A stretch of DNA of 64,000 nt from Zygnema circumcarinatum SAG 698-1b (Eukaryota > Plantae > Zygnematophyceae): the NCBI GenBank assembly GCA_037447605.1, contig CM074804.1, positions 2,232,001 through 2,296,000 of the forward strand, given 5' to 3'. The notes under the pieces are model-generated. The model was not told where the DNA came from. It saw nothing but the letters and a program-made list of their open reading frames with translations, and searched no databases. Of the stretch, positions 1 through 64,000 are shown in pieces. Both the position numbers and the translations under genes were made by a program. Numbering within the stretch: position 1 is the stretch's first letter; every line of letters begins with the position of its first letter.

Positions 1-2186
1 GTCCTCGAACTCGCGGTCCCAGAACACGTCCCCGTCGTGGACGCTGTACAGCGCGTGCCCGAACACGGGCTGCATGGACGACCGCTCGAAGGCGTTCACC
101 GTGAGGCTGAATGATGCATCCTCGGCCAGCAGCGTCTGCCCCCTCCCCCGCCCCCGACAATTGCTGCAATATGGTCACTCGTGTCACTTAAAATGGATCC
201 ACTCTTTAAACGTGAGAACAAGGTGAGCCCCTGCCAGAAATTTCGGCCGACGATACTCTTCCCCAATTTCGAAGAGAAAGTAAGGACGTTCATTAGGACA
301 TCAAAGAAACCCCAAAAGCCAGGCATACCTCTTGATCGCATCGCCCATACAGCGGGCTGCTTTCATCGATGATGTGTCGTAGCAGCATGCCGTAGCGCAG
401 ATATGACGCCTCCGCACGCACTAGAGGCAGCTTAGCATGCATCGCAAAGTGGGAATCCTGGCCGGGCACTTTCACAAAGCGGCGCATGGAGAGGTCGAAC
501 TTGGCGTCAATCAAACAGTGTGGACTCGGACCAACCAGCACACAGCGAGCCAAGAACGCCCTGCACCCACCTGCCCCCACCCTCCTCTCACAGTGACTTC
601 CTGGCTCCCACCATTCACTCTGCCTGAAGCCGCCTGCACAAGGGAAAATGAGGTCGATACAGCCGGTACGCCTTTGTTGGCCTATGCTATTGTTTGCATT
701 GTACATTGGAATGGGGACAAATGCCACAGAGCAAGCCACGGAAAGTGCTGCAGCAAGAAGGATCGAGTATGGGTCATGGCTTGCCCTCCACGCACTTTGG
801 CTTGGGTCCACTCCCTTCATCGCTGAATGCATTAGCTAAAGTGTCCTGCGCAATCAGGGCCACCTTCGAGAAGCGAACTGGTGGAACAGGTTGTGCAAGT
901 CGCTGAAACACTGGATAGCCCATACACACAAAGCCCAATAAGCTGGAGAAAATACATAAGGCTGAATGAGAATAGACGGGCAAGAGTAAGGGTCTAAGTG
1001 CATCTCAGTCATACGAGAGAATATCCAGACGCCCCAGGACTGGATAAAGATAGACAAAAGGAAACGGGGAGAGGAGGGAGGAGGGAGGAAGAGCTAGCTT
1101 CAATAGCTTGCCATGCTGGCGGTAAGAAGCAAACTTGAAAAAAGGAACTTTTCTTTTTTTGTTTGTAAGTTTTCAAAAAAAAAAGAAATTGCCCTAAAAG
1201 ACGCAGCTTTACTAATTTTATAAGGTAACTCAGATTTCAGTCGGCAATTTAAGTTCGACAAAGGATGAATAGAAAAATATGTCAAAGAGCGAGGTTTCTA
1301 ATCTTTTTCTTTCTTTTTCTACTTGCTCATCAATTTTTTTCTTTTATCTTTTCTGAAAGCTTGTTCTCGTGGTATAAATAATTTGCTTTTCCTGATAAAG
1401 CTTTTGCAAATGGAAAAATTGCCCGGTCTGTAATTGATTGACGTGATGAGAGATGTGATGATGTGAAAGGTGACGACAAACCTGCTCCGCTGAGAAAGAC
1501 AAAGAGGAGCTGTGCACAGAGGGTGTTCAGATTTGCGATAAGGACTGCATAGGGTGACTGCACTTCCACTGCGCCGCCTCCTAAAGTGGTAGACAGTGAG
1601 AGACTGTAGAAGAAGACGTGAAGCCGTGTCTCGCCCACCACATCTACTATGGCTCGCGTCCACCCACTTGGCTGATAGCCTCCATAAGCAATGCGCAGAC
1701 CTTCAGGATCGAGAAGATACAGGCCAGTGAAAACGAGGCTCAGAAGCGGAGCCCCCGAAAGTAAACAGAGGAAGAACGTGGGTAAAGACATCTGCAAAAA
1801 CAGAACAGAAAGAACCATTCCAAGTTCAATAGCACGCCCAGCACGGGTGCAAAAAGGAACAGTCTCTCTCCACAGTTCGCCTACAGCTGCATACATTCCA
1901 CGATCACAGAAAAGAGCAGCTCTGCGCCCCACACGTCCGCAACACGCCGCCAATTCCCCCCCACAAAAGCAGCCCTAACATTCGCAGTTTCCGCCTGAGG
2001 CTAGAGGGCCGTGAGAGGGCGAGGGCTCACGCGCAGCATGTGCGTGTAGAGGTGGTAGAGGCGCGCGAGCAGGCCCTGCTGCTGCAGCACGCGGATGCCC
2101 TCCAGCGCCGCCCTCCCGCGCATCGGCTGCGCCCCGCCGCCCTCCTGCGGCCCCACCGACCTCGACGAGGAGGACTCCCCCGCCAT
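1..2186 (-). CDS. Inward-rectifier K+ channel (Kir/IRK-fold) family protein; 3' end runs off the window
   Basis: Exons 2186-2031, 1791-1482, 910-785 (GC donor, inferred), 633-329 and 135-<1 join in frame. Motifs: slide helix/TM1 (LYHLYTHMLRMSLPTFFLCLL), pore helix and filter (VFFYSLSLSTTLGGG), TM2 to VFQRLAQP..VRFSKVALI, and Kir cytoplasmic-domain motifs HIIDESSPLYG and FSLTVNAFERSSMQ...VFWDREFED (cf. Kir ILWGHRF). Confidence 0.85.
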
Positions 2187-2508
2187 GCCCTCCCTACCTC
2201 CCTCCCCGTCCCCCTCTCCCTCTCGCTTCCCCTTCCCCTATCCCTCTCGCTTCCCCTCCCCCTCTCCCTCTCGCTTCACCTCCCCCTCTCTCTCCCCCGC
2301 TCCCTCTTCCTCCCTCTCTCTCTCCTCCCGGCCTCGCCCCGCGCACTCGAGCGGGCCCGTCAGGTCTGCGTGAGCCCGCACGTGCCAGAAGCGCAGGCAC
2401 AGTGGGGCGTACGGCGGCGAGGCGAGGCGAGGCGGCCTGTCGAATCTCGCGCGCTTTTCGGTGCCGGAGCGGAGGGCGGGAAGGAGGGAGGGCCTGCGGG
2501 CGGGCGCC
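2187..2508. promoter_or_regulatory. Compact bidirectional promoter/5'UTR region between Kir and PMS1/PMS2
   Basis: Divergent ATGs at 2186(-) and 2509(+), with 322 bp between them; GC-rich with CT/GA tracts. Confidence 0.55.
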
Positions 2509-5500
2509 ATGGCTGCCATCCGCATCCGCGCCATAGAGCGGGGCGCCGTGCACAGGATCTGCTCCGGCCAGGTGCGCCGCGCTACCTCTCCCGTCGCTGC
2601 TCCTCTTCTTCTCCCTTCTTCTTCTCTCTCTCGCGTCCGCCCTCCTCGCTGCGCTCTACTCGGCACTCTCCCCTCTTTATTTTCTCCTTTTTCTTCTCAA
2701 ATTTATCTTCTCTCCTCTCTCAATTTGCATTCTGTTCTCTCCCCAATTTCTTCATTCCTCTCTCTCCTTTTTCCCCTCCCCTCTCGTCTCTGCACTTTTC
2801 CCTCTTTCTTCTTTACTCTTGTCTCTGTATTTTGTGCTCTCCCTAACTCCCCTCACTCTTCTCTCCCCTCTCGACTCTCTACTCTCCTCCCTCCCGTTAT
2901 GTTCCCGTCTTCCTCCTCGCTTCTCTCTTTCCTCCCCTCTCTCGTTTCTTCTCTGCACTCTCGCTCGTCCTTCTGATTAATTGATCGTAACGCAATCTGG
3001 AAAATTCTCCCTTAAAACTGAATTTCAGTGCCAAATGTTGTACGTGCATTCAGTTGTGCTGTATGCTAGCGCCCAAAACTTGCAGCTGGAAGATATGGGC
3101 TCCTCATTGTCCCACCATTCAATTAGTGTCCTTTTAATTCAGGTGCTGGTGCATGCACTTTAAGCATGGGTGAAAAGCTACAGCCTTATTTTTCTGACCT
3201 TTAGTTCTTTACTTCCAGTGTGAATGAAGAGTTGAGTCGTTCGATTATAAAATAAATTGCTCTACCACACTGTCAAAATTAAACAAGAAGAGGTGACGGA
3301 CTAAAGGGGAAAGGGGGCGGGCTTATCGCTGCCTGAGGCAGGTCGTGTTGGACATGGCTACCGCTGTGAAGGAACTTGTGGAGAACAGCCTCGATGCTGG
3401 AGCGACCAACATTGAGATTCGGCTGAAGGAATGCGGAGCCGAACTTATCGAAGTAGCAGACAATGGATCTGGCGTCTCACCTGACAATTATCAGGTGCTG
3501 TCTTGGGTCTTTGCGACCTGTGTTCTTGAAACCCCTTGCCATATGCCATCCCTCTCTCTCTCTTTTCTCTATCTCTCTCTCTCTCCCCCTCTCTCTCTCT
3601 CTTTCTCTCACTCTCGCTCTCTCTCTCTCTCCCACTCTCTCATACTTCTCTTGGTTTGCATGGTTACCTCGTCAAGGGAGAGTCATTATCTCGCATGATG
3701 CCACAGTCAGAATGTGAATGCAAAACCTGATGGTTTGCTGTACCACTCACGCTCCGCAGGCTCTAACACTCAAGTACCATACCTCGAAGATCTCTGATTT
3801 CTCCGATCTCCAGACCCTCTCTTCCTTTGGCTTTCGCGGTGAGGCCTTGAGCTCCTTGTGCGCCCTCTCCGACGTGACCATCACCACTCGCACAAAGAAC
3901 GAGGCCGTGGCAGCTCGGCTCGAGTTCGACCACTCCGGCCGGCTCATCTCGCAGGCCAGTGCAGCGCGGGCAGTCGGGACCACTGTGGCAGTGGCCCGCC
4001 TGTTTTCTCCTCTGCCCGTACGCTACAAGGAACTTCAGCGGAATGTAAAGCGTGAATATGGCCGCCTGGCGGCAGTTCTGCAGGTAGGTATGTACTGTGC
4101 CTTGGAGGGGCTAAGAGATCGTGGTCATGTCGGATTTGGGTATGGGATAAATCGTGCAAAGGGGTTGAGATAAAGGCAAGAGTAAGGCAAGAAAGTGGGG
4201 AGAGGATCGACAATAGGAGATATCACTGAGGGGTTCTAACCGGCTGGCTTGGATGAGATTGTCTTTGGAGGAGCAATTTTGTGTAGTTGGGGATGTTTGA
4301 AGGGGTTGATTGAAACGCCGAAATGCAATTATTCTCAATCATAGTTGGAATTTTGTCTATTTGGAATGTCAGGCATATGCTCTGATCGCTTCTGGAGTTC
4401 GGCTAGTCTGCACCAATCAGACGGGCCGTAGTGGCCGCACCACGCTTGTGCAAACGCAGGGTTTTGGCACCCTTCGCGACAACATTGTGACAGTGTTTGG
4501 CAGCAAAACAGCTGCCTGCTTAGAGCCTGTCGGCGCAGAGGTCGCAGAGAACTGCAGGTTGTCCGGCTTTGTTTCCAAAGCCGGCGCGGGTTGTGGGAGA
4601 GCATCGGGAGACCGCCAGTTCTTCTACCTCAATGGCCGCCCAGTTGATCTCCCACGTGCCAGCAAGCTCATCAACGAGGTGTACAGGTTGGAGGCTGCCT
4701 CTCCCATTTCCTGCTGTTCAGGAATGCAGCACAATCCACTCTCGTACTCATTCAAATTTAAGCGTGTGTTATGCTGGGCAGGGCCTTCAATTCCCTCCAG
4801 TTTCCCATGGCTATTATCAATTTCACATTGCCCACCGACTCGTACGATGTTAATTTGACACCGGACAAACGCAAGGTGATGCTGCATGCGGAAAGCGCCC
4901 TCATGGCAGCCCTCAAGCATGCCCTGGAGAAGGTCTATGCGTCGGACTCCTGCTTGTATTCAGTGAAGGAGTTTAAAGGAACATCCAAGCGGTTGAGCGG
5001 GTCGGCGGGGCTGGATATGGAATTAGGCACACAGAGCAAGCGGAAGCATGCAGCTGTTGAAGAATCAAGCGAGGAAGATGATGATGATGCGGCGGATGCC
5101 TTAGCGGGAGAAGCGGAACTGCCAGAAAAGAACGAGCTGTCGTCGGAAGCTGAACGTGCCATGCATGGTGAAGAAGGGCATAACCAGATGGTCAGCACGC
5201 AGGTAATGGCTGTGGAAGGAGTTTGGAGAAGTCATCATAGAGAAGGAGAACGTGGGATATCGCACGAGGATGAGGGGTTAACTGAATCTCTTAAACGCAA
5301 TGAAGAAGGCATGCTGGACAGAGGCACAGCGGCTGAAGAAAATGTCGTAGAGGGGGGTCTGCTTGAAGAGCAGGGTTGTCAAGGGAGAGTTCGAGAGGAG
5401 GGAGGGGAGGGGGGGGGTGAGTTGAAGCCAACGTCGGTGATAGATCTAAAGGAATTTTCCTTACTTCAGAAAAGGGATTCAGGAAACAACAGAAGAGTAG

Positions 5501-8500
5501 ATGATAAGTGGTCCAACGTCGCGGGAAAGAGACCGTGGGGCGTAGAGGAAGGTGGTCCTCCACGCAAAGCAGCGAAGGTGCAAATGTCGCTCAAGCAATT
5601 TGTGATGAAAAAGGCAACCGTTGGAGAGGATGGGAGCGCTGAACATGAGGGGAAAGAAGGACGTACGTCGTCAGATGATGGTGTGCGGGGTGGCTTGAAA
5701 CCGGAAGAAGATAGGCTGTTAGAAGGTAGGGCGATGAACGGCAGCGATTGTTCTATCCTTGTGGAGGATGGAGTTCGTGAAAAAGGTGGAAAGGGAGATA
5801 GGAACGAGCACTTATGTGCCTCTGAGATGGAGAAAGACCCTGCAACACCCCCTGAGATTGGAGGCAGTGTCAGGTCAAAGGGCATTGAGGAGAGGGGCGG
5901 GAGCATGGAGGAAACGCATGCGGATACGACTGCTGTTGCTGACTCGCAACATAATGAGGGCGATCTGGAAGTGCTGGAGGTGGTTATGGCTGACAAAAAG
6001 AGTTCACAGGCAGAAGATGTCGTGGTGAAGTTTGACATGGAGCGGTTACGTCAAGTGCGGAGGAGCGCATCTTTTCGACCTGACTTCTGCTTTCAAGACC
6101 GCCAAGGCAGTGCGAGAAAGAAGCGGCGAAGGTGGGTCACGCATTGTACATTGATTCAGCAAACTCTTGTATTGAAGCATGTTTTGGGGTTCCGAAGCTG
6201 ATGAATCATTGTCGTCCGTATGTCCGCACAAAGAATAAAAAATCGGTGCAGGAGGTCAAAGGAGTTCTTGTGGTGTGCAAGGAGCAAATTGGGGTTGTTT
6301 TCCTTGGCATCGACGGCTGAGATTTCTCAGCAACTGTCTGTCAGATTGTACTCCGCTGCCACGTTGGACCCCGGCATGTCCGACAAAGAAGCAGCGTTGG
6401 CAGCCGCTGCAAGAGAGCTCGAGCGGCGGTTCAACAAGGCAGACTTCAAACGGATGCAGGTGGGTAGTACTGCACTACTACATTGCTTACAGAAACTGAA
6501 GTGGGCTGCTTACATGCAAACCCGCTCTGTTCCGTGCAACACGTGACTGGCAAAGCACTTCTGTGACTCGAGAAAGCGTTGAGGCAATGGATAGATGAGC
6601 TTCTTGTTTTCTATCGCTGTACTTTCGTTGGGCCTGGTTGAAAGTGGTGATGTTGCCAGAACTGGAGGTTTAGTGGCAAAATGGAGGGTTGTCAGCAGAG
6701 CGAATAGTTCTAGCATCTGATAGTGAGTACGTGTTTCCTACCTACGGATCTGAACAGGTGATTGGGCAATTCAACCTTGGATTTATTCTAGGGCGCATCA
6801 ACACTGACTTGTTCATCGTTGATCAGGTTTTGAACAAAATCCTTTGCCAAAGCCGTCAACCAAGCGTGCAGTGTTGCAGCTTGAAATATCTATGTTTTAA
6901 ACTCCCCTTGGAGTTTTCTTTCTATGGTTTCTAGGCGCTATGTTCACATACATGTTCTGTCTGTGTTGTTGAAACCGAAGGGACAATGTTGTAAAATAAG
7001 CGTGTGTCGAAGGTCGATAGAGTTCCGTGTGACTCTAAATTTTCTGTTGTGTCGGAGCGCAGCATGCCTCGGATGAGAAGTACAACTTTGAGCGCTTATC
7101 GCGGTCCACAGTGTTGAATCGGCAGCCCCTTCTTCGGTGTGTGGTGCCCCTATATTCTTCCCCTTGCTTTAAAGCTCTTGTTTCTTGCAGCTCTGAAGTG
7201 GGCTTCATCCTACAGCAGGGTAGACGAGTGAATTTATGCATAGCAATGTTGGGTGGTTCAACAGGCCCTTGCCTTTAGAATTAACTGCTTCAGAGGAGAT
7301 CACGGTGTTATCGCACATGGAGACCTTCAGGTAAGAGGCACAAATTACGGTGATGCTCTTCGTTGGAACAAAAGATATGGAAGACGATATGACAAACCAT
7401 TCTAAATGTCGTTTCCTTCCAATCTGTGTCATTCCAATTCGGCAGTAGGAGGTCCAGTCTGTGTACTTATTCATAACTTGTAGTTGACCTTCATCGAATG
7501 ACACTGAATGCTGTGCGCTCTTCCAGACGGAACGGATTTGACTTTATGGAGGTCCCCGACGCTCCGTCCGGGCGACGATTGCGGCTCACTGCTGTCCCGT
7601 TTAGCAAAAATATCACCTTCGGAATTGCTGGTATGTTGGAAAGGCTTGATTGAACCTATCTGTGGACTTGCTCGAGTATCTCTTGATTGCAGATAGAGAA
7701 GACGCGAAATGTATGATTTTCCTTCTTTGAACTCTCCTACGTTTGTTGTTATTTGCAGACGTCCAGGAGCTCATTTCCATTCTGGCAGACGAGGCCGCTC
7801 CCCTCCCCAAGAATGACGGAAGTGCGATGGAGAACGATGAAGCAGCCCTTCACGAAGATGGAGAGACAAACTCTCTCGCAACCTTGCATTGTTGCAGTGA
7901 CCAATGCCATGATGAGTCAACCGTTGACCCTTGTACCAATGCCACCAAGGAGGCCCATACTGTGGAGTGCACGGTGGAAGACAGCAGGTCGTGCCAAGTC
8001 ATTGGAGAGGCGGGCTCGCAGTTGAGTTGTGAGGGGGAATCAAACGGCAAGCAGAGGTTTGATTTTTCTCAGACCCAACCAACGTTGCGAGAGAGAGACG
8101 GGGAGAGAGAGGAGAGGGGAGAGGGGACCCCCCCGCAGCGGCGGCGGTCTATCTCTGCTTCGGCGGAGGAGGGTGGTCGGCGGCCGTCCCGCGTGGCAGC
8201 CATGCTCGCCTCGCGAGCATGCCGCGCATCCGTCATGATCGGCACAGCTCTCAGCGCATCGCAGATGCGGAAGGTAAGGTACCCACTCACTCACCGTGGC
8301 GGGGGGGGGGAATGGGACATGTGATGGCAACTTCGGAAAGCTATTGAGAGGGGCATCGGAGAGGTTGGGATGGCATGTACAGTAGGTCCGAAGGCTTCTG
8401 TTGGGCCGAGTCTCTTTTTTTCTGGGTCGGACTTTTGAACGTAGTCTCGGCAGAGAGCTGCTGCACTGACTGACGGGAGGATAACTTGCGGTGGATGTGC

Positions 8501-8604
8501 AGATTCTCCGCCAGCTGGCGGACCTGGACTCGCCATGGAACTGCCCCCACGGGCGGCCCACCATGCGCCATTTGGTGGACCTCGCTGGCCTGAAGGGGCG
8601 GTAA
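2509..8604 (+). CDS. PMS1: DNA mismatch repair endonuclease PMS1/PMS2 (MutL family), 12 exons
   Basis: Exons 2509-2571, 3342-3494, 3760-4083, 4373-4686, 4782-6131, 6345-6459, 6758-6826, 7063-7136, 7265-7330, 7527-7630, 7759-8273, 8503-8604, all with GT-AG introns. GHKL ATPase motifs [17 protein letters not shown] and FGFRGEAL; endonuclease motif [12 protein letters not shown]; ACR and CPHGRP metal-binding motifs. Plant/yeast PMS1 corresponds to human PMS2. Confidence 0.96.
2590..2975. repeat. Polypyrimidine (CT-rich) low-complexity tract in PMS1 intron 1
   Basis: About 380 bp of almost pure C/T; similar (CT)n tracts at 3551-3640 and 61580-61660. Confidence 0.8.
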
Positions 8605-11153
8605 GCGGGCCGGAGGGCTGCGGCAAGTGGGAGAGGCAGCGGCATGCCAAGGACCCTGAAAAAAATGTGTAATTTTTTTGTTCAGGTTATTTTCACATTA
8701 GAGCTAGTAGCAGCAGCCGGCAGTTCTGGCTGCTGCGTTTGAACTATGAGCTAAAGGTGATGGGAAACGACATGGCCTGGCCCCATGACCCATTGTACAG
8801 CACCTTCACACCATCCACGCTTTGCCTCATCACGCAAATGCTCGCTTCCGTGCTTGGTGCGTTAGTCCTTTGAGAGCCTCCACTCGCCACTCCCATCATC
8901 GCCATTTTCATCGATGCTCTCGTTCTGGCGTCGCGCTGGCCCGCCTCAAAGGTTGCAGCACTCGAGTTGAGGAAGGGAGGGGACCGCAGCTTCACGCACT
9001 CGGCGGTTGCCGCACCCGCACGCGGCTGGCGGCCGGTCGGAGTGTGCAGACACTCGCACAGGCTCGGTCCACTCTCAGCCAGGACGCGGGACTTCAGTCT
9101 TAGGGATACGATATCCCTTATTTGATGATGCCTGTGCATAGCTCAATGGCCCGTCCGCGATGGGCAGGCCATCATGCCATCATGCACTTATGCCATCATG
9201 CCATCATGCCCATTTCCAAACACAATTGAGGATGACGTAACGTCACGCCACGTCCAATCGCACTGCAGCTGTCGACTGGCCAATGATTGGCGACCGTCGA
9301 CGCCACCTGTACGAAACGGAGCGGCGAGGCTGGGCCCGCCGACTGGCTGATTGCCTGCGCACAGTTCCGTCTTTCCATGCCCCCTACACGCTCCAGCCTG
9401 AACCCCTGCCTTACCCGTACGGTGTGGTACGGCCGCGAGGGTTTTGAGCCGCCTTGGAAGCCATTTGAGGCCAATCGAGGCGCCGTCGAGGAGTGAGGGC
9501 GCCGCCGCGAGGAGGGAGAGAGGGAGGGACCCGCCATGGGCTCCGCCGGCCCTGCAGGGCAGCGGCGGCCGATTGGACCGCGCGCGGGCGACTTGATCGT
9601 TCTGCGCCGCTTCATATCACCAATATGCAGTGACTAGCCTCGTCGACTCGGCGATGGCGCCGCAGAACTTGCCAGGAGCTGCCTTGTGAGTACTTGCACT
9701 TTCGTCACTTTCTGCAAGATTTTGCTTCATCGTCCAGCGTTTTCCAAGGACGTCTGCCCAAGAGGTGCACTTATTGCGATCGTATATTGAATTGTTACGA
9801 TAGCAGTCGGTCTTTATTGTGGTTTCTGGCTTTTCAAGATATTTTAAGTTATTTTGAGGGATTGTGTCATGGATGATGTCCTGGATAGTGTTACGGCATG
9901 TGGTATCTGGGGCTGATAGCAGTTCGCTGCTCTGATCGGCACCGTCGAAAACATAGCCAAAAGGATGTTCTGGGCCAGATGCGACGTGGTCTGGGTCTTT
10001 GCAACCCTCTCTCACTACTAATGCTGGCCCACACTCTATGCGCAGGTGCTTTCTGATACTTTCATCTCCCGCGGTGAAAGTGCAGAACTTCTTCCGAGAC
10101 AACTTTTGCTGAAGTTCGCCCACACTTTCATGATCATTGTGAGTTCAGCGAGGTCGCAGATTATAATGCATTTCCTCTCGCTTGCTCGACTCCTTCCTGC
10201 TGCGTCTTCGATACCATATGAGCTGCTTTCATGTCGCTGCTCGACAATTGTTTCCACTATTACGCCTGTTTGGATGAGTTGCCTTTGCCTGTCTTATTTG
10301 CCGAAGTGCAGCACGTTCCCACCCCGGGCAGCCGTAGTTAATCAAATGCAGTGCTGCCCTAGGAAAGTGCGAGAGAAACAACAATTGTGCACCGTGTTGC
10401 AGGGCGAGAGCTTCTCTCACTTTTTCTCTGTGTCTATTTGTGCACAAATAAGTACTCATGTGCGGGATGGCAGGCTCGTGTCTTTTTCAGCAGTGGTGTT
10501 ACCGGCATGTCTAAATTAGGATATTAACTTTCGGCATTACTATATGCTGGTATGTTTGATGAAGTATTTTTTAGGCTATTAGACTTTCTTTTCACTTTAT
10601 CTCTTGCTAGTTTGTTTGTGCTGATGGAGTTTGAGAACTATCGTGCAGGCTTGGAGCTTGGGGGTTTTGGATCGCTCGAATTATGGAGAATGGTGGAAAT
10701 TGACTGCGTGTCATCAGGTAGTCGAGGCGATGCAATCACACAAAAACTCCCCACCCTTTGACATTTGCTGACAGAACTAGTTTGCTGTATCTGCCACTCT
10801 TGCTGTATCTGCCACTCGACACCTTCGAGTAGGCTGTTTTCTGTGCATTTTATTGTTTTGTGTCTGTTTAGCTCTCCTATTGGTGGCATTCACAGTATTT
10901 TTCTAACTTGGGATCAGTTTGTTTGAGGTTTACTCAATGCTAACAACGGGTGATTACGAAAGAGCTTATTTTTTTGCTCCATTGCAGTGCCAACAAACGT
11001 GTTTTTATCTCCTGTTTGGTTCTTAAAGCTCTTGCATTAATAATATTGGGTGAAAAGTAGGCGTTTTAACACTGAAGTGTGCATCACTGGGACCCTTGCT
11101 TTCGTTGTTTGGAGTGAGGCTTGATCGATAGTATCGAGGTGGCAGTGGCAGCT

Positions 11154-11237
11154 CCTGTGTATGATGAGTAAATGAAAAATCCAACGCCTAATTTCATTGA
11201 GGAATGTCAACGAAGAGCTTTTTAACCCTGACACAGG
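11154..11237 (+). ncRNA. Box C/D snoRNA, U36/snR47 homologue
   Basis: C box ATGATGA 11161-11167 and D box CTGA 11228-11231. Terminal stem CCTGTG/CACAGG, extended by AGGTGGCAGTGG...CCGCTGCCACCT. The D-guide GAGCTTTTTAAC is complementary to the conserved 18S motif GUUAAAAAGCUC, and the 3' end GAGCTTTTTAACCCTGA matches U36 as I recall it. A second guide AATCCAACGC before a CTAA D'-like box is complementary to the LSU motif GCGUUGGAUU. Confidence 0.85.
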
Positions 11238-11400
11238 GATGACCGCTGCCACCTTTGTCTCTCCTCCTTTTTTTCTGTCACATTTCTTGATGCATGGGAT
11301 CGCGGATGTCCACTTGTCACGGTCGTGCTACCGCCCTTTGTATTATTGTGAAGTCTAATCGATGGCATTCTAAATGTCATCAATTGAAGTCGTTACGCTT

Positions 11401-11473
11401 GCGCGTGATGAGTGTGGGAAAGCTGTTTGAGACCTCGTTTATGATTGTTGCAGAGTGCGGTGTTCTGATGCGC
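11401..11473 (+). ncRNA. Candidate box C/D snoRNA (target not recognised)
   Basis: C box GTGATGA 11405-11411, D box CTGA 11465-11468, GCGC/GCGC terminal stem, internal TTGA/ATGATT D'/C'-like boxes; about 165 bp downstream of the U36 homologue. Confidence 0.6.
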
Positions 11474-12733
11474 CGGGGCTATCTGTGTCCGCTTGGTGTG
11501 CAGGTGAAAGGAAGTGGTGAGAGGGCGAACTTCGGAGCTGCTGCCCGGGCGTCTGTTGATGTGGATAGATTTTTTATTCAAGACTGTAGACAACATTTTC
11601 CCCACTTTTCTTGCTTGTAGAAATGCGATTGTACAAATTGATGTACAAATAAATACTACACAAGTCTTCTTCTGCTTGATTTTTTTTGAGAAAGCAGTTT
11701 TTGTTCAATACACTTATAAAATCAATTGAACACCGAACAATTAACTACGTCGTCCTTAATTCAGTTACTCTGTCCACAACTAGGATATGAGATTTTCGCA
11801 AATAGCACCGAACACGTTTAAATTCTGCCCGCCACAATTATCTGATGCTTCACCGCGCTGTGCCTAACGGTAGTCATCGGCCTGCTCATAGTTGAACGGC
11901 TACAATCCATCTGTTCGACTGCAGAAGTGGAATCCATATCTAATCCGACAATATTGAGAAATAAAACTTCTCTTCGAGCATTTTCCTTGTTCGTCTCTCC
12001 TTAACGAAAATTCCCCTTCATTTACCATGATGCATTTGTCAATGTCCATTTTATAATATCGTCCAGATAAGACGACTGCCGCATTTTGAATTTTCTCACT
12101 TCATTTTCTAAACTCTCATATCTTAAAAAATTCGAGTGTTGAAGATCAATGTCTAATTGCATTGTAAATGTGTACGTATTGACAAATTTAGTACAACTCG
12201 GCCTGTTGCATTTTGAGACAGTGTTCGGCGCTCTTTGTTCAACTTTCAATGGCCGAAATCACTAAACGTTCATGTTTTCTCCCTGCTCATTTTCTCTACT
12301 CGTCAACAGTGTTCATTACGACATATCGTCAATTTTTTTAGGAAACTGATGCTTAAATAATTTTTTATTTTCGAGACAACACAAATAATGATTTTGATGC
12401 AAGCGCACATTTCAGGAAGCTCAGCCAGATACAAAACTTCAAAACTTCAAACAAAACTTCAAAACCTCACTTCAGTCATTTCAAGGAATTAGATTAAAGA
12501 TTTCACAGTAGAATAAAAAAACCGACACAGGTTGATTGTTCACGAGCGGGTAATCAGGTAAAAAATATCATTAAGCGGTGCAAGCTTTTTATTGATTGTT
12601 GTGCCACTGTCAGCGCAACATTTAGTCTATAACATGTCGTTTTACTCAAAAAAAGAACAATGAAGGGACAAAACTTGTGCGTGTTGACTTGCAAGACGCT
12701 CTCTGGAACTTTCGCTTTGACGCCTGCTGAAGT

Positions 12734-14724
12734 CTAGTTGTTGAACTTGCTGAAGCTGGTGGTGTACTGCAGGGTGGGGTTGGTCGGGTTGGCCGCCGCC
12801 GCCGGGTCGCTCATGTTGATACCGTAGAAGTAGATGTAGCCCTGCACACACGCCCACAAGCGCACGGCAGTGAGAGCTTGCTTCGAAACTGGCATGCTCA
12901 CCAACTCACGACAGGTATCGGTCCAGAGCAACGAAGGAAACGGTGAGGGCGCAGATGCTGCCATCGCCACTCACAATTGTCTTGTAGAGCTTGACAATGG
13001 CGAAGCCATTGTTATTGCTGGTGTAGTTGTAGAGGGGGGCGATAGCGGGAGGTGGGAGGTCCGCCTTCGCCGCAATGCCGGACGCGCCGATAGTGAAAAA
13101 CTTGGTCTTGGGCACCGTCGGGTGGTTGAAGTGCGCCGTGATGTGGTCGTGGCCGTTGAACCACAGCTGCGGCCTGCCATGCAAGCCACTCCAAGCATCA
13201 AGCACTCGCTTTTCCCCTCCACACGCAGTCTTGGAAACACGTGCAGCATGAGATAGATGGGCGGTCAGGGTGGTGAGTGTACCTGGTGGTGGCGTCGCTG
13301 AGGACGGGCGCGAACTCGGTGTTGAGAGGCAGCACAGGGCCGCCCACGGAGGTCGAGTACAGGGGGTGGTGCGACACCACGATGCTCCACTCCACCTCAT
13401 TGCGCGCCTTCTGGAGGCGGCGCTTCGCCCATGCCACCTCGCCCGCCCTCACATTCGCCTGCACTCACAACAACTACTTCCGTAGTGAGAAAGGGAGTAA
13501 ATACATAGAAACACAGCCAAAAGCAACAAGTCAACACCAGCAGCTTAAAAGAGAGGACGACAGAGACGAATCGGAATACCTGGCAACCGTAAACCAGCTC
13601 ATTGGTGTAGTACTTGGACTTGTTGTTGGTGCAGTACGAGTCCAAGTGGGGGGAGCTGGCAGACCGAGACCCAAACCCAAACACGAAAGAGAGATATTGA
13701 GGCTCGAACACAAAAAAAACACAGAAACCTGTAACCACAAGTAATGTGTTCTTGCAAGAGGGAGAGAGGACAGGAGAGAGGGGAGAGAGTGCACCTGTCG
13801 AGCGTGGTGATCTGCACCTTGACGGTGAGGGGGGCCTTGGTCTTGCTGGCGGGCCTGACGGAGTAGTAGCGCGTGGGGATGTACCATCGCTGGTTGGGGT
13901 CGTAGCTCGTGTACTCCAACTGGGGGTAGATGGAGTGGTCGCCGGGCTTCGAAGGGTCGTAAGTATCGTTGCTGCCGTACTCGTGGTTTCCGAGCGAGCC
14001 GAAGAACCGGACCTGCGGAGGAGGGAGAGCTTCAGGGTGAGAAGCGGGGCACGGTGGGAGGACGAGAGGGGAGGGCGAGCGAGAGCGAGGAGGGCGAGAG
14101 GGAGCGAGAGGGCGGCGAACCGACATTGAGAGAGGGGTGCGTGTAGACGTTGTTGAAGGAGGTGTCGAACTGCGGGTCGAGCACGCCGAGGGACTTGGAG
14201 ATGCCGATGTCGTAGAAGTTGTCGCCCGTGTTAATTACGAAGTCGCAGTTCTCACTGCCACGTGGTGGATGGAGAGGAGACGGATGTGTGAAGGGAGGGC
14301 TGAGAGAATTGGAAATGGCAAGAGAGAGAGAGAGAGGGAGAAAGAGAGAAAGAGAGAAAAAGGGGTGGAGGGATAGGAGAGCCTCACATGGCGCACTTCG
14401 CGCCAAGACCGGCTGCCACGGCCTTCTGCGCCAAGAAGTTGCCCGCCTGCGGGTTGACGGCCAGCTTCGAGTAGTCGCCGTCTGTACAGAGGAAGTGCAC
14501 CACGCGTGAGAGAGGCAGATAGAGAAGGAGAGAGAGCCACAAGCAGAACGAGGGGAGCATGAAAGCATACACACAGAGCAAAAGGAATACAACCCACCTG
14601 GGCCCCAGCCCCAGTCGCCAATAACGCCGAACACGGTGGGGTTGTACGCCGTCACCGCCATGGCTGCCGGCATGGCGGCAAAGAGAACCGCCACCATGCA
14701 GAGGAGGGCCGACACGGGCGCCAT
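12734..14724 (-). CDS. Secreted low-MW purple acid phosphatase (tartrate-resistant acid phosphatase type 5 / PAP17-like), 8 exons
   Basis: Exons 14724-14598, 14481-14388, 14254-14125, 14012-13795, 13655-13580, 13458-13283, 13173-12975, 12841-12734. N-terminal signal peptide; metallophosphoesterase blocks GDWG, GDNFY, GNHE, VSHHP and GHDH all present. Confidence 0.92.
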
Positions 14725-15679
14725 GGCTTCTGCTACGCTCTGCTCTGCTCTGCGTGGGAGGGAGGGAGGGAGGGCGAGTGTGTAACTTACGCTGCGGCGC
14801 CTCCCCCCTTAGGAGCCCTCCGCCCCGGCCGGTCCGTACGAAGTACGGTGACTGTGAGGGAGCGACAGAGGTATCTTCGAATGTACGGACGGGAGATGCC
14901 GTCAGACGGACGGGCCATCGCGAGATGCGAGATTCCAAAGGGTTTGGCGCGTAGCGCAAAAGGGACAGGCGCGCCGACACGACCGCTTGCGGCTGCGCAA
15001 CGCGACAAGAAAGCGGATCATTTGAGGAACGCACCTCGGCGGCCTGGAGCTTGGCGGCTCGACCACGTGGCGCACGCTGAGTGGGGGTTGACTGTCTACA
15101 CACGTGTGTGGGAATCGTGGGGGGCTGTCAGGCGCGGGGTGGACCAGGGGCCGGTAGATTACTCCCGCCGGCCGGGCGGACGGGCGGCAGCGGCCCGGGG
15201 CGGTTCGGCGGGAAGTGGTCACGCCAAGTCGTACGGTATCGTACTTATTTGTACGGTGGCCAGATGAAAAAACGACAGACAGATGGCCGTACAGTGCCGC
15301 CTCAGCCGTACCGTACAACCAATTGTCGCAGACTCGCAGTCGCAGAGGAGCACTAGTTTTATGTGACGGGGCGGAGTACTGCTCGACCGGGGGATGTGGT
15401 ACGGAGGATCTGGGGACCAAGAAGGGTACGATCGAAAACGATTTCTGGATCAACGGAGCGGTTCGGATTGTGCAGCCACGTGGATGCTCGAGCAACGTCC
15501 TGCGCAGCGGAAGTGATCGGGGGCCTTGTGGATCTGCGCTTCCACGGGGACCACTCGATCGCCGTCCGTGACCTCACGCGGCAATCAATTCTTGTGAACT
15601 GCGTCTCCATGTCGATGTTGCAGTTCCGTGTCCAGTTCTGCTCGTCTCTCTCTCACCTCGCCAGCATCCTCCTCTTATA

Positions 15680-15870
15680 GAGAAGAGGTCTGGCATTGAC
15701 CTCGCGATGGCGATGATGCCATCAAATGCACATGGACAAAACCATCACGGGGAACCACGAGGAACTGGTCGCGAAGGGCCCAAGAACAAAAGAAAACAGC
15801 GAGGAGCGGAAAGCTGCGTCAACAACGCTTCAAGCCCTCCCTCGAAGCAGCCGCGAAGGTCACCGATCGC
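15680..15870 (+). repeat. Dispersed repeat / gene fragment, homologous to 63435-63680 (opposite strand)
   Basis: GIDLAMAMMPSNAHGQNHHGEPRGTGREGP versus GIELTMARPSNVHGQKHDVEPRGTGRKGP; shared nucleotide block GAAGCARCCGCGAAGGTCACCGAT. Confidence 0.7.
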
Positions 15871-16849
15871 TGTGGCGGCACACGTGTGTACTAACTAACA
15901 CGGCACACTGCGCATTTTTTTGTTTTATTTTCAACGAACGAATATACATGGAAACTAGCCAGCAAAGGCTGACAAACTGGAAAACTGGTTTGCATTTTGT
16001 GAACCTCTAGCCTTGTGTCGGCGCACGAGGGCGTCGCCCCATGTCGCGTCACTAGTGCGCACTTCCATGGCGTTGTGGGGAAGGAGGCCGCCCTCCCTCA
16101 ACCCCGCCCGGAGTTCATACGCATTCGCTTACAGTGTGAGTCCGTCAAATGTCGAGATGGCTGGTCCTAAATTTCAGAGTTTGCCAATGACCGCCATGGG
16201 CCATACACATAACATGGAATCTTCCCAGACTTCCCTCTCTCCCACCCTCCCTCCCTATGCCACTTCCATTGACTTCAATCTTCCTTATCGTCTCTTTCAA
16301 GCACGGCAGCGCTTATCCGGCACACACTGGGCGGCGGTCTGCGGTTTGACGTCGTCTGTTCGGAGGGATGGGGGCATCCGCATGAAGGCTCCCTGTGAAT
16401 GTTGCACTCATAATTCCAGCCGTGTCCGAAGCCCATATAGAAATACATATTCTTGGAACAGTTTTGCGGTAGCTGTTTTGAGATTTCGCATAGGGTCATT
16501 AAAAAATAGAATATGGCAAACATGAGTGGCAAATCGATTTGTTTTCAGAAGAAATCCTCAGGTGGCAATGACAAACGAAAGCTCCCGCGGCGGACAAATG
16601 GTGTCTTACTTTTATACGTAGCCCTACTGATTTTCAACGATAGAACCATCTCAGTTGTGAGACTGAGCATCGCCCCGCACTTGGCTTTTCAGTCCTCATC
16701 TCAAATGCAAAGTAATAACGCCATTCGCGCACTCATTCCAACCTATCGTCAAGATGTCCTGTCGGTGGAACTCACGGTTACAAACAATGAGAATACAGAC
16801 GTCAGTGCAATCCATTGCCTTCTCAAGAGAGGGTGTGTGCGGTGAACAA

Positions 16850-19800
16850 TCAAAGAGCTGACTGCCTCTCTGCGAGAATCCTCCGGCCCTGATACCTGCA
16901 CCCGCCGGCACAAAGCACATCACGAACAAGGAACTTTGAGTCATGCTTTCATGACTTTTTCTCTGTCATGCTCACTGCCCTCTAAAAGATGCATTGCTGC
17001 TCTCTTCAGCGATCCGACTACTAAAAAAGTAAATCCTATGCCAAAAATGAATTCTCTTTCCAGCCGTTGGCAGAGCCCCCAGGGAGCGGGCGCGCACCGT
17101 CCGAGCATCATGGCCGTCGCCTGCGGATTGGTGCCGGGCGATGTGCGCCACGTGGAGCCGTCGATGACGCGGAGGGACCGCGCGCCTGCGAGGCGGTGCT
17201 CGGCGTCCACGGAGTCCCCCCGCCGGCACCCGCCGTGGAAGTGCCAGAGGGACCCCACACTGGCCTGCTCACAGTGCCTCGCAAGGACGGGAGGGAGGGA
17301 GGGAGGGAGAGAGGGAGGGAGGAACCAAACTCAACTCCTCGCTCAGCTGCTGTAGTGCGGGCTTTGTGCAGGGGCTGCATGCAGTGCTGTTTCGTGAGAA
17401 ATGAATTGCATGAAGCCACTTTTTATCTCACCTTACACCACTGGGAGGCCTCTGTGTAATTGGTGGGATCAGGAAGGACAGGAATTGATCCAGCGTATTG
17501 TCCTTCGGGGATGACTGCAAGCTCTGGATTGAGGAACCTGCATTCAACGAAAAACGGATATGCAAAGGAATGCTTTTAGCAAGATAATTGTTCGATGCAC
17601 TTGTCGTCAGCAACAAAATACAAATTTACATATTTAAAAAGTCGCTCATGTTGGCTTCACAGTTTTTGACGAATAGAGAAAAGTAAATTGTTACCGCAGT
17701 GATTCCGGAACCGAGGTGTATCGGTAACTGGCGAGGGCTGTGGAACTGAGCAGTTTGGCGAGGACGCGGGAGCCGTTGACGCACGCTTCTATGTTCTCGG
17801 GAGTGCTGTAATAGTTGTACTGAACTGTGGGGTTCTGTGTGATGTCCGTGCTATTCAACGTCAGAGTCCCCCGGGAAGTCGGACGCAATATCTGAACAAG
17901 AATGCAGCGTGTGTGCTATAATCAGAAGCCGCCTTTTAGGGACACATTTAAGAGTTTTCGTCGGAGCCTTCTCTCCGAAAGGGTCACTATAGACGAAAAA
18001 TGGAAAAACATTTACAAAATCGAATAAGTAAGCAGCTAATAAATACTCTTCGATCAAGTAAATATATTGCCTATCCACATGACGGACCTTGCTATAGAAA
18101 CTCCCTGCTTGATTCAATTGTCTGCGCAAAGCGGCCGGGAGGGCTGCTATCTTGGCTGCTGCGAGAGCGATGCTAGTGTCGTTTCTTTCCGAAGGCATTA
18201 GCGTGCCGGTCACCCCCATCTGCGGAAAAACTGTCGAAGCATTTCCTCCGCTCCCTCCCTCGATGATCGTTCCATACTCGGAAATACCAACCACCTGCAC
18301 TCCCCCAGCCACCATGCAAATCGGCCTCTTTAACTGGTAGCTCTCAACTACTATTTTTTGTGCACAGGCTTCGATTAGTAGTAGCGAAGACATAACTTAC
18401 AATTCTTTAAACAGAAACACCCGCCATCACTGCAGAAAATTTAGAAAAATACATGTTTCAGATTGTCGTAAGAGGTACTCACCGTAGCCGAAGATAGATC
18501 CAATGGAGTTGGCGAGGGTACAACGATACTGTTCATGGGATTGTCGGTGATCTTCTGTCCAATTGAGGGCAAGTCAAGTACAAGGGGAATCTTGTGCTTT
18601 GCCAACTCTTCCACCGGCCCAACTCCACTGAGCAGCAGCAATTGTGGAGATCCGAGTGCTCCGGCGGCAAGGAGAATTTCCCCTCCTTCCTTCACCAAAG
18701 CTACTTTTGTCACCCCAGAGCTGTCTGTGAAGTTCACTCCGATAGCCCTTGGGCTGCCGTCTGCATGCACCAATAGAATAGCAGTATATTACCTATTTGG
18801 ATCATCTGTGCGAGGTAAGTAGCATCCTGACAGGGTTGTAACGCTTTAAACCTGGCATCTCACTCTTCAGACCAAGAGATTTCTCTAGCCACTAGTTTTA
18901 GATATATTCTAGCTTGAGATATTCAACATTTCTAAAAGGCCTCCTCGTGTCTATTTTACCTTCTCAAAAATAGTGAACGGCTTATAGATATTTCTCACCT
19001 TCGAGACTATCGAAAATGATTCGTTGAACAACGGCTAAAACGTACACCAAGAGGTTTGCAGGATCTCCAGAACGCAGGAGGTCGGCAGAGGTGTGCCGAA
19101 ACCCGCGACTATCGAAAAGTGTGTTCCCAATCTGCACATAATTTAATATCTAGAAGAATTCTTTGCTTTAGAACCGATCCCAGCCACCCCTCCTCCATCG
19201 CCAAAATCTTACCTAGAACTACTAATTTAGAGCTAGTTTCCGGGTCAGTTGAAAAAACAAGCTTCCTGTTTAAAGAACTGCGAGTGGGGTGATAAGAGTG
19301 AAGTGGCACATGCCTTTGTCCCCAGAATATGCTCCTTTGTGCGGCCGTTGAATGGAGTCACTCCAGCCTCCAGCAGTCCATTTTGTGTCGCATTCTGCCA
19401 TGGTACTACCATGGGATCGAAAACTATCCTGGATTCGACCCATTCATAGGCGTCTTTCACTGCCTCCAAGTCCCATCCCGTTTGCTGAAGGAATTCCGGA
19501 TCAGCGTGACTGCAGAATTTGACGAGAGGGAATGGAAAGTGAAATTTTCAACGAGCTTCAAGGTTTCCTGTGTTTAGTGTCAGCACCACTTCACTGCATC
19601 AATTTCATCACATGATGCTATATCAAAGTTCTGTTGATCGCTAAACAAAACCGGAACGGTAGACGGAATTCCTCTAATTATACATCATTTCAAACCAATA
19701 TGAAATTATACCTGTAAAATCCTGCGTTTATGGAGCTTCCGCCGCCTAAAACCCTTGCACGATGTTTGTAGACGCCATCGACAGATTGGAACCGCTGCGC

Positions 19801-21061
19801 TGCATTTGTTGTCAGAACGAATGGGAATCCTTCCAAGCGATACACCGAGGGCTGCGACAGAAAAAAATAACCACGAATCACTCAGACGAGAAATTTCTAG
19901 AACGGGAGTGAGGAACTGAAGAACAATACCACATTGTGACTGCAACTTCACCGAATCGAACAAGCACAGGATGAACTTGCACTTCAGGTATAAGTCAGCA
20001 ACGTATAATTCTTCCGTTTGAACCTTGATTTTGGGCTAGATTCTTAATGAAATGGAAGGAGTGGACATTGTAAGTGTTGCAAATAATATATTCTTATGCT
20101 GTCGTATCCATTTTTGTCTTTTAACTTTTATTGAGTCTTGTCTTTTGCTGCCATGTGCCTTGTATGCTGCCACTTACTTTTGTCGCCTAGTTCTAGCTGC
20201 ATTGTATATTAGCAAACTTAGGACATTGTATAAGCACCTCATTGAATAGACACTTTCTTTTTGTGTCATTTGTTCTCCATTCTCATTGTGTGCATGCAAT
20301 GTCTACTCCTTCCATTTCAATATGAAACACACTCTGAGAGAGGAGAACAAATGACACACGAAGAGAAGTGTCTAATTAGTGAGGTGCTTGTACAACGTCC
20401 TAAGCTTGCTTATATACAATTGAGCTAGAGCTAGGAGACAAAAGTGGCAACATAGATCTAGCCTAAGCAAGGGGCGACCAGGTGTAAGCACATGGCCGCA
20501 AATGACAAGGATTAATAAAGCTAAAATACAAAAAAAATATACGATAACATAAAAATGTCTTACTTGCAACAATTCTAACATGAGACCCTTGCATTCTTGC
20601 ATACAACAGGGCGTTAACGACATGAGCAGCCGTACGGGAGGTTCGGAAGAGCAGCACCTGATCATAAGGAACGCCACCTCGTTCCAGCACGAGCACAGAA
20701 TATTTCTCTGACAGGGTGGCAGCCAGCGGGCAGCCCGCAGTGCCTCCCCCGACGACAATATAGTCGTACACACTCACTGACGGCGCCTCGAAAGCATCGT
20801 GGATATATGGATCAACGTATTCCAAAATGACTGAATATTGAATATGGAAGAGGCAAAAAATCCATCAGACGTTCTGGCTTCTACATTCTTCTGAGTGATC
20901 GCTCAAGAATTTGGAAGGTCACACAGCACCCTGCCAAGCCATTTATGCGGTCTTCAAACGCACGGAGATTTTATAAAATTCCATATTTTTTCCTTCATAC
21001 CTTGAGAAAATGATTGCAAGAGCAGGCAAGAAACCAGCAGTCGGCCTCCGGTAGACTTCAT
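16850..21061 (-). CDS. HOTHEAD-like / mandelonitrile-lyase-like GMC oxidoreductase, 11 exons
   Basis: Exons 21061-21001 (signal-peptide-like MKSTGGRLLVSCLLLQSFSQ), 20830-20658, 19851-19712, 19509-19314 (GC donor), 19131-18999, 18760-18483, 18294-18088, 17891-17695, 17537-17432, 17264-17098, 16895-16850. Motifs: YDYIVVGGGTAGCPLAATLS (FAD), RARVLGGGSSINAGFY, AGALGSPQLLLLSGVGP, WHFHGGC, RVIDGS, SPGTNPQATAMMLGRY. Confidence 0.93.
20045..20571 (-). mobile_element. Solo LTR (Copia A-related) containing a second, oppositely oriented solo LTR at 20075-20322, in HTH-like intron 2
   Basis: Outer LTR flanked by TSD ATTCT (20040-20044 and 20572-20576). Inner LTR reads TGTTGCAA...TTTCAATA. Both share blocks with the Copia A LTR (e.g. 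GGAGTGGACATTG in both; GGTGTAAGCAC...GCCGCAAA in the outer one). Confidence 0.75.
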
Positions 21062-22534
21062 CTCCAGCCAGCAATGCCAAGCAATTGAGCGTCGCACAAA
21101 TGATCCCAACCGGCCCAGCCTCCTCTTTCCTTCCCTTATTATAAACCCCCTTAACCCCCATTTCCTCCTCCTTCTCTCCTTCACCTCCGTCCCTCCTTCG
21201 CGGCGTTCGACTCCTGCAAGGCTGCAAGTCGCCGCCGCCTCTCGCGGCCCCCACCGCCGAGCCCTCCGCCTCGCCCTCGGGACTGCCAATCCTCTATCGC
21301 CTTGCGATACATATCGCGCATATTGATAGTACAGCGCATATCGAAATATCGCTCATTTTGGATGTACCGCTCGTATTGGTATATCGTTAATATCGGTGGT
21401 ATCGCGATAGTGCGATATGGCAACGGCGTCGACGCCGGGCGGAACTGAAGGGTTGTCTTGGGGAAGAGGAGGTCGTAGTGGGACATATTGAAAGATGGGA
21501 AGGAGGAACCTTGGGGGACTGAGAAAGGTTAGGGATAGGAGTTTGTGAAGAGTTGGCTTCGAGAGTTAAACAGACTCCGCGAGGATAACGATCGAGCTTG
21601 GTTGTTAGATGCATTTAGATGTTTGAGACTTTCCAGCACATTATTCAACTGGATTCATTAAAGTATTAAATTTTTGAAATTCACGTGTCTTAGCTTGTTA
21701 TCTTCACTTCTGCAACTGATGTGCTGTGGTTTGAATTAGAGGGCCTCAGAGGGCTGCAGGCGTGATAAGCGGGTACGGGGGGGGGGAGGGAGGGTCAGCC
21801 CTCGATCCACCCTTCCGAGGCGCTCGGGGTCGGCCTGAGAGGTCGCCTGGCTGCGGTGAAGGGCGGAGGGAGGGAGGAAAGGGGGGGAGGGTATTGGCAA
21901 ACAGGAGAGAAGTTGTGAAAGGTGAAAAAGCTGGTTACCTCGTTTAGGTGGGGATTCATTCGATGCTTAAAAATTTAGGTGTTCATTCCCATACGAGCGG
22001 CTGTTTTTCATGTGCTGCCTGAAAATTGAATTGGCAGGTGCTGTTGTAGCACTTCGTCCTCGGATCTGCCCATCACATGCAGCCCTTTATGCGACCACCA
22101 AGCGAAAGTCTCACAGCCACGACTCAACTGAATAAAACATGTGCAGCGAAAATGTGGCAACAATCTGCTGCGGCTCTTTACGTGTTTTATGTCGGGTACA
22201 GAAAACAAAGCATTCATTTTCGCAGTAGAGGTATATAGCCATAAAATTGTGCTAAGATCGCGACAAATGTTTCTGCGCGAAAATAGTCATGTGAGCCATC
22301 GACCTCAACATGAAATCCTGAATTTGTCCAATATTAAAAGGAACACTACGTTAGCCCCAGGAAATCCCCTCCTTTCATACCCGGATCTGCTCCCTTTCGT
22401 TAAACAATTATTTATTTTTTGCTGAACAAGTGTCTGTACATGGTGAATGCGTAGACAGCTGCAAGCGTCTGTACATGATGAATGCGGAGATTGCAATGTT
22501 AGAAGCCTTTCTTTCTGCTTCCCGTTGTCGCTGG

Positions 22535-24426
22535 TCAGTTGACCAAACGCATCAGAATTCCATCCACCGTTATTCCTGGCCCATAGCCAAGCGCCAGCGT
22601 CCACGGGTTTCCGGAAGCGCCCACGTTGTCCTTGCGGACCTTGTCCAATACAAACAGGATTGTGGCAGCAGCCATGTTTGAGTAGTCGCGCAGAACATCC
22701 CTGCCACAACCAGTCACAGCTCAGTCAACCAGCTTCCGCTTTTTGCTTCTTAGAGCAGGTGGAATGCGGGTCTCTGGCTGGTCAAAGTCAGCACTCACCG
22801 GCTTGCTTGCAATTTTTTAGCGCTAAGTTTGCAGCCCCTCTCAGTGGCATCCACGACCGCCTTTCCTCCAGGATGCACTGCCCAGAGGAGGTCCTTCTCA
22901 TAGTCAATGTCGTTACCCACCAGCTTGCGGACGAAGGGGTCCACTGCTCCAGCTATGAGCTGCGCTGCCAGAAACGTGAAAAAGTCAGTGTCTTTGATGT
23001 AGGAATGTAAGGAACAAATAAGAGGGGGTGAAAGTGAGAGGGCGTACACGGGGGACGTCCTTGCTGAGGCCGGCAACCAAGCCTGTGCAGGACAGGCGAG
23101 CTGTGATGGCTTCGTCGCAGTTAGGAATGTATGAAGAGGCTGTGCGGTGCATTTGGAAGATTGGAGCCTCTTCCTTTGTCGGGTTGCAGCCAATAACCAT
23201 TGCTGGATCATCGCGTCATTCTGAGTCAGAAAGCTTCTACCAATGGCTTCGGAAGTAAAGTTCCAGAGAAAAAATGCTACTTACGTCCTGCCATAAAAAA
23301 TGCGTTTAGCTCACCTCCTGCTCCGTCACCGAAGATGATATTGACGATTATGTTGTTTATAGGGTTCTCAGGGTTCAACGGCTGCCCGTTAACTGAGTTC
23401 ACTTCCGAACACACGATGAGAACGCGATTCGAAGGATCAGCAAGAGCGATCTCACTGGCTGTCCGCATGCCAATGAGGCCGGCGTGGCAGCCCATGTAGG
23501 AGACAAAAAAGTGCTTCGTTGTGTCCGGAAGACCGAGTGACTTAATGAGGCGAAGGTCCAAGCCTGCACAAAAGGTCAGAAGGGCGTGACTTAGATCCAG
23601 TCTAAAAATCTGACCAAAGCGTCAGAGTGGCGTCAGGGTGACATTGTTTTCTGAAGGAAATTGCACTAACCAGGACAGAGCATCCCAGAGGATGAGTAAG
23701 TAATAATGTGGGTGATTTTGGACTTGTCATCCCCCCAGTCGACGATGGCCTTCTCGGCTGCCTCTTGGGCGAGGTCCACGCCAACCTGTTCGAACAGCTT
23801 CAGACGATCATCCAAACTCGGGGCACCAAAATTCACGAGGTTGGGGGAATTGAAATAATCCTCCTTGTAGAACGCCAGATGGCGGGTGCTGATTCCAGAA
23901 GAATCGTCTGCAAAACGCTCACCCGACATCAAATGCCATATTTCACACGCTATAAGACTACCGCAAGAAAACCTACCTCCCTTTCAGAATATAAAGGACT
24001 AACAAAACAACCCTTTATAAGGGTTACATTCAAGCATTTGAAGCATGGACAGAGTAAACGATAACGAGCATAGGGTGATTCGTATGCCAGAAGGATTTAA
24101 TTTCACTGTGCTTGGAGAACGAAAAAGTGCGTACTGATTTTTTTAGCCAAGCTCCTGACGCTGGGGTCGTCAGTGAGCCTGTCCAAGAAGTCAGCCGTGA
24201 AGTCCGACTGCTGCCACTTTCTATCCGGAACGGCAGTTCCGATTCCTAGAACATGAGACAGGGCCGCACTTTTAATCGCGCTTTCTTTCTCAACGGTGTA
24301 GTTGGAAGCGTCCAAATGAACTCCATTGATCTTTTCAGAAAGTCCATTCGCTCCATTCAAGTGCTGAGCACCGTTAGGCACAATCGGGGGAGCCACCTCA
24401 ACTGAAGAGAGATCTGTGCGGCCCAT
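22535..24426 (-). CDS. Type III polyketide synthase A (CHS fold; ORS/alkylresorcinol-synthase-like), 6 exons
   Basis: Exons 24426-24135, 23907-23671, 23563-23315, 23202-23048, 22959-22799, 22700-22535. Cys-His-Asn triad in YMGC, WAVHPGG and YSNMAA; also FGDGA and GYGPG. Confidence 0.93.
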
Positions 24427-26761
24427 AGTGAAAATCTCGTAAATAAAAAAACTCAAAATAATACAGGATAGAGATTCAGGCTGCTCAAATCCCTGCTTAA
24501 ACTGTGTTCCTGCAACTACTTATCCTGAAGAGGTCTGCAGGATTGCAAGAGACGCACTTTGCCCGATGAATGCGATGATCAGCGGCAGAGCACATATGTG
24601 GGAAGGCGTAGTGGAGAGGTCAGCCGGGATCGAAAGAGACAAGGCCTGCAGACGTCACAGAAGCCCTGACTCGGCAGTCAGCCATTGCAGAGTGCGCGAG
24701 GGGTCCTCGAGACAGTCCTCCCTCGAAGAACACCCCCGACATGGCGGAGCCACCCTCTGCTGTCAGGAGGTCACTCTCTGTGCGGAGGTCAGGGGTCGCT
24801 CCTCGGTCGCAGCGGCCCCCCGCCACGGCAGTCTCGGAGCACCCGCCGAGGTCGCCATGGACCGACCCTTCCTCTCCCCCTCCCTCCCGTCAGTTTCGAG
24901 TCGAGGCACGCGAGTTCGAACCTCCAAAGAGGCGCGGTGCCAAGCGACATTTTGTACGTTGGGGTACAAAGGGGCTCTGCTCGCTGACGTGGACAAACTT
25001 GGATGAAGTTTCTCAGTGCAAACTCGGCTGTGACATGTGCGGCCACGTGGCAATCGTAGGGGAGCCCACGCGGGCGGGGGACATTAGAAGGGCGGCCACC
25101 GACAAATTTGGCAAATGAACTGCGCTTTGACGCGTGACAAAGTCAAGGTCTCTTCAGGCTGACAAGGTGGCGACACGTGGCCCCATGACATGGCGGCCAC
25201 CGACCACGCACGCTGACCGAATTTTTCTTTTTTCTTTCTTGTCAGAAACGACACGATGATGACATATCGGGCGCTTCCGTTCCTATGGTCCAACTTGGTT
25301 CAACTTTGCTGACGTGATTCAACCCTGCTGATGCGATTTCGCACGTGTGAACAGCCGAAGTTCAGCAGTGGACGAACCTCGCTTCGGCGGTTGGCAAACT
25401 TTTCGCCTCGGTTTGCAACTCGGGCGGTTCATCAAGTTGAACCTTGAAAGCGCACCCCCAGTACAGTAGTTGCCTTGCCTCCTTCAGCAGGTTGCAGCTC
25501 CGCAGTTGCGAACTGAGCCTCCTCCCATGGCATAACGTTTGCGTGTAACGGAGTCAGCTAGCTTTGGAGGAAAAGTAAATGTATTCAAGGAAAAGTTTGA
25601 ACAACGATGTCAAGTGCCTCCCACTGCGTACTGAAAAAACGGCCTTAGGAGGAGGCAAACAAAAAATGCCTTTTTGAAACGGGGACCCCAAGTGCCTTCT
25701 GCAAACGCAATTTGCAAGATCATTTTTTTATTATTAGCAGACTGGTAGTGCCTCCACCTGTCAATCTCTAAGGTGACCGGCATTATGGTTGTGGTCCTTG
25801 TCAAACCGATCCCACAGCGGTCGTAGCGAGCATCCGGGGGCGCCCGAGTGCTTCCGCCAGGGCGCTGCTCGCCAAGCTCTTTGTTACAGCAGCAGGAGGA
25901 GCGCGCCAGAATTTGAAAAGATGCTCGGCTTTGATGGTTGAATAGCAAAAGCACACTCAAATTTCAGATTTTTTCCCTAACTCAGTGGTCAGCCCGAACT
26001 AGAAGTCTGCACCTTTTGGCAATGACTGGCCCTTTTGCACTGCTAACCGTCGTGGCCGGCCTAGGCCAGGGTGACGGTTTTGCAAGTTCCACGGCCGCAA
26101 TTTGAGTAATTTGAGCAATTTGAACAAAGTATGAAGCTACGATTTTAGTAGCACAACGAATACATAGAGTACGGTGCTTGACGTGCTTTCCCCTTTTTCA
26201 CGTTCAGCCCAAAGAAGGCGTATTAAAAATTTATTGCGTATTTTTTAGTGTGTAGTTTTTTCAAGTCTTTTGAGTGTTGTAGAGTGTTGTGGCGTGTCTT
26301 GGAGAAGTGTGGAGTGAATGCTATAAAATGTTACGATTTGCTATGAAGTGTCGTTGGACACTTGTGATGATCGGTTCCCCGTGGCTGTACATGTTGTTGC
26401 AATCCGTGCACATTTCATGGCATCGTAATCGCGCGATCAATGCCAGACCCATCTGACCGATCTGGCATCGGGCTCACAACGGCCAGGGCGAGGCCTTCTC
26501 GACTTCCCCTTGCGCGCTGATCAAGCGCCCCTCTGCCCCCGCCCGCACCGCTGCCTCGCAGCAGCCCCTTACTTCTCCGCTGTTCCGCCCTCCCTCCCAC
26601 TCCTCTCCCTCTCCCTCTTCCTCTCCCTCCCTCCCGCCATGTCCTCTCCTCTCCTAGACCGCTTTCGGGCCGTCCGACGCAGCGCAGCCGTCCGTCCATC
26701 GACCCGTTCCGTTCCTGCGCAGCACGGAACGCGTCGGCCATAGAGCCGCCCGTGTCGTTCT

Positions 26762-27077
26762 TATTGAAAAAGACGGAGTGGACATTGTACGATCAAAGTG
26801 AGGACAGAGAGAGTTGACACAAAAAGACAGATGTGTGATTAACGTGGTAAAAAGTACAATGTCCTAATCTTTTTTATATACATTGCGGCTAGAGCTACAC
26901 GACAAAGGAGTGTGGAACTAGCCTGAGTAAGGGCGGCTAGGTGTAAGCACAGAGCCGCAAAAGCACAACTAAACTAACAGAGAAAGTACAAGCTAAAAGG
27001 ACAGCCAGGTGAAAGTACACGTGGCTGGGAAAACGACAAAATAGTACGACAAAACTGAGAATGTCGGATTCTCAACA
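26762..27077 (-). repeat. Copia A 3' LTR
   Basis: Near-identical to 54481-54796 (two substitutions seen by eye). Confidence 0.95.
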
Positions 27078-29799
27078 CTCCCTCTCATTCGAAAGTGTGG
27101 AGTCCGGCAGAAGAGCGGTGAAGCTCAAAAGCTGGCCGATGTAAGGCCTTGGTAAGAAAATCGGCGGTCTGCTTGCCGGTAGGACAGTAGAGGAAGGTAA
27201 GGGTGCCGTCTTCAATCTTGTCCCGAGTGAAGTGGAACTGAATGTCGATGTGTTTGGTACGTTGATGGTGCACGGGGTTTTGCATGAGGGCAAGGGCACC
27301 TTGAGAGTCCGTGAATGTTAGTGTATGATAGTTAGCATGTTTTGTTGGAACATTAGTTTTGTGTGTTTGTGTTGTGTGTTTCCTTGGCAGCGGTGCGCGC
27401 CTAAGTTAGTAGGCGGCGGTACGGACATTTGGTCGGTGGAAGAGGCGCGGCGCGGCGGAGTCAGAAGTGACGAGGCGCGACGCGACGAATCGGAAAGTGA
27501 CGTGGCGCGGACGCGGCCGCGGAGCGAATTGAAGATGTGGCGCGACGCGCGAATCTGCGCGCGAATCGGAAGTGACGCGGCGCGGCGTCAACCTTTGGAT
27601 TGAACGATTCGGACTTGACGCGATGCGGCGTCAAAATGTCGGCGCGCGATTCATCATTGTACAGAGCGGCGTCAGATGTCGGTGGCGTGCGACGACGCGG
27701 AGTTTNNNNNNNNNNCACCAACAAGTGGTATCAGAGCTCATGGTGACGCGGAGGACCACGTCAAGTTCAGTATACCGGCGTTTGATGGGCAGGATTACAA
27801 GGCATGGAGATGGAGGTTGGTGCCTTTGCTTGTGGGCAAAGGGTTGCTTGGGTACGTTGATGGCAGCATCAAGGCGCCGGAGTTACCGGTTGGAGCCTCA
27901 GCGGGCGAAAAGCGGTCGGAGCACGCGTGGCTCGCCGCGATGGAAGATGCAGGACAACAAAGCCACTGGCTAGCCTTGATTGTTATATGGCGTAAGAGAG
28001 GAAGTCCATCTACATCTTTGTATGATCACGAAAACCTCTCATGCTATGTAGAGTGTCTAGAGGAGATGTATGATGTGAAAGACCAAATGTGACCTCGTCA
28101 GTCTTTACACTTTCGGCTAAGCGAGATGAAGAATGACGGAGGAGAAACTAGAAGCTTATATGTGGTCAGATTTGATGCATTGATGGAAAGGTTCATAGCC
28201 TTAAGGAAACCATTAGATGCAGACCATAAGATAAGCCAGTTTCTAGGGGGTTTGCCCAGGAGATTCGAAGTTTCAGTGGCAGCCTTGAGGACAGTTCTGA
28301 CCAATACCTCTATGGCGGCTTGAACAAGTTAAGCATTAGGATAAAGGAGGAGGATTAGATTGAGTTAATGCGGCCAAGAAGAAAGGTCTTTCAGCGTTGC
28401 ACACTTCGACCCGAATGAGAGGAGGAGGCGCCCAGTCGGCCCAGGAGAAGCCTTCGAATGTGACGCCAAGCTTCCACGTGTGGCAAGACCGGCCACTACT
28501 CGGTATTTGTTTCAGAACTCACTTGATCGGAGAAGGGAGGAAGCGGCTTCATCCGGTAAGAAGGAAAAGAAGAGGCGTTGGCGGCACTTGTTTGAAGTGC
28601 AAGAAGAAGATCCTAAGGATTAATTTGCAGAGTAGCGATTGAAACAACCTCATCTTTGTGAGAATCTTGAAGCGATTTTACGTAGGGAAGGATTGAGCGA
28701 GAGGACTGAAGCGACGTGGGTGATTGATCGGCGCTTCCACGCATATGTGCGAGCACATCGATGTTCTCAAGCTGGCTGACTTGGAGAAGGCTTCATTTCG
28801 GTTCATTATTGCTTAGGTGAAGGAGTCACGTGTGGCGAGAATTAGGCGTGAGGATGGTCCTCGAGCGGCTTTCGATCATCAATGAAGGCGATGTTAGGGC
28901 GCTCATTGGTGATGATGTAGCCCCCTTTGAGCCTCATCGCGAGAATTTCGTAATACGTGAGCCAAGTGTGCAAGAAGGAATCTGATGTTGTTTGAGAGAA
29001 GTCATCGTGGCTATCATTGGCCAGGAGAGCGGTTATTCGGGGATTTATGAGAGAGAGGAGGGCATGTATTATCTTGATTATAAGAGAGAGAGAATCATGA
29101 GGAGGAGAGGTGCATGCGGTTGAGAGGAGAATCTTTGTAGATGTAGCATAAGTAGACTTGGACACTACACCTGAGGCATGAAGCTTTTTAGTGAGAGAGG
29201 GCTAGTCAGGTGGACTAGACACAGTGTGGAGAAGGGCTTGGGGTTGCCGAGAATGTGTGGAGGCAAAGGCGCTGAGGGCAGTCGTGAGGAGTGGAGCGAG
29301 TCTGTCCCGGTAGCGAGAAGTTGGGCGGTACATTGACTTGTGTGGCCCGATTACACGGCGACGATGGCGGGCCCGAGGTATAGATCACCTTCATTGACAA
29401 TATTCGAGAAGATTTGGATTACACTCACGAAGAACAAGTCAGAGGAGCTTCCGGAGCCTTTTCGAGGCCCAGGCCCCGAACAGTATTTGGAGACACAAAG
29501 AGCGGGGAGGCCCGAAGGCTGAAGGCGCCGTTCGGACAATAATTGGCGAGAGTTCAAATCGGAAAGGTGCATTCACAGAAGAACGTGGTATAAGGCATGA
29601 ATTCTCAGCCCACTATTACCTGGTATGGAGCGGTGAGCATTCATGAATAGGACATTGAGGGGACATGGCGGCGGACCATGTTGATTGATTCCCCCTTTCC
29701 GGCTTCCTTTTGGGGAGAAGCAGTTTCTACGGCTGCTTACATTAGGAACAGATGTCCGTCTTCTGTTCTGAAAGACCAGGTCCCTGAGCAGATGTGGAG

Positions 29800-30263
29800 T
29801 GTAGCGAAACGCTATACATGGGTTGTATGGCCGAGTACTTACATCCGCGGTTGCCTTTTAATGGTAAAGCACTTAGGTGAATACCGGGAGGTCCTGAGTT
29901 CGAACCCTGCTGCAGGCAGGTTCGTTACATTGGTATCAGAGCCTAAGGACTGGTATTTGCAATCCACCCCAAAAACACCGTGATCTCTGAGCATGGTACG
30001 GATTGACTGAGGCCAGGCAGTCAACTATGACCAGAGGGTCTGAGGCCGTAGGTCCATGTGTTGAAGGAGCTTGAACGCTGCTCGTGAAAAACCTTGACTG
30101 CGCTCGAGGACGAGCCCGGTTTAGGTGGGGAGGAATGTAGCGAAACGCTATACATGGGTTGTATGGCCGAGTACTTACATCCGGCGGTGCCTTTGTGGTA
30201 AAAGCACTTAGGTGAATCACAGGGAGGTCGAGTTCGAACCTGGCGCGAGGCGGGTTAGATTTT
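29800..30263 (+). mobile_element. TRIM (non-autonomous miniature LTR element) with tRNA-like LTRs, inserted in the Copia B integrase
   Basis: LTRs of about 130 bp at 29800-29929 and 30136-30263 (TGTAGCGAA...TTCGTTACA); PBS TGGTATCAGAGCC 29931-29943; PPT AGGTGGGGAGGAA; about 200 bp of non-coding interior; TSD TGGAG/TGGA(A)G. Removing it rejoins the host integrase motif QMWS-GR. Confidence 0.85.
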
Positions 30264-33200
30264 ATGGAAGTGGGAGAAGCCCACCTGATTTCCCACGGCG
30301 AGAGGACCTTTGGCGTAGCGATCTTTGGTACACCTTTGCCCAAAGCAGCGGCAGAAGAAGAAATTCGACCCCGGCGTGGAGACTCGTGCTCGGCTACGCT
30401 TTGGCGGCGCACCTCACGGGGTTTGGAACCCTCGGCCGAAGGAAGTTCTCGGGGCGAGACATTCTGATTGATGAAGATCGTCTTTGTGGCGTGTTGCAGA
30501 GACTCGAATCTTACCTCAGGTGGCGGCCTGAAGATAGGTATGCGAGGAGGGAGAAAGCGATTGGAGAGAAGGGTAGTGTCGCGAGGGTGCAGCCGCGTCG
30601 GCAAATAAGAAGGAGCGAGGCAGTGGCGGCGACAAGTGTTGGTGATGATGGAAGGCGCGTGGGCGCGCATCGCGGAGGAACGCCTGATTCAGCGAGCGAT
30701 TCCCCTTCACACTCACTCGGTGGTGAAGAGAGGAACTGATGGAGGTAAATTAAAGCAGCAAGGTGAGAGGATCTTGGCGGCCAGAGAGGAGGCAATGTTA
30801 GCGAACATGCCCCGAGGTTTTGTTCACTGGACTCTACTTCTACCGAGGACGAAGTCGCGAGCAATCGGGAGGAAGCGGAACGGCGACGGTCGGTTTTCGC
30901 ACGGTACCATCGATCCAAGAGATGCCATTCAGTTAGGCCTTGTGGGGAGTTGCCTTTGTTTCATGATTAGAACCCCACCGGACCTTTGAGGGAGAGGCGC
31001 CGCGGCCGAAGTCGATGGCGATAAGTGGCGGAGTTCGCGATTGATGGCGAATGGGGCGGCTGATCGAGAGCGGCGCGTGGGGGTGGGGAGAGCACCGAGG
31101 GAGGCGAGTTGCTCGGCTGCAAATGGGTCTTCAAAGTCAAGAGGAAGGCAGACGGAAGCGTGGATAGGTACAAGGCGCGATTAGTGGCGAAAGGATACGG
31201 CCAGCAGTATGGGATTGACTACATGGAGACGTTCGCTCCAGTGGTAAAGTTCAATTCCTTGAGAGCCTTGATTTCCATTGCAGCGGCTGAAGGAATGCAC
31301 GTCCATCAATTGGACATCAAGACGGCATTTTTGTATGGTGATCTCACGGAAGAGATTTACATGGAGGCGGCCGGAGGAAGGTCGTCGGGAAGAGAGCACC
31401 TAGTGCATGCGGTGAAGAGCTTTATCTACGGCTTGAAATGACGTAGAGTCAATGGTCTGAAAAGATTGGCGATCTTTTGAGGAGGAATGGCTTTGCTTCG
31501 GTTTGAGGCCGAGATCATTGATTAATGCCGGAGTCAGGAGGGGGCAGACATCATGTTCGTTGGGATCTATGTCGACGATCTCATCATGGTGAGCTCATCA
31601 TGATCATCATCATCATCATCTCATCATCATTCCCTTGAAAGAATCAGATCTTTGAAGGAATTGCTACAGGCAAATTTCAAAATGTCAGATCTGGGAGAGG
31701 CGCAGTATCTGCTGGGAATGCAGCTGAAGAGGGGGCAGGATGGAAGCTTGTTTCTGTGTCAAAAAAAGTATGCTTCAGATGTACTTGCCCGATTTCGAAT
31801 GGAGGATGCTAGGCCGTGTTCCAGCCCCATGGAGATCGGCACTAGGCTTTCGAAGGAGATGTCACCTTCGTCGGATGCGGAGGCACAAAAGATGTTCGGA
31901 GTGCCATACAGATCCGCGATTGGGAGTCTAATGTACTTGATGTCCGGAGCGGCGTCGGGACTTGGCAGCGGTGAGCTTCGACGGTAGATTCATGGAGAAT
32001 CCGGACTCGAGCATTGGGGCGGTGAAGAGGGATTACCGAGGATATGAAGGGGGCGCTCGATTCACGGAATCAGGTATGAGAGGGCAACCTGGAAATGATT
32101 AGCTACTCTGAGGAGGCTGATTGGGAGAGATGTCGTCGTCCTTCATTGGGTTTCGTTACTGAATGGAGGAGGCTTGATTCGTGGAGTTCGAAGTTCGCGG
32201 GAATTTCCGGTGGCGTGCTCGAGCGAGGAGAGGCGTCGCGTAGGTCTTGTCATCTTGAAGGAAAGGAGTGTGATTCATCGGTGCTTTTGAAATCACGAAG
32301 GACCAACGACGATTACCTTATTTACACGGCAATCCGTCGTCGATTGCCACAGTAGGAGAAACCACATGTTCCTAAAGAGGACCAAAGCGTAGCGTGCAGT
32401 GCGATACCGTATATGCGGGGAGTTGGTCGAGGAGGAGGGCTTGATTGAAGTGAAGTTAAGTAGGCACCAAGGGCGGGCGCGAGATATGCTAACAAAGGGA
32501 GTTAGTGGGAAACACTATTAGTCAGCAGGTTGATTGGGGCGGGGCCAGCGCCAAAACTAAGTTCCCAAAGAGGGGATTGTTGGTGTATGATGGTTAGCGT
32601 GTTTTGTTGGAACATTAATTTTGTGTGTTTGTGTTGTGTGTTCCTTGCTTGGCGGCGGTCTTGGCGCTAAGTTAGTAAGCGGCAGTCACCCGGACATTAG
32701 TCGGTGGAAAAGAAGCGCGGCAGCAGCGGTGAAATGCGGCGCGGCCTTGGCAGCGACAATCCGGAAAGAAAATGGCGTAAGCGGCGGGCAGCGAGCATGA
32801 GCTGAGTAGTGTGGCGCGGCAGCGAATACTGCTTGTGAGTCGGAAGTAGCCTTGGCGTGTACTGGATTGAGCGATTGAGACTTGGCCAGCGTCGCGGCGT
32901 CAAAATGTCGGCGCGATTCATCATTATGCGGGCGGCGTGGATGTCGGTGGCGTCGCGGCAGCCTGTAGCGGAGTTTTAACGGCGTCATCCAATCTTTGGA
33001 AGCGAGGCCGGATCCCTCTGGTATAGGCGATGAATTAACAAGCCGTCCGGATCGGCCAGCGCGGAGAAGCAATCACCCGGGATCGTGTGGGCAACGAGGA
33101 TAAAACCCGGCGCGGGGATGAGGTCCGGGGATAGGGCCGCCTGCGGTATTTGTGATGTTGTGAAACTTAAGTTGTATGGTAGTGTCACGGGATGTTTGTG

Positions 33201-36200
33201 GCGTAGTATATAGTGTGTTGTTTTGTTTGATTGTTAATCTTTAACCCGATTATCAGCGTAGCTATTGTAGACTCTGAGAAGGCGATCTTCCGTGTTCTTG
33301 AAAATTCTGACTTCTTTGTCTTCCACCTGCTTGAGGTAGTGGGCTTTTACGAGTTTATTGGGCTATTTGAGGGAAGTCTCTCATTTTGTGTTGATAAGAT
33401 TGTTGAAGCGGTGCCCACGACTGTTGGAGGATGCCTCACGATGAGGACGTCTCTCCTTTTAGGAGAAGCTAGGAGGCGCCGCTGCGAGGAGCACAAGATC
33501 CTCATTTCACAAAGCTTAAAAGCGGCCCAGCCGAAAGAATGAAAGAGCGGAAGCAGAAAAAGAAAGTAGATTAGAAGCGCGGCCTAAAACTCTTAAATTG
33601 ATTGAAGTACAGCGTCTGTGAGAGCCCCTCCCCTGCGCCTCTACTCGCTTACTACAAGACTACCTTCAGTAGCAGGCTCCACAGCATTCAGCCCAGCTAC
33701 ACTCTTTAACTACCATGATCTCTGTTCGAGTTAAGTCTCAAAGTTACTCCCTCTTGCTATCACTTGCGCCCAGCAGCAACACATGGCCTACTTAACCCCC
33801 TTGGCTACTTAGCCTTTAAGCCTTGGCTAGCCTGTGGTGATTCGCCCAGCGTCTGGCGCTAGCGTCTGTCGCGCATCCTTGTTTAGCGCTGATCAAATCC
33901 ACGCGCCTTTAGTTAGCGGCGCCCAGCGTCGCTGGCATACTTAGTTCTTGGCAGCAGCGTCTTGTCGCTCCGTTTAGAACTCGTCGCCCAGCGCGGCCGG
34001 CCGTTAGCGTCAGTCGCAATTTCTTATTCGTGACACCGTTCTTCGCGCTTTCCGTGTCTTTATCTTAGCGCCTCTGAGCTCTGAAACGGCAATTGGATTC
34101 GACCACAGGCTACCGCTAGCCGCCCACAGACTCCCCGAACAAACCGCGTCGCGGCTCATTGCTTATGTACCCATTAGCTAATGTCTGTACTTGACCACCT
34201 GCTTGCAGTGCTTGGTTCGCTTTGAGGCCCGATCTAGGCGTCTTTGTTTTTTCCACAAGCGTCTCTCCGTTGACCCGCTTTTTGTGGCGTAATACCTTTT
34301 GCACAGTGGCACTACGTGCAGCATAGGCTAGGTGGTCTTTCCTTGACATGAGCCAGCAGTGATCTTGGTCTTATGTCTTTTGACCTCTTGTGAAAAGCTG
34401 GATTTTCGCATCCAACCGAAATTAGATTTGGGCTGATTTATGCAATAGCAGTACTTGAGGAGTTTGAACTCTCAGCAGCTCTTGAAGCTGCTTTACTTGG
34501 CCGAGGCTGGCAGCGCGTGGCTTGCCGTATCTTCCGACCGTGCCCAGGCGCCCGGCTGAATCCTGGAGGAGCACGGAGCTCAGTCGCTGGCTCACATTAT
34601 TAAACTGAATCATGTGAGAGGTAGATCTACATTTGTATCTGCGTCGCCTCCCAATCTGCGTCAGGTATAACTAAATACGCTTTCAACTTCCGTTCAGAGC
34701 TTCAAAGCGATCCCACGTAGTCAAAGTCCACACTTAGGAAGCTTGAAGATCCTCTTGTGACCTCCCGATACTTTCTCCCTGGAAATTCCGTATGCACATT
34801 ACATTTGTCTTGCTTTGCACTTAGCAATCACGGCGCACGTACTTTATCATCCAGAAATCATTAAAGAGCAGATGGGCGGCGCAGCTATGGAACACTTTCC
34901 GAAAATCTACTTGACGTGGTAGGTGGCGATTGGTAGCTTCTGGGAAGGATCCGTGGGGCTTGTGCATGGGTGCACTTGTCCATTCTGAATTGCTTAAGAC
35001 ATCGCTTCGTACTTCTCTTGACTAGGAACAAAGCGCCCATCGGCCCCCCTCTTGTTTGAATTCCTAATAAGTAGTGAGCCTCCCCTAAGTGCGACATCTG
35101 AAAGTTCTTCTTCATCAAGTCCTTCAAACTCTGAATGCTTTCCATGGAAGAACTAATAATGATCAGATCATCAACGTAAATGCCCACATACAAAAGCTCT
35201 CTCCCGGTACCTTTGCTGTAGACTGAGTGGTCGATTAGGCGCTTTATACACTCCTCCGCCAGATCATCGATCTTTTTGAGTACCGAATCGGGGGTGCACA
35301 GCGAGGCAGTAAAGGCTCTTCACCGGCCTACGCCACAAAGGTGCTCCTTGCACGCTACCTCTTGGAGTGCCCTCGGTTACTCCCATATAGATCTCTTCAC
35401 TAAGATCCCCATAGAGAAGTACAGTCTTAATATCAAGGCGTGGACATGCATCTTCTAAATTTCTTTACAATTAAGGAAATGAGTGGCGAAGAGAGTTGAA
35501 TTTTACCAGCGGTGCAAAAGGTCTCCGAGTAATCTATCCCTCCTTTTGGCTATACCCCTTGCCACCAGCCTAGCGCCTTGAGCGATCCCGCGCTCCCCAT
35601 CCGCTTGTGCTTCACCTTGAACTTGGCTGAGCCTATAGCTTTCCTACCTTTAGGAGCTCCTCTAATCTCCACGTTCCATTTTTTCCTCGAGGGGCGCCCA
35701 GCTCACTGCTCGATGGCCACCCTCCACTTTTGAGAATCCTCACCTTGCAAGAAACTTCTCCATAGCTTTGAGGTTACGAAATATGCTGCGTATCCTCTTG
35801 AGATTCTTATTCTGCAAAATCAGCCAGTCACTAGGTGTCCTAACCTTCTTCTTTCGTCATCTTCCAAGAGGGTTGTTGGTGGAAGTGGGGCCAACCAGCG
35901 GGGTGCTTGAGCCCAGGTCAGGCCTCCTCCTCAACGACCTGTATAAGAAAGGTTTCTCAGTCTCTCTTGATTTCGTGCGCTGGGCTGCTGCAAGTCTTCC
36001 TCTGGGGTGCATCCCCTGAGCTGGGCCTTCCTCGGGTAGAGGCCCTAGTGGGCTAGCGACCCCTGCTCCATTGTGGGCTACTCACGAGACATCGGTTCTA
36101 CCACCTCCTCGGCCCTTCTTGAATCATCACGAGAACCATGGAAACACTAAGCTACGCTTTCGTGTTGGCGTCCTTCTCCACGTCTAACTTTTACATTTTA

Positions 36201-38389
36201 TGCTTGGTAAAATTCTGCATTGTCAAGTCGACTTCTCTCTACGCTTGGTGACGGTTCCAAATACGGTGATTGGACTATCTTCATTATAGCCAAGAAAATA
36301 GCCTTCCAGCGCGGTGAACTTACGATTACCTTACGCTTTTGGGGCCGTGATGATGAAACACTGAGCCCTTTTCCCCAGATCTTTCTTGGCGTTTGGCTTA
36401 GTGCCGTCCACACTTCTCTGGAACTCCTGTCCTTTGGCAGATGTGGGCACCTATTTCCGAATATAGAGGCTGCCGTCATGATACTTTCGACCAAAAAGTT
36501 AGCGGGAATGGCGACTCACTCAACATCGTTACTGCCATATGCCAGTACGTCTGTTCATCCTCTGACATCCGTTGCTGCGAGAGAATAGGGTGCAGTAATT
36601 TCGATGCTTATCAAAGAAGGGACTTGAGTAAGTCTCTGAGAGCGTGAGAGGTGTACTCCCACCATTGTGGAACCTAAGAGTCTTCAACTTCGATCGCAAT
36701 ATATATAAATGCGGTACCACTCTTTAAAACATCAAAACTGAAATTTCTGTGAAAGTAATTTACCCCATACTTTCCTTAGCTGATCATCAAAAAAGATAAT
36801 AACACCCCACCTTTACCTTAGGAGACAGGGCCACAAGTCATCTCTGCCAACTCTAATCTCTCACGAAAATTGTACCTCGCTCTCTTTGTCCAAGCGATTA
36901 AGCCTATGAGCTTTTCTGTGACACAGTTCTCGCAAACTCGGTGTCCTTCTCATGCGTCCTCAAGTCTAGTCCTCGACTAAGCTGCTCATCGCAAGGCTTG
37001 ATACCATATCAAAAGGTGTCTAGTACTAGCGGTGCAGCTGAACTGGGATCCTGCAAGCTGCATTGACCACCTCAGCAAACTTCCCTCCCCATTTTGAAAG
37101 TAAAGGCCGTGCTTTTTTGCATGCCTCTACAAAGGTCTTCCGGTATTCGTCAACTTCTTGCGCATGCCACTTTGTCAAACCACACCTTGCGGCCTTCCTG
37201 TGATCCTGACTCCGCGAAAAGAAGTATTACGCAGTCACAGGTGTCGCGGCGCATTCACGGAGTCAGCCACTGCCCTACACCCCCGTGAGTACCTCCAACT
37301 CGACGATCACTCCTTGAGTCACCTGAACTCCCATCTCCAGTGGCAGTGAAGCAGTGGCGCATCTTTGCAGCGCCTTTTCTCCCGCAGGTGACTCATCCAC
37401 GCACATATGCTTGGATGCTCCTGAATCAATCAGCCAAGGTCTCAAGCCTGAATCCTTCACGTGGATTCCATTGACAAATTCTGAATACTCGCCTTCAACA
37501 ATCATCAGATTCTTGTCAGTATTGCCGTCAGGACAGTTTGCCTTGAAGTGGCCAAACTTCCCACATTTGTAACAAGCTCCTTTGACCTTCTCCTTTGCAG
37601 CCGGCCTAGAAGGCCCCGCTCCACTGGCATCGTCCTTCTTCGGCTCCGTGCAATTGGTCCTCAGGTGTCCCAGCTTCCCACAATTGTAACAACTCAAGTT
37701 CTTCTTTGGGCCCGGGCCACCCTTGCCCGCCTTGGGTCTCCCATCTCCTTTGGGCTTATGCTGACTCCATCTGAGCGCCAGCACCTTGTCAGCTTCTCCC
37801 TTAGCCTCCTTCTCCTTCTGAGTCTCATCATCATCTTTCACCCTTCCCTTCAACTCGCTCACGGTTAGTTTTGTAACGGTGAGTAATGATTTAAGGGAAA
37901 CGACTGTTAGCTCAAATCTCTTCGGTAGACCCAACAGAAAGACACTGATCTGATGATCTTCGTCCAATGGCTTCCTAGCAATAGCAAACCTGTGCATCAA
38001 GCTATCGAACTTCTCCATATAATCAGTCAGTTCTTCATCTTCGGCCATTTTCAGCTTGCCTAGTTCTGAATATAAGTGGACAGCAGTTGTCTCAGACGGC
38101 CTATCATACACCTGCTGCAAACTTGTCCATATTTCAGCACTAGTTTCTAGTTCTTGCAACGGAACTGACCGTGCATCACTCACGGTTATGGCAAAGAGGG
38201 CCTGAGCTTTCCTGTCCTTTCGGAGCCACTCCTTGGCTTCTGCACCGGAGGTTGGTCTCTCCTCCGAGCCATCAACGACTCCAAAAAGGTCCTTGCTCAG
38301 CAGCACTTTCTTCATTCGCCACTTCCACGTCTTGTAGTTAGTGCCGGTAAACAACGGCACTCCAATCTTCTGACTGTCTTCACCTTCTG

Positions 38390-41300
38390 TGTAGCGAAAC
38401 GCTACAGTCACCCACGGGAGGTGTACTTAGGGCGCGCTCCGTCCTAGTACTCTCACCCCGGGCGCGGGCCGAGTGGCCAAGGCGTCGGGGACCACCTAGG
38501 ACCGGGAAGGGTCCTGGGATCGAACCTTGCGAAGGTTGCAAGGGTTCGATGCGGCGCGGTATACTGAGACATATATGTATCGCGTCGCCGATGTGGTCGA
38601 GGGATCACGGAATCCCGACCACATCTTCCTTACGTTTTGGAACGTAACCGTCGTCCGTACAATTACGGGTTACCGTTGGTACGGACGGACTGTCAGTCGG
38701 ACCCCGCGCCGCGCGCGTAGGATCCGACCGTGCACCGACGTACGGCGGCGCGCCGCGTCGCGGCGCGCGCCGCGGAATGCGGTGAGCGTTCGTACGTTGT
38801 ACACCTCTGACCCATTCGTGTCAGAGAGGGACACGTGGCAGTCTGCCATTGGACAGCCCTGCTTCCAATCCTCCATGCTGGTAGGAGGTTCAACGGGGGA
38901 AGCGTAAAGGGGCGAGGGTGACTGTCGTCACCCAACCAACGTACCGGCATACGGTTGCACGCCCATCCCGGGCTGCTCCCCACTCTGAAGCTCTCTCTCT
39001 CTCTCTGAATCCCTCTCTCCCTCTCGCTGAACTCGGAGTGCTGGTGTGTGATTCCGCGCAGACTGAAGAGGCGTTTTTCGGTTGTTACGGTAATTGCTCG
39101 GAAGCGCGGCGTTAGCGGCCTTCTCGCTGACGAGCACAGGGTCATGGTGACCACCGCGCCCGGGCGGAGGACCCGGGGAGCCCACCGGGGCGCCACCTCC
39201 ACCACACGGCTCCCGGGGCGGGTGATGGAGAGAACTTCGGGGCTGACGCGTCCACATGGAGGGGCCGGTCAGGAGCCTGAGATGACCAGGTCATCCGGTG
39301 GCCTAACCCACCACTCAGCGTCCGCCGGGCCGCTCCGGCGGGAATCCACCGATCCCATGATGGGGCCCACGCTCAGGTAGGCGGCGTCTCACGAATAAGA
39401 AGAAGAGGATAAAACTGAGCTGGGAGGCGGATGTAAAGGCGGCGGTAGCGTCGCCACCCGCAGCTTTATGCTGGCGGAGTGCTGGGCGACATGGAGCTCA
39501 CGGTCGCCGCTGGTGGACCGCTCCACATGGAGTTAGGGCACTGGGGCGAACTCAGGAGGAGGGGATGGGAAGGTATGCCCGAACCCCCTCGAACGTAGAG
39601 GCGGTGGATCGCGGCCAGGTCACAGGGGAAGGGTTAGGCAAACGCTCCCTCGGTAGCGTCGTATCCGGCCTTCCCAACCGGTTTGCCGAGCGCGGCGGGG
39701 TATCCAGTTGGCTTTTCACGAGTCCACCCAGCGGGAGTGGCGAACCACCCGGCGATGAGGACCCGTCGGCGAGCTGGCGCGGCGGGAGAAGATCGGTCCT
39801 GGGGCGCTCCTCCATAACCTACGAGGATACCCGGCAGGTCGGGCCAAGGTAAAGCCCCTCTTTCCTTTTTGGAAGAACATCATGCAATTTACTTTCGATT
39901 GGCGGTGGTTGGAGTCAAGCAGTACGCCGGCATTAAGCGTATCCCCCCTCCGGTGGGTAAGCTTTGCTTACCCGGCAACTCGAGAACGCATACGGTATTG
40001 TATGAGGGGCTCTCCCCGATGAATTGGGGGCGATTGGGATAAGTTGAGGAGATGAACTTATCAAGCGCAGCTAAGGACGCCCCGGATCAGGCGGAGGCCG
40101 GGATAAGTTTGAGAACGTGGTCCCGAGCCCGGCGGCGGCGTCGGCGGGTTTGCGGACTGCGACAAGTGTGGTGCCTCGGTCGCGCTCGCGAGCACAGACG
40201 GTGAGGTTCTTTCCCGCCGAGAATGGCGAAGCCACACGAGGCGACTCACGAACTAACCGGTTTCACGAAGCGGGTGGGACCCGTGACTTCACGGCGTACT
40301 TTGATCGCGGCCCGTTAGGTTGGACGCCCTGCGCGGGCGATGCGATTCACGACCCGGCGGAGGATGCGTGGAAGGCAGGACACCAGCTCACATAGCTGGC
40401 TGGGGAAAAGAATTTCTTGAGCTGGCGGCGAGGAAGTGGTACGCCGCCCTGCTCTGTGACATGAAGTTGACTCAGAGATGGAAGATCGTGGGAGAACAAA
40501 ATCTTTCATTCTAGCATGAGAACCTGAGCCGGAGTTGCCCTCTGAGCATGAGGCCGAGGGAAGGGCAAGGCGGGAAAACCCCAACTCCCGGCGGCTTAGG
40601 GGTGGATTCAGCGTGGACATCTTTAGGTTAGGGGAGGGGATGGAGCTGGCTGCCCGGTCACGGGGACATTTGTTTCTTAGAACACCGGGCGTTCTTAAAT
40701 TGGTGGGTAGGCGCTTTGAGATGCCGCGATCTCTTTGTGTGTGATCTTGACTCCACATTTTCCATTCCTCCTGCGTATGGTGGCTCCTTACGGGTTTATG
40801 GATGTAGTGATGAATGGTGCTTGGCGTGTCTTTATCCTCAATGTAAGTAGGCGATGATGTTCTCGTCTGATATTGCCATGGATGTTTTTCGTGGGAAACA
40901 CCTCGTATCCTTAGCATTGCGTAATGCTTTGGTTCCTCGGCACATGGCGATTCGCACCTTTCGCCAATTGGCGGTTGGTAACGATTGAGAACGCAGCGTT
41001 GGTGCGGAGATGGAAAGAGATCCGCTGGGGCACAGCACGAGGATTTAGGCTGCGCCTACTGGCGTGGTGTGGAGGGCGGCTGCGTCACCTCAACCGTATA
41101 GTGCCGTCTATATTTCCGCACCCGTATTTGCGCATGACCTTCGTCGAATTGACCCAGTAGCGCCCGGTTACTGCTAACTGAATCTTGCGGGAATCGCAGC
41201 TTTATTGGTCTGCGCGTTACTTGAAGGTTTAAGTTGACCCTTGAATCCACGTCCGGAGAAAGTGTTACTTTTCGAGGATGGGCCTTAAGAGGCAGAGATC

Positions 41301-44300
41301 TGCAGTAGCGTCAGCGCTCGAATCAACTCAATCTCTTTCCAGGCGGTCAAGTGTCTTCTACTTATGGCCCGGCCCCAGGTGATGATGTTATTTTTAGGGA
41401 GTCTTTGGTTAACCATGGTCAGCGCCCAATTGGACTTCTCCATCCCTTGCTAGGTTCTTAGCGGTGGTGATCGGTACGCTCAGCGGCTGCGCCTGATAAA
41501 CCACCATGCAGCGCTGGCGGGGATGTTCTCACTTATCTCCTGCCTTTCGACCGTACATTTGGCCAAAGCGGTAAAGGGGTTGCACCTTGTTTATATGGTG
41601 CGTAATGCGTGGCGACCGAGGGATGTGCATGGCGAAGGCCGAGAATGAGATCATCACGGATATTGCTGCGGCCGGGTTACCAGGATCCCGACCTTTGTTG
41701 GATGAATTCCGGGGATGTCTTCCACTGATGACCTTCAAAGAGGGGTTGCCCCATGAGAGGGGTGGGGCACTGAGAAATCCCTCTTGAGCTTTGAACAAAC
41801 GCCTTGGCGATCCTCGGTTAAGCGGCCAGAAGAATCTCTTGGCGGTTGGCTTGGCTCGTGACGGGGGGTGCGGATAGAAACGATCAAAGCCCCTTTGGGG
41901 CGCCCATCTTGACTGTTGGGAAGAAAGATGGCTGGATTGAGGATGTGCATTGATTGCTTATCGGCGCTGCTCAAGCAAGATGCACCGTAAAGAGCCGTTT
42001 TGCTTTACCGCGTATTGATGATACGTTGGATGCGTCTTCGCGGCGCCAAAGTGTTTACATCGCTTGATCTTGCCGAGGGGTATCGCCGGATCAGCGTTAC
42101 GAATTTGATGTGCCAAGCGTTCCGGGGCCAGATTGGTCATTTCAATATAAGGTGTTGCCCTTTGGATTGACTAATGCTCGGCTGACTTTCAGTTTGTGAT
42201 GAGCGAGAGATGTTCGCAGAGCGTGGATGAGAGTTTGTTTTTGGTTTTACCCCTCGATGATATCCTTGTCTTCAGTAAGACGGAGGAGGAACATCTTGAA
42301 CACGTTCGGAAAGTGTTTGAGACCCTGAGGAAACACCAGTTTTATGCCAAGAGGAAGAAGTGTCACTTCATGCAGCGCGAGTTGCTTTATCTTCGGCATA
42401 TTCTCAATGATCAGGGCCTTCGGCCTGACCCTGCCAAAGTTTCCGCGGTAGAAACTTGGGCACCACCGACTGACTTGCATTAGTTGAGGTCCTTTCAGGG
42501 CTTTGCGAATTATTTTCGTAAGTTCATCCAAGGGTTTAGTAAGTTGGTTACTCCCTTGACTAATTTGACACGTTCCGGTGTCCCCTTTACATGGACCCTT
42601 GAATGCCAGGATGCATTCGAAGGTGTGCGCCATGCACTTGTTACCGCACCCACTCTCCGTTTAGCGGACCCGTCCAAACCTTATGAAGTGGTTTGTGATG
42701 CTTCGGGATTCGCCTTGGGTGCCGTCTTGTTTCAAGATGGCCAACCTTTGGCGTATGAAAGCCGCAAAATGAATCCCGCTGAGCGCAACTATTCTGCAAC
42801 AGAACAGGAACTGCTTGCAGTGGTCCACGCCCTGAGGACATGGCGGTGCTATTTAGAGGCCCAGCGGTCCCGCGGCTGATCGCGACCACCGCCAGTGGCG
42901 TTCCTCTCAACTAACCGGACCCTGTCACAAGCGTGAGCCTGGCAGTGCGAGTTCCTCCAAAGGTTTGGCTTGCCGGTGGGTTTTATGAAGGAGGCGAATG
43001 TAGCAGAACCTTGAGTAAGCGGCCTGCGGCATCTTCTGCGGATGAGTGCGCTGCGTCGACTCGGTGTTGAACAGGCGAGATGGCTTGAGCGAGGCGGCCA
43101 ACCCAGTCTCGGTCTCGGTATGCTTTGTCATAGATCCCTCCACGGTGGCGAGTCAACCCTCACCTTTCTCTCGGTCTCGGGGCCGGATGATCGGGAGGGG
43201 TATCTTTGGTGATCCTTTGGTGGATGGCCAGGTAATGGCTATAGGGACAAAGAGTGGTGTCTAAGGGCGGATGCGGTGCCCGCACGGCCAGCGTTGGTGG
43301 AGTACTTGAGCCCCGAGCTGTCGCGGCTGACTCGTGCGGGTGGCTACATGATCCCTCCGTACGAGGTCACATAGGAGTTGCAAAACTTGCATTGAGAGCC
43401 TTGCTCAGGAGTTACGGTGGCACGAGACTCGAGGGATGTGGCGTATGTACTACGCTTGTCAACTTGTCAGCCAGAAACAAACCCCTTGTGGCGGGATCCA
43501 CTGGCAGTGCGTCCCTACATACCTCCTTACCCCGGGAAGGATAGTGTGGGTATGGACTTCGATCCGCAGTCTTCTGTGTGACACCCCACCGAGGGGCATG
43601 ACTCCATCCCCTCGTCTTTGTGACCCGAGAAACCGGCAAGATGGTGCAATTTGCACCAGCTACTACGAACCGTTGGGGCGGCGAAGTTGCGGTTGTATGT
43701 TGACAAAGTGTGGAGCGGCATGGTCTTGATCGGTATTATTAGAGCCGTGATCCACGATTCTACCCGGCCATTTTGGGCGGAAGTGCTCAAAATCGTTGGG
43801 ACCCAGCGGCGTTGATGCAACTTCACCCGCAAACCGATGGCGGGCGAGGCGGGTGAGCGGATCTGGAGGATTACCTCACGTTATGTGGGACTACCCGGTT
43901 CTGGGTGGGGCGAAGCTGCTCCCGATGGAGTATGCCATCAATAATGCTTTCCAGGAGTCCAGTGGTACCACCCCTTTCTTCTTGAACTTTGGCCAGCATC
44001 CCCTAAATCCCCTGCAACCAAGGGATCAGCCCCCTGATCCGTGGAACATGGGCGTCCACAGAATCCCCGATCCTTGGAAGCTGAGAGGGACCGATGGGAC
44101 TCAACACTCCCTTGATCGAGATCTTTTGTCGGCTAATGTGCGAGAGAACACGGCCCGGACCACCTTCCAAGCGGCCCAGTCGCGACAAAAGGCCTATCTT
44201 CGGCAGATGCAGGTACTTAACTCACCTTCCAGCGGCGATGAGGTGTTGTTGATGCGGCCGACGAGACTCAAAACATGGCGGGCTGCGTAATTTGTGGCCC

Positions 44301-47300
44301 TTCATCCGGACCTTTTCGGGGTCGTGAAGCCCGAATCAATGACTCTTAAACTACGAGGTTGGATTTACCATCCCACGTGAAGGTGCATCCGGTCTTTCAT
44401 GTGGGCTTCTTTAAAGTGCACGTAGCGATGGGAGGATCCATTTTACTCCACCGATTAGACTTGGGGTGAACTTAGTGTTATGATTGAAACGTTCAAGCCC
44501 CACCGTCTTTAATGAAAATTCGTCTTCCGTCCGCATTTTCGTGTGAAATGGTTGAGTATGGGGTTGAACATAGCACATGTGGGAGGCGAGGGCAACTTAA
44601 CCAATTGCCGAGAGGGGAGCTCATCAACTTATGCTTTGGGGAGGCCGGCGGGAAGCGGCGAGGCGGCCTGCGAGGGGTTCTGCGCCCGTCCGCTTCGAGG
44701 AAAAGGGACTTGACCGGGATTGTCGTGAGCCCTCGGGTTATCCGTGGGGATTCGGCGATCGCAGATTGAAACTTCTGGTACCTTTACTTACCCTTTGCGG
44801 GCGAGGCGTTACATCCTCCTGCGGGGGTAATGTAGCCCCAGCCTTCACCTCTGCAAGGAGGTATGCTTGAGGCGCTCCGTCCCTGGCACTCTCACCCGGT
44901 ACGCCCGAGGCCGAGTAGCCAAGGCGTGAGGCCAGGACGGGGAAGGGTCACGGGATTGCGAGGAGCAACTGCGAGGTTGCAGGGTTCGATCGCACGGCCT
45001 TGACATCGCGAGACATGCTCATTATGTCGCCCGATGTAGTCGAGGATCATGGAATCCCGACCACATCTTCATACGTTACAGGCGTAACCGTCGTCCGTAC
45101 AATTACGGTTCACAGAATTTGAGACCAGTTCAGGTGGACCCAGCGCGGCAGCGCCAGGATCGGCTGCGTGCACGGCGAAATGCAGCGTCGGCGTCCTTGG
45201 CGGCGCGCCCGAATCGGCAGCGAGCATTGTACGTTGGCACACCTCGACCCATTGAGTCGAGGAGAGGGACCGTGTGATGCATTTGGGCGACCACTGCTTC
45301 CAATCCTCCATCTTTGGTAGGAGGTTCAGCGAGTAAAGGCGAGGGTATTTGTCGTCACCCAACCTTGTCGGCATACGGTTGCCGCCCATCGGTTTGCTCC
45401 CCACTCTGGCTCCCTCTCTCTCACGAGATCCCTCTGGATTCAGAACTGTTTTCTTGAGTCTTTGGTTGAGTCACAATTCAGCCTTGTTGAAGAAGCGTTT
45501 TCGGGTTGTTACATTACACGCCGGTCCGGCGCTCGATACCACTTGTTGAAGCTTGATTTTGACCTATTTGGAGGATGCCTCCCGGTGGACATCTCTCTCC
45601 CGCCCTAGAACTAGGAGAGCGCCACCTTTCGCGGAAAGCACAAGATCTCTCCACTCACAAAGCTTAAAAACGTGGCCCACAGCANNNNNNNNNNNNNNNN
45701 NNNNNNNNNNNNNNNNNNNNNNNNNNNNNNNNNNNNNNNNNNNNNNNNNNNNNNNNNNNNNNNNNNNNNNNNNNNNNNNNNNNNTTGGTCATTTCCAATA
45801 TAAGGTGTTGCCCTTTGGCTTGACTAATGCTCCGGCGACTTTCCAGGCTGTGATGAACGAGATGTTCATAGGCATGGATGAGTTTGTTTTGGTTTACCTC
45901 GATGATATCCTTGTCTTCAGTAAGACGGAGGAGGAACATCTTGAACACGTTCGGAAAGTGTTTGAGACCCTGAGGAAACACCAGTTTTATGCCAAGAGGA
46001 AAAAGTGTCACTTCATGCAACGTGAGTTGCTCTATCTTGGGCATATCTTGAATGATCAAGGTCTTCAACCTGATCCTGCCAAAGTTTCCGCGGTATAAAC
46101 GTGGGCACCACCGACTGACTTGCATCAGTTGAGGTCCTTTCTGGGCTTTGCGAATTATTTTCGTGAGTTCATCCAAGGGTTTAGTAAACTCGTCACCCCC
46201 TTGACTAATTTGACACGCTCCGTGTCCCCTTTATTGACCCCAATGCCGTGATGCATTCAGCGTGTGCGCCATGCACTTGTGCCACGCACTCCACTCTCCT
46301 CGCTTAGCGGACCCGGCCCAAGCCTTGCGAAGTGGTTTGTGATGCTTCGATTCGCCTTTGGGTGCCGCCTTGTTTCAAGATGGCCAACCTTAGCTGCATG
46401 AAAGCCGCGAAATGAATCCCGGCCGAAGCGCAACTATTCGCGAATGTAACAGAATCGCTGCGGTCCACGCTCGGTGACATGGCGTAAAAGTATTTAGAGG
46501 GGGCGAAGCGTCACGCCGTCACTCCATCAACGCTCTCACGACGCTCTTCCAACCCGCACCGCACTTCGTTTGTGGGCGCGTGCACGCCGTCTGAGTTCCA
46601 AAGGTTTGATCACAAGGTTTATCGCCCTAAGGCCGAATGTAGCAGACCCACGAGTAGGCAGCCTCGATCTTGCCTCGATGGTGCGCCGTCACTCGAAAGT
46701 AAGCAGGAACGAGATGACAGAGGCTAGGGCCGGGCCAACCCTCGAAGTCTCCGCCTCCAAGATGCTTTGTCATAGATCCCTCCATCAGCTGACGCTAGCT
46801 CAACCTCCTCGCTTCTCTCATCTCACAGATGATCCAGAGGGGTATACCGCGATCCTTGTTCCCGATGGCCAAGGTAATGGCTATGTGACAAAGTGGTGTC
46901 TAAGGACGATTCTCGTACTAATGCCAGCAGCTTGGTCGCGCCTGGGCGTCGGGATCAGACGCAGCTCATTCTGGTGAGCTATGATCCTCCGCATCGCAGG
47001 TCACATGGGAGTTGCCAAACCCGCGGAGTAGTAATCGCCAAGCCCGAGTTCCGTGGCCTCGACTCGAGGGATGTGAAAGCCGCATACCGCTGTCCAACTT
47101 GTCAACTAAACAAACCCCCGCGACCGCAGGATCCCTCGCCACCGCATCCCTCACACCTCCTTTCTAAAATGATAGTGTGGGTACGGACTTGATCACAGAT
47201 CTTCCCGTGGACTCGGCATGACTCATCCTCGCTTTGTCGCATCGGGTTTTCGTAAAGAAGATGGTGCAATTTGCACCAACTACTAAGACCGCTGGGGCCG

Positions 47301-49167
47301 TAATTTGTGATTTGCACGGTTGTAAGGCTGATTAAAGTGTGGAGCCAAAGATGGTCTTCGGCCAAAATTGTGTCCGACCGCGATCCACGACATTCACCGC
47401 CATTTTTGGACGAAGTGCTCAAAAATCGCTGGGGACCTGGGCAGCGCTGAGTACAAAATTTTCCACCGCGAAACCGATGGCCGTGACGAACGGGTACCAG
47501 ATCCTGAGATTACCTCCAGATATGGACCTACCCGGATGGGTGGGACGAACTGCCCCAAAGGGCTGAGTATGCCATCAATAATGCTTTCCAGAGTCCATCG
47601 GGTACCACCCCTTCTTCTTGAACTTGGGCCAAGATCCTCTAAATCCCCAGAACCATGGATTGCCCCGATCCGGTGGAACATGGGCGCCCACGTAACCCCC
47701 ATCCTTGAAGGCCGAAAGAGGGACCGGGATGGGACTCAACCTCCTCAAGAGTCAGATCTTTTGTCCGCTAATGTCCGAGGCGCCGCAGAGGGCACGGCAG
47801 ACTCGCGAAGCGCCCGCCGCTGGCTAAAAGTGCCGAGCCACCGCCATCAGACTCCAACCTACCTTCAACGGCGGCGAGGTAAGCTGCTGGCACGGGCGGT
47901 AATCCTGAGACTCCAAAGCTTATGGCGAAACATGCAGCTGTGGCCCCGCTCATCGACCTTTCAGGTCGTGTGAAGTTTAATCAACATGCCGCTATTGTGC
48001 TGATTTACTCATCCCACGGAAGGTGCATCCGTCTTTTCATGTGGGCTTGCTAAAGGTCTACCGTAGCGATGGGAGGATCCAGCCACCTCCCCCACCAGTG
48101 GAGCTTGAGGGTGAACTTGAGTATGAAGTTGAAACCATTCAAGCCCACCGTCTTGTGAGAAAGGGTCGATCTTCCCGTCACGAATACCTCGTGAAATGGT
48201 TGGGCTATGGGGTTGAACATAGCACATGGGAAGCCGAGGGCAACTTAACCAATTGCCAGGAGCTCATCAACTTGTACTGGGAGGCGCAGGCCGCAGGAGA
48301 GCGGGCGAGGGCGGCACGGGGGGTTCCTGAGCCGTCCCCGCGCAACTCGGAAAGGGACTTGACCGGGATTATCGCTGAGCCCTCCCGGTTATCACGTAGA
48401 GTTCGACGCGTGCCGTTGAAACTACGAGCTGCCTTTACTACCTTCCGCACGCGGAACGTAGGGCGTCACATCCTCATTGTGGGGAGTAATGTACAAACGC
48501 CACAGCCACCCACGGAGGTGTACCGAGGGCGCTGGCCCGCCTCTATACTTACTCCCGGCGGCCGAAAAGGCCAAGGCGCCGGGACCACTCGACCGAAGGT
48601 CTCGATCGAACCTTGGCGGCGGTTGTATGGGTTCTGGCGCGGCGCGGTATACCGGTGACATATACGATCACAAGCCATGTGGTCGAGGGATCGCGGAATC
48701 TCACTCACATCTTCCTTTACGCTTTGGGACGAACCGCCGTCCGCATAATTACGGGTTACCGCGAAATGGACGGACCGCTACTGACTCCGGCCACAAGGCC
48801 AGAGGATCCGACCGCACCGACAGACGGCCGCGCCGTCGCCAGCGGGCGCTACCGCTGAATGCGGCGTAGCATTCAGAGCCGTTAGGCCACCGACCCATTC
48901 GAAGTCGAGATTACCGCAGGCTCACATTGGACGTTTCGCCTGAATCCCATGCCGGGTAGGAGGTTCAACGGGGGAAGCGTAAAGGGGCGAGGGTGACTGT
49001 CGTCACCCAACCAACATACCGGCATACGGTTGCACGCCCATCCCGGGCTGCTCCCCACTCTGAAGCTCCCTCTCTCTCTGAATCCCTCTCGTTCTGAACT
49101 CTGTTTTGCTGAGTGCTGGTTGAGTGCAATTCCGCGCAGACTGAAGAGGCGTTTTTCAGTTGTTACA
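38390..49167 (+). mobile_element. Ty3/Gypsy chromovirus, nested at the start of the Copia C gag
   Basis: TSD TTCTG (38385-38389, 49168-49172). LTRs at 38390-~39089 and 48490-49167. RT (LPFGLTNAPATFQ, YLDD), RNase H (CDASGFALGAVL, YESRK), integrase, and a chromodomain (EYEVETIQAHR...EYLVKWLGYGVEHSTWE) at about 48110-48285. Confidence 0.9.
45685..45784. other. Assembly gap (100 N) flanked by overlapping duplicate sequence
   Basis: 42133-45684 is repeated at 45785-~49329. Confidence 0.9.
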
Positions 49168-52100
49168 TTCTGCCCGGTCCAGCGCTCTGATACCACTTGT
49201 TGAAACGGTGCCCCCTGACCTGCTGGAGGATGCCTCTGATGAGTGACATCTCTCTCCACGCCTAGATCAGAGACTTCACTCATGAAGCACAAGATCTCTA
49301 CCTACAAAGCTTAAAACAGCCCCCAAGCAAAGAATGAAAGACAGAACAAGTAAAAGAAAATGAATCTAAGAGAAAAGCACTAAACGGCCTAAAACTCTTA
49401 AATTCAGATTGAAGTACAAGCTGCAGCCATATGCTCTCCCTCCCCGCACCTCTACTCCACTACAAGACTACCACCCTCAAGTCAGGAGGCTCCACCACAT
49501 TCCCGCAAGTTACACCTACCGCTTCCTCGCGTACTACACCTCGTGGTTAAGTCTCAAAGTTCTCCTCTTAATCTCTATACTTCAAAGCAACCATGGGCTT
49601 AATTACTAACCCCGCGACTCAGTTATCACACTAAGAGCGACTCAGCACACACTCAGCGCCGATTTCGCCACGCCGCTCGCGCCGACGTTCCGCCACGCCA
49701 CGCCGCCTTCGCTTTCAAGGCCCACCACGCCACACGCCTTTAGTTGCGCCGCCGCCACGCCAGCGCTCTAGGTTGCGCCGCCGCCACGCCACATCACTCC
49801 GCCGCCATTTCCCTCAACTCCGTCAGCCACAGCCGCCGCTCACATTCTCGGGTAGACGGACTCTTTGGTTCCCGGACGGGCCTCCTCGCTTACTCGGGCG
49901 CGTCTTCGGTGTGTCTTTATGCACACCTCTGAACTCCTAGCTTGACACTAGTTCGACCCTAGCTCTACCGCCTAGCCCTTCTAGACTCCCAAACAAACAC
50001 ATGCACTCACTAACTATGTACCACTAACTAATGTACACTAACAAAGATTATTATTAAGGAGTTTTAGAGCCGAGAGCTTTCTCTTATCCTTTTCTCTCTG
50101 TTATTTCCGCTGTGCATATTCTGAGAGGTTCACTCTGTGAGTAAAATGGGCTATGAGTGAATGTGAGAGTTTGGGAAATGTCATCATCGATTGGAACGCG
50201 AACTCCGATGGAAGGTGATGCGAGTGGAGAAGCCGGCAGCAGTGGAGGAGTCCCTCCACCAACAGTGAAGACGGTGGTAGCGTGAGGGGGAGGGAAGGTG
50301 AGGTTGGAGAGGAGGGATCGGAGCCAAACAGCCTCTTTGGCAGCAGTGGAGGCGGCCATATACTCTGCTTCAGTGGAGGATGTGGCCACTGTAGGCTGCT
50401 TCCGAGAGGACCATGAAATAAGGCCACTGCCCAAAGAAAAACACGAGCATTAACAACCGACGCCTTATGTCGATCAGCTGCCCATCAAGTCAGATAGCCC
50501 AACGAGGGTGGGGGAGCCAGAGGAAAAGGTAAGGCTCAGGGCCTTGGTGCCCTGAAGGTAACGAAGGACACGCTTGGCAGCGCTGAAGTGAGCAGAAGAG
50601 GGGCGGTGAAGGTATTGGCTGAGCTGCCCGACGGCGGCAGCTAGGTCGGGCCGAGTACACAACATTGCATACATAAGGGATCCCAAGATGGATCGGTAAG
50701 TGGCATGCTCCGTGGGGTCGGGGGAGCCAGCCACAAGGGAGGTAAGGTGAATGTGGGCGTCCAGGGGGGTGGAGATGGGGTTGCAAGCGGCCATCCCAAA
50801 ACGGTCAAGGAGATCGGAAACATACTTTTCCTGACTGAGGTGAAGGGTCCGAGCAACCCGCATCTCAATGACGGAATCCCAGACAACACCATTGCAGTTC
50901 GGGCCAGGTCCCACATTATGTCAAAAATGGTCGCTGGCGAGCCGCTTGACATCCCAAATGGGGTGCTGAGGACCACAGATAATGAGGTCATCAACGAAAT
51001 CCGCAAGGATGCAGGAGGGTCCGGACCGCGGCCAATGGAAGATAGATGCTTCCAAATCGGCGGCCGATGCGAGTGAATACCGGCAAGAAGGACAAAGATC
51101 CAAAGTGCGGTTCCGTGACGCTGGTGCTTGCCGAGGTCAGAGATGGATTTGTTGAGCGGCGAAGAGGTGTTCGGTGCCGGAGTGACATACCCGCTGGTTA
51201 CGATAAAAGACGTTTTGAAGGTCCCCGTGAGGAATGCGGTTTCGACATCCATCCGTGAATTTCCCAATCGTGGGTGGCGGAGAGAGCAAGGAGGACGCGA
51301 ATGGAGGTGAATTTGGCCACCGGGGCATAAGTTTCGGTGAAGTCGATGCCTTCAAGCTGAGAGAACCCCTTGGCTACAAAACGGGCTTTATAGCGGTCAA
51401 CCGAGCCGTCGGATTTTTGTTTGATTTTAAATACCCATTTAGAGCCGATGGCGCGACGACCGGGTGGGAGGGGGACAAGGTCCCACGTGTTGTTTTTCTG
51501 AAGGGAGAGGAATTCAGCATCAGCGGCAGCTTTCCAAAGGGCTGCGTCAGGGGTGCGAAGGGCGGCAGCAAAAGTAGGGGGGGCAGACGAGGAGGTGATG
51601 AAGGCCATGGCGGAGGAAAGGAGGGCATGGGCGGCGGTGTCGATAATTTTCCACGTGGGTCGCCGATCGCGAGTGCCGTGGCGGGGGCCAGGGCCGGGGG
51701 GAACCGGAGGGGAGAGTGCCGGAGGGCGGGGTGGCGGGGAGGCCGCGACGGGTGAAGGGGGAGGGGAGTCGGGTAGGCCGGGAGAAGGCGCGAGGGGGAA
51801 AAAGGGAGGGGGGGGGAGGTCTGTAGGCGGAGGGGAGGGGTCCGCGTCCGGCTCGGGTGAGATGGAAAGCTCCCTCTGAACAGAAGAGGGAGGGTCGAGC
51901 AGAGAGGACGAGGGGCAGGGGGGGGGAGCGGGGGGAGGGGGGTCGACGGAGGGGGACGCAGGGCAACCGGGCGGGAGGAAGGGGATGTGCGACCGGGCGG
52001 ACAAAGGAATGTCACGCCAACGTGATGGCCGCGGGGAGGGGAATGCTATCCAATCCGCCACGTGAGGTGGGGGAACTGTGACGGCGAAGATCGGGCTTCT

Positions 52101-54480
52101 ACGTGGAGGAAGCTCTGCAAGGGTGTACGCAATGCGGGTCGGTGGCTGGTAATGAAGCCGCCGACGGTGCAGAGCCTCATTAAATGCGGCGTCGCGTGAA
52201 AGTACAATTCGATTTGTCGCACAACACCAAATACGATAGGCCTTGGACGTAAGCGCGTAGCCAAGAAAAATGCCGCGTACGGCCCGCGGTCCCCATTTGC
52301 CAGACGACTGGACGAGATCTTTGTACCAGGCCTCGCAGCCAAAGATACGGAGGTGGGAGACGAGGGGTTTGCCGCCCGCCAGCCCTCGTGAGGGGAGGCC
52401 GTGTGAGGAAGGGCGAGGTGGGGGAAAGGCTCCGGCAAGTGGCCGCGGAGATGGCTTTCCAGAAGCCATGTGGAGGTCGGCAAAATGAAGCATAGAGCGA
52501 GCCATGTCGAGAATGGTGCGGTTAAACCGCTCGGCGACTCCATTTTGCTGGGGGGTGTAGGGAGCGGTAGTCTGATGGGTGATGCCGTGAAGGCGAAGGT
52601 ATTTGGAGAAGGCGGTGGACATAAACTCGCCGCCGTTATCAGTGCGAAGGGTCTTGATGCGGCGACCGAGAAGGGTCTCTGCACGGGCTTTGAACTCTTG
52701 GAAGCGGGAGAAAACGTCAGACTTGTGAGCGATGGGAAAAACATGGGAAAAATGAGTCGCTTGGTCAATGAAAGTGACAAAGTATGATGCGCCGCCGAGG
52801 CTAACATCACGCATAGGGCCACAGACATCAGAATGAATGAGTGCCAGAGGCTCAGAGACAAGGGTGGAGCTTGAGGGAAAAGGCAATCTGGTCATTTTTC
52901 CTTGAATACAGCCTGAACAAAAGTCTAACTTTTCGGTAGAGAAAGAGTCTAAACCTAACACTAAGCCCTGTCCGAGAGTTCTGAGGCTACTTTCAGCAAG
53001 GTGGCCAAAGCGGAGGTGCCACCGAGCAAAGGTAAGGGGGGGGTCAGTGGTGTGAGCATGGGCGTGCCCAAGGGAGGCTGCAAAAGATGTAAGGGAAAAC
53101 AAGCGGCCGGTTTTGCGGCCGTGCCCAACTACAGCGTCTGGGGTGAAGAAAGTAACCCCGTCTGGCCTAAAAAGAGCTGAAATGCCTAAAATCAGGATGG
53201 AGGCTACTGAAAACAGATTCTTCGCGAGGCCATCCACCAGGTAGACGTCATCGATGATGAAGCGCTGGCCGTCAATTAGAGTGGAAACCTGGCCGACATG
53301 CGTGGCAGTCAAGAGCGGTTATCCCCTAAGAAAATGGTCATGGGGAGAGGGAGGGGAGAGAGCCGAGAGAACCAGTCACGACGAAAAGTTAGATGATGGG
53401 AGGCACCCGAGTCAATAAGCCAAGTGGAGTCAGGGAGAGAAGGGTCATACCCAAAAGGGTCCGCGGCCAGAAAGGCGTGACCGAACTTGGGAGCACCATA
53501 GACGACACCCGGGGTGGGAGGCGGGCCGGCCGGGGGGGGGAAGCCGGGGTGAAGAGAGGGGTGTAATGGCGGGCGCGCTGGCGGACCAAGGGAGCGTAGG
53601 GAACGGAGGAGGGTTGGCTACTCTAGCCGACGACAAAGTTCTCAAATGGGACCGAATCGCAGGGGTTAAATCGGAGGGCTGCGCGATATTTGTACGCGCC
53701 GGGCCGGCGGAGGTACGACGGGCGCTGGGTAAAAGTCGGCGCTTCCTTTTGGCCGAGCGGACAGTTGTCCTTTACGTGAGTCTGTTCCTTGCAATACCGA
53801 CAAAAGAGGGCGCCAGGAGACTTGGGCGGTGGAGGACCAGATCCGAAAAGCGCGGACGCGTGGGAGGATCTGGAGGGGGTGGAATCTTTTTCCTCCTCGT
53901 TCAAAAGAAGGTCGGTCAGATCAGCGACGGTTAGTGAGATCGAGGCAGCATCAATGGACGAGATGAAGGACCGGAAAGAGTCGGGCAGCCCGCCTAAAAG
54001 ATTACAGATGATCTCATCATCATGAACTACGCAATCAATGCTGCGAAGCCGTCTAGCAAAGGATTTGACGCGGTCAGTATATGTCAGCATGGTTTCAGAG
54101 GATTCCTTTACGCAGTTAGTGAAGGCACGCCGCAAACGGAGTTTGTGAGACCACTGGCGTCTGCATTTCATTGGTCGGCGAGTCCAAGCCGCCGTGAGCT
54201 GGTAGCCACGACGGTCCGGATGAGACTGGCGCCAATGCCGAAGTGTGATGTGAGGAACGCCTCTTTGTCGCAGGTTTTGTCCAATCGGGCGATTCTCTTC
54301 AAGGTGCCGCGTCGCTGGCCGGGCGTGGAGTGGAAGTGGCAAAGGACAGGTCTCTAGACCAGTAACGACAGACCACAGATTCTCTTCCTCAAAAAGCTGC
54401 TGGCACTGAAACTTCCAGTCGTGCCAGTTTGTCCCATCAAATTTTTCAAGCGCATTTGAGGCATGAGTGGGCCCATAACC

Positions 54481-54796
54481 TATTGAAAAAGACGGAGTGG
54501 ACATTGTACGATCAAAGTGAGGACAGAGAGAGTTGACACAAAAAGACAGATGTGTGATTAACGTGGTAAAAAGTACAATGTCCTAATCTGTTTTATATAC
54601 ATTGCGGCTAAAGCTACACGACAAAGGAGTGTGGAACTAGCCTGAGTAAGGGCGGCTAGGTGTAAGCACAGAGCCGCAAAAGCACAACTAAACTAACAGA
54701 GAAAGTACAAGCTAAAAGGACAGCCAGGTGAAAGTACACGTGGCTGGGAAAACGACAAAATAGTACGACAAAACTGAGAATGTCGGATTCTCAACA
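54481..54796 (-). repeat. Copia A 5' LTR
   Basis: TGTTGAGAA...TTTCAATA on the minus strand, followed directly by the PBS. Confidence 0.95.
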
Positions 54797-55665
54797 GTTC
54801 CTGCGCAGCATGGAACGCGTCCGGCGATAGAGCTGCCCGTTCCTGCGCGCGCGCCGTCGCACGCTCCGCCACAAAACGGTTCGAAACGGAACGGTTGGGG
54901 GTTCCATGGCATGCCGTGCTCGCAGCGACTGCCAGGGGACTCCCTTCCGTCCCCGGGGGCCCAAAAGGACCACCGTACGGCACGAGGGCAGGCGCCGGGC
55001 GGTCCCCCTCGGTCCCCTCGGCCCCCTCGGTCCCCTCGGCCCGAGGCCGTCCCTCGGGTCCCCCCCCGCCGATCGCCGACGGTGACGAACAGTTGCAGGG
55101 GCAGCGCGGCGCAGGCCATGGAGGGAGGGAGGCAGGCTCGCTGCAGGGCTGGGGAAGTCCGCCCCGTGGAGGTGGCTGCTGCTGCTTCCCGTCCTGTCCG
55201 CTGAGCCGACCCTTCGTCTGCAGGTCCATCGAACTCTCAGCACCATGGCGGGCGAGAGGTCATGCGGCTGCTGTTCCCTCCTCTCGCGCTTACACCACGC
55301 GGTCAAAGGGTTGACTCACTGCGAGAAGATCCTTACTCTCGACGGATCTCTGATGGCTGGAGTCTTCATAGTTCTCTCTGCAGAATATTTCCACCTCACG
55401 GTAGTGACTTCGCCCTCTTCTCGACATCCTTCATAGCTGTGACTCTACCCTGGTTGCAGCAAGGACCTTCTACTTGGCCGTTCGGAATTGGCCTTGCAGC
55501 TTCGAGGAGTAAGAATCTGTTTTATTGTACTGAAAAATAAGTTGCATATTTTTTACCCAATTCGCTATTCATCCCTTTATATTTCTATAATTAGCTTCAT
55601 TCTTTGAAGAAAAGTAACAATGGCTGCCACTGATGTCCTTTGTTTTCAGGAGACCTTTGAGGGAT

Positions 55666-57897
55666 ATGAATGAATGGAGGAGCACAGGTCCAGAAGCAGC
55701 ATTCAATGTGGGAGAGAGGGCGGAGGAGAACAACAGCCTTGCGCATGTATTGGGGATAGCCACAGGAAACCCGAAGCGTGTCGTGCAGCAGGAGGATTTT
55801 GCAGAGGAATTTCTTGAGACTTTGGAGGGATGTTCTCCTAGTATGAAGGAAATGGCCAAGAGAATCAGTAAGCGCAGTAAATTTTGTATTTTGAACCTCT
55901 TGTATGTTTGATACTGTGGTCGCGTTTACAATGTGGATGGATCCGGCAGCGTAGTCTGTCTTGGCCCTACTTCTTGGTTCTTTTATGGTTTACGGAGTAG
56001 GAAATATAAAATCCTACAATAACTCATATCATTGAACGATATGAACGAGAAAAGGGATGAGATGCAGTATAGCCTTGTCCTTTCGCATGTGAGTAAAGTA
56101 TCAGAGTATTGTTTCCGTTTGCGGCTTTTTATGACAGTCTTGAAATTGAGGGGACTTATTGCTGAAGGCACTTCTGCTATTTTCATCTGTTGTATTTTTT
56201 GATTTGTTTATACCTCTATATACTTTGCAGACAAGGTCTCTGGGATTCGCACACGCTACCTTGCCTATTATTGTGACGATTACGCAAAAAACCCCAAGCT
56301 TATGACTCACGGTGCACCATCCTTGAATGATCGATTGGAGATGTTCGAAGCTGCAAGTGTGAAGCTTGGTCATGAGGTGGCAGAGAAGACCCTTGCGGAT
56401 TGGGGTGGTGACAAGTCCAAAATTACACATGTCGTCACCTTTTCATGTTCAGGGATGATCTGCCCTGGTGTGTAGATCTGAGCCCACTCCTTTGAGGTCA
56501 ATGCCATTTAAGACTGACGAGTTCCTTCCATGATTCTACATTTCATATGCACTGTTCCAGTGGAAAATATTGGTTGCAGGATCCGCTCATTGGATCCGTT
56601 TATTTTGGCTGTTGGCTGGCGACATCTACTGACTTTTGAGAAAGTTCGCAGGTCTGGATCTTCGACTCATCAAATCACTCGGTCTATCTCAGAAAACAAA
56701 GCATATGTTTGTCTCCTATATGGGCTGCCATGGTGGCCTTGTCGGCATGCGGATGGCATCGGAGATAGCAAAGGCAGACCCTTCTCATCGTGTCCTGATT
56801 GTGTGCTTGGAGCTGAGCTCAGTGAATGCTCATGCTCCAGATCCAAGCAACCCCATGAACAACATCATCATCAGTATTCTCTTTGGAGACGGGGCTGCAG
56901 GTAGGTGACTGAATTTTTAGCAGTAATGTGTTTGGTAAGCCTTAGTTTCTTTTCAATGCCTTAGCGAGTGCTTCGAGTGAGTTCACAACTCCAAAGATGA
57001 CCTTGTCGTTTGTGACTTTGATTGCGAGAGACATGCCCCTAAAGGCTGTTTAGACCCTAGTCTTGTGTCTCATGCGTGTGTGCGGCTCAGGGATGGTGGT
57101 GGGGAGCCATCCCACAAACTATGAGCGTGTGATCTATGAGATCCATCAAACGAATTCAACTTATATTCCGAACAGCGAGACGGCAATTATGGCTCGACCT
57201 TCGGAACAGGGCGAGATTGCAACAGTGGGCAAGGAAGTTCCGTCGGTATGTACTTTCCCATCCTCTTCAGATGATGAAACGGTCTCTCTCATATGTATTG
57301 GGTCTGATGCTCCATACTGCGCCAATGTCTCGTTCATGTCTTCTCAGCAGTGTTGTACATCCTTTTCAAGTGACAAAATCAAGTTATTGATTCGGTTTAC
57401 CTTTAGACATACAGCTGGTCGTTGGAGCAGTAGATCCTTTCGTTCGCGAGCTGGTGGGCGATCACTTGGACTATGAGAAAGACCTGCTTTGGGCAGTTCA
57501 TCCGGGAGGAAAAGCGATCCTAGATGCAACTCAGAGGGGATGCAGACTCAGCCCCGCCAAAATGGAAGCGAGCAGGTGAGTCAGAGGGCCCGGCAGGATA
57601 CAATATGACCTGTATTTGACAGGGCCTAAGATTGGAATTGACATTGGCTGACTTAGCCTCATGATCCTTGACATGAATTGGGGCTGTTTGACGGAAAAAG
57701 ATGTTGACAGCCACATGTGCACTCGTTGCAGAGACATCTTGAGGAGGTACGGCAACATGGCTTCTGCCACAATCCTCTTTGTGCTCGACCAGATGAGGAG
57801 GGATAACGTGAAAGCTGCAGCGAAGCAGTGGACTGTGGCGCTAGCCTTCGGACCCGGCGTCTGTGTGGAGGGCTCGCTCCTGCGCTTAGTGAATTGA
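55666..57897 (+). CDS. Type III polyketide synthase B (paralogue of A), 6 coding exons
   Basis: Exons 55666-55867, 56231-56467, 56652-56900, 57091-57245, 57415-57575, 57732-57897. YMGC, WAVHPGG, YGNMAS, FGDGA, AFGPG; intron positions and phases identical to PKS A. Start codon uncertain because of an upstream acceptor at 55649. Confidence 0.92.
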
Positions 57898-58772
57898 GTG
57901 CAATAACAGCAAACTGACGTTTCCGATGTTGTGGAGTTATTATTTCTTATGTAGGCTAGTAACTGTTCCGTTCACTTGCCAGTTTCGGCAAATTAGTGGC
58001 CAGATAGTTGACAGAGGACGGATGCGACTATGCGGAAATCTCACTATTCTAGCTGCTCGGCAATTGCCAGACCTCAGAACGAGGCAACGCTGAATATCCA
58101 TTCGCCACATTTGTACACTATCCCCTACCTGTACTTGATTCTCACCTTTTGGGAGGATTTGCTGCAATGTAACATGTTAATACGTATGACACAGAATATA
58201 CACTGTACGCGGCATGTTATTGTATCTAGGACTATGAAAATCTTATAAAAGTCCTTGCATGGTATTGCGGTATCGTAGTGGGTGCCAGTCCCAGACTTAC
58301 AGCGAGAATGTCGGGACGACACACGCTATTTGTCTCATGCCTCACGTGCTTGCAAAAAACCTGCCTTTCACTTATGCCAGAATTTCGGAGGAATAACCAC
58401 CGCACAGGCAGACATGCAGCACGCGAGAGAGAGAGAGAGAGCGAGCGAGCGAGAGAGAGAGGGAGGGAGGGAGGGGATAGCATTGGCCGCCGAATGTTGG
58501 AGGACAAAGAAAATATGTTGATGCAATGTGAGCCCATCACAACACGATTCATGGCATGGTTGAACGGGAGGCCATGGAGGGGGAGGGCCCACTGGGCATA
58601 TTAATGAGAGCAGCATAGCATATCGACAGTTTGAAGCAATACATCCCGATACATTACGTATCGGCATACCGATTTTATCCGATACATCGCGCCCCCTGCT
58701 GCTGCTTGAATCCCGCTCGCATTGGCCGTCGCCTCCAGGGCTCACAGTGCCTTGTCTGAGGCAGTCCGCAGG

Positions 58773-61700
58773 ATGGAGGACGACGACTCGTCTCTGCCCT
58801 CTGCTCCGGGGGAGAGGTGGAGGGAGAAGCCATGGCGTCTGGCTGCAGGAGCCGCCGTCGCTGGCTGCATTATTATACTTATTTTGGGAGAACGCATGGA
58901 GAGCCTGCTGAAACATGGAAGAGGCTCCGTCGGTCAGCAGGATCTGCAGGGTAAGGATTATGATGAGGGTCACATCAAACTCAATCAGGATTTTTTATTT
59001 TCTGGTTAAACCAAACCACTGAACCACTGTGATCCTGTGTGTCGCTTAAACATGATTACGCAGAAGAAACGTGGGGCCATCGGCTCCGACTCATGGCAAC
59101 GGATGAACAGATTATGTCAGAGAGTGAAAAAAACAGTAAACTGGGATATCCTTCTAAAGCGTTGAGGTTGAAGCTGAGTGAGCTTTTGGAGCTTGTCCAA
59201 CAGGAAATGACAAGGTTCCGCAGCAACAAATCTGGAAAATTGAAGGAGGTGAAAGCGGGAGATAAAGGAAATGGTGAACTCGATTTAGAGAAGAAGCATG
59301 CAAATGCCGAAGTATTGAAGGAGGAAATTTCAGCTATGGAAGAGGAAAGCACCGCTTGGAGGGAATTGGGAGATTTAATGAAAGCACAAACCGCGGAAAT
59401 TCATGAGAGACTCGCTTCGGGTAAAGAAGGATTAACAGCAGCAATCCTTTCTGAACCTGATGGGCAAATAGGAGCGATTGAAGGTGAAGAAAGCTCCCTT
59501 GGTGTAAGTGAGAGGCCGAAGGAAGCTGCAGCCTTGAAGGAAGCGTCTGACAAGCTCGTGAAAGTAAAGAGGGCATTGATTGTCACCGCTCAAAACATGA
59601 CTGAGTATCTGCAGGTTGGAGAAGGTTGGGGAAGTGGTGAGGAAAGAGTGGATGGCGGATGCGTTAAAGCTGGAAAAGGGCCCATGTATGGACGATCAGC
59701 GACACGGTCCTTGAATTGGCAGCCAGAGCCTGGCAGGTGAGATCTCGAGGACATGTCAGAGGCAGTTTCTTTAGTATTCGTTTTTTGTGTAGAACCTTCG
59801 ATTCAAAGTATCAAATGGTTTCGCTCTCTGCTGCATTGTGTGTTCAAGTTCTCTAAATGCGAATGAACTTCAAGGGAAATCAAAGAAGCGAGGTTTGTAT
59901 GTGCTCTCGAATCATCTCTTGTGTCTTTTGAACTTGAATAATCCGAAAAAAAATAATTTTTTAAGTACGTTATAATTCTGAACAAAATTTATCCTGTAAC
60001 TTAAGCCTCCTGTGAGGGCAACGTGCCTGTGGCGGTGCAGGTATTTGCTTGCAATGTGTACCATGGGGCAGATGAGTAATCGCATCATGTGTTTTCATTT
60101 GTACATGGCGTTCGCAGCCCTCCTTAATCGCACCCTTATTGTCCCGATGGCGGACCTTGGATCCCACACAAAATACGATATGAAAACTGTCTTTGACATT
60201 GAACATGCGAGGGACTGCGTCGGCCAAACCACAATGCTGACAGAGAACGAGTATCTGAGAAGCACCAAACGTAGGGAAATCGAGGTTAAGGTGAGAAGGG
60301 AGCAAATGTCGCAGCTTCTGCATCAAAAGACTTCGTAGCCATCCATTATCCACTGACTGTTTCTTTTTATCCATTGACACCGCGCTTTATTCCCTCCTTG
60401 CAAAAGGTACACTGTTTGTGGCCCGGCGCTCCAAGAGTCGCAGCCTGCGGATTCCGTAAAGGCTGGAAGCAGCCTGAACTGAAATGCCCACTTATAAAGC
60501 TCCTGGGCCCCCCTGTGGCTGGAAAGTTGAAGTTTAATCCGACAGAAGAAGAGCTGCTTACAGTGTATGGAAACCTTGCAGACTCCGTTATCAGGTATGC
60601 GGTCCCTGGGATCCTCTCCTCTCTTCCCTCCCTGCTTTTCTCTCCTATTCTCGCCTCCTCTGCCTTACCTTAGAACGAAGCCTGGTGTTAGTTTGGATCA
60701 ATTCATGTTTCAGCTATGTATATGGCACTTTTGCAAGCGCTAACGCCTGCTCCCATGTCAGCGTGCTTGAGAATTGAGTATTTCATTCTGTTAGGTCAGA
60801 GGGGCGAGGATGAGGGCAGCTTTGGTGACTTGCTGTACGTCGGTTACGGCAATCTCTCTTACATGAAGGCTCTTCCAAACGGACCATTCAAGATGAAGGA
60901 CCCTTCCTGCAAACTCATCATTCAGGTGATCTCTTCCACTCTTCACCTTTCAACGATATGGCGAGCTGCTCACAGAAAGTTCTTGCTAGGCTGAAATGAA
61001 TATAGGGCAGTTGTAAGTGAAGGTAGAGAGATTGCTTGGCCTCCTCCTGCAGGCAGGGAGCGATCTATGGGCAGCTGCAAGTGCAGCCATGCGAGCCACA
61101 TTGGGGCAGCGCTATCTTGGGCTGCACATTCGCCGCGGAGACTTCAAGACATACTGCCAGACTCGCGGAGGCGCATGCTTCAAACCTCTCAGCCAGTACG
61201 CAGCCTGCATTGCCGCGAAACTCAACGCGCTCGGAACGTGAGTCGTGCTTATCCTCCATTGGATCCTTCTTTTTCAGGAATTCGGAACGCAGCAGATGGA
61301 CTGATCCGCAGTAGAAAGCAACAGATGGAGCAGAGTCATGCGCCAAATACTGAGAGTTTGTTGTGGAGGGGACCTGCTGTTGTGCTGGATACAAGCAGGA
61401 GCGTAAGCACAGTGTATGCTGCCCACAATGCGGAGAAGAGCGAGATGCACTACTTGGAAAAAGCCATTCTGGTTAGTGAGTTTTTGATGCGAAGCTGATT
61501 GATTGTGTTGTTTTCCCTGCTGTTTATTACACTTGTTTTTTTCAACTATTTGAGGACTCTGTCTATGCATTTCTTGCTCCTCAACTCCCCCCTCTCTCTC
61601 GCTCTCTCCTCTCTCTCTTCATCTCTCTCTCTCTCCCTCTCGCCTTCCAACTCTCTGTCTCTGTTTGCCTTCGTTTGCAGGCGCAGACGAAGCGGCCCTA

Positions 61701-62019
61701 CGCCTTCCTGACTGCGTCCGATCTGTTGACCCGCGAGTCGAAGAAGATTTTGCGCCGTCCTGAAGTCTTGGCGGCGTTTGAGAAGATTGTGGCGGCCTCG
61801 AGCCGCGTCTTCCTCGGCACCGTCCACTCTACATTCACACTCGACATTTTCCGCATGCGCAAGGGCTTGGGTACGGGCACGTGCCTGGACGATGTCATAT
61901 GTGGAAAAGACGCATCGGAGTTGGCCGAAGCTTTGGAAGACTATGGCCCGGAGACAACGACGGGAGGTAACTTTGCCAAGGGCTGGACTGCAGGAAGCAG
62001 CTCGTCAAGTAAAGGGTAG
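58773..62019 (+). CDS. O-fucosyltransferase-family glycosyltransferase (type II membrane protein), about 8 exons
   Basis: Exons approx. 58773-58950 (TM helix), 59064-59736 (coiled-coil-like stem), 60041-60290, 60407-60594, 60820-60925, 61053-61237, ~61312-61471, 61681-62019. Motifs GQMSNR..AALLNRTLIVP, LGLHIRRGDF, FLGTVHSTFTLDIFRMR. Confidence 0.82.
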
Positions 62020-62992
62020 GGCGACGAGGGCGCTGACAGGGGTCATGTTTGTAAATTGTGACATTTGTTACCATTTTTTGTTGCTTAGTTATTTTTAGGC
62101 TAGCGAGGTAGGGAAGGCGGGGAAGAAGGGCTTGTAGGACATCTGTTGTTCGCAAACGAGACGTTAAGCCTTTTTTCTGCCCCACTTGTCCTCTACAAGA
62201 GTAGAAAGGTTCTGATGGGGTCACCTTCACTCTCGATTTCACCATTTCCTCCTACTCGCATCCACATCCCTCCTTGAAGGCGCGGTTTGTCTGAAATGAT
62301 GCGGAGGTTCGCCTTGATCCTCATATTGCACTCGGCCCGAAGGCGTTTGCAAGGGCTGAAGGCAGAGCTGGAAGATGATGGCGAAGGCCTTCGAAGGGGC
62401 TCGGGAGAATGTCGCCCCGAACAGACCCAACACGCTCGGTCCGCGTGCGGGCTGCCAACGCCGCCACCGATTTATCGTCTTCTTCGATGTTAGATGAAAG
62501 GCCCCTCTCCTGGAGAGAGACAGAGAGAGAGCGAGAGAGAGAGGGAGAAGGAGAGGGAAGGAGAGAAAAGAGAGAGAAAAAGATACGTACGAGTGGGCAA
62601 TAGCGGGAGTCAAAGCGGGGGAGGCGAAGAGAGAGAAGCGAGAGACGACAAGAGGGGAGGGAACACGGGCGGGCCGCCCCGCCAGGGGGCGACCGTACGG
62701 TACGGTGAGCCACTTGGCAGTTGGGGGCATTTGGCCGCCGCTGTACGGCTCGTACGGATTGTGGAGGACACGTGTCACTTGGGACATGACTGTGGCTGGA
62801 GTTTGACAGATTTGGTTGGAGCGAACGGCCTCCGTCTCGCAGTGAAGCGTGACAATCGACGGTTTGCTGTTGGGTTGGCTTGGAGCATCCGTACACAAAA
62901 AATAGGTTAAATTGGAGGTCGGAAGTCGAACGGCGTAAATTTGTTTTAATTTTGTAAATAAATATATATATAATTGTCAGTACACATCACAT

Positions 62993-63077
62993 CCGACCAT
63001 AGCTCAGTTGGTAGAGCGGAGGACTGTAGCGTGATGAAGCAATCCTTAGGTCACTGGTTCGAATCCGGTTGGTCGGA
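62993..63077 (+). tRNA. trnY-GUA: tRNA-Tyr(GUA) with 12-nt intron (63030-63041)
   Basis: Plant-type cytosolic tRNA-Tyr sequence CCGACCATAGCTCAGTTGGTAGAGCGGAGGACTGTAG-intron-ATCCTTAGGTCACTGGTTCGAATCCGGTTGGTCGGA; upstream TATA-like run and downstream T6 terminator. Confidence 0.97.
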
Positions 63078-63434
63078 CATGCTGTCTATGTTTTTTGAAA
63101 ATCATCGTTTGGATGTCATCCATCTACTGCAAATATCGGAGGTGTGTTTGATGTTCATGTCCCTGTCCCTGTCCATGTCCCTTATGCATGTAGGAACATG
63201 ATAAACACTTTACTGTGGCTCTTCCAAAACCTTCCTTCGCCAGTGCTTGCGCCCACCGCTCCTTCGAGATGCACGGCTCCGGAAGCCCTCCTCCGGCGAT
63301 CTTGGCTACTTTTTATCGACAGCGTATTTCCGTCGGCCTTCAACGTTGCCTCGCTTCTACACTTCTTCGGCGTGCTGCAGTTGTTGGTGATCGTGTCGGT
63401 GGACTTACGCCGCTCCCTCCTCGTGATGTGCCTC

Positions 63435-63680
63435 GCATCGGTGACCTTCGCGGTTGCTTCTAGGGGCTGCGTTGTTCCCTGGCTAAAAGCTGCTCATAAA
63501 AAGGTTGGGATGAGTGATTCTGGAGCCACATAGAGCAGCTTGTGCCTAGGCGTAGTTTTACGCTCCTAGCTTTCCTAGCTTTCTTAGCTGGTCCTTTGCG
63601 ACCAGTCCCTCGTGGTTCCACATCATGCTTTTGTCCGTGTACATTTGATGGCCTCGCCATCGTGAGTTCAATACCATTTT
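63435..63680 (-). repeat. Second copy of the dispersed repeat at 15680-15870
   Basis: Same peptide and nucleotide blocks, inverted orientation. Confidence 0.7.
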
Positions 63681-64000
63681 TCTCCCTCTTTACTACTCCA
63701 TGTAGTAGCTATATTAGGATTTGCCTAAGCTATTAATGTTGGCAAGTGCGTTCTACCCAAGCTTAACAACTAACCAGTGTGTGAATTCGTGGCTGAGTAT
63801 GAAAGAAGACAGTTATAAACTTCAAAAAAACCGTTAACCGGATCAGAACCCCATTAAAATTTACACAAAAAACCGCCAGTTCATCCATATCGACGTTGAT
63901 ACATTGTCGACAGTTTGAGCTCTCTCACGAAGCGTCTGGTCCGTTTCTCGCCCAGCTGGCAACGCGCGGCTGTTCCGAATTTCAAGCATACAGCCTCGCA

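Follow-up and report, generated by a model that had tools for sequence, protein, structure and literature searches.

Do four adjacent genes of Zygnema circumcarinatum SAG 698-1b, two ORS-clade type III polyketide synthases (PKS A and PKS B), a HOTHEAD-type GMC oxidoreductase and a glycosyltransferase (GT) of the O-FucT family, form a biosynthetic cluster, or are they merely neighbours? The original prediction favoured a scaffold-plus-tailoring cluster for surface lipids, masked by a nest of transposable elements (TEs). Within the window, i.e., the whole 64,000-nucleotide stretch analyzed, all four genes were present and consecutive as it had claimed, in the order GMC (minus strand), PKS A (minus), PKS B (plus) and O-FucT-family gene (plus), with PKS A and PKS B head to head (minus and plus, respectively). 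None of the four was touched by an assembly gap. The features are as follows.

16850..21061, minus strand: HOTHEAD/HNL-type GMC flavin oxidoreductase, 11 exons, 567 aa, intact, no internal stop (exons 1-6: 21061-21001, 20830-20658, 19851-19712, 19509-19314, 19131-18999, 18760-18483; exons 7-11: 18294-18088, 17891-17695, 17537-17432, 17264-17098, 16895-16850)
22535..24426, minus strand: PKS A, ORS-clade type III PKS, 6 exons, 419 aa, intact (24426-24135, 23907-23671, 23563-23315, 23202-23048, 22959-22799, 22700-22535)
24427..26761, no strand: left part of the original PKS A-PKS B intergenic region, 2,335 bp
26762..54796, minus strand: nested LTR-retrotransposon insertion, outer element copia-type, 28,035 bp
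27706..27715, no strand: assembly gap, 10 N, inside the outer element, 629 bp from its LTR
45685..45784, no strand: assembly gap, 100 N, inside the nest; a repeat copy begins exactly at its right edge
54797..55632, no strand: right part of the original intergenic region, 836 bp
55633..57897, plus strand: PKS B, ORS-clade type III PKS, 6 exons, 400 aa, intact (55633-55867, 56231-56467, 56652-56900, 57091-57245, 57415-57575, 57732-57897)
59093..59737, plus strand: coiled-coil-like ORF, about 215 aa from Met 59093, putative GT exon 1 or a separate small gene
at least 60042..62019, plus strand: O-FucT-family (PF10250, POFUT1-like) GT, several short exons, partial exon model

The start coordinate first given for the locus, 16850, is the last base of the GMC stop codon; strands had not been given. 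GMC lies downstream of PKS A on the same (minus) strand at a distance of 1,473 bp, the start codons of PKS A and PKS B are 3,171 bp apart (2,335 + 836) once the 28,035-bp element is removed, and the locus without it spans 17.1 kb. These values agree with the predicted gaps of about 1.5 and 3.2 kb and the predicted locus of about 17 kb, whereas for the gap of about 0.9 kb proposed between PKS B and the GT the measured distance is 1.2 kb to the Met 59093 ORF, a candidate exon 1, or 2.1 kb to the first O-FucT-matching residues. Pfam searches found no further biosynthetic-type domain at positions 1-16850 or within the TE nest and no domain in ORFs of at least 80 aa in the left intergenic part, and acyl-CoA synthetase, reductase and P450 genes were absent from the window.

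All introns of PKS A and PKS B are GT-AG, and their positions are identical in both genes. Chal_sti_synt_N and Chal_sti_synt_C were matched exon by exon at 53.6, 54.9 and 32.5 bits (Pfam cut-off, 27 bits), and PDB searches returned many type III PKSs. Alongside these domains, the Cys-His-Asn triad is found in both proteins (Cys202, His340 and Asn373 in PKS A; Cys183, His321 and Asn354 in PKS B), identifying them as type III PKSs. PKS B carries the motifs HPGG, GNMAS and AFGPG; PKS A has GYGPG instead of (G/A)FGPG, an F-to-Y change, and SNMAA instead of GNMxx. The two proteins are 61% identical, with homology also seen by tblastx, and their synonymous sites are saturated (pS 0.74; dN/dS about 0.1). 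Given this identity and saturation, their duplication is ancient. The transcript-derived P0168, collinear over all six exons and 74% identical to PKS A, is nearer to PKS A than PKS B is, and the duplication is therefore older than that species split. Judging from the coding sequences, both paralogues are under purifying selection, and we document them here as an ancient, conserved ORS paralogue pair.

The PKSs had been described as ORS-like, which the phylogeny bears out. In the maximum-likelihood tree, they grouped inside the ORS clade, with Spirogloea sequences as their neighbours and moss and fern proteins as the sister group. Support was 99/96 for PKS A with P0168, 98/94 with PKS B added, 99/98 with Spirogloea added (the algal subclade) and 97/94 for the whole ORS clade, with the CHS clade separate at 100/100 in a tree that contained no ASCL sequences. 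Profile searches likewise left a score gap between ORS-clade members (at least 277 bits) and CHS-type proteins (at most 234 bits). The nearest named relative, Spirogloea, is 60% identical, and this position suggests a zygnematophyte-type streptophyte alga, in keeping with the early-diverging streptophyte host that had been surmised.

ORS-clade synthases have been described as confined to charophytes and bryophytes, and ORS is needed in moss for cuticle integrity and dehydration tolerance (PMC11316218); fern members were also found in our search. 'Algal ORS' genes have already been catalogued in Zygnema, Spirogloea, Mesotaenium kramstae and Penium (PMC11316218); two of the listed models, nos. 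1600 and 1602, come from Z. circumcarinatum. PKS A and PKS B belong to the same well-supported clade as the 2'-oxoalkylresorcinol synthase of Physcomitrium patens, PpORS, and the other bryophyte and charophyte ORSs (Suh, Sraan and Ashton 2024, PMC11316218). Like PpORS, they have an extended N-terminus, the Cys-His-Asn triad and Ala at positions 277 and 286 (PpORS numbering). However, their identity to P0173, a PpORS-like protein, is only 42-44%, and they differ from PpORS in having six exons and Asn in place of Gln218, and ORS chemistry is here predicted from the genes. Two of the three ORS marker sites (Gln218, 277 and 286) are thus kept: the diagnostic (Val/Ala)277 and Ala286 are Ala294 and Ala303 in PKS A and Ala275 and Ala284 in PKS B, whereas the diagnostic Gln218 is replaced by Asn in PKS A (Asn235), PKS B (Asn216) and P0168, as well as in the close relatives P0002-P0006. 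Spirogloea, the ferns and the majority of moss ORS-clade members have Gln at this site, and two moss sequences (Ceratodon 8G0202 and Pohlia 847) have Ala. As far as the alignment tells, this is an Asn-for-Gln218 variant of the ORS clade, documented here. PKS A and PKS B also differ from each other at the cavity positions equivalent to CHS 132 and 194.

The HOTHEAD-like gene was confirmed as a plant oxidoreductase of the HOTHEAD/HNL/AA3 type by the PDB matches of three exons: in all three exons tested, the best matches were Picea PaAOX1 (8S2Y) and Prunus hydroxynitrile lyases (HNLs), and fungal alcohol oxidases scored far lower in this exon-by-exon search of the PDB. Its gene model requires a GC donor at intron 4. 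Membership of the GMC family follows from GMC_oxred_N (18444-18788), GMC_oxred_C (17694-17915 and 16944-17330) and an N-terminal GxGxxG FAD motif, GGGTAGC, at 20733-20750, and the N-terminus resembles a signal peptide. Both Pfam GMC domains, the FAD motif (...YDYIVVGGGTAGCPLAATLSEKYSVLVLERG...) and, at the C-terminus, WHxHGGC and SPGTNPQATxMMLGRY are common to this protein, Arabidopsis HOTHEAD (HTH) and plant AA3/HNL-type GMCs (PaAOX1 8S2Y; Prunus HNLs 1JU2 and 3GDN); the likeness to HTH is one of family level, the proteins compared being those in the PDB. Alignment to residues 563-625 of 8S2Y located the active-site pair WHxHGGC/PGTNPQAT, present here as WHFHGGC and PGTNPQAT (His/Asn), with the Asn of PGTNPQAT kept in common with PaAOX1. 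We take this His and Asn to be catalytic, as is general for GMC enzymes; HNLs presumably carry His at the position of the Asn, in which case the Zygnema enzyme would be of oxidase type rather than HNL type.

The remaining gene had been called an O-FucT-family GT, and this tentative assignment draws on three collinear but weak PF10250 matches (60042-60296, 61086-61175 and 61711-61863; stop at 62017-62019). They cover profile positions 1-104, 170-200 and 275-324 at 22.8, 17.3 and 15.4 bits. With exons scored separately, none of the three reaches the 31.5-bit cut-off, although their rough sum, 55 bits, exceeds it. A POFUT1 structure was matched weakly (E = 0.11) over the GxxxN...LNRTLxVP segment. 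The Met 59093 ORF matched no Pfam family at a meaningful score; in-frame GT-AG joins from it to the first O-FucT exon exist, and several are possible.

The nest of about 28 kb said to split the PKS pair was recovered at 26762-54796. It is bounded by 316-bp LTRs (26762-27077 and 54481-54796) that differ by two mismatches (99.4% identical), and the 5-mers on either side, GTTCT and GTTCC, agree in four of five positions (about 1.6% by chance). Retrotran_gag_2, rve and RVT_2 domains lie on the minus strand (gag, 53626-54582; integrase/RT, 51201-53318); the LTR pair, the target-site duplication (4/5) and the gag-integrase-RT order identify the outer element as a Ty1/copia LTR retrotransposon. Inside it are a further copia gag (37278-38426) and gypsy/chromovirus domains, and every Pfam domain between PKS A and PKS B is retrotransposon-derived. 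The copia insertion into the intergenic region appears recent from its LTRs and, lying 836 bp ahead of the start codon of PKS B, may affect the regulation of that gene.

The two assembly gaps, 3.3 and 9.8 kb from the nearest PKS start codon, bear on whether the two halves of the locus (GMC with PKS A; PKS B with the GT) are adjacent at all, since scaffolding could have joined two insertions of a young TE family across them. Such a family could carry near-identical LTRs at different loci, and similarity to paralogous TE copies ends at or before each gap; at the 10-N gap, similarity to the paralogous copy ends 18 bp before it and does not resume after it. Against this, the two differences in 316 LTR bases and the 4/5 match of the flanking 5-mers are as for one insertion with a target-site duplication, the outer gag-integrase-RT orientation is consistent with the LTRs, and inverted duplication commonly yields a head-to-head pair, so that we regard a mis-join as very unlikely. 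A more serious alternative concerns the product: the pair may have diverged from ORS chemistry, for example toward UV-screening phenolics or pyrones, with 'ORS-like' describing ancestry only. This would accord with the Asn at the Gln218 site in both PKSs, P0168 and P0002-P0006, the GYGPG and SNMAA deviations of PKS A and the differences between the paralogues at the CHS 132 and 194 equivalents, and the literature searched held no characterized algal ORS-clade enzyme. However, both PKSs retain the two alanines, 277 and 286, that open the ORS tunnel to long chains, and ORS-clade membership is well supported, leaving divergence a distinct possibility but not the likelier course.

As for the cluster itself, a plant biosynthetic gene cluster was taken to be at least three linked, non-homologous biosynthetic genes that are co-regulated and serve a single pathway. 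Of these features the linkage is seen: three enzyme classes (PKS, GMC and GT) lie as four intact genes within 17 kb without the TE, albeit across joins that include two N gaps, and PKS A and GMC are co-oriented 1.47 kb apart. With a tailoring candidate after each PKS, on the same strand and within about 1.5-2 kb, the layout formally qualifies as a candidate under rule-based plant cluster definitions. Published work connects HOTHEAD-family oxidases (bioRxiv 10.1101/2025.01.06.631446) and ORS (PMC11316218) each with the formation of the cuticle or of hydrophobic barriers, and HTH-family genes have a part in exine formation too (PMC12309059), which makes the adjacency of the two families thematically suggestive. 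A PKS-containing wax cluster in barley provides a precedent (PMC8133574). On this basis, a true lineage-specific cluster would combine ORS-type alkylresorcinols or alkylpyrones with the HOTHEAD-like oxidase to build a lipid-phenolic polymer of the surface or of the zygospore wall, with the GT as an optional participant, and the oxidase would act on a hydroxyl of the alkyl chain or of the starter fatty acid (omega-hydroxy to oxo/carboxy). Adjacency, however, is the sole evidence, the tailoring neighbour was picked post hoc when many enzyme families would have been equally suggestive, and the GT belongs with the protein O-fucosyltransferases rather than with small-molecule UGTs. We also know of no pathway with an HTH-type oxidase after ORS. 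In 17 loci around ORS-clade genes, a sample of mosses, hundreds of millions of years removed, and short scaffolds, tblastn (E ≤ 0.1) found no GMC or O-FucT homologue. Unlike the PKS A/B locus, the four moss loci (three in Ceratodon and one in Physcomitrium) had neither gene within 10 kb, metagenome scaffolds from a nearer relative had neither in the 5.4 kb upstream of the PKS, and an ENA contig with an ORS-clade gene had neither as a neighbour; conserved linkage, one of the points on which the prediction was to be judged, was absent from all of these. A kingdom-wide synteny study places type III PKS genes generally outside metabolic clusters (PMC8133574). Therefore, the predicted scaffold-plus-tailoring cluster holds as far as the adjacency of its genes and finds no support beyond it, and we consider it unlikely. 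The default reading, to which we assign a probability of roughly 0.7, is an ORS-clade PKS paralogue pair whose neighbours are unrelated or at most loosely related, because there is no evidence of the GMC or GT acting on PKS products.

For this paralogue pair, the genes suggest the following model. The pair is an ancient inverted one of ORS-clade type III PKSs with intact Cys-His-Asn active sites. If moss PpORS is a guide, each enzyme most likely takes a fatty acyl-CoA of long or very long chain as its starter, and extension with malonyl-CoA would release an alkylresorcinol- or alkylpyrone-type phenolic lipid. Their shared 3.2-kb upstream region was probably invaded recently by a copia LTR retrotransposon that, with elements nested in it, now measures 28 kb. 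A presumptive secreted-type HOTHEAD/HNL-family FAD oxidoreductase gene lies downstream of PKS A on the same strand, and a putative POFUT-like O-FucT-family gene lies downstream of PKS B.

Two known systems offer comparisons. The barley/wheat Cer-cqu (W1) beta-diketone wax cluster, which comprises a type III PKS, a lipase/carboxyl transferase and a P450, is the one case published so far of a plant metabolic cluster with a type III PKS at its core (PMC8133574). Its scaffold and tailoring genes are likewise physically linked, and its product is a surface lipid; however, Cer-cqu is proven genetically and biochemically, whereas the present locus offers adjacency only, and the partner enzyme classes differ and the lineages are unrelated. 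The land-plant sporopollenin pathway uses ASCL/PKSA-PKSB, ACOS5, TKPR, CYP703/704 and, for exine, HTH-family GMCs (PMC12309059, PMC9491461). The likeness lies in the pairing of a long-chain-acyl type III PKS with an HTH-family oxidase, which in land plants serve one resistant lipid-phenolic polymer; in contrast to that pathway, PKS A and PKS B are ORS-clade rather than ASCL enzymes, and the land-plant genes are unclustered. Algae are reported to be without ASCL (PMC11316218). In the boldest version, which we consider quite improbable, the PKS pair and the HOTHEAD-type oxidase would be a co-regulated linked module in the algal lineage that is sister to land plants. It would supply oxidized monomers, alkylresorcinols or alkylpyrones, to a hydrophobic polymer of the cell surface or zygospore wall, and would represent a clustered precursor of the cuticle and sporopollenin pathways, which are dispersed in later plants.

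Through the role of moss ORS in the cuticle, the ORS clade is relevant to the origin of water barriers in plants. Should the HOTHEAD-type oxidase beside PKS A share a pathway with the PKSs, the locus would be only the second known plant cluster around a type III PKS and would give a testable handle on a lipid-phenolic barrier pathway that predates land plants.

We located genes in the window through six-frame open reading frames (ORFs), motif scans, exon-wise family scans and local alignment, and found DNA of eukaryotic style, with short exons and GT-AG introns. For the spliced PKS and GMC proteins, searches and family scans were run on single exons, and joined translations were used for local alignment, the tree and dN/dS. 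The four genes proposed in the original prediction were confirmed as described, and they lie among the following features.

Features of the window (position, strand, description)
3300-6200, plus: parts of a DNA mismatch-repair gene of the MutL/PMS type, with HATPase_c_3 and DNA_mis_repair domains
11155-11237, plus: match to a SNORD36-like C/D-box snoRNA (36.9 bits; gathering score, 30 bits)
16850-21061, minus: GMC, a flavin oxidoreductase gene of the HOTHEAD/hydroxynitrile-lyase (HNL) type
16944-17330 and 17694-17915, minus: GMC_oxred_C (Pfam)
18444-18788, minus: GMC_oxred_N (Pfam)
22535-24426, minus: PKS A, a type III PKS gene
26762-54796 (28,035 bp), minus: outer element of the nested LTR retrotransposon, with gag (53626-54582) and integrase/RT (51201-53318)
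27706-27715: N run (gap 1), inside the nest; distance to the start codon of PKS A, 3.3 kb
45685-45784: N run (gap 2), inside the nest; distance to the start codon of PKS B, 9.8 kb
55633-57897, plus: PKS B, the paralogue of PKS A
60042-62019, plus: GT, a gene weakly typed as O-FucT-family (PF10250)
62993-63078, plus: tRNA gene of ~85 nt (Rfam, 60.8 bits)

Motif scans placed HPGG at 22864-22875 on the minus strand and at 57499-57510 on the plus strand, and exons of the minus-strand gene matched Chal_sti_synt_N and Chal_sti_synt_C in Pfam. The PKS A and PKS B regions share six conserved, collinear blocks (tblastx); enumeration of the splice sites left a single sensible GT-AG solution per junction, placed alike in the two genes, and the translations are open over 419 aa (PKS A) and 400 aa (PKS B). 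The PKS A junctions are further supported by P0168 (locus L012), encoded on a transcript-like contig of a relative, with which all six exons are collinear. Identity between PKS A and PKS B is 61%, with saturated synonymous sites (pS 0.74) and dN/dS of ~0.1, and P0168, at 74% identity, is nearer to PKS A than PKS B is; we conclude that the duplication is old, with constraint on both copies. Pseudogene status was rejected for either gene on the intact frames and the same dN/dS.

Using PKS B exon 3 as a query against 1.84 billion protein representatives, we recovered only five close relatives, all of them fragments or a single odd 4,818-aa protein from Cymbomonas; the exon-3 profile had no match in JGI metagenome contigs. 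The Cymbomonas tetramitiformis protein (KAK3233920.1), with 12 separate type III PKS-like stretches in its annotated length, is either a genuine multi-PKS protein or the result of gene prediction fusing the members of a tandem PKS array. In the profile search, a small clade scoring at least 277 bits (Pohlia, Ceratodon, Physcomitrium, Spirogloea, Adiantum, Ceratopteris and further contigs) stood apart from CHS-type proteins, which reached at most 234 bits, and its names agree with those that Suh et al. 2024 (PMC11316218) list under “bryophyte ORS” and “algal ORS”. The maximum-likelihood tree grouped PKS A with P0168, then PKS B, then Spirogloea in an algal subclade (99/98), whose sister group comprises the moss and fern members; support for the whole ORS clade was 97/94, with the CHS clade apart. 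In addition, ENA metagenome scaffolds (GROS21-1; L004-L011) carry ORS-clade PKS genes with the identical six-exon layout and 54-62% identity to PKS A and PKS B, which point to an unsampled relative.

Marker columns for ORS were set from the alignment where the PpORS-like protein P0173 has Q, V and A at the spacing of PpORS, the 2'-oxoalkylresorcinol synthase of Physcomitrium patens. Both window proteins have Ala at positions 277 and 286 (PpORS numbering). At position 218, they have Asn instead of the ORS-diagnostic Gln (residue 235 in PKS A and 216 in PKS B, in exon 3 of each). This Asn also occurs in P0168, P0002-P0006 and the metagenome fragments and is absent from Spirogloea, most moss members and ferns, with Ala in two moss sequences; it may be the mark of a subclade of zygnematophytes whose chemistry has changed. 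Judged from the sequences, the label “ORS-like” is correct as ancestry, and the product itself we infer. The window genes are further members of known families, and published catalogues already include algal ORS genes.

The GMC model comprises 11 exons encoding 567 aa without stops, with a signal-peptide-like start and the motifs WHFHGGC and PGTNPQAT; GGGTAGC lies at 20733-20750 on the minus strand, and the model ends at 16850, exactly where the gene had been predicted to start in window coordinates. Intron 4 (19132-19313, minus) needs a GC donor (AAG/GCATGT), the sole non-GT donor among the 20 modelled introns. The best PDB matches of three exons were the plant AA3 glycerol oxidase PaAOX1 of Picea abies (8S2Y) and Prunus hydroxynitrile lyases, and a 181-aa GMC ORF at 17854-18396 had no PDB match. 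As no full-length homologue was retrieved, we assign the predicted protein at family level (HOTHEAD/HNL-type); it may or may not be an orthologue of HOTHEAD itself. For the GT, 3 of the 87 ORFs of at least 40 aa beyond 57.9 kb matched PF10250, collinearly on the plus strand (profile positions 1-104, 170-200 and 275-324; 22.8, 17.3 and 15.4 bits), the first being a POFUT1-like N-terminal segment. The longer ORFs of the region had no Pfam family match, and motif scans did not find plant-type O-FucT motifs (NGGLNQ, HLRxExD and others). A coiled-coil-like ORF (59093-59737), which may or may not be exon 1 of this gene, precedes the PF10250 matches, and the many in-frame GT-AG options mean that the full exon model cannot be fixed without a homologue. 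As far as these matches go, the GT gene is real, though weakly typed, and its predicted product is POFUT1-like, of the protein-O-fucosyltransferase type and not the usual small-molecule tailoring GT. The family assignments first proposed (ORS-like PKS, GMC and O-FucT) were thus supported, qualified by the Asn at the Gln218 site and the weak typing of the GT.

The retrotransposon nest lies upstream of both PKS genes, at a distance from the ATG of 836 bp for PKS B and 2,335 bp for PKS A. Its minus-oriented outer element ends in a 3' LTR (26762-27077) that faces PKS A on the same strand, 2.3 kb off, and the insertion could change the expression of either paralogue. All domains found between the PKS genes are retroelement-derived, including gypsy/chromovirus domains, and on this ground we rejected the presence of additional pathway genes within the nest. 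Within its copia element, 38390-49166 holds gypsy/chromovirus domains and a second copia gag. The two N runs touch no reading frame of the four genes. At gap 1, likeness to a paralogous copy of the element (32575-32953) is lost 18 bp short of the gap and is not regained on the far side. At gap 2, the gap edge coincides exactly with the start of a repeat copy (45785-46439), which is 88% identical to 42133-42794, and no counterpart exists for the left flank. More broadly, 42133-44834 and 45785-48493 are collinear copies (76-88% identity), the second copy beginning at the edge of the 100-N gap, and this duplication could be a collapsed or mis-sized repeat. The outer LTRs (316 bp) differ by 2 mismatches, and the 5-mers flanking the element are GTTCT and GTTCC, so good a match having a chance of ~1.6%. 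As the comparison with repeat copies bridged neither gap, the two halves are placed side by side on the strength of the scaffold, the LTR pair and the near-identical 5-mers; the join is probable, not proven.

The resulting layout, [GMC <- PKS A] <- 3.2 kb -> [PKS B -> GT], formally satisfies rule-based criteria for a candidate cluster, as which it had been proposed for cuticle or phenolic lipids. HOTHEAD-family oxidases use long-chain hydroxy fatty acids in cutin as substrates (bioRxiv 10.1101/2025.01.06.631446) and are required for exine (PMC12309059), and cuticle integrity in moss depends on ORS (PMC11316218), so the pairing of PKS and GMC is thematically apt. The pairing was also selected after the fact, and, by a rough estimate that was not computed, about a tenth of loci would show some “tailoring-type” neighbour. 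In a kingdom-wide study, type III PKS genes generally lay outside metabolic clusters, barley Cer-cqu being the exception (PMC8133574). No gene for an acyl-CoA synthetase, a reductase, a P450 or a methyltransferase is present in the window. Further pathway genes upstream of GMC were rejected, as only MutL-type mismatch-repair domains occur there; a 479-aa ORF of that gene (4762-6198) had no relative in a word-indexed protein search. The region at 13400-15600 (~60% GC) has long overlapping ORFs on both strands with no Pfam match, and the tRNA gene probably contains an intron, as ARAGORN could not assign its anticodon.

Conserved linkage had been set as a test in the original prediction, and we found none in the loci examined, which come from distant relatives (mosses) or short contigs. 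Neither annotation nor tblastn (E <= 0.1) revealed a GMC or O-FucT gene in four ORS-clade loci with 10-kb flanks (three Ceratodon, one Physcomitrium). No such gene lay on a moss-like contig from ENA or on four metagenome scaffolds of 7-9 kb with the six-exon ORS-clade gene. Searching with a GMC exon yielded five fragments on contigs of at most 3.7 kb, too short for reverse synteny. The cluster is at present unproven, and negative in the only relatives testable; we put the probability of a true functional cluster at roughly one in five.
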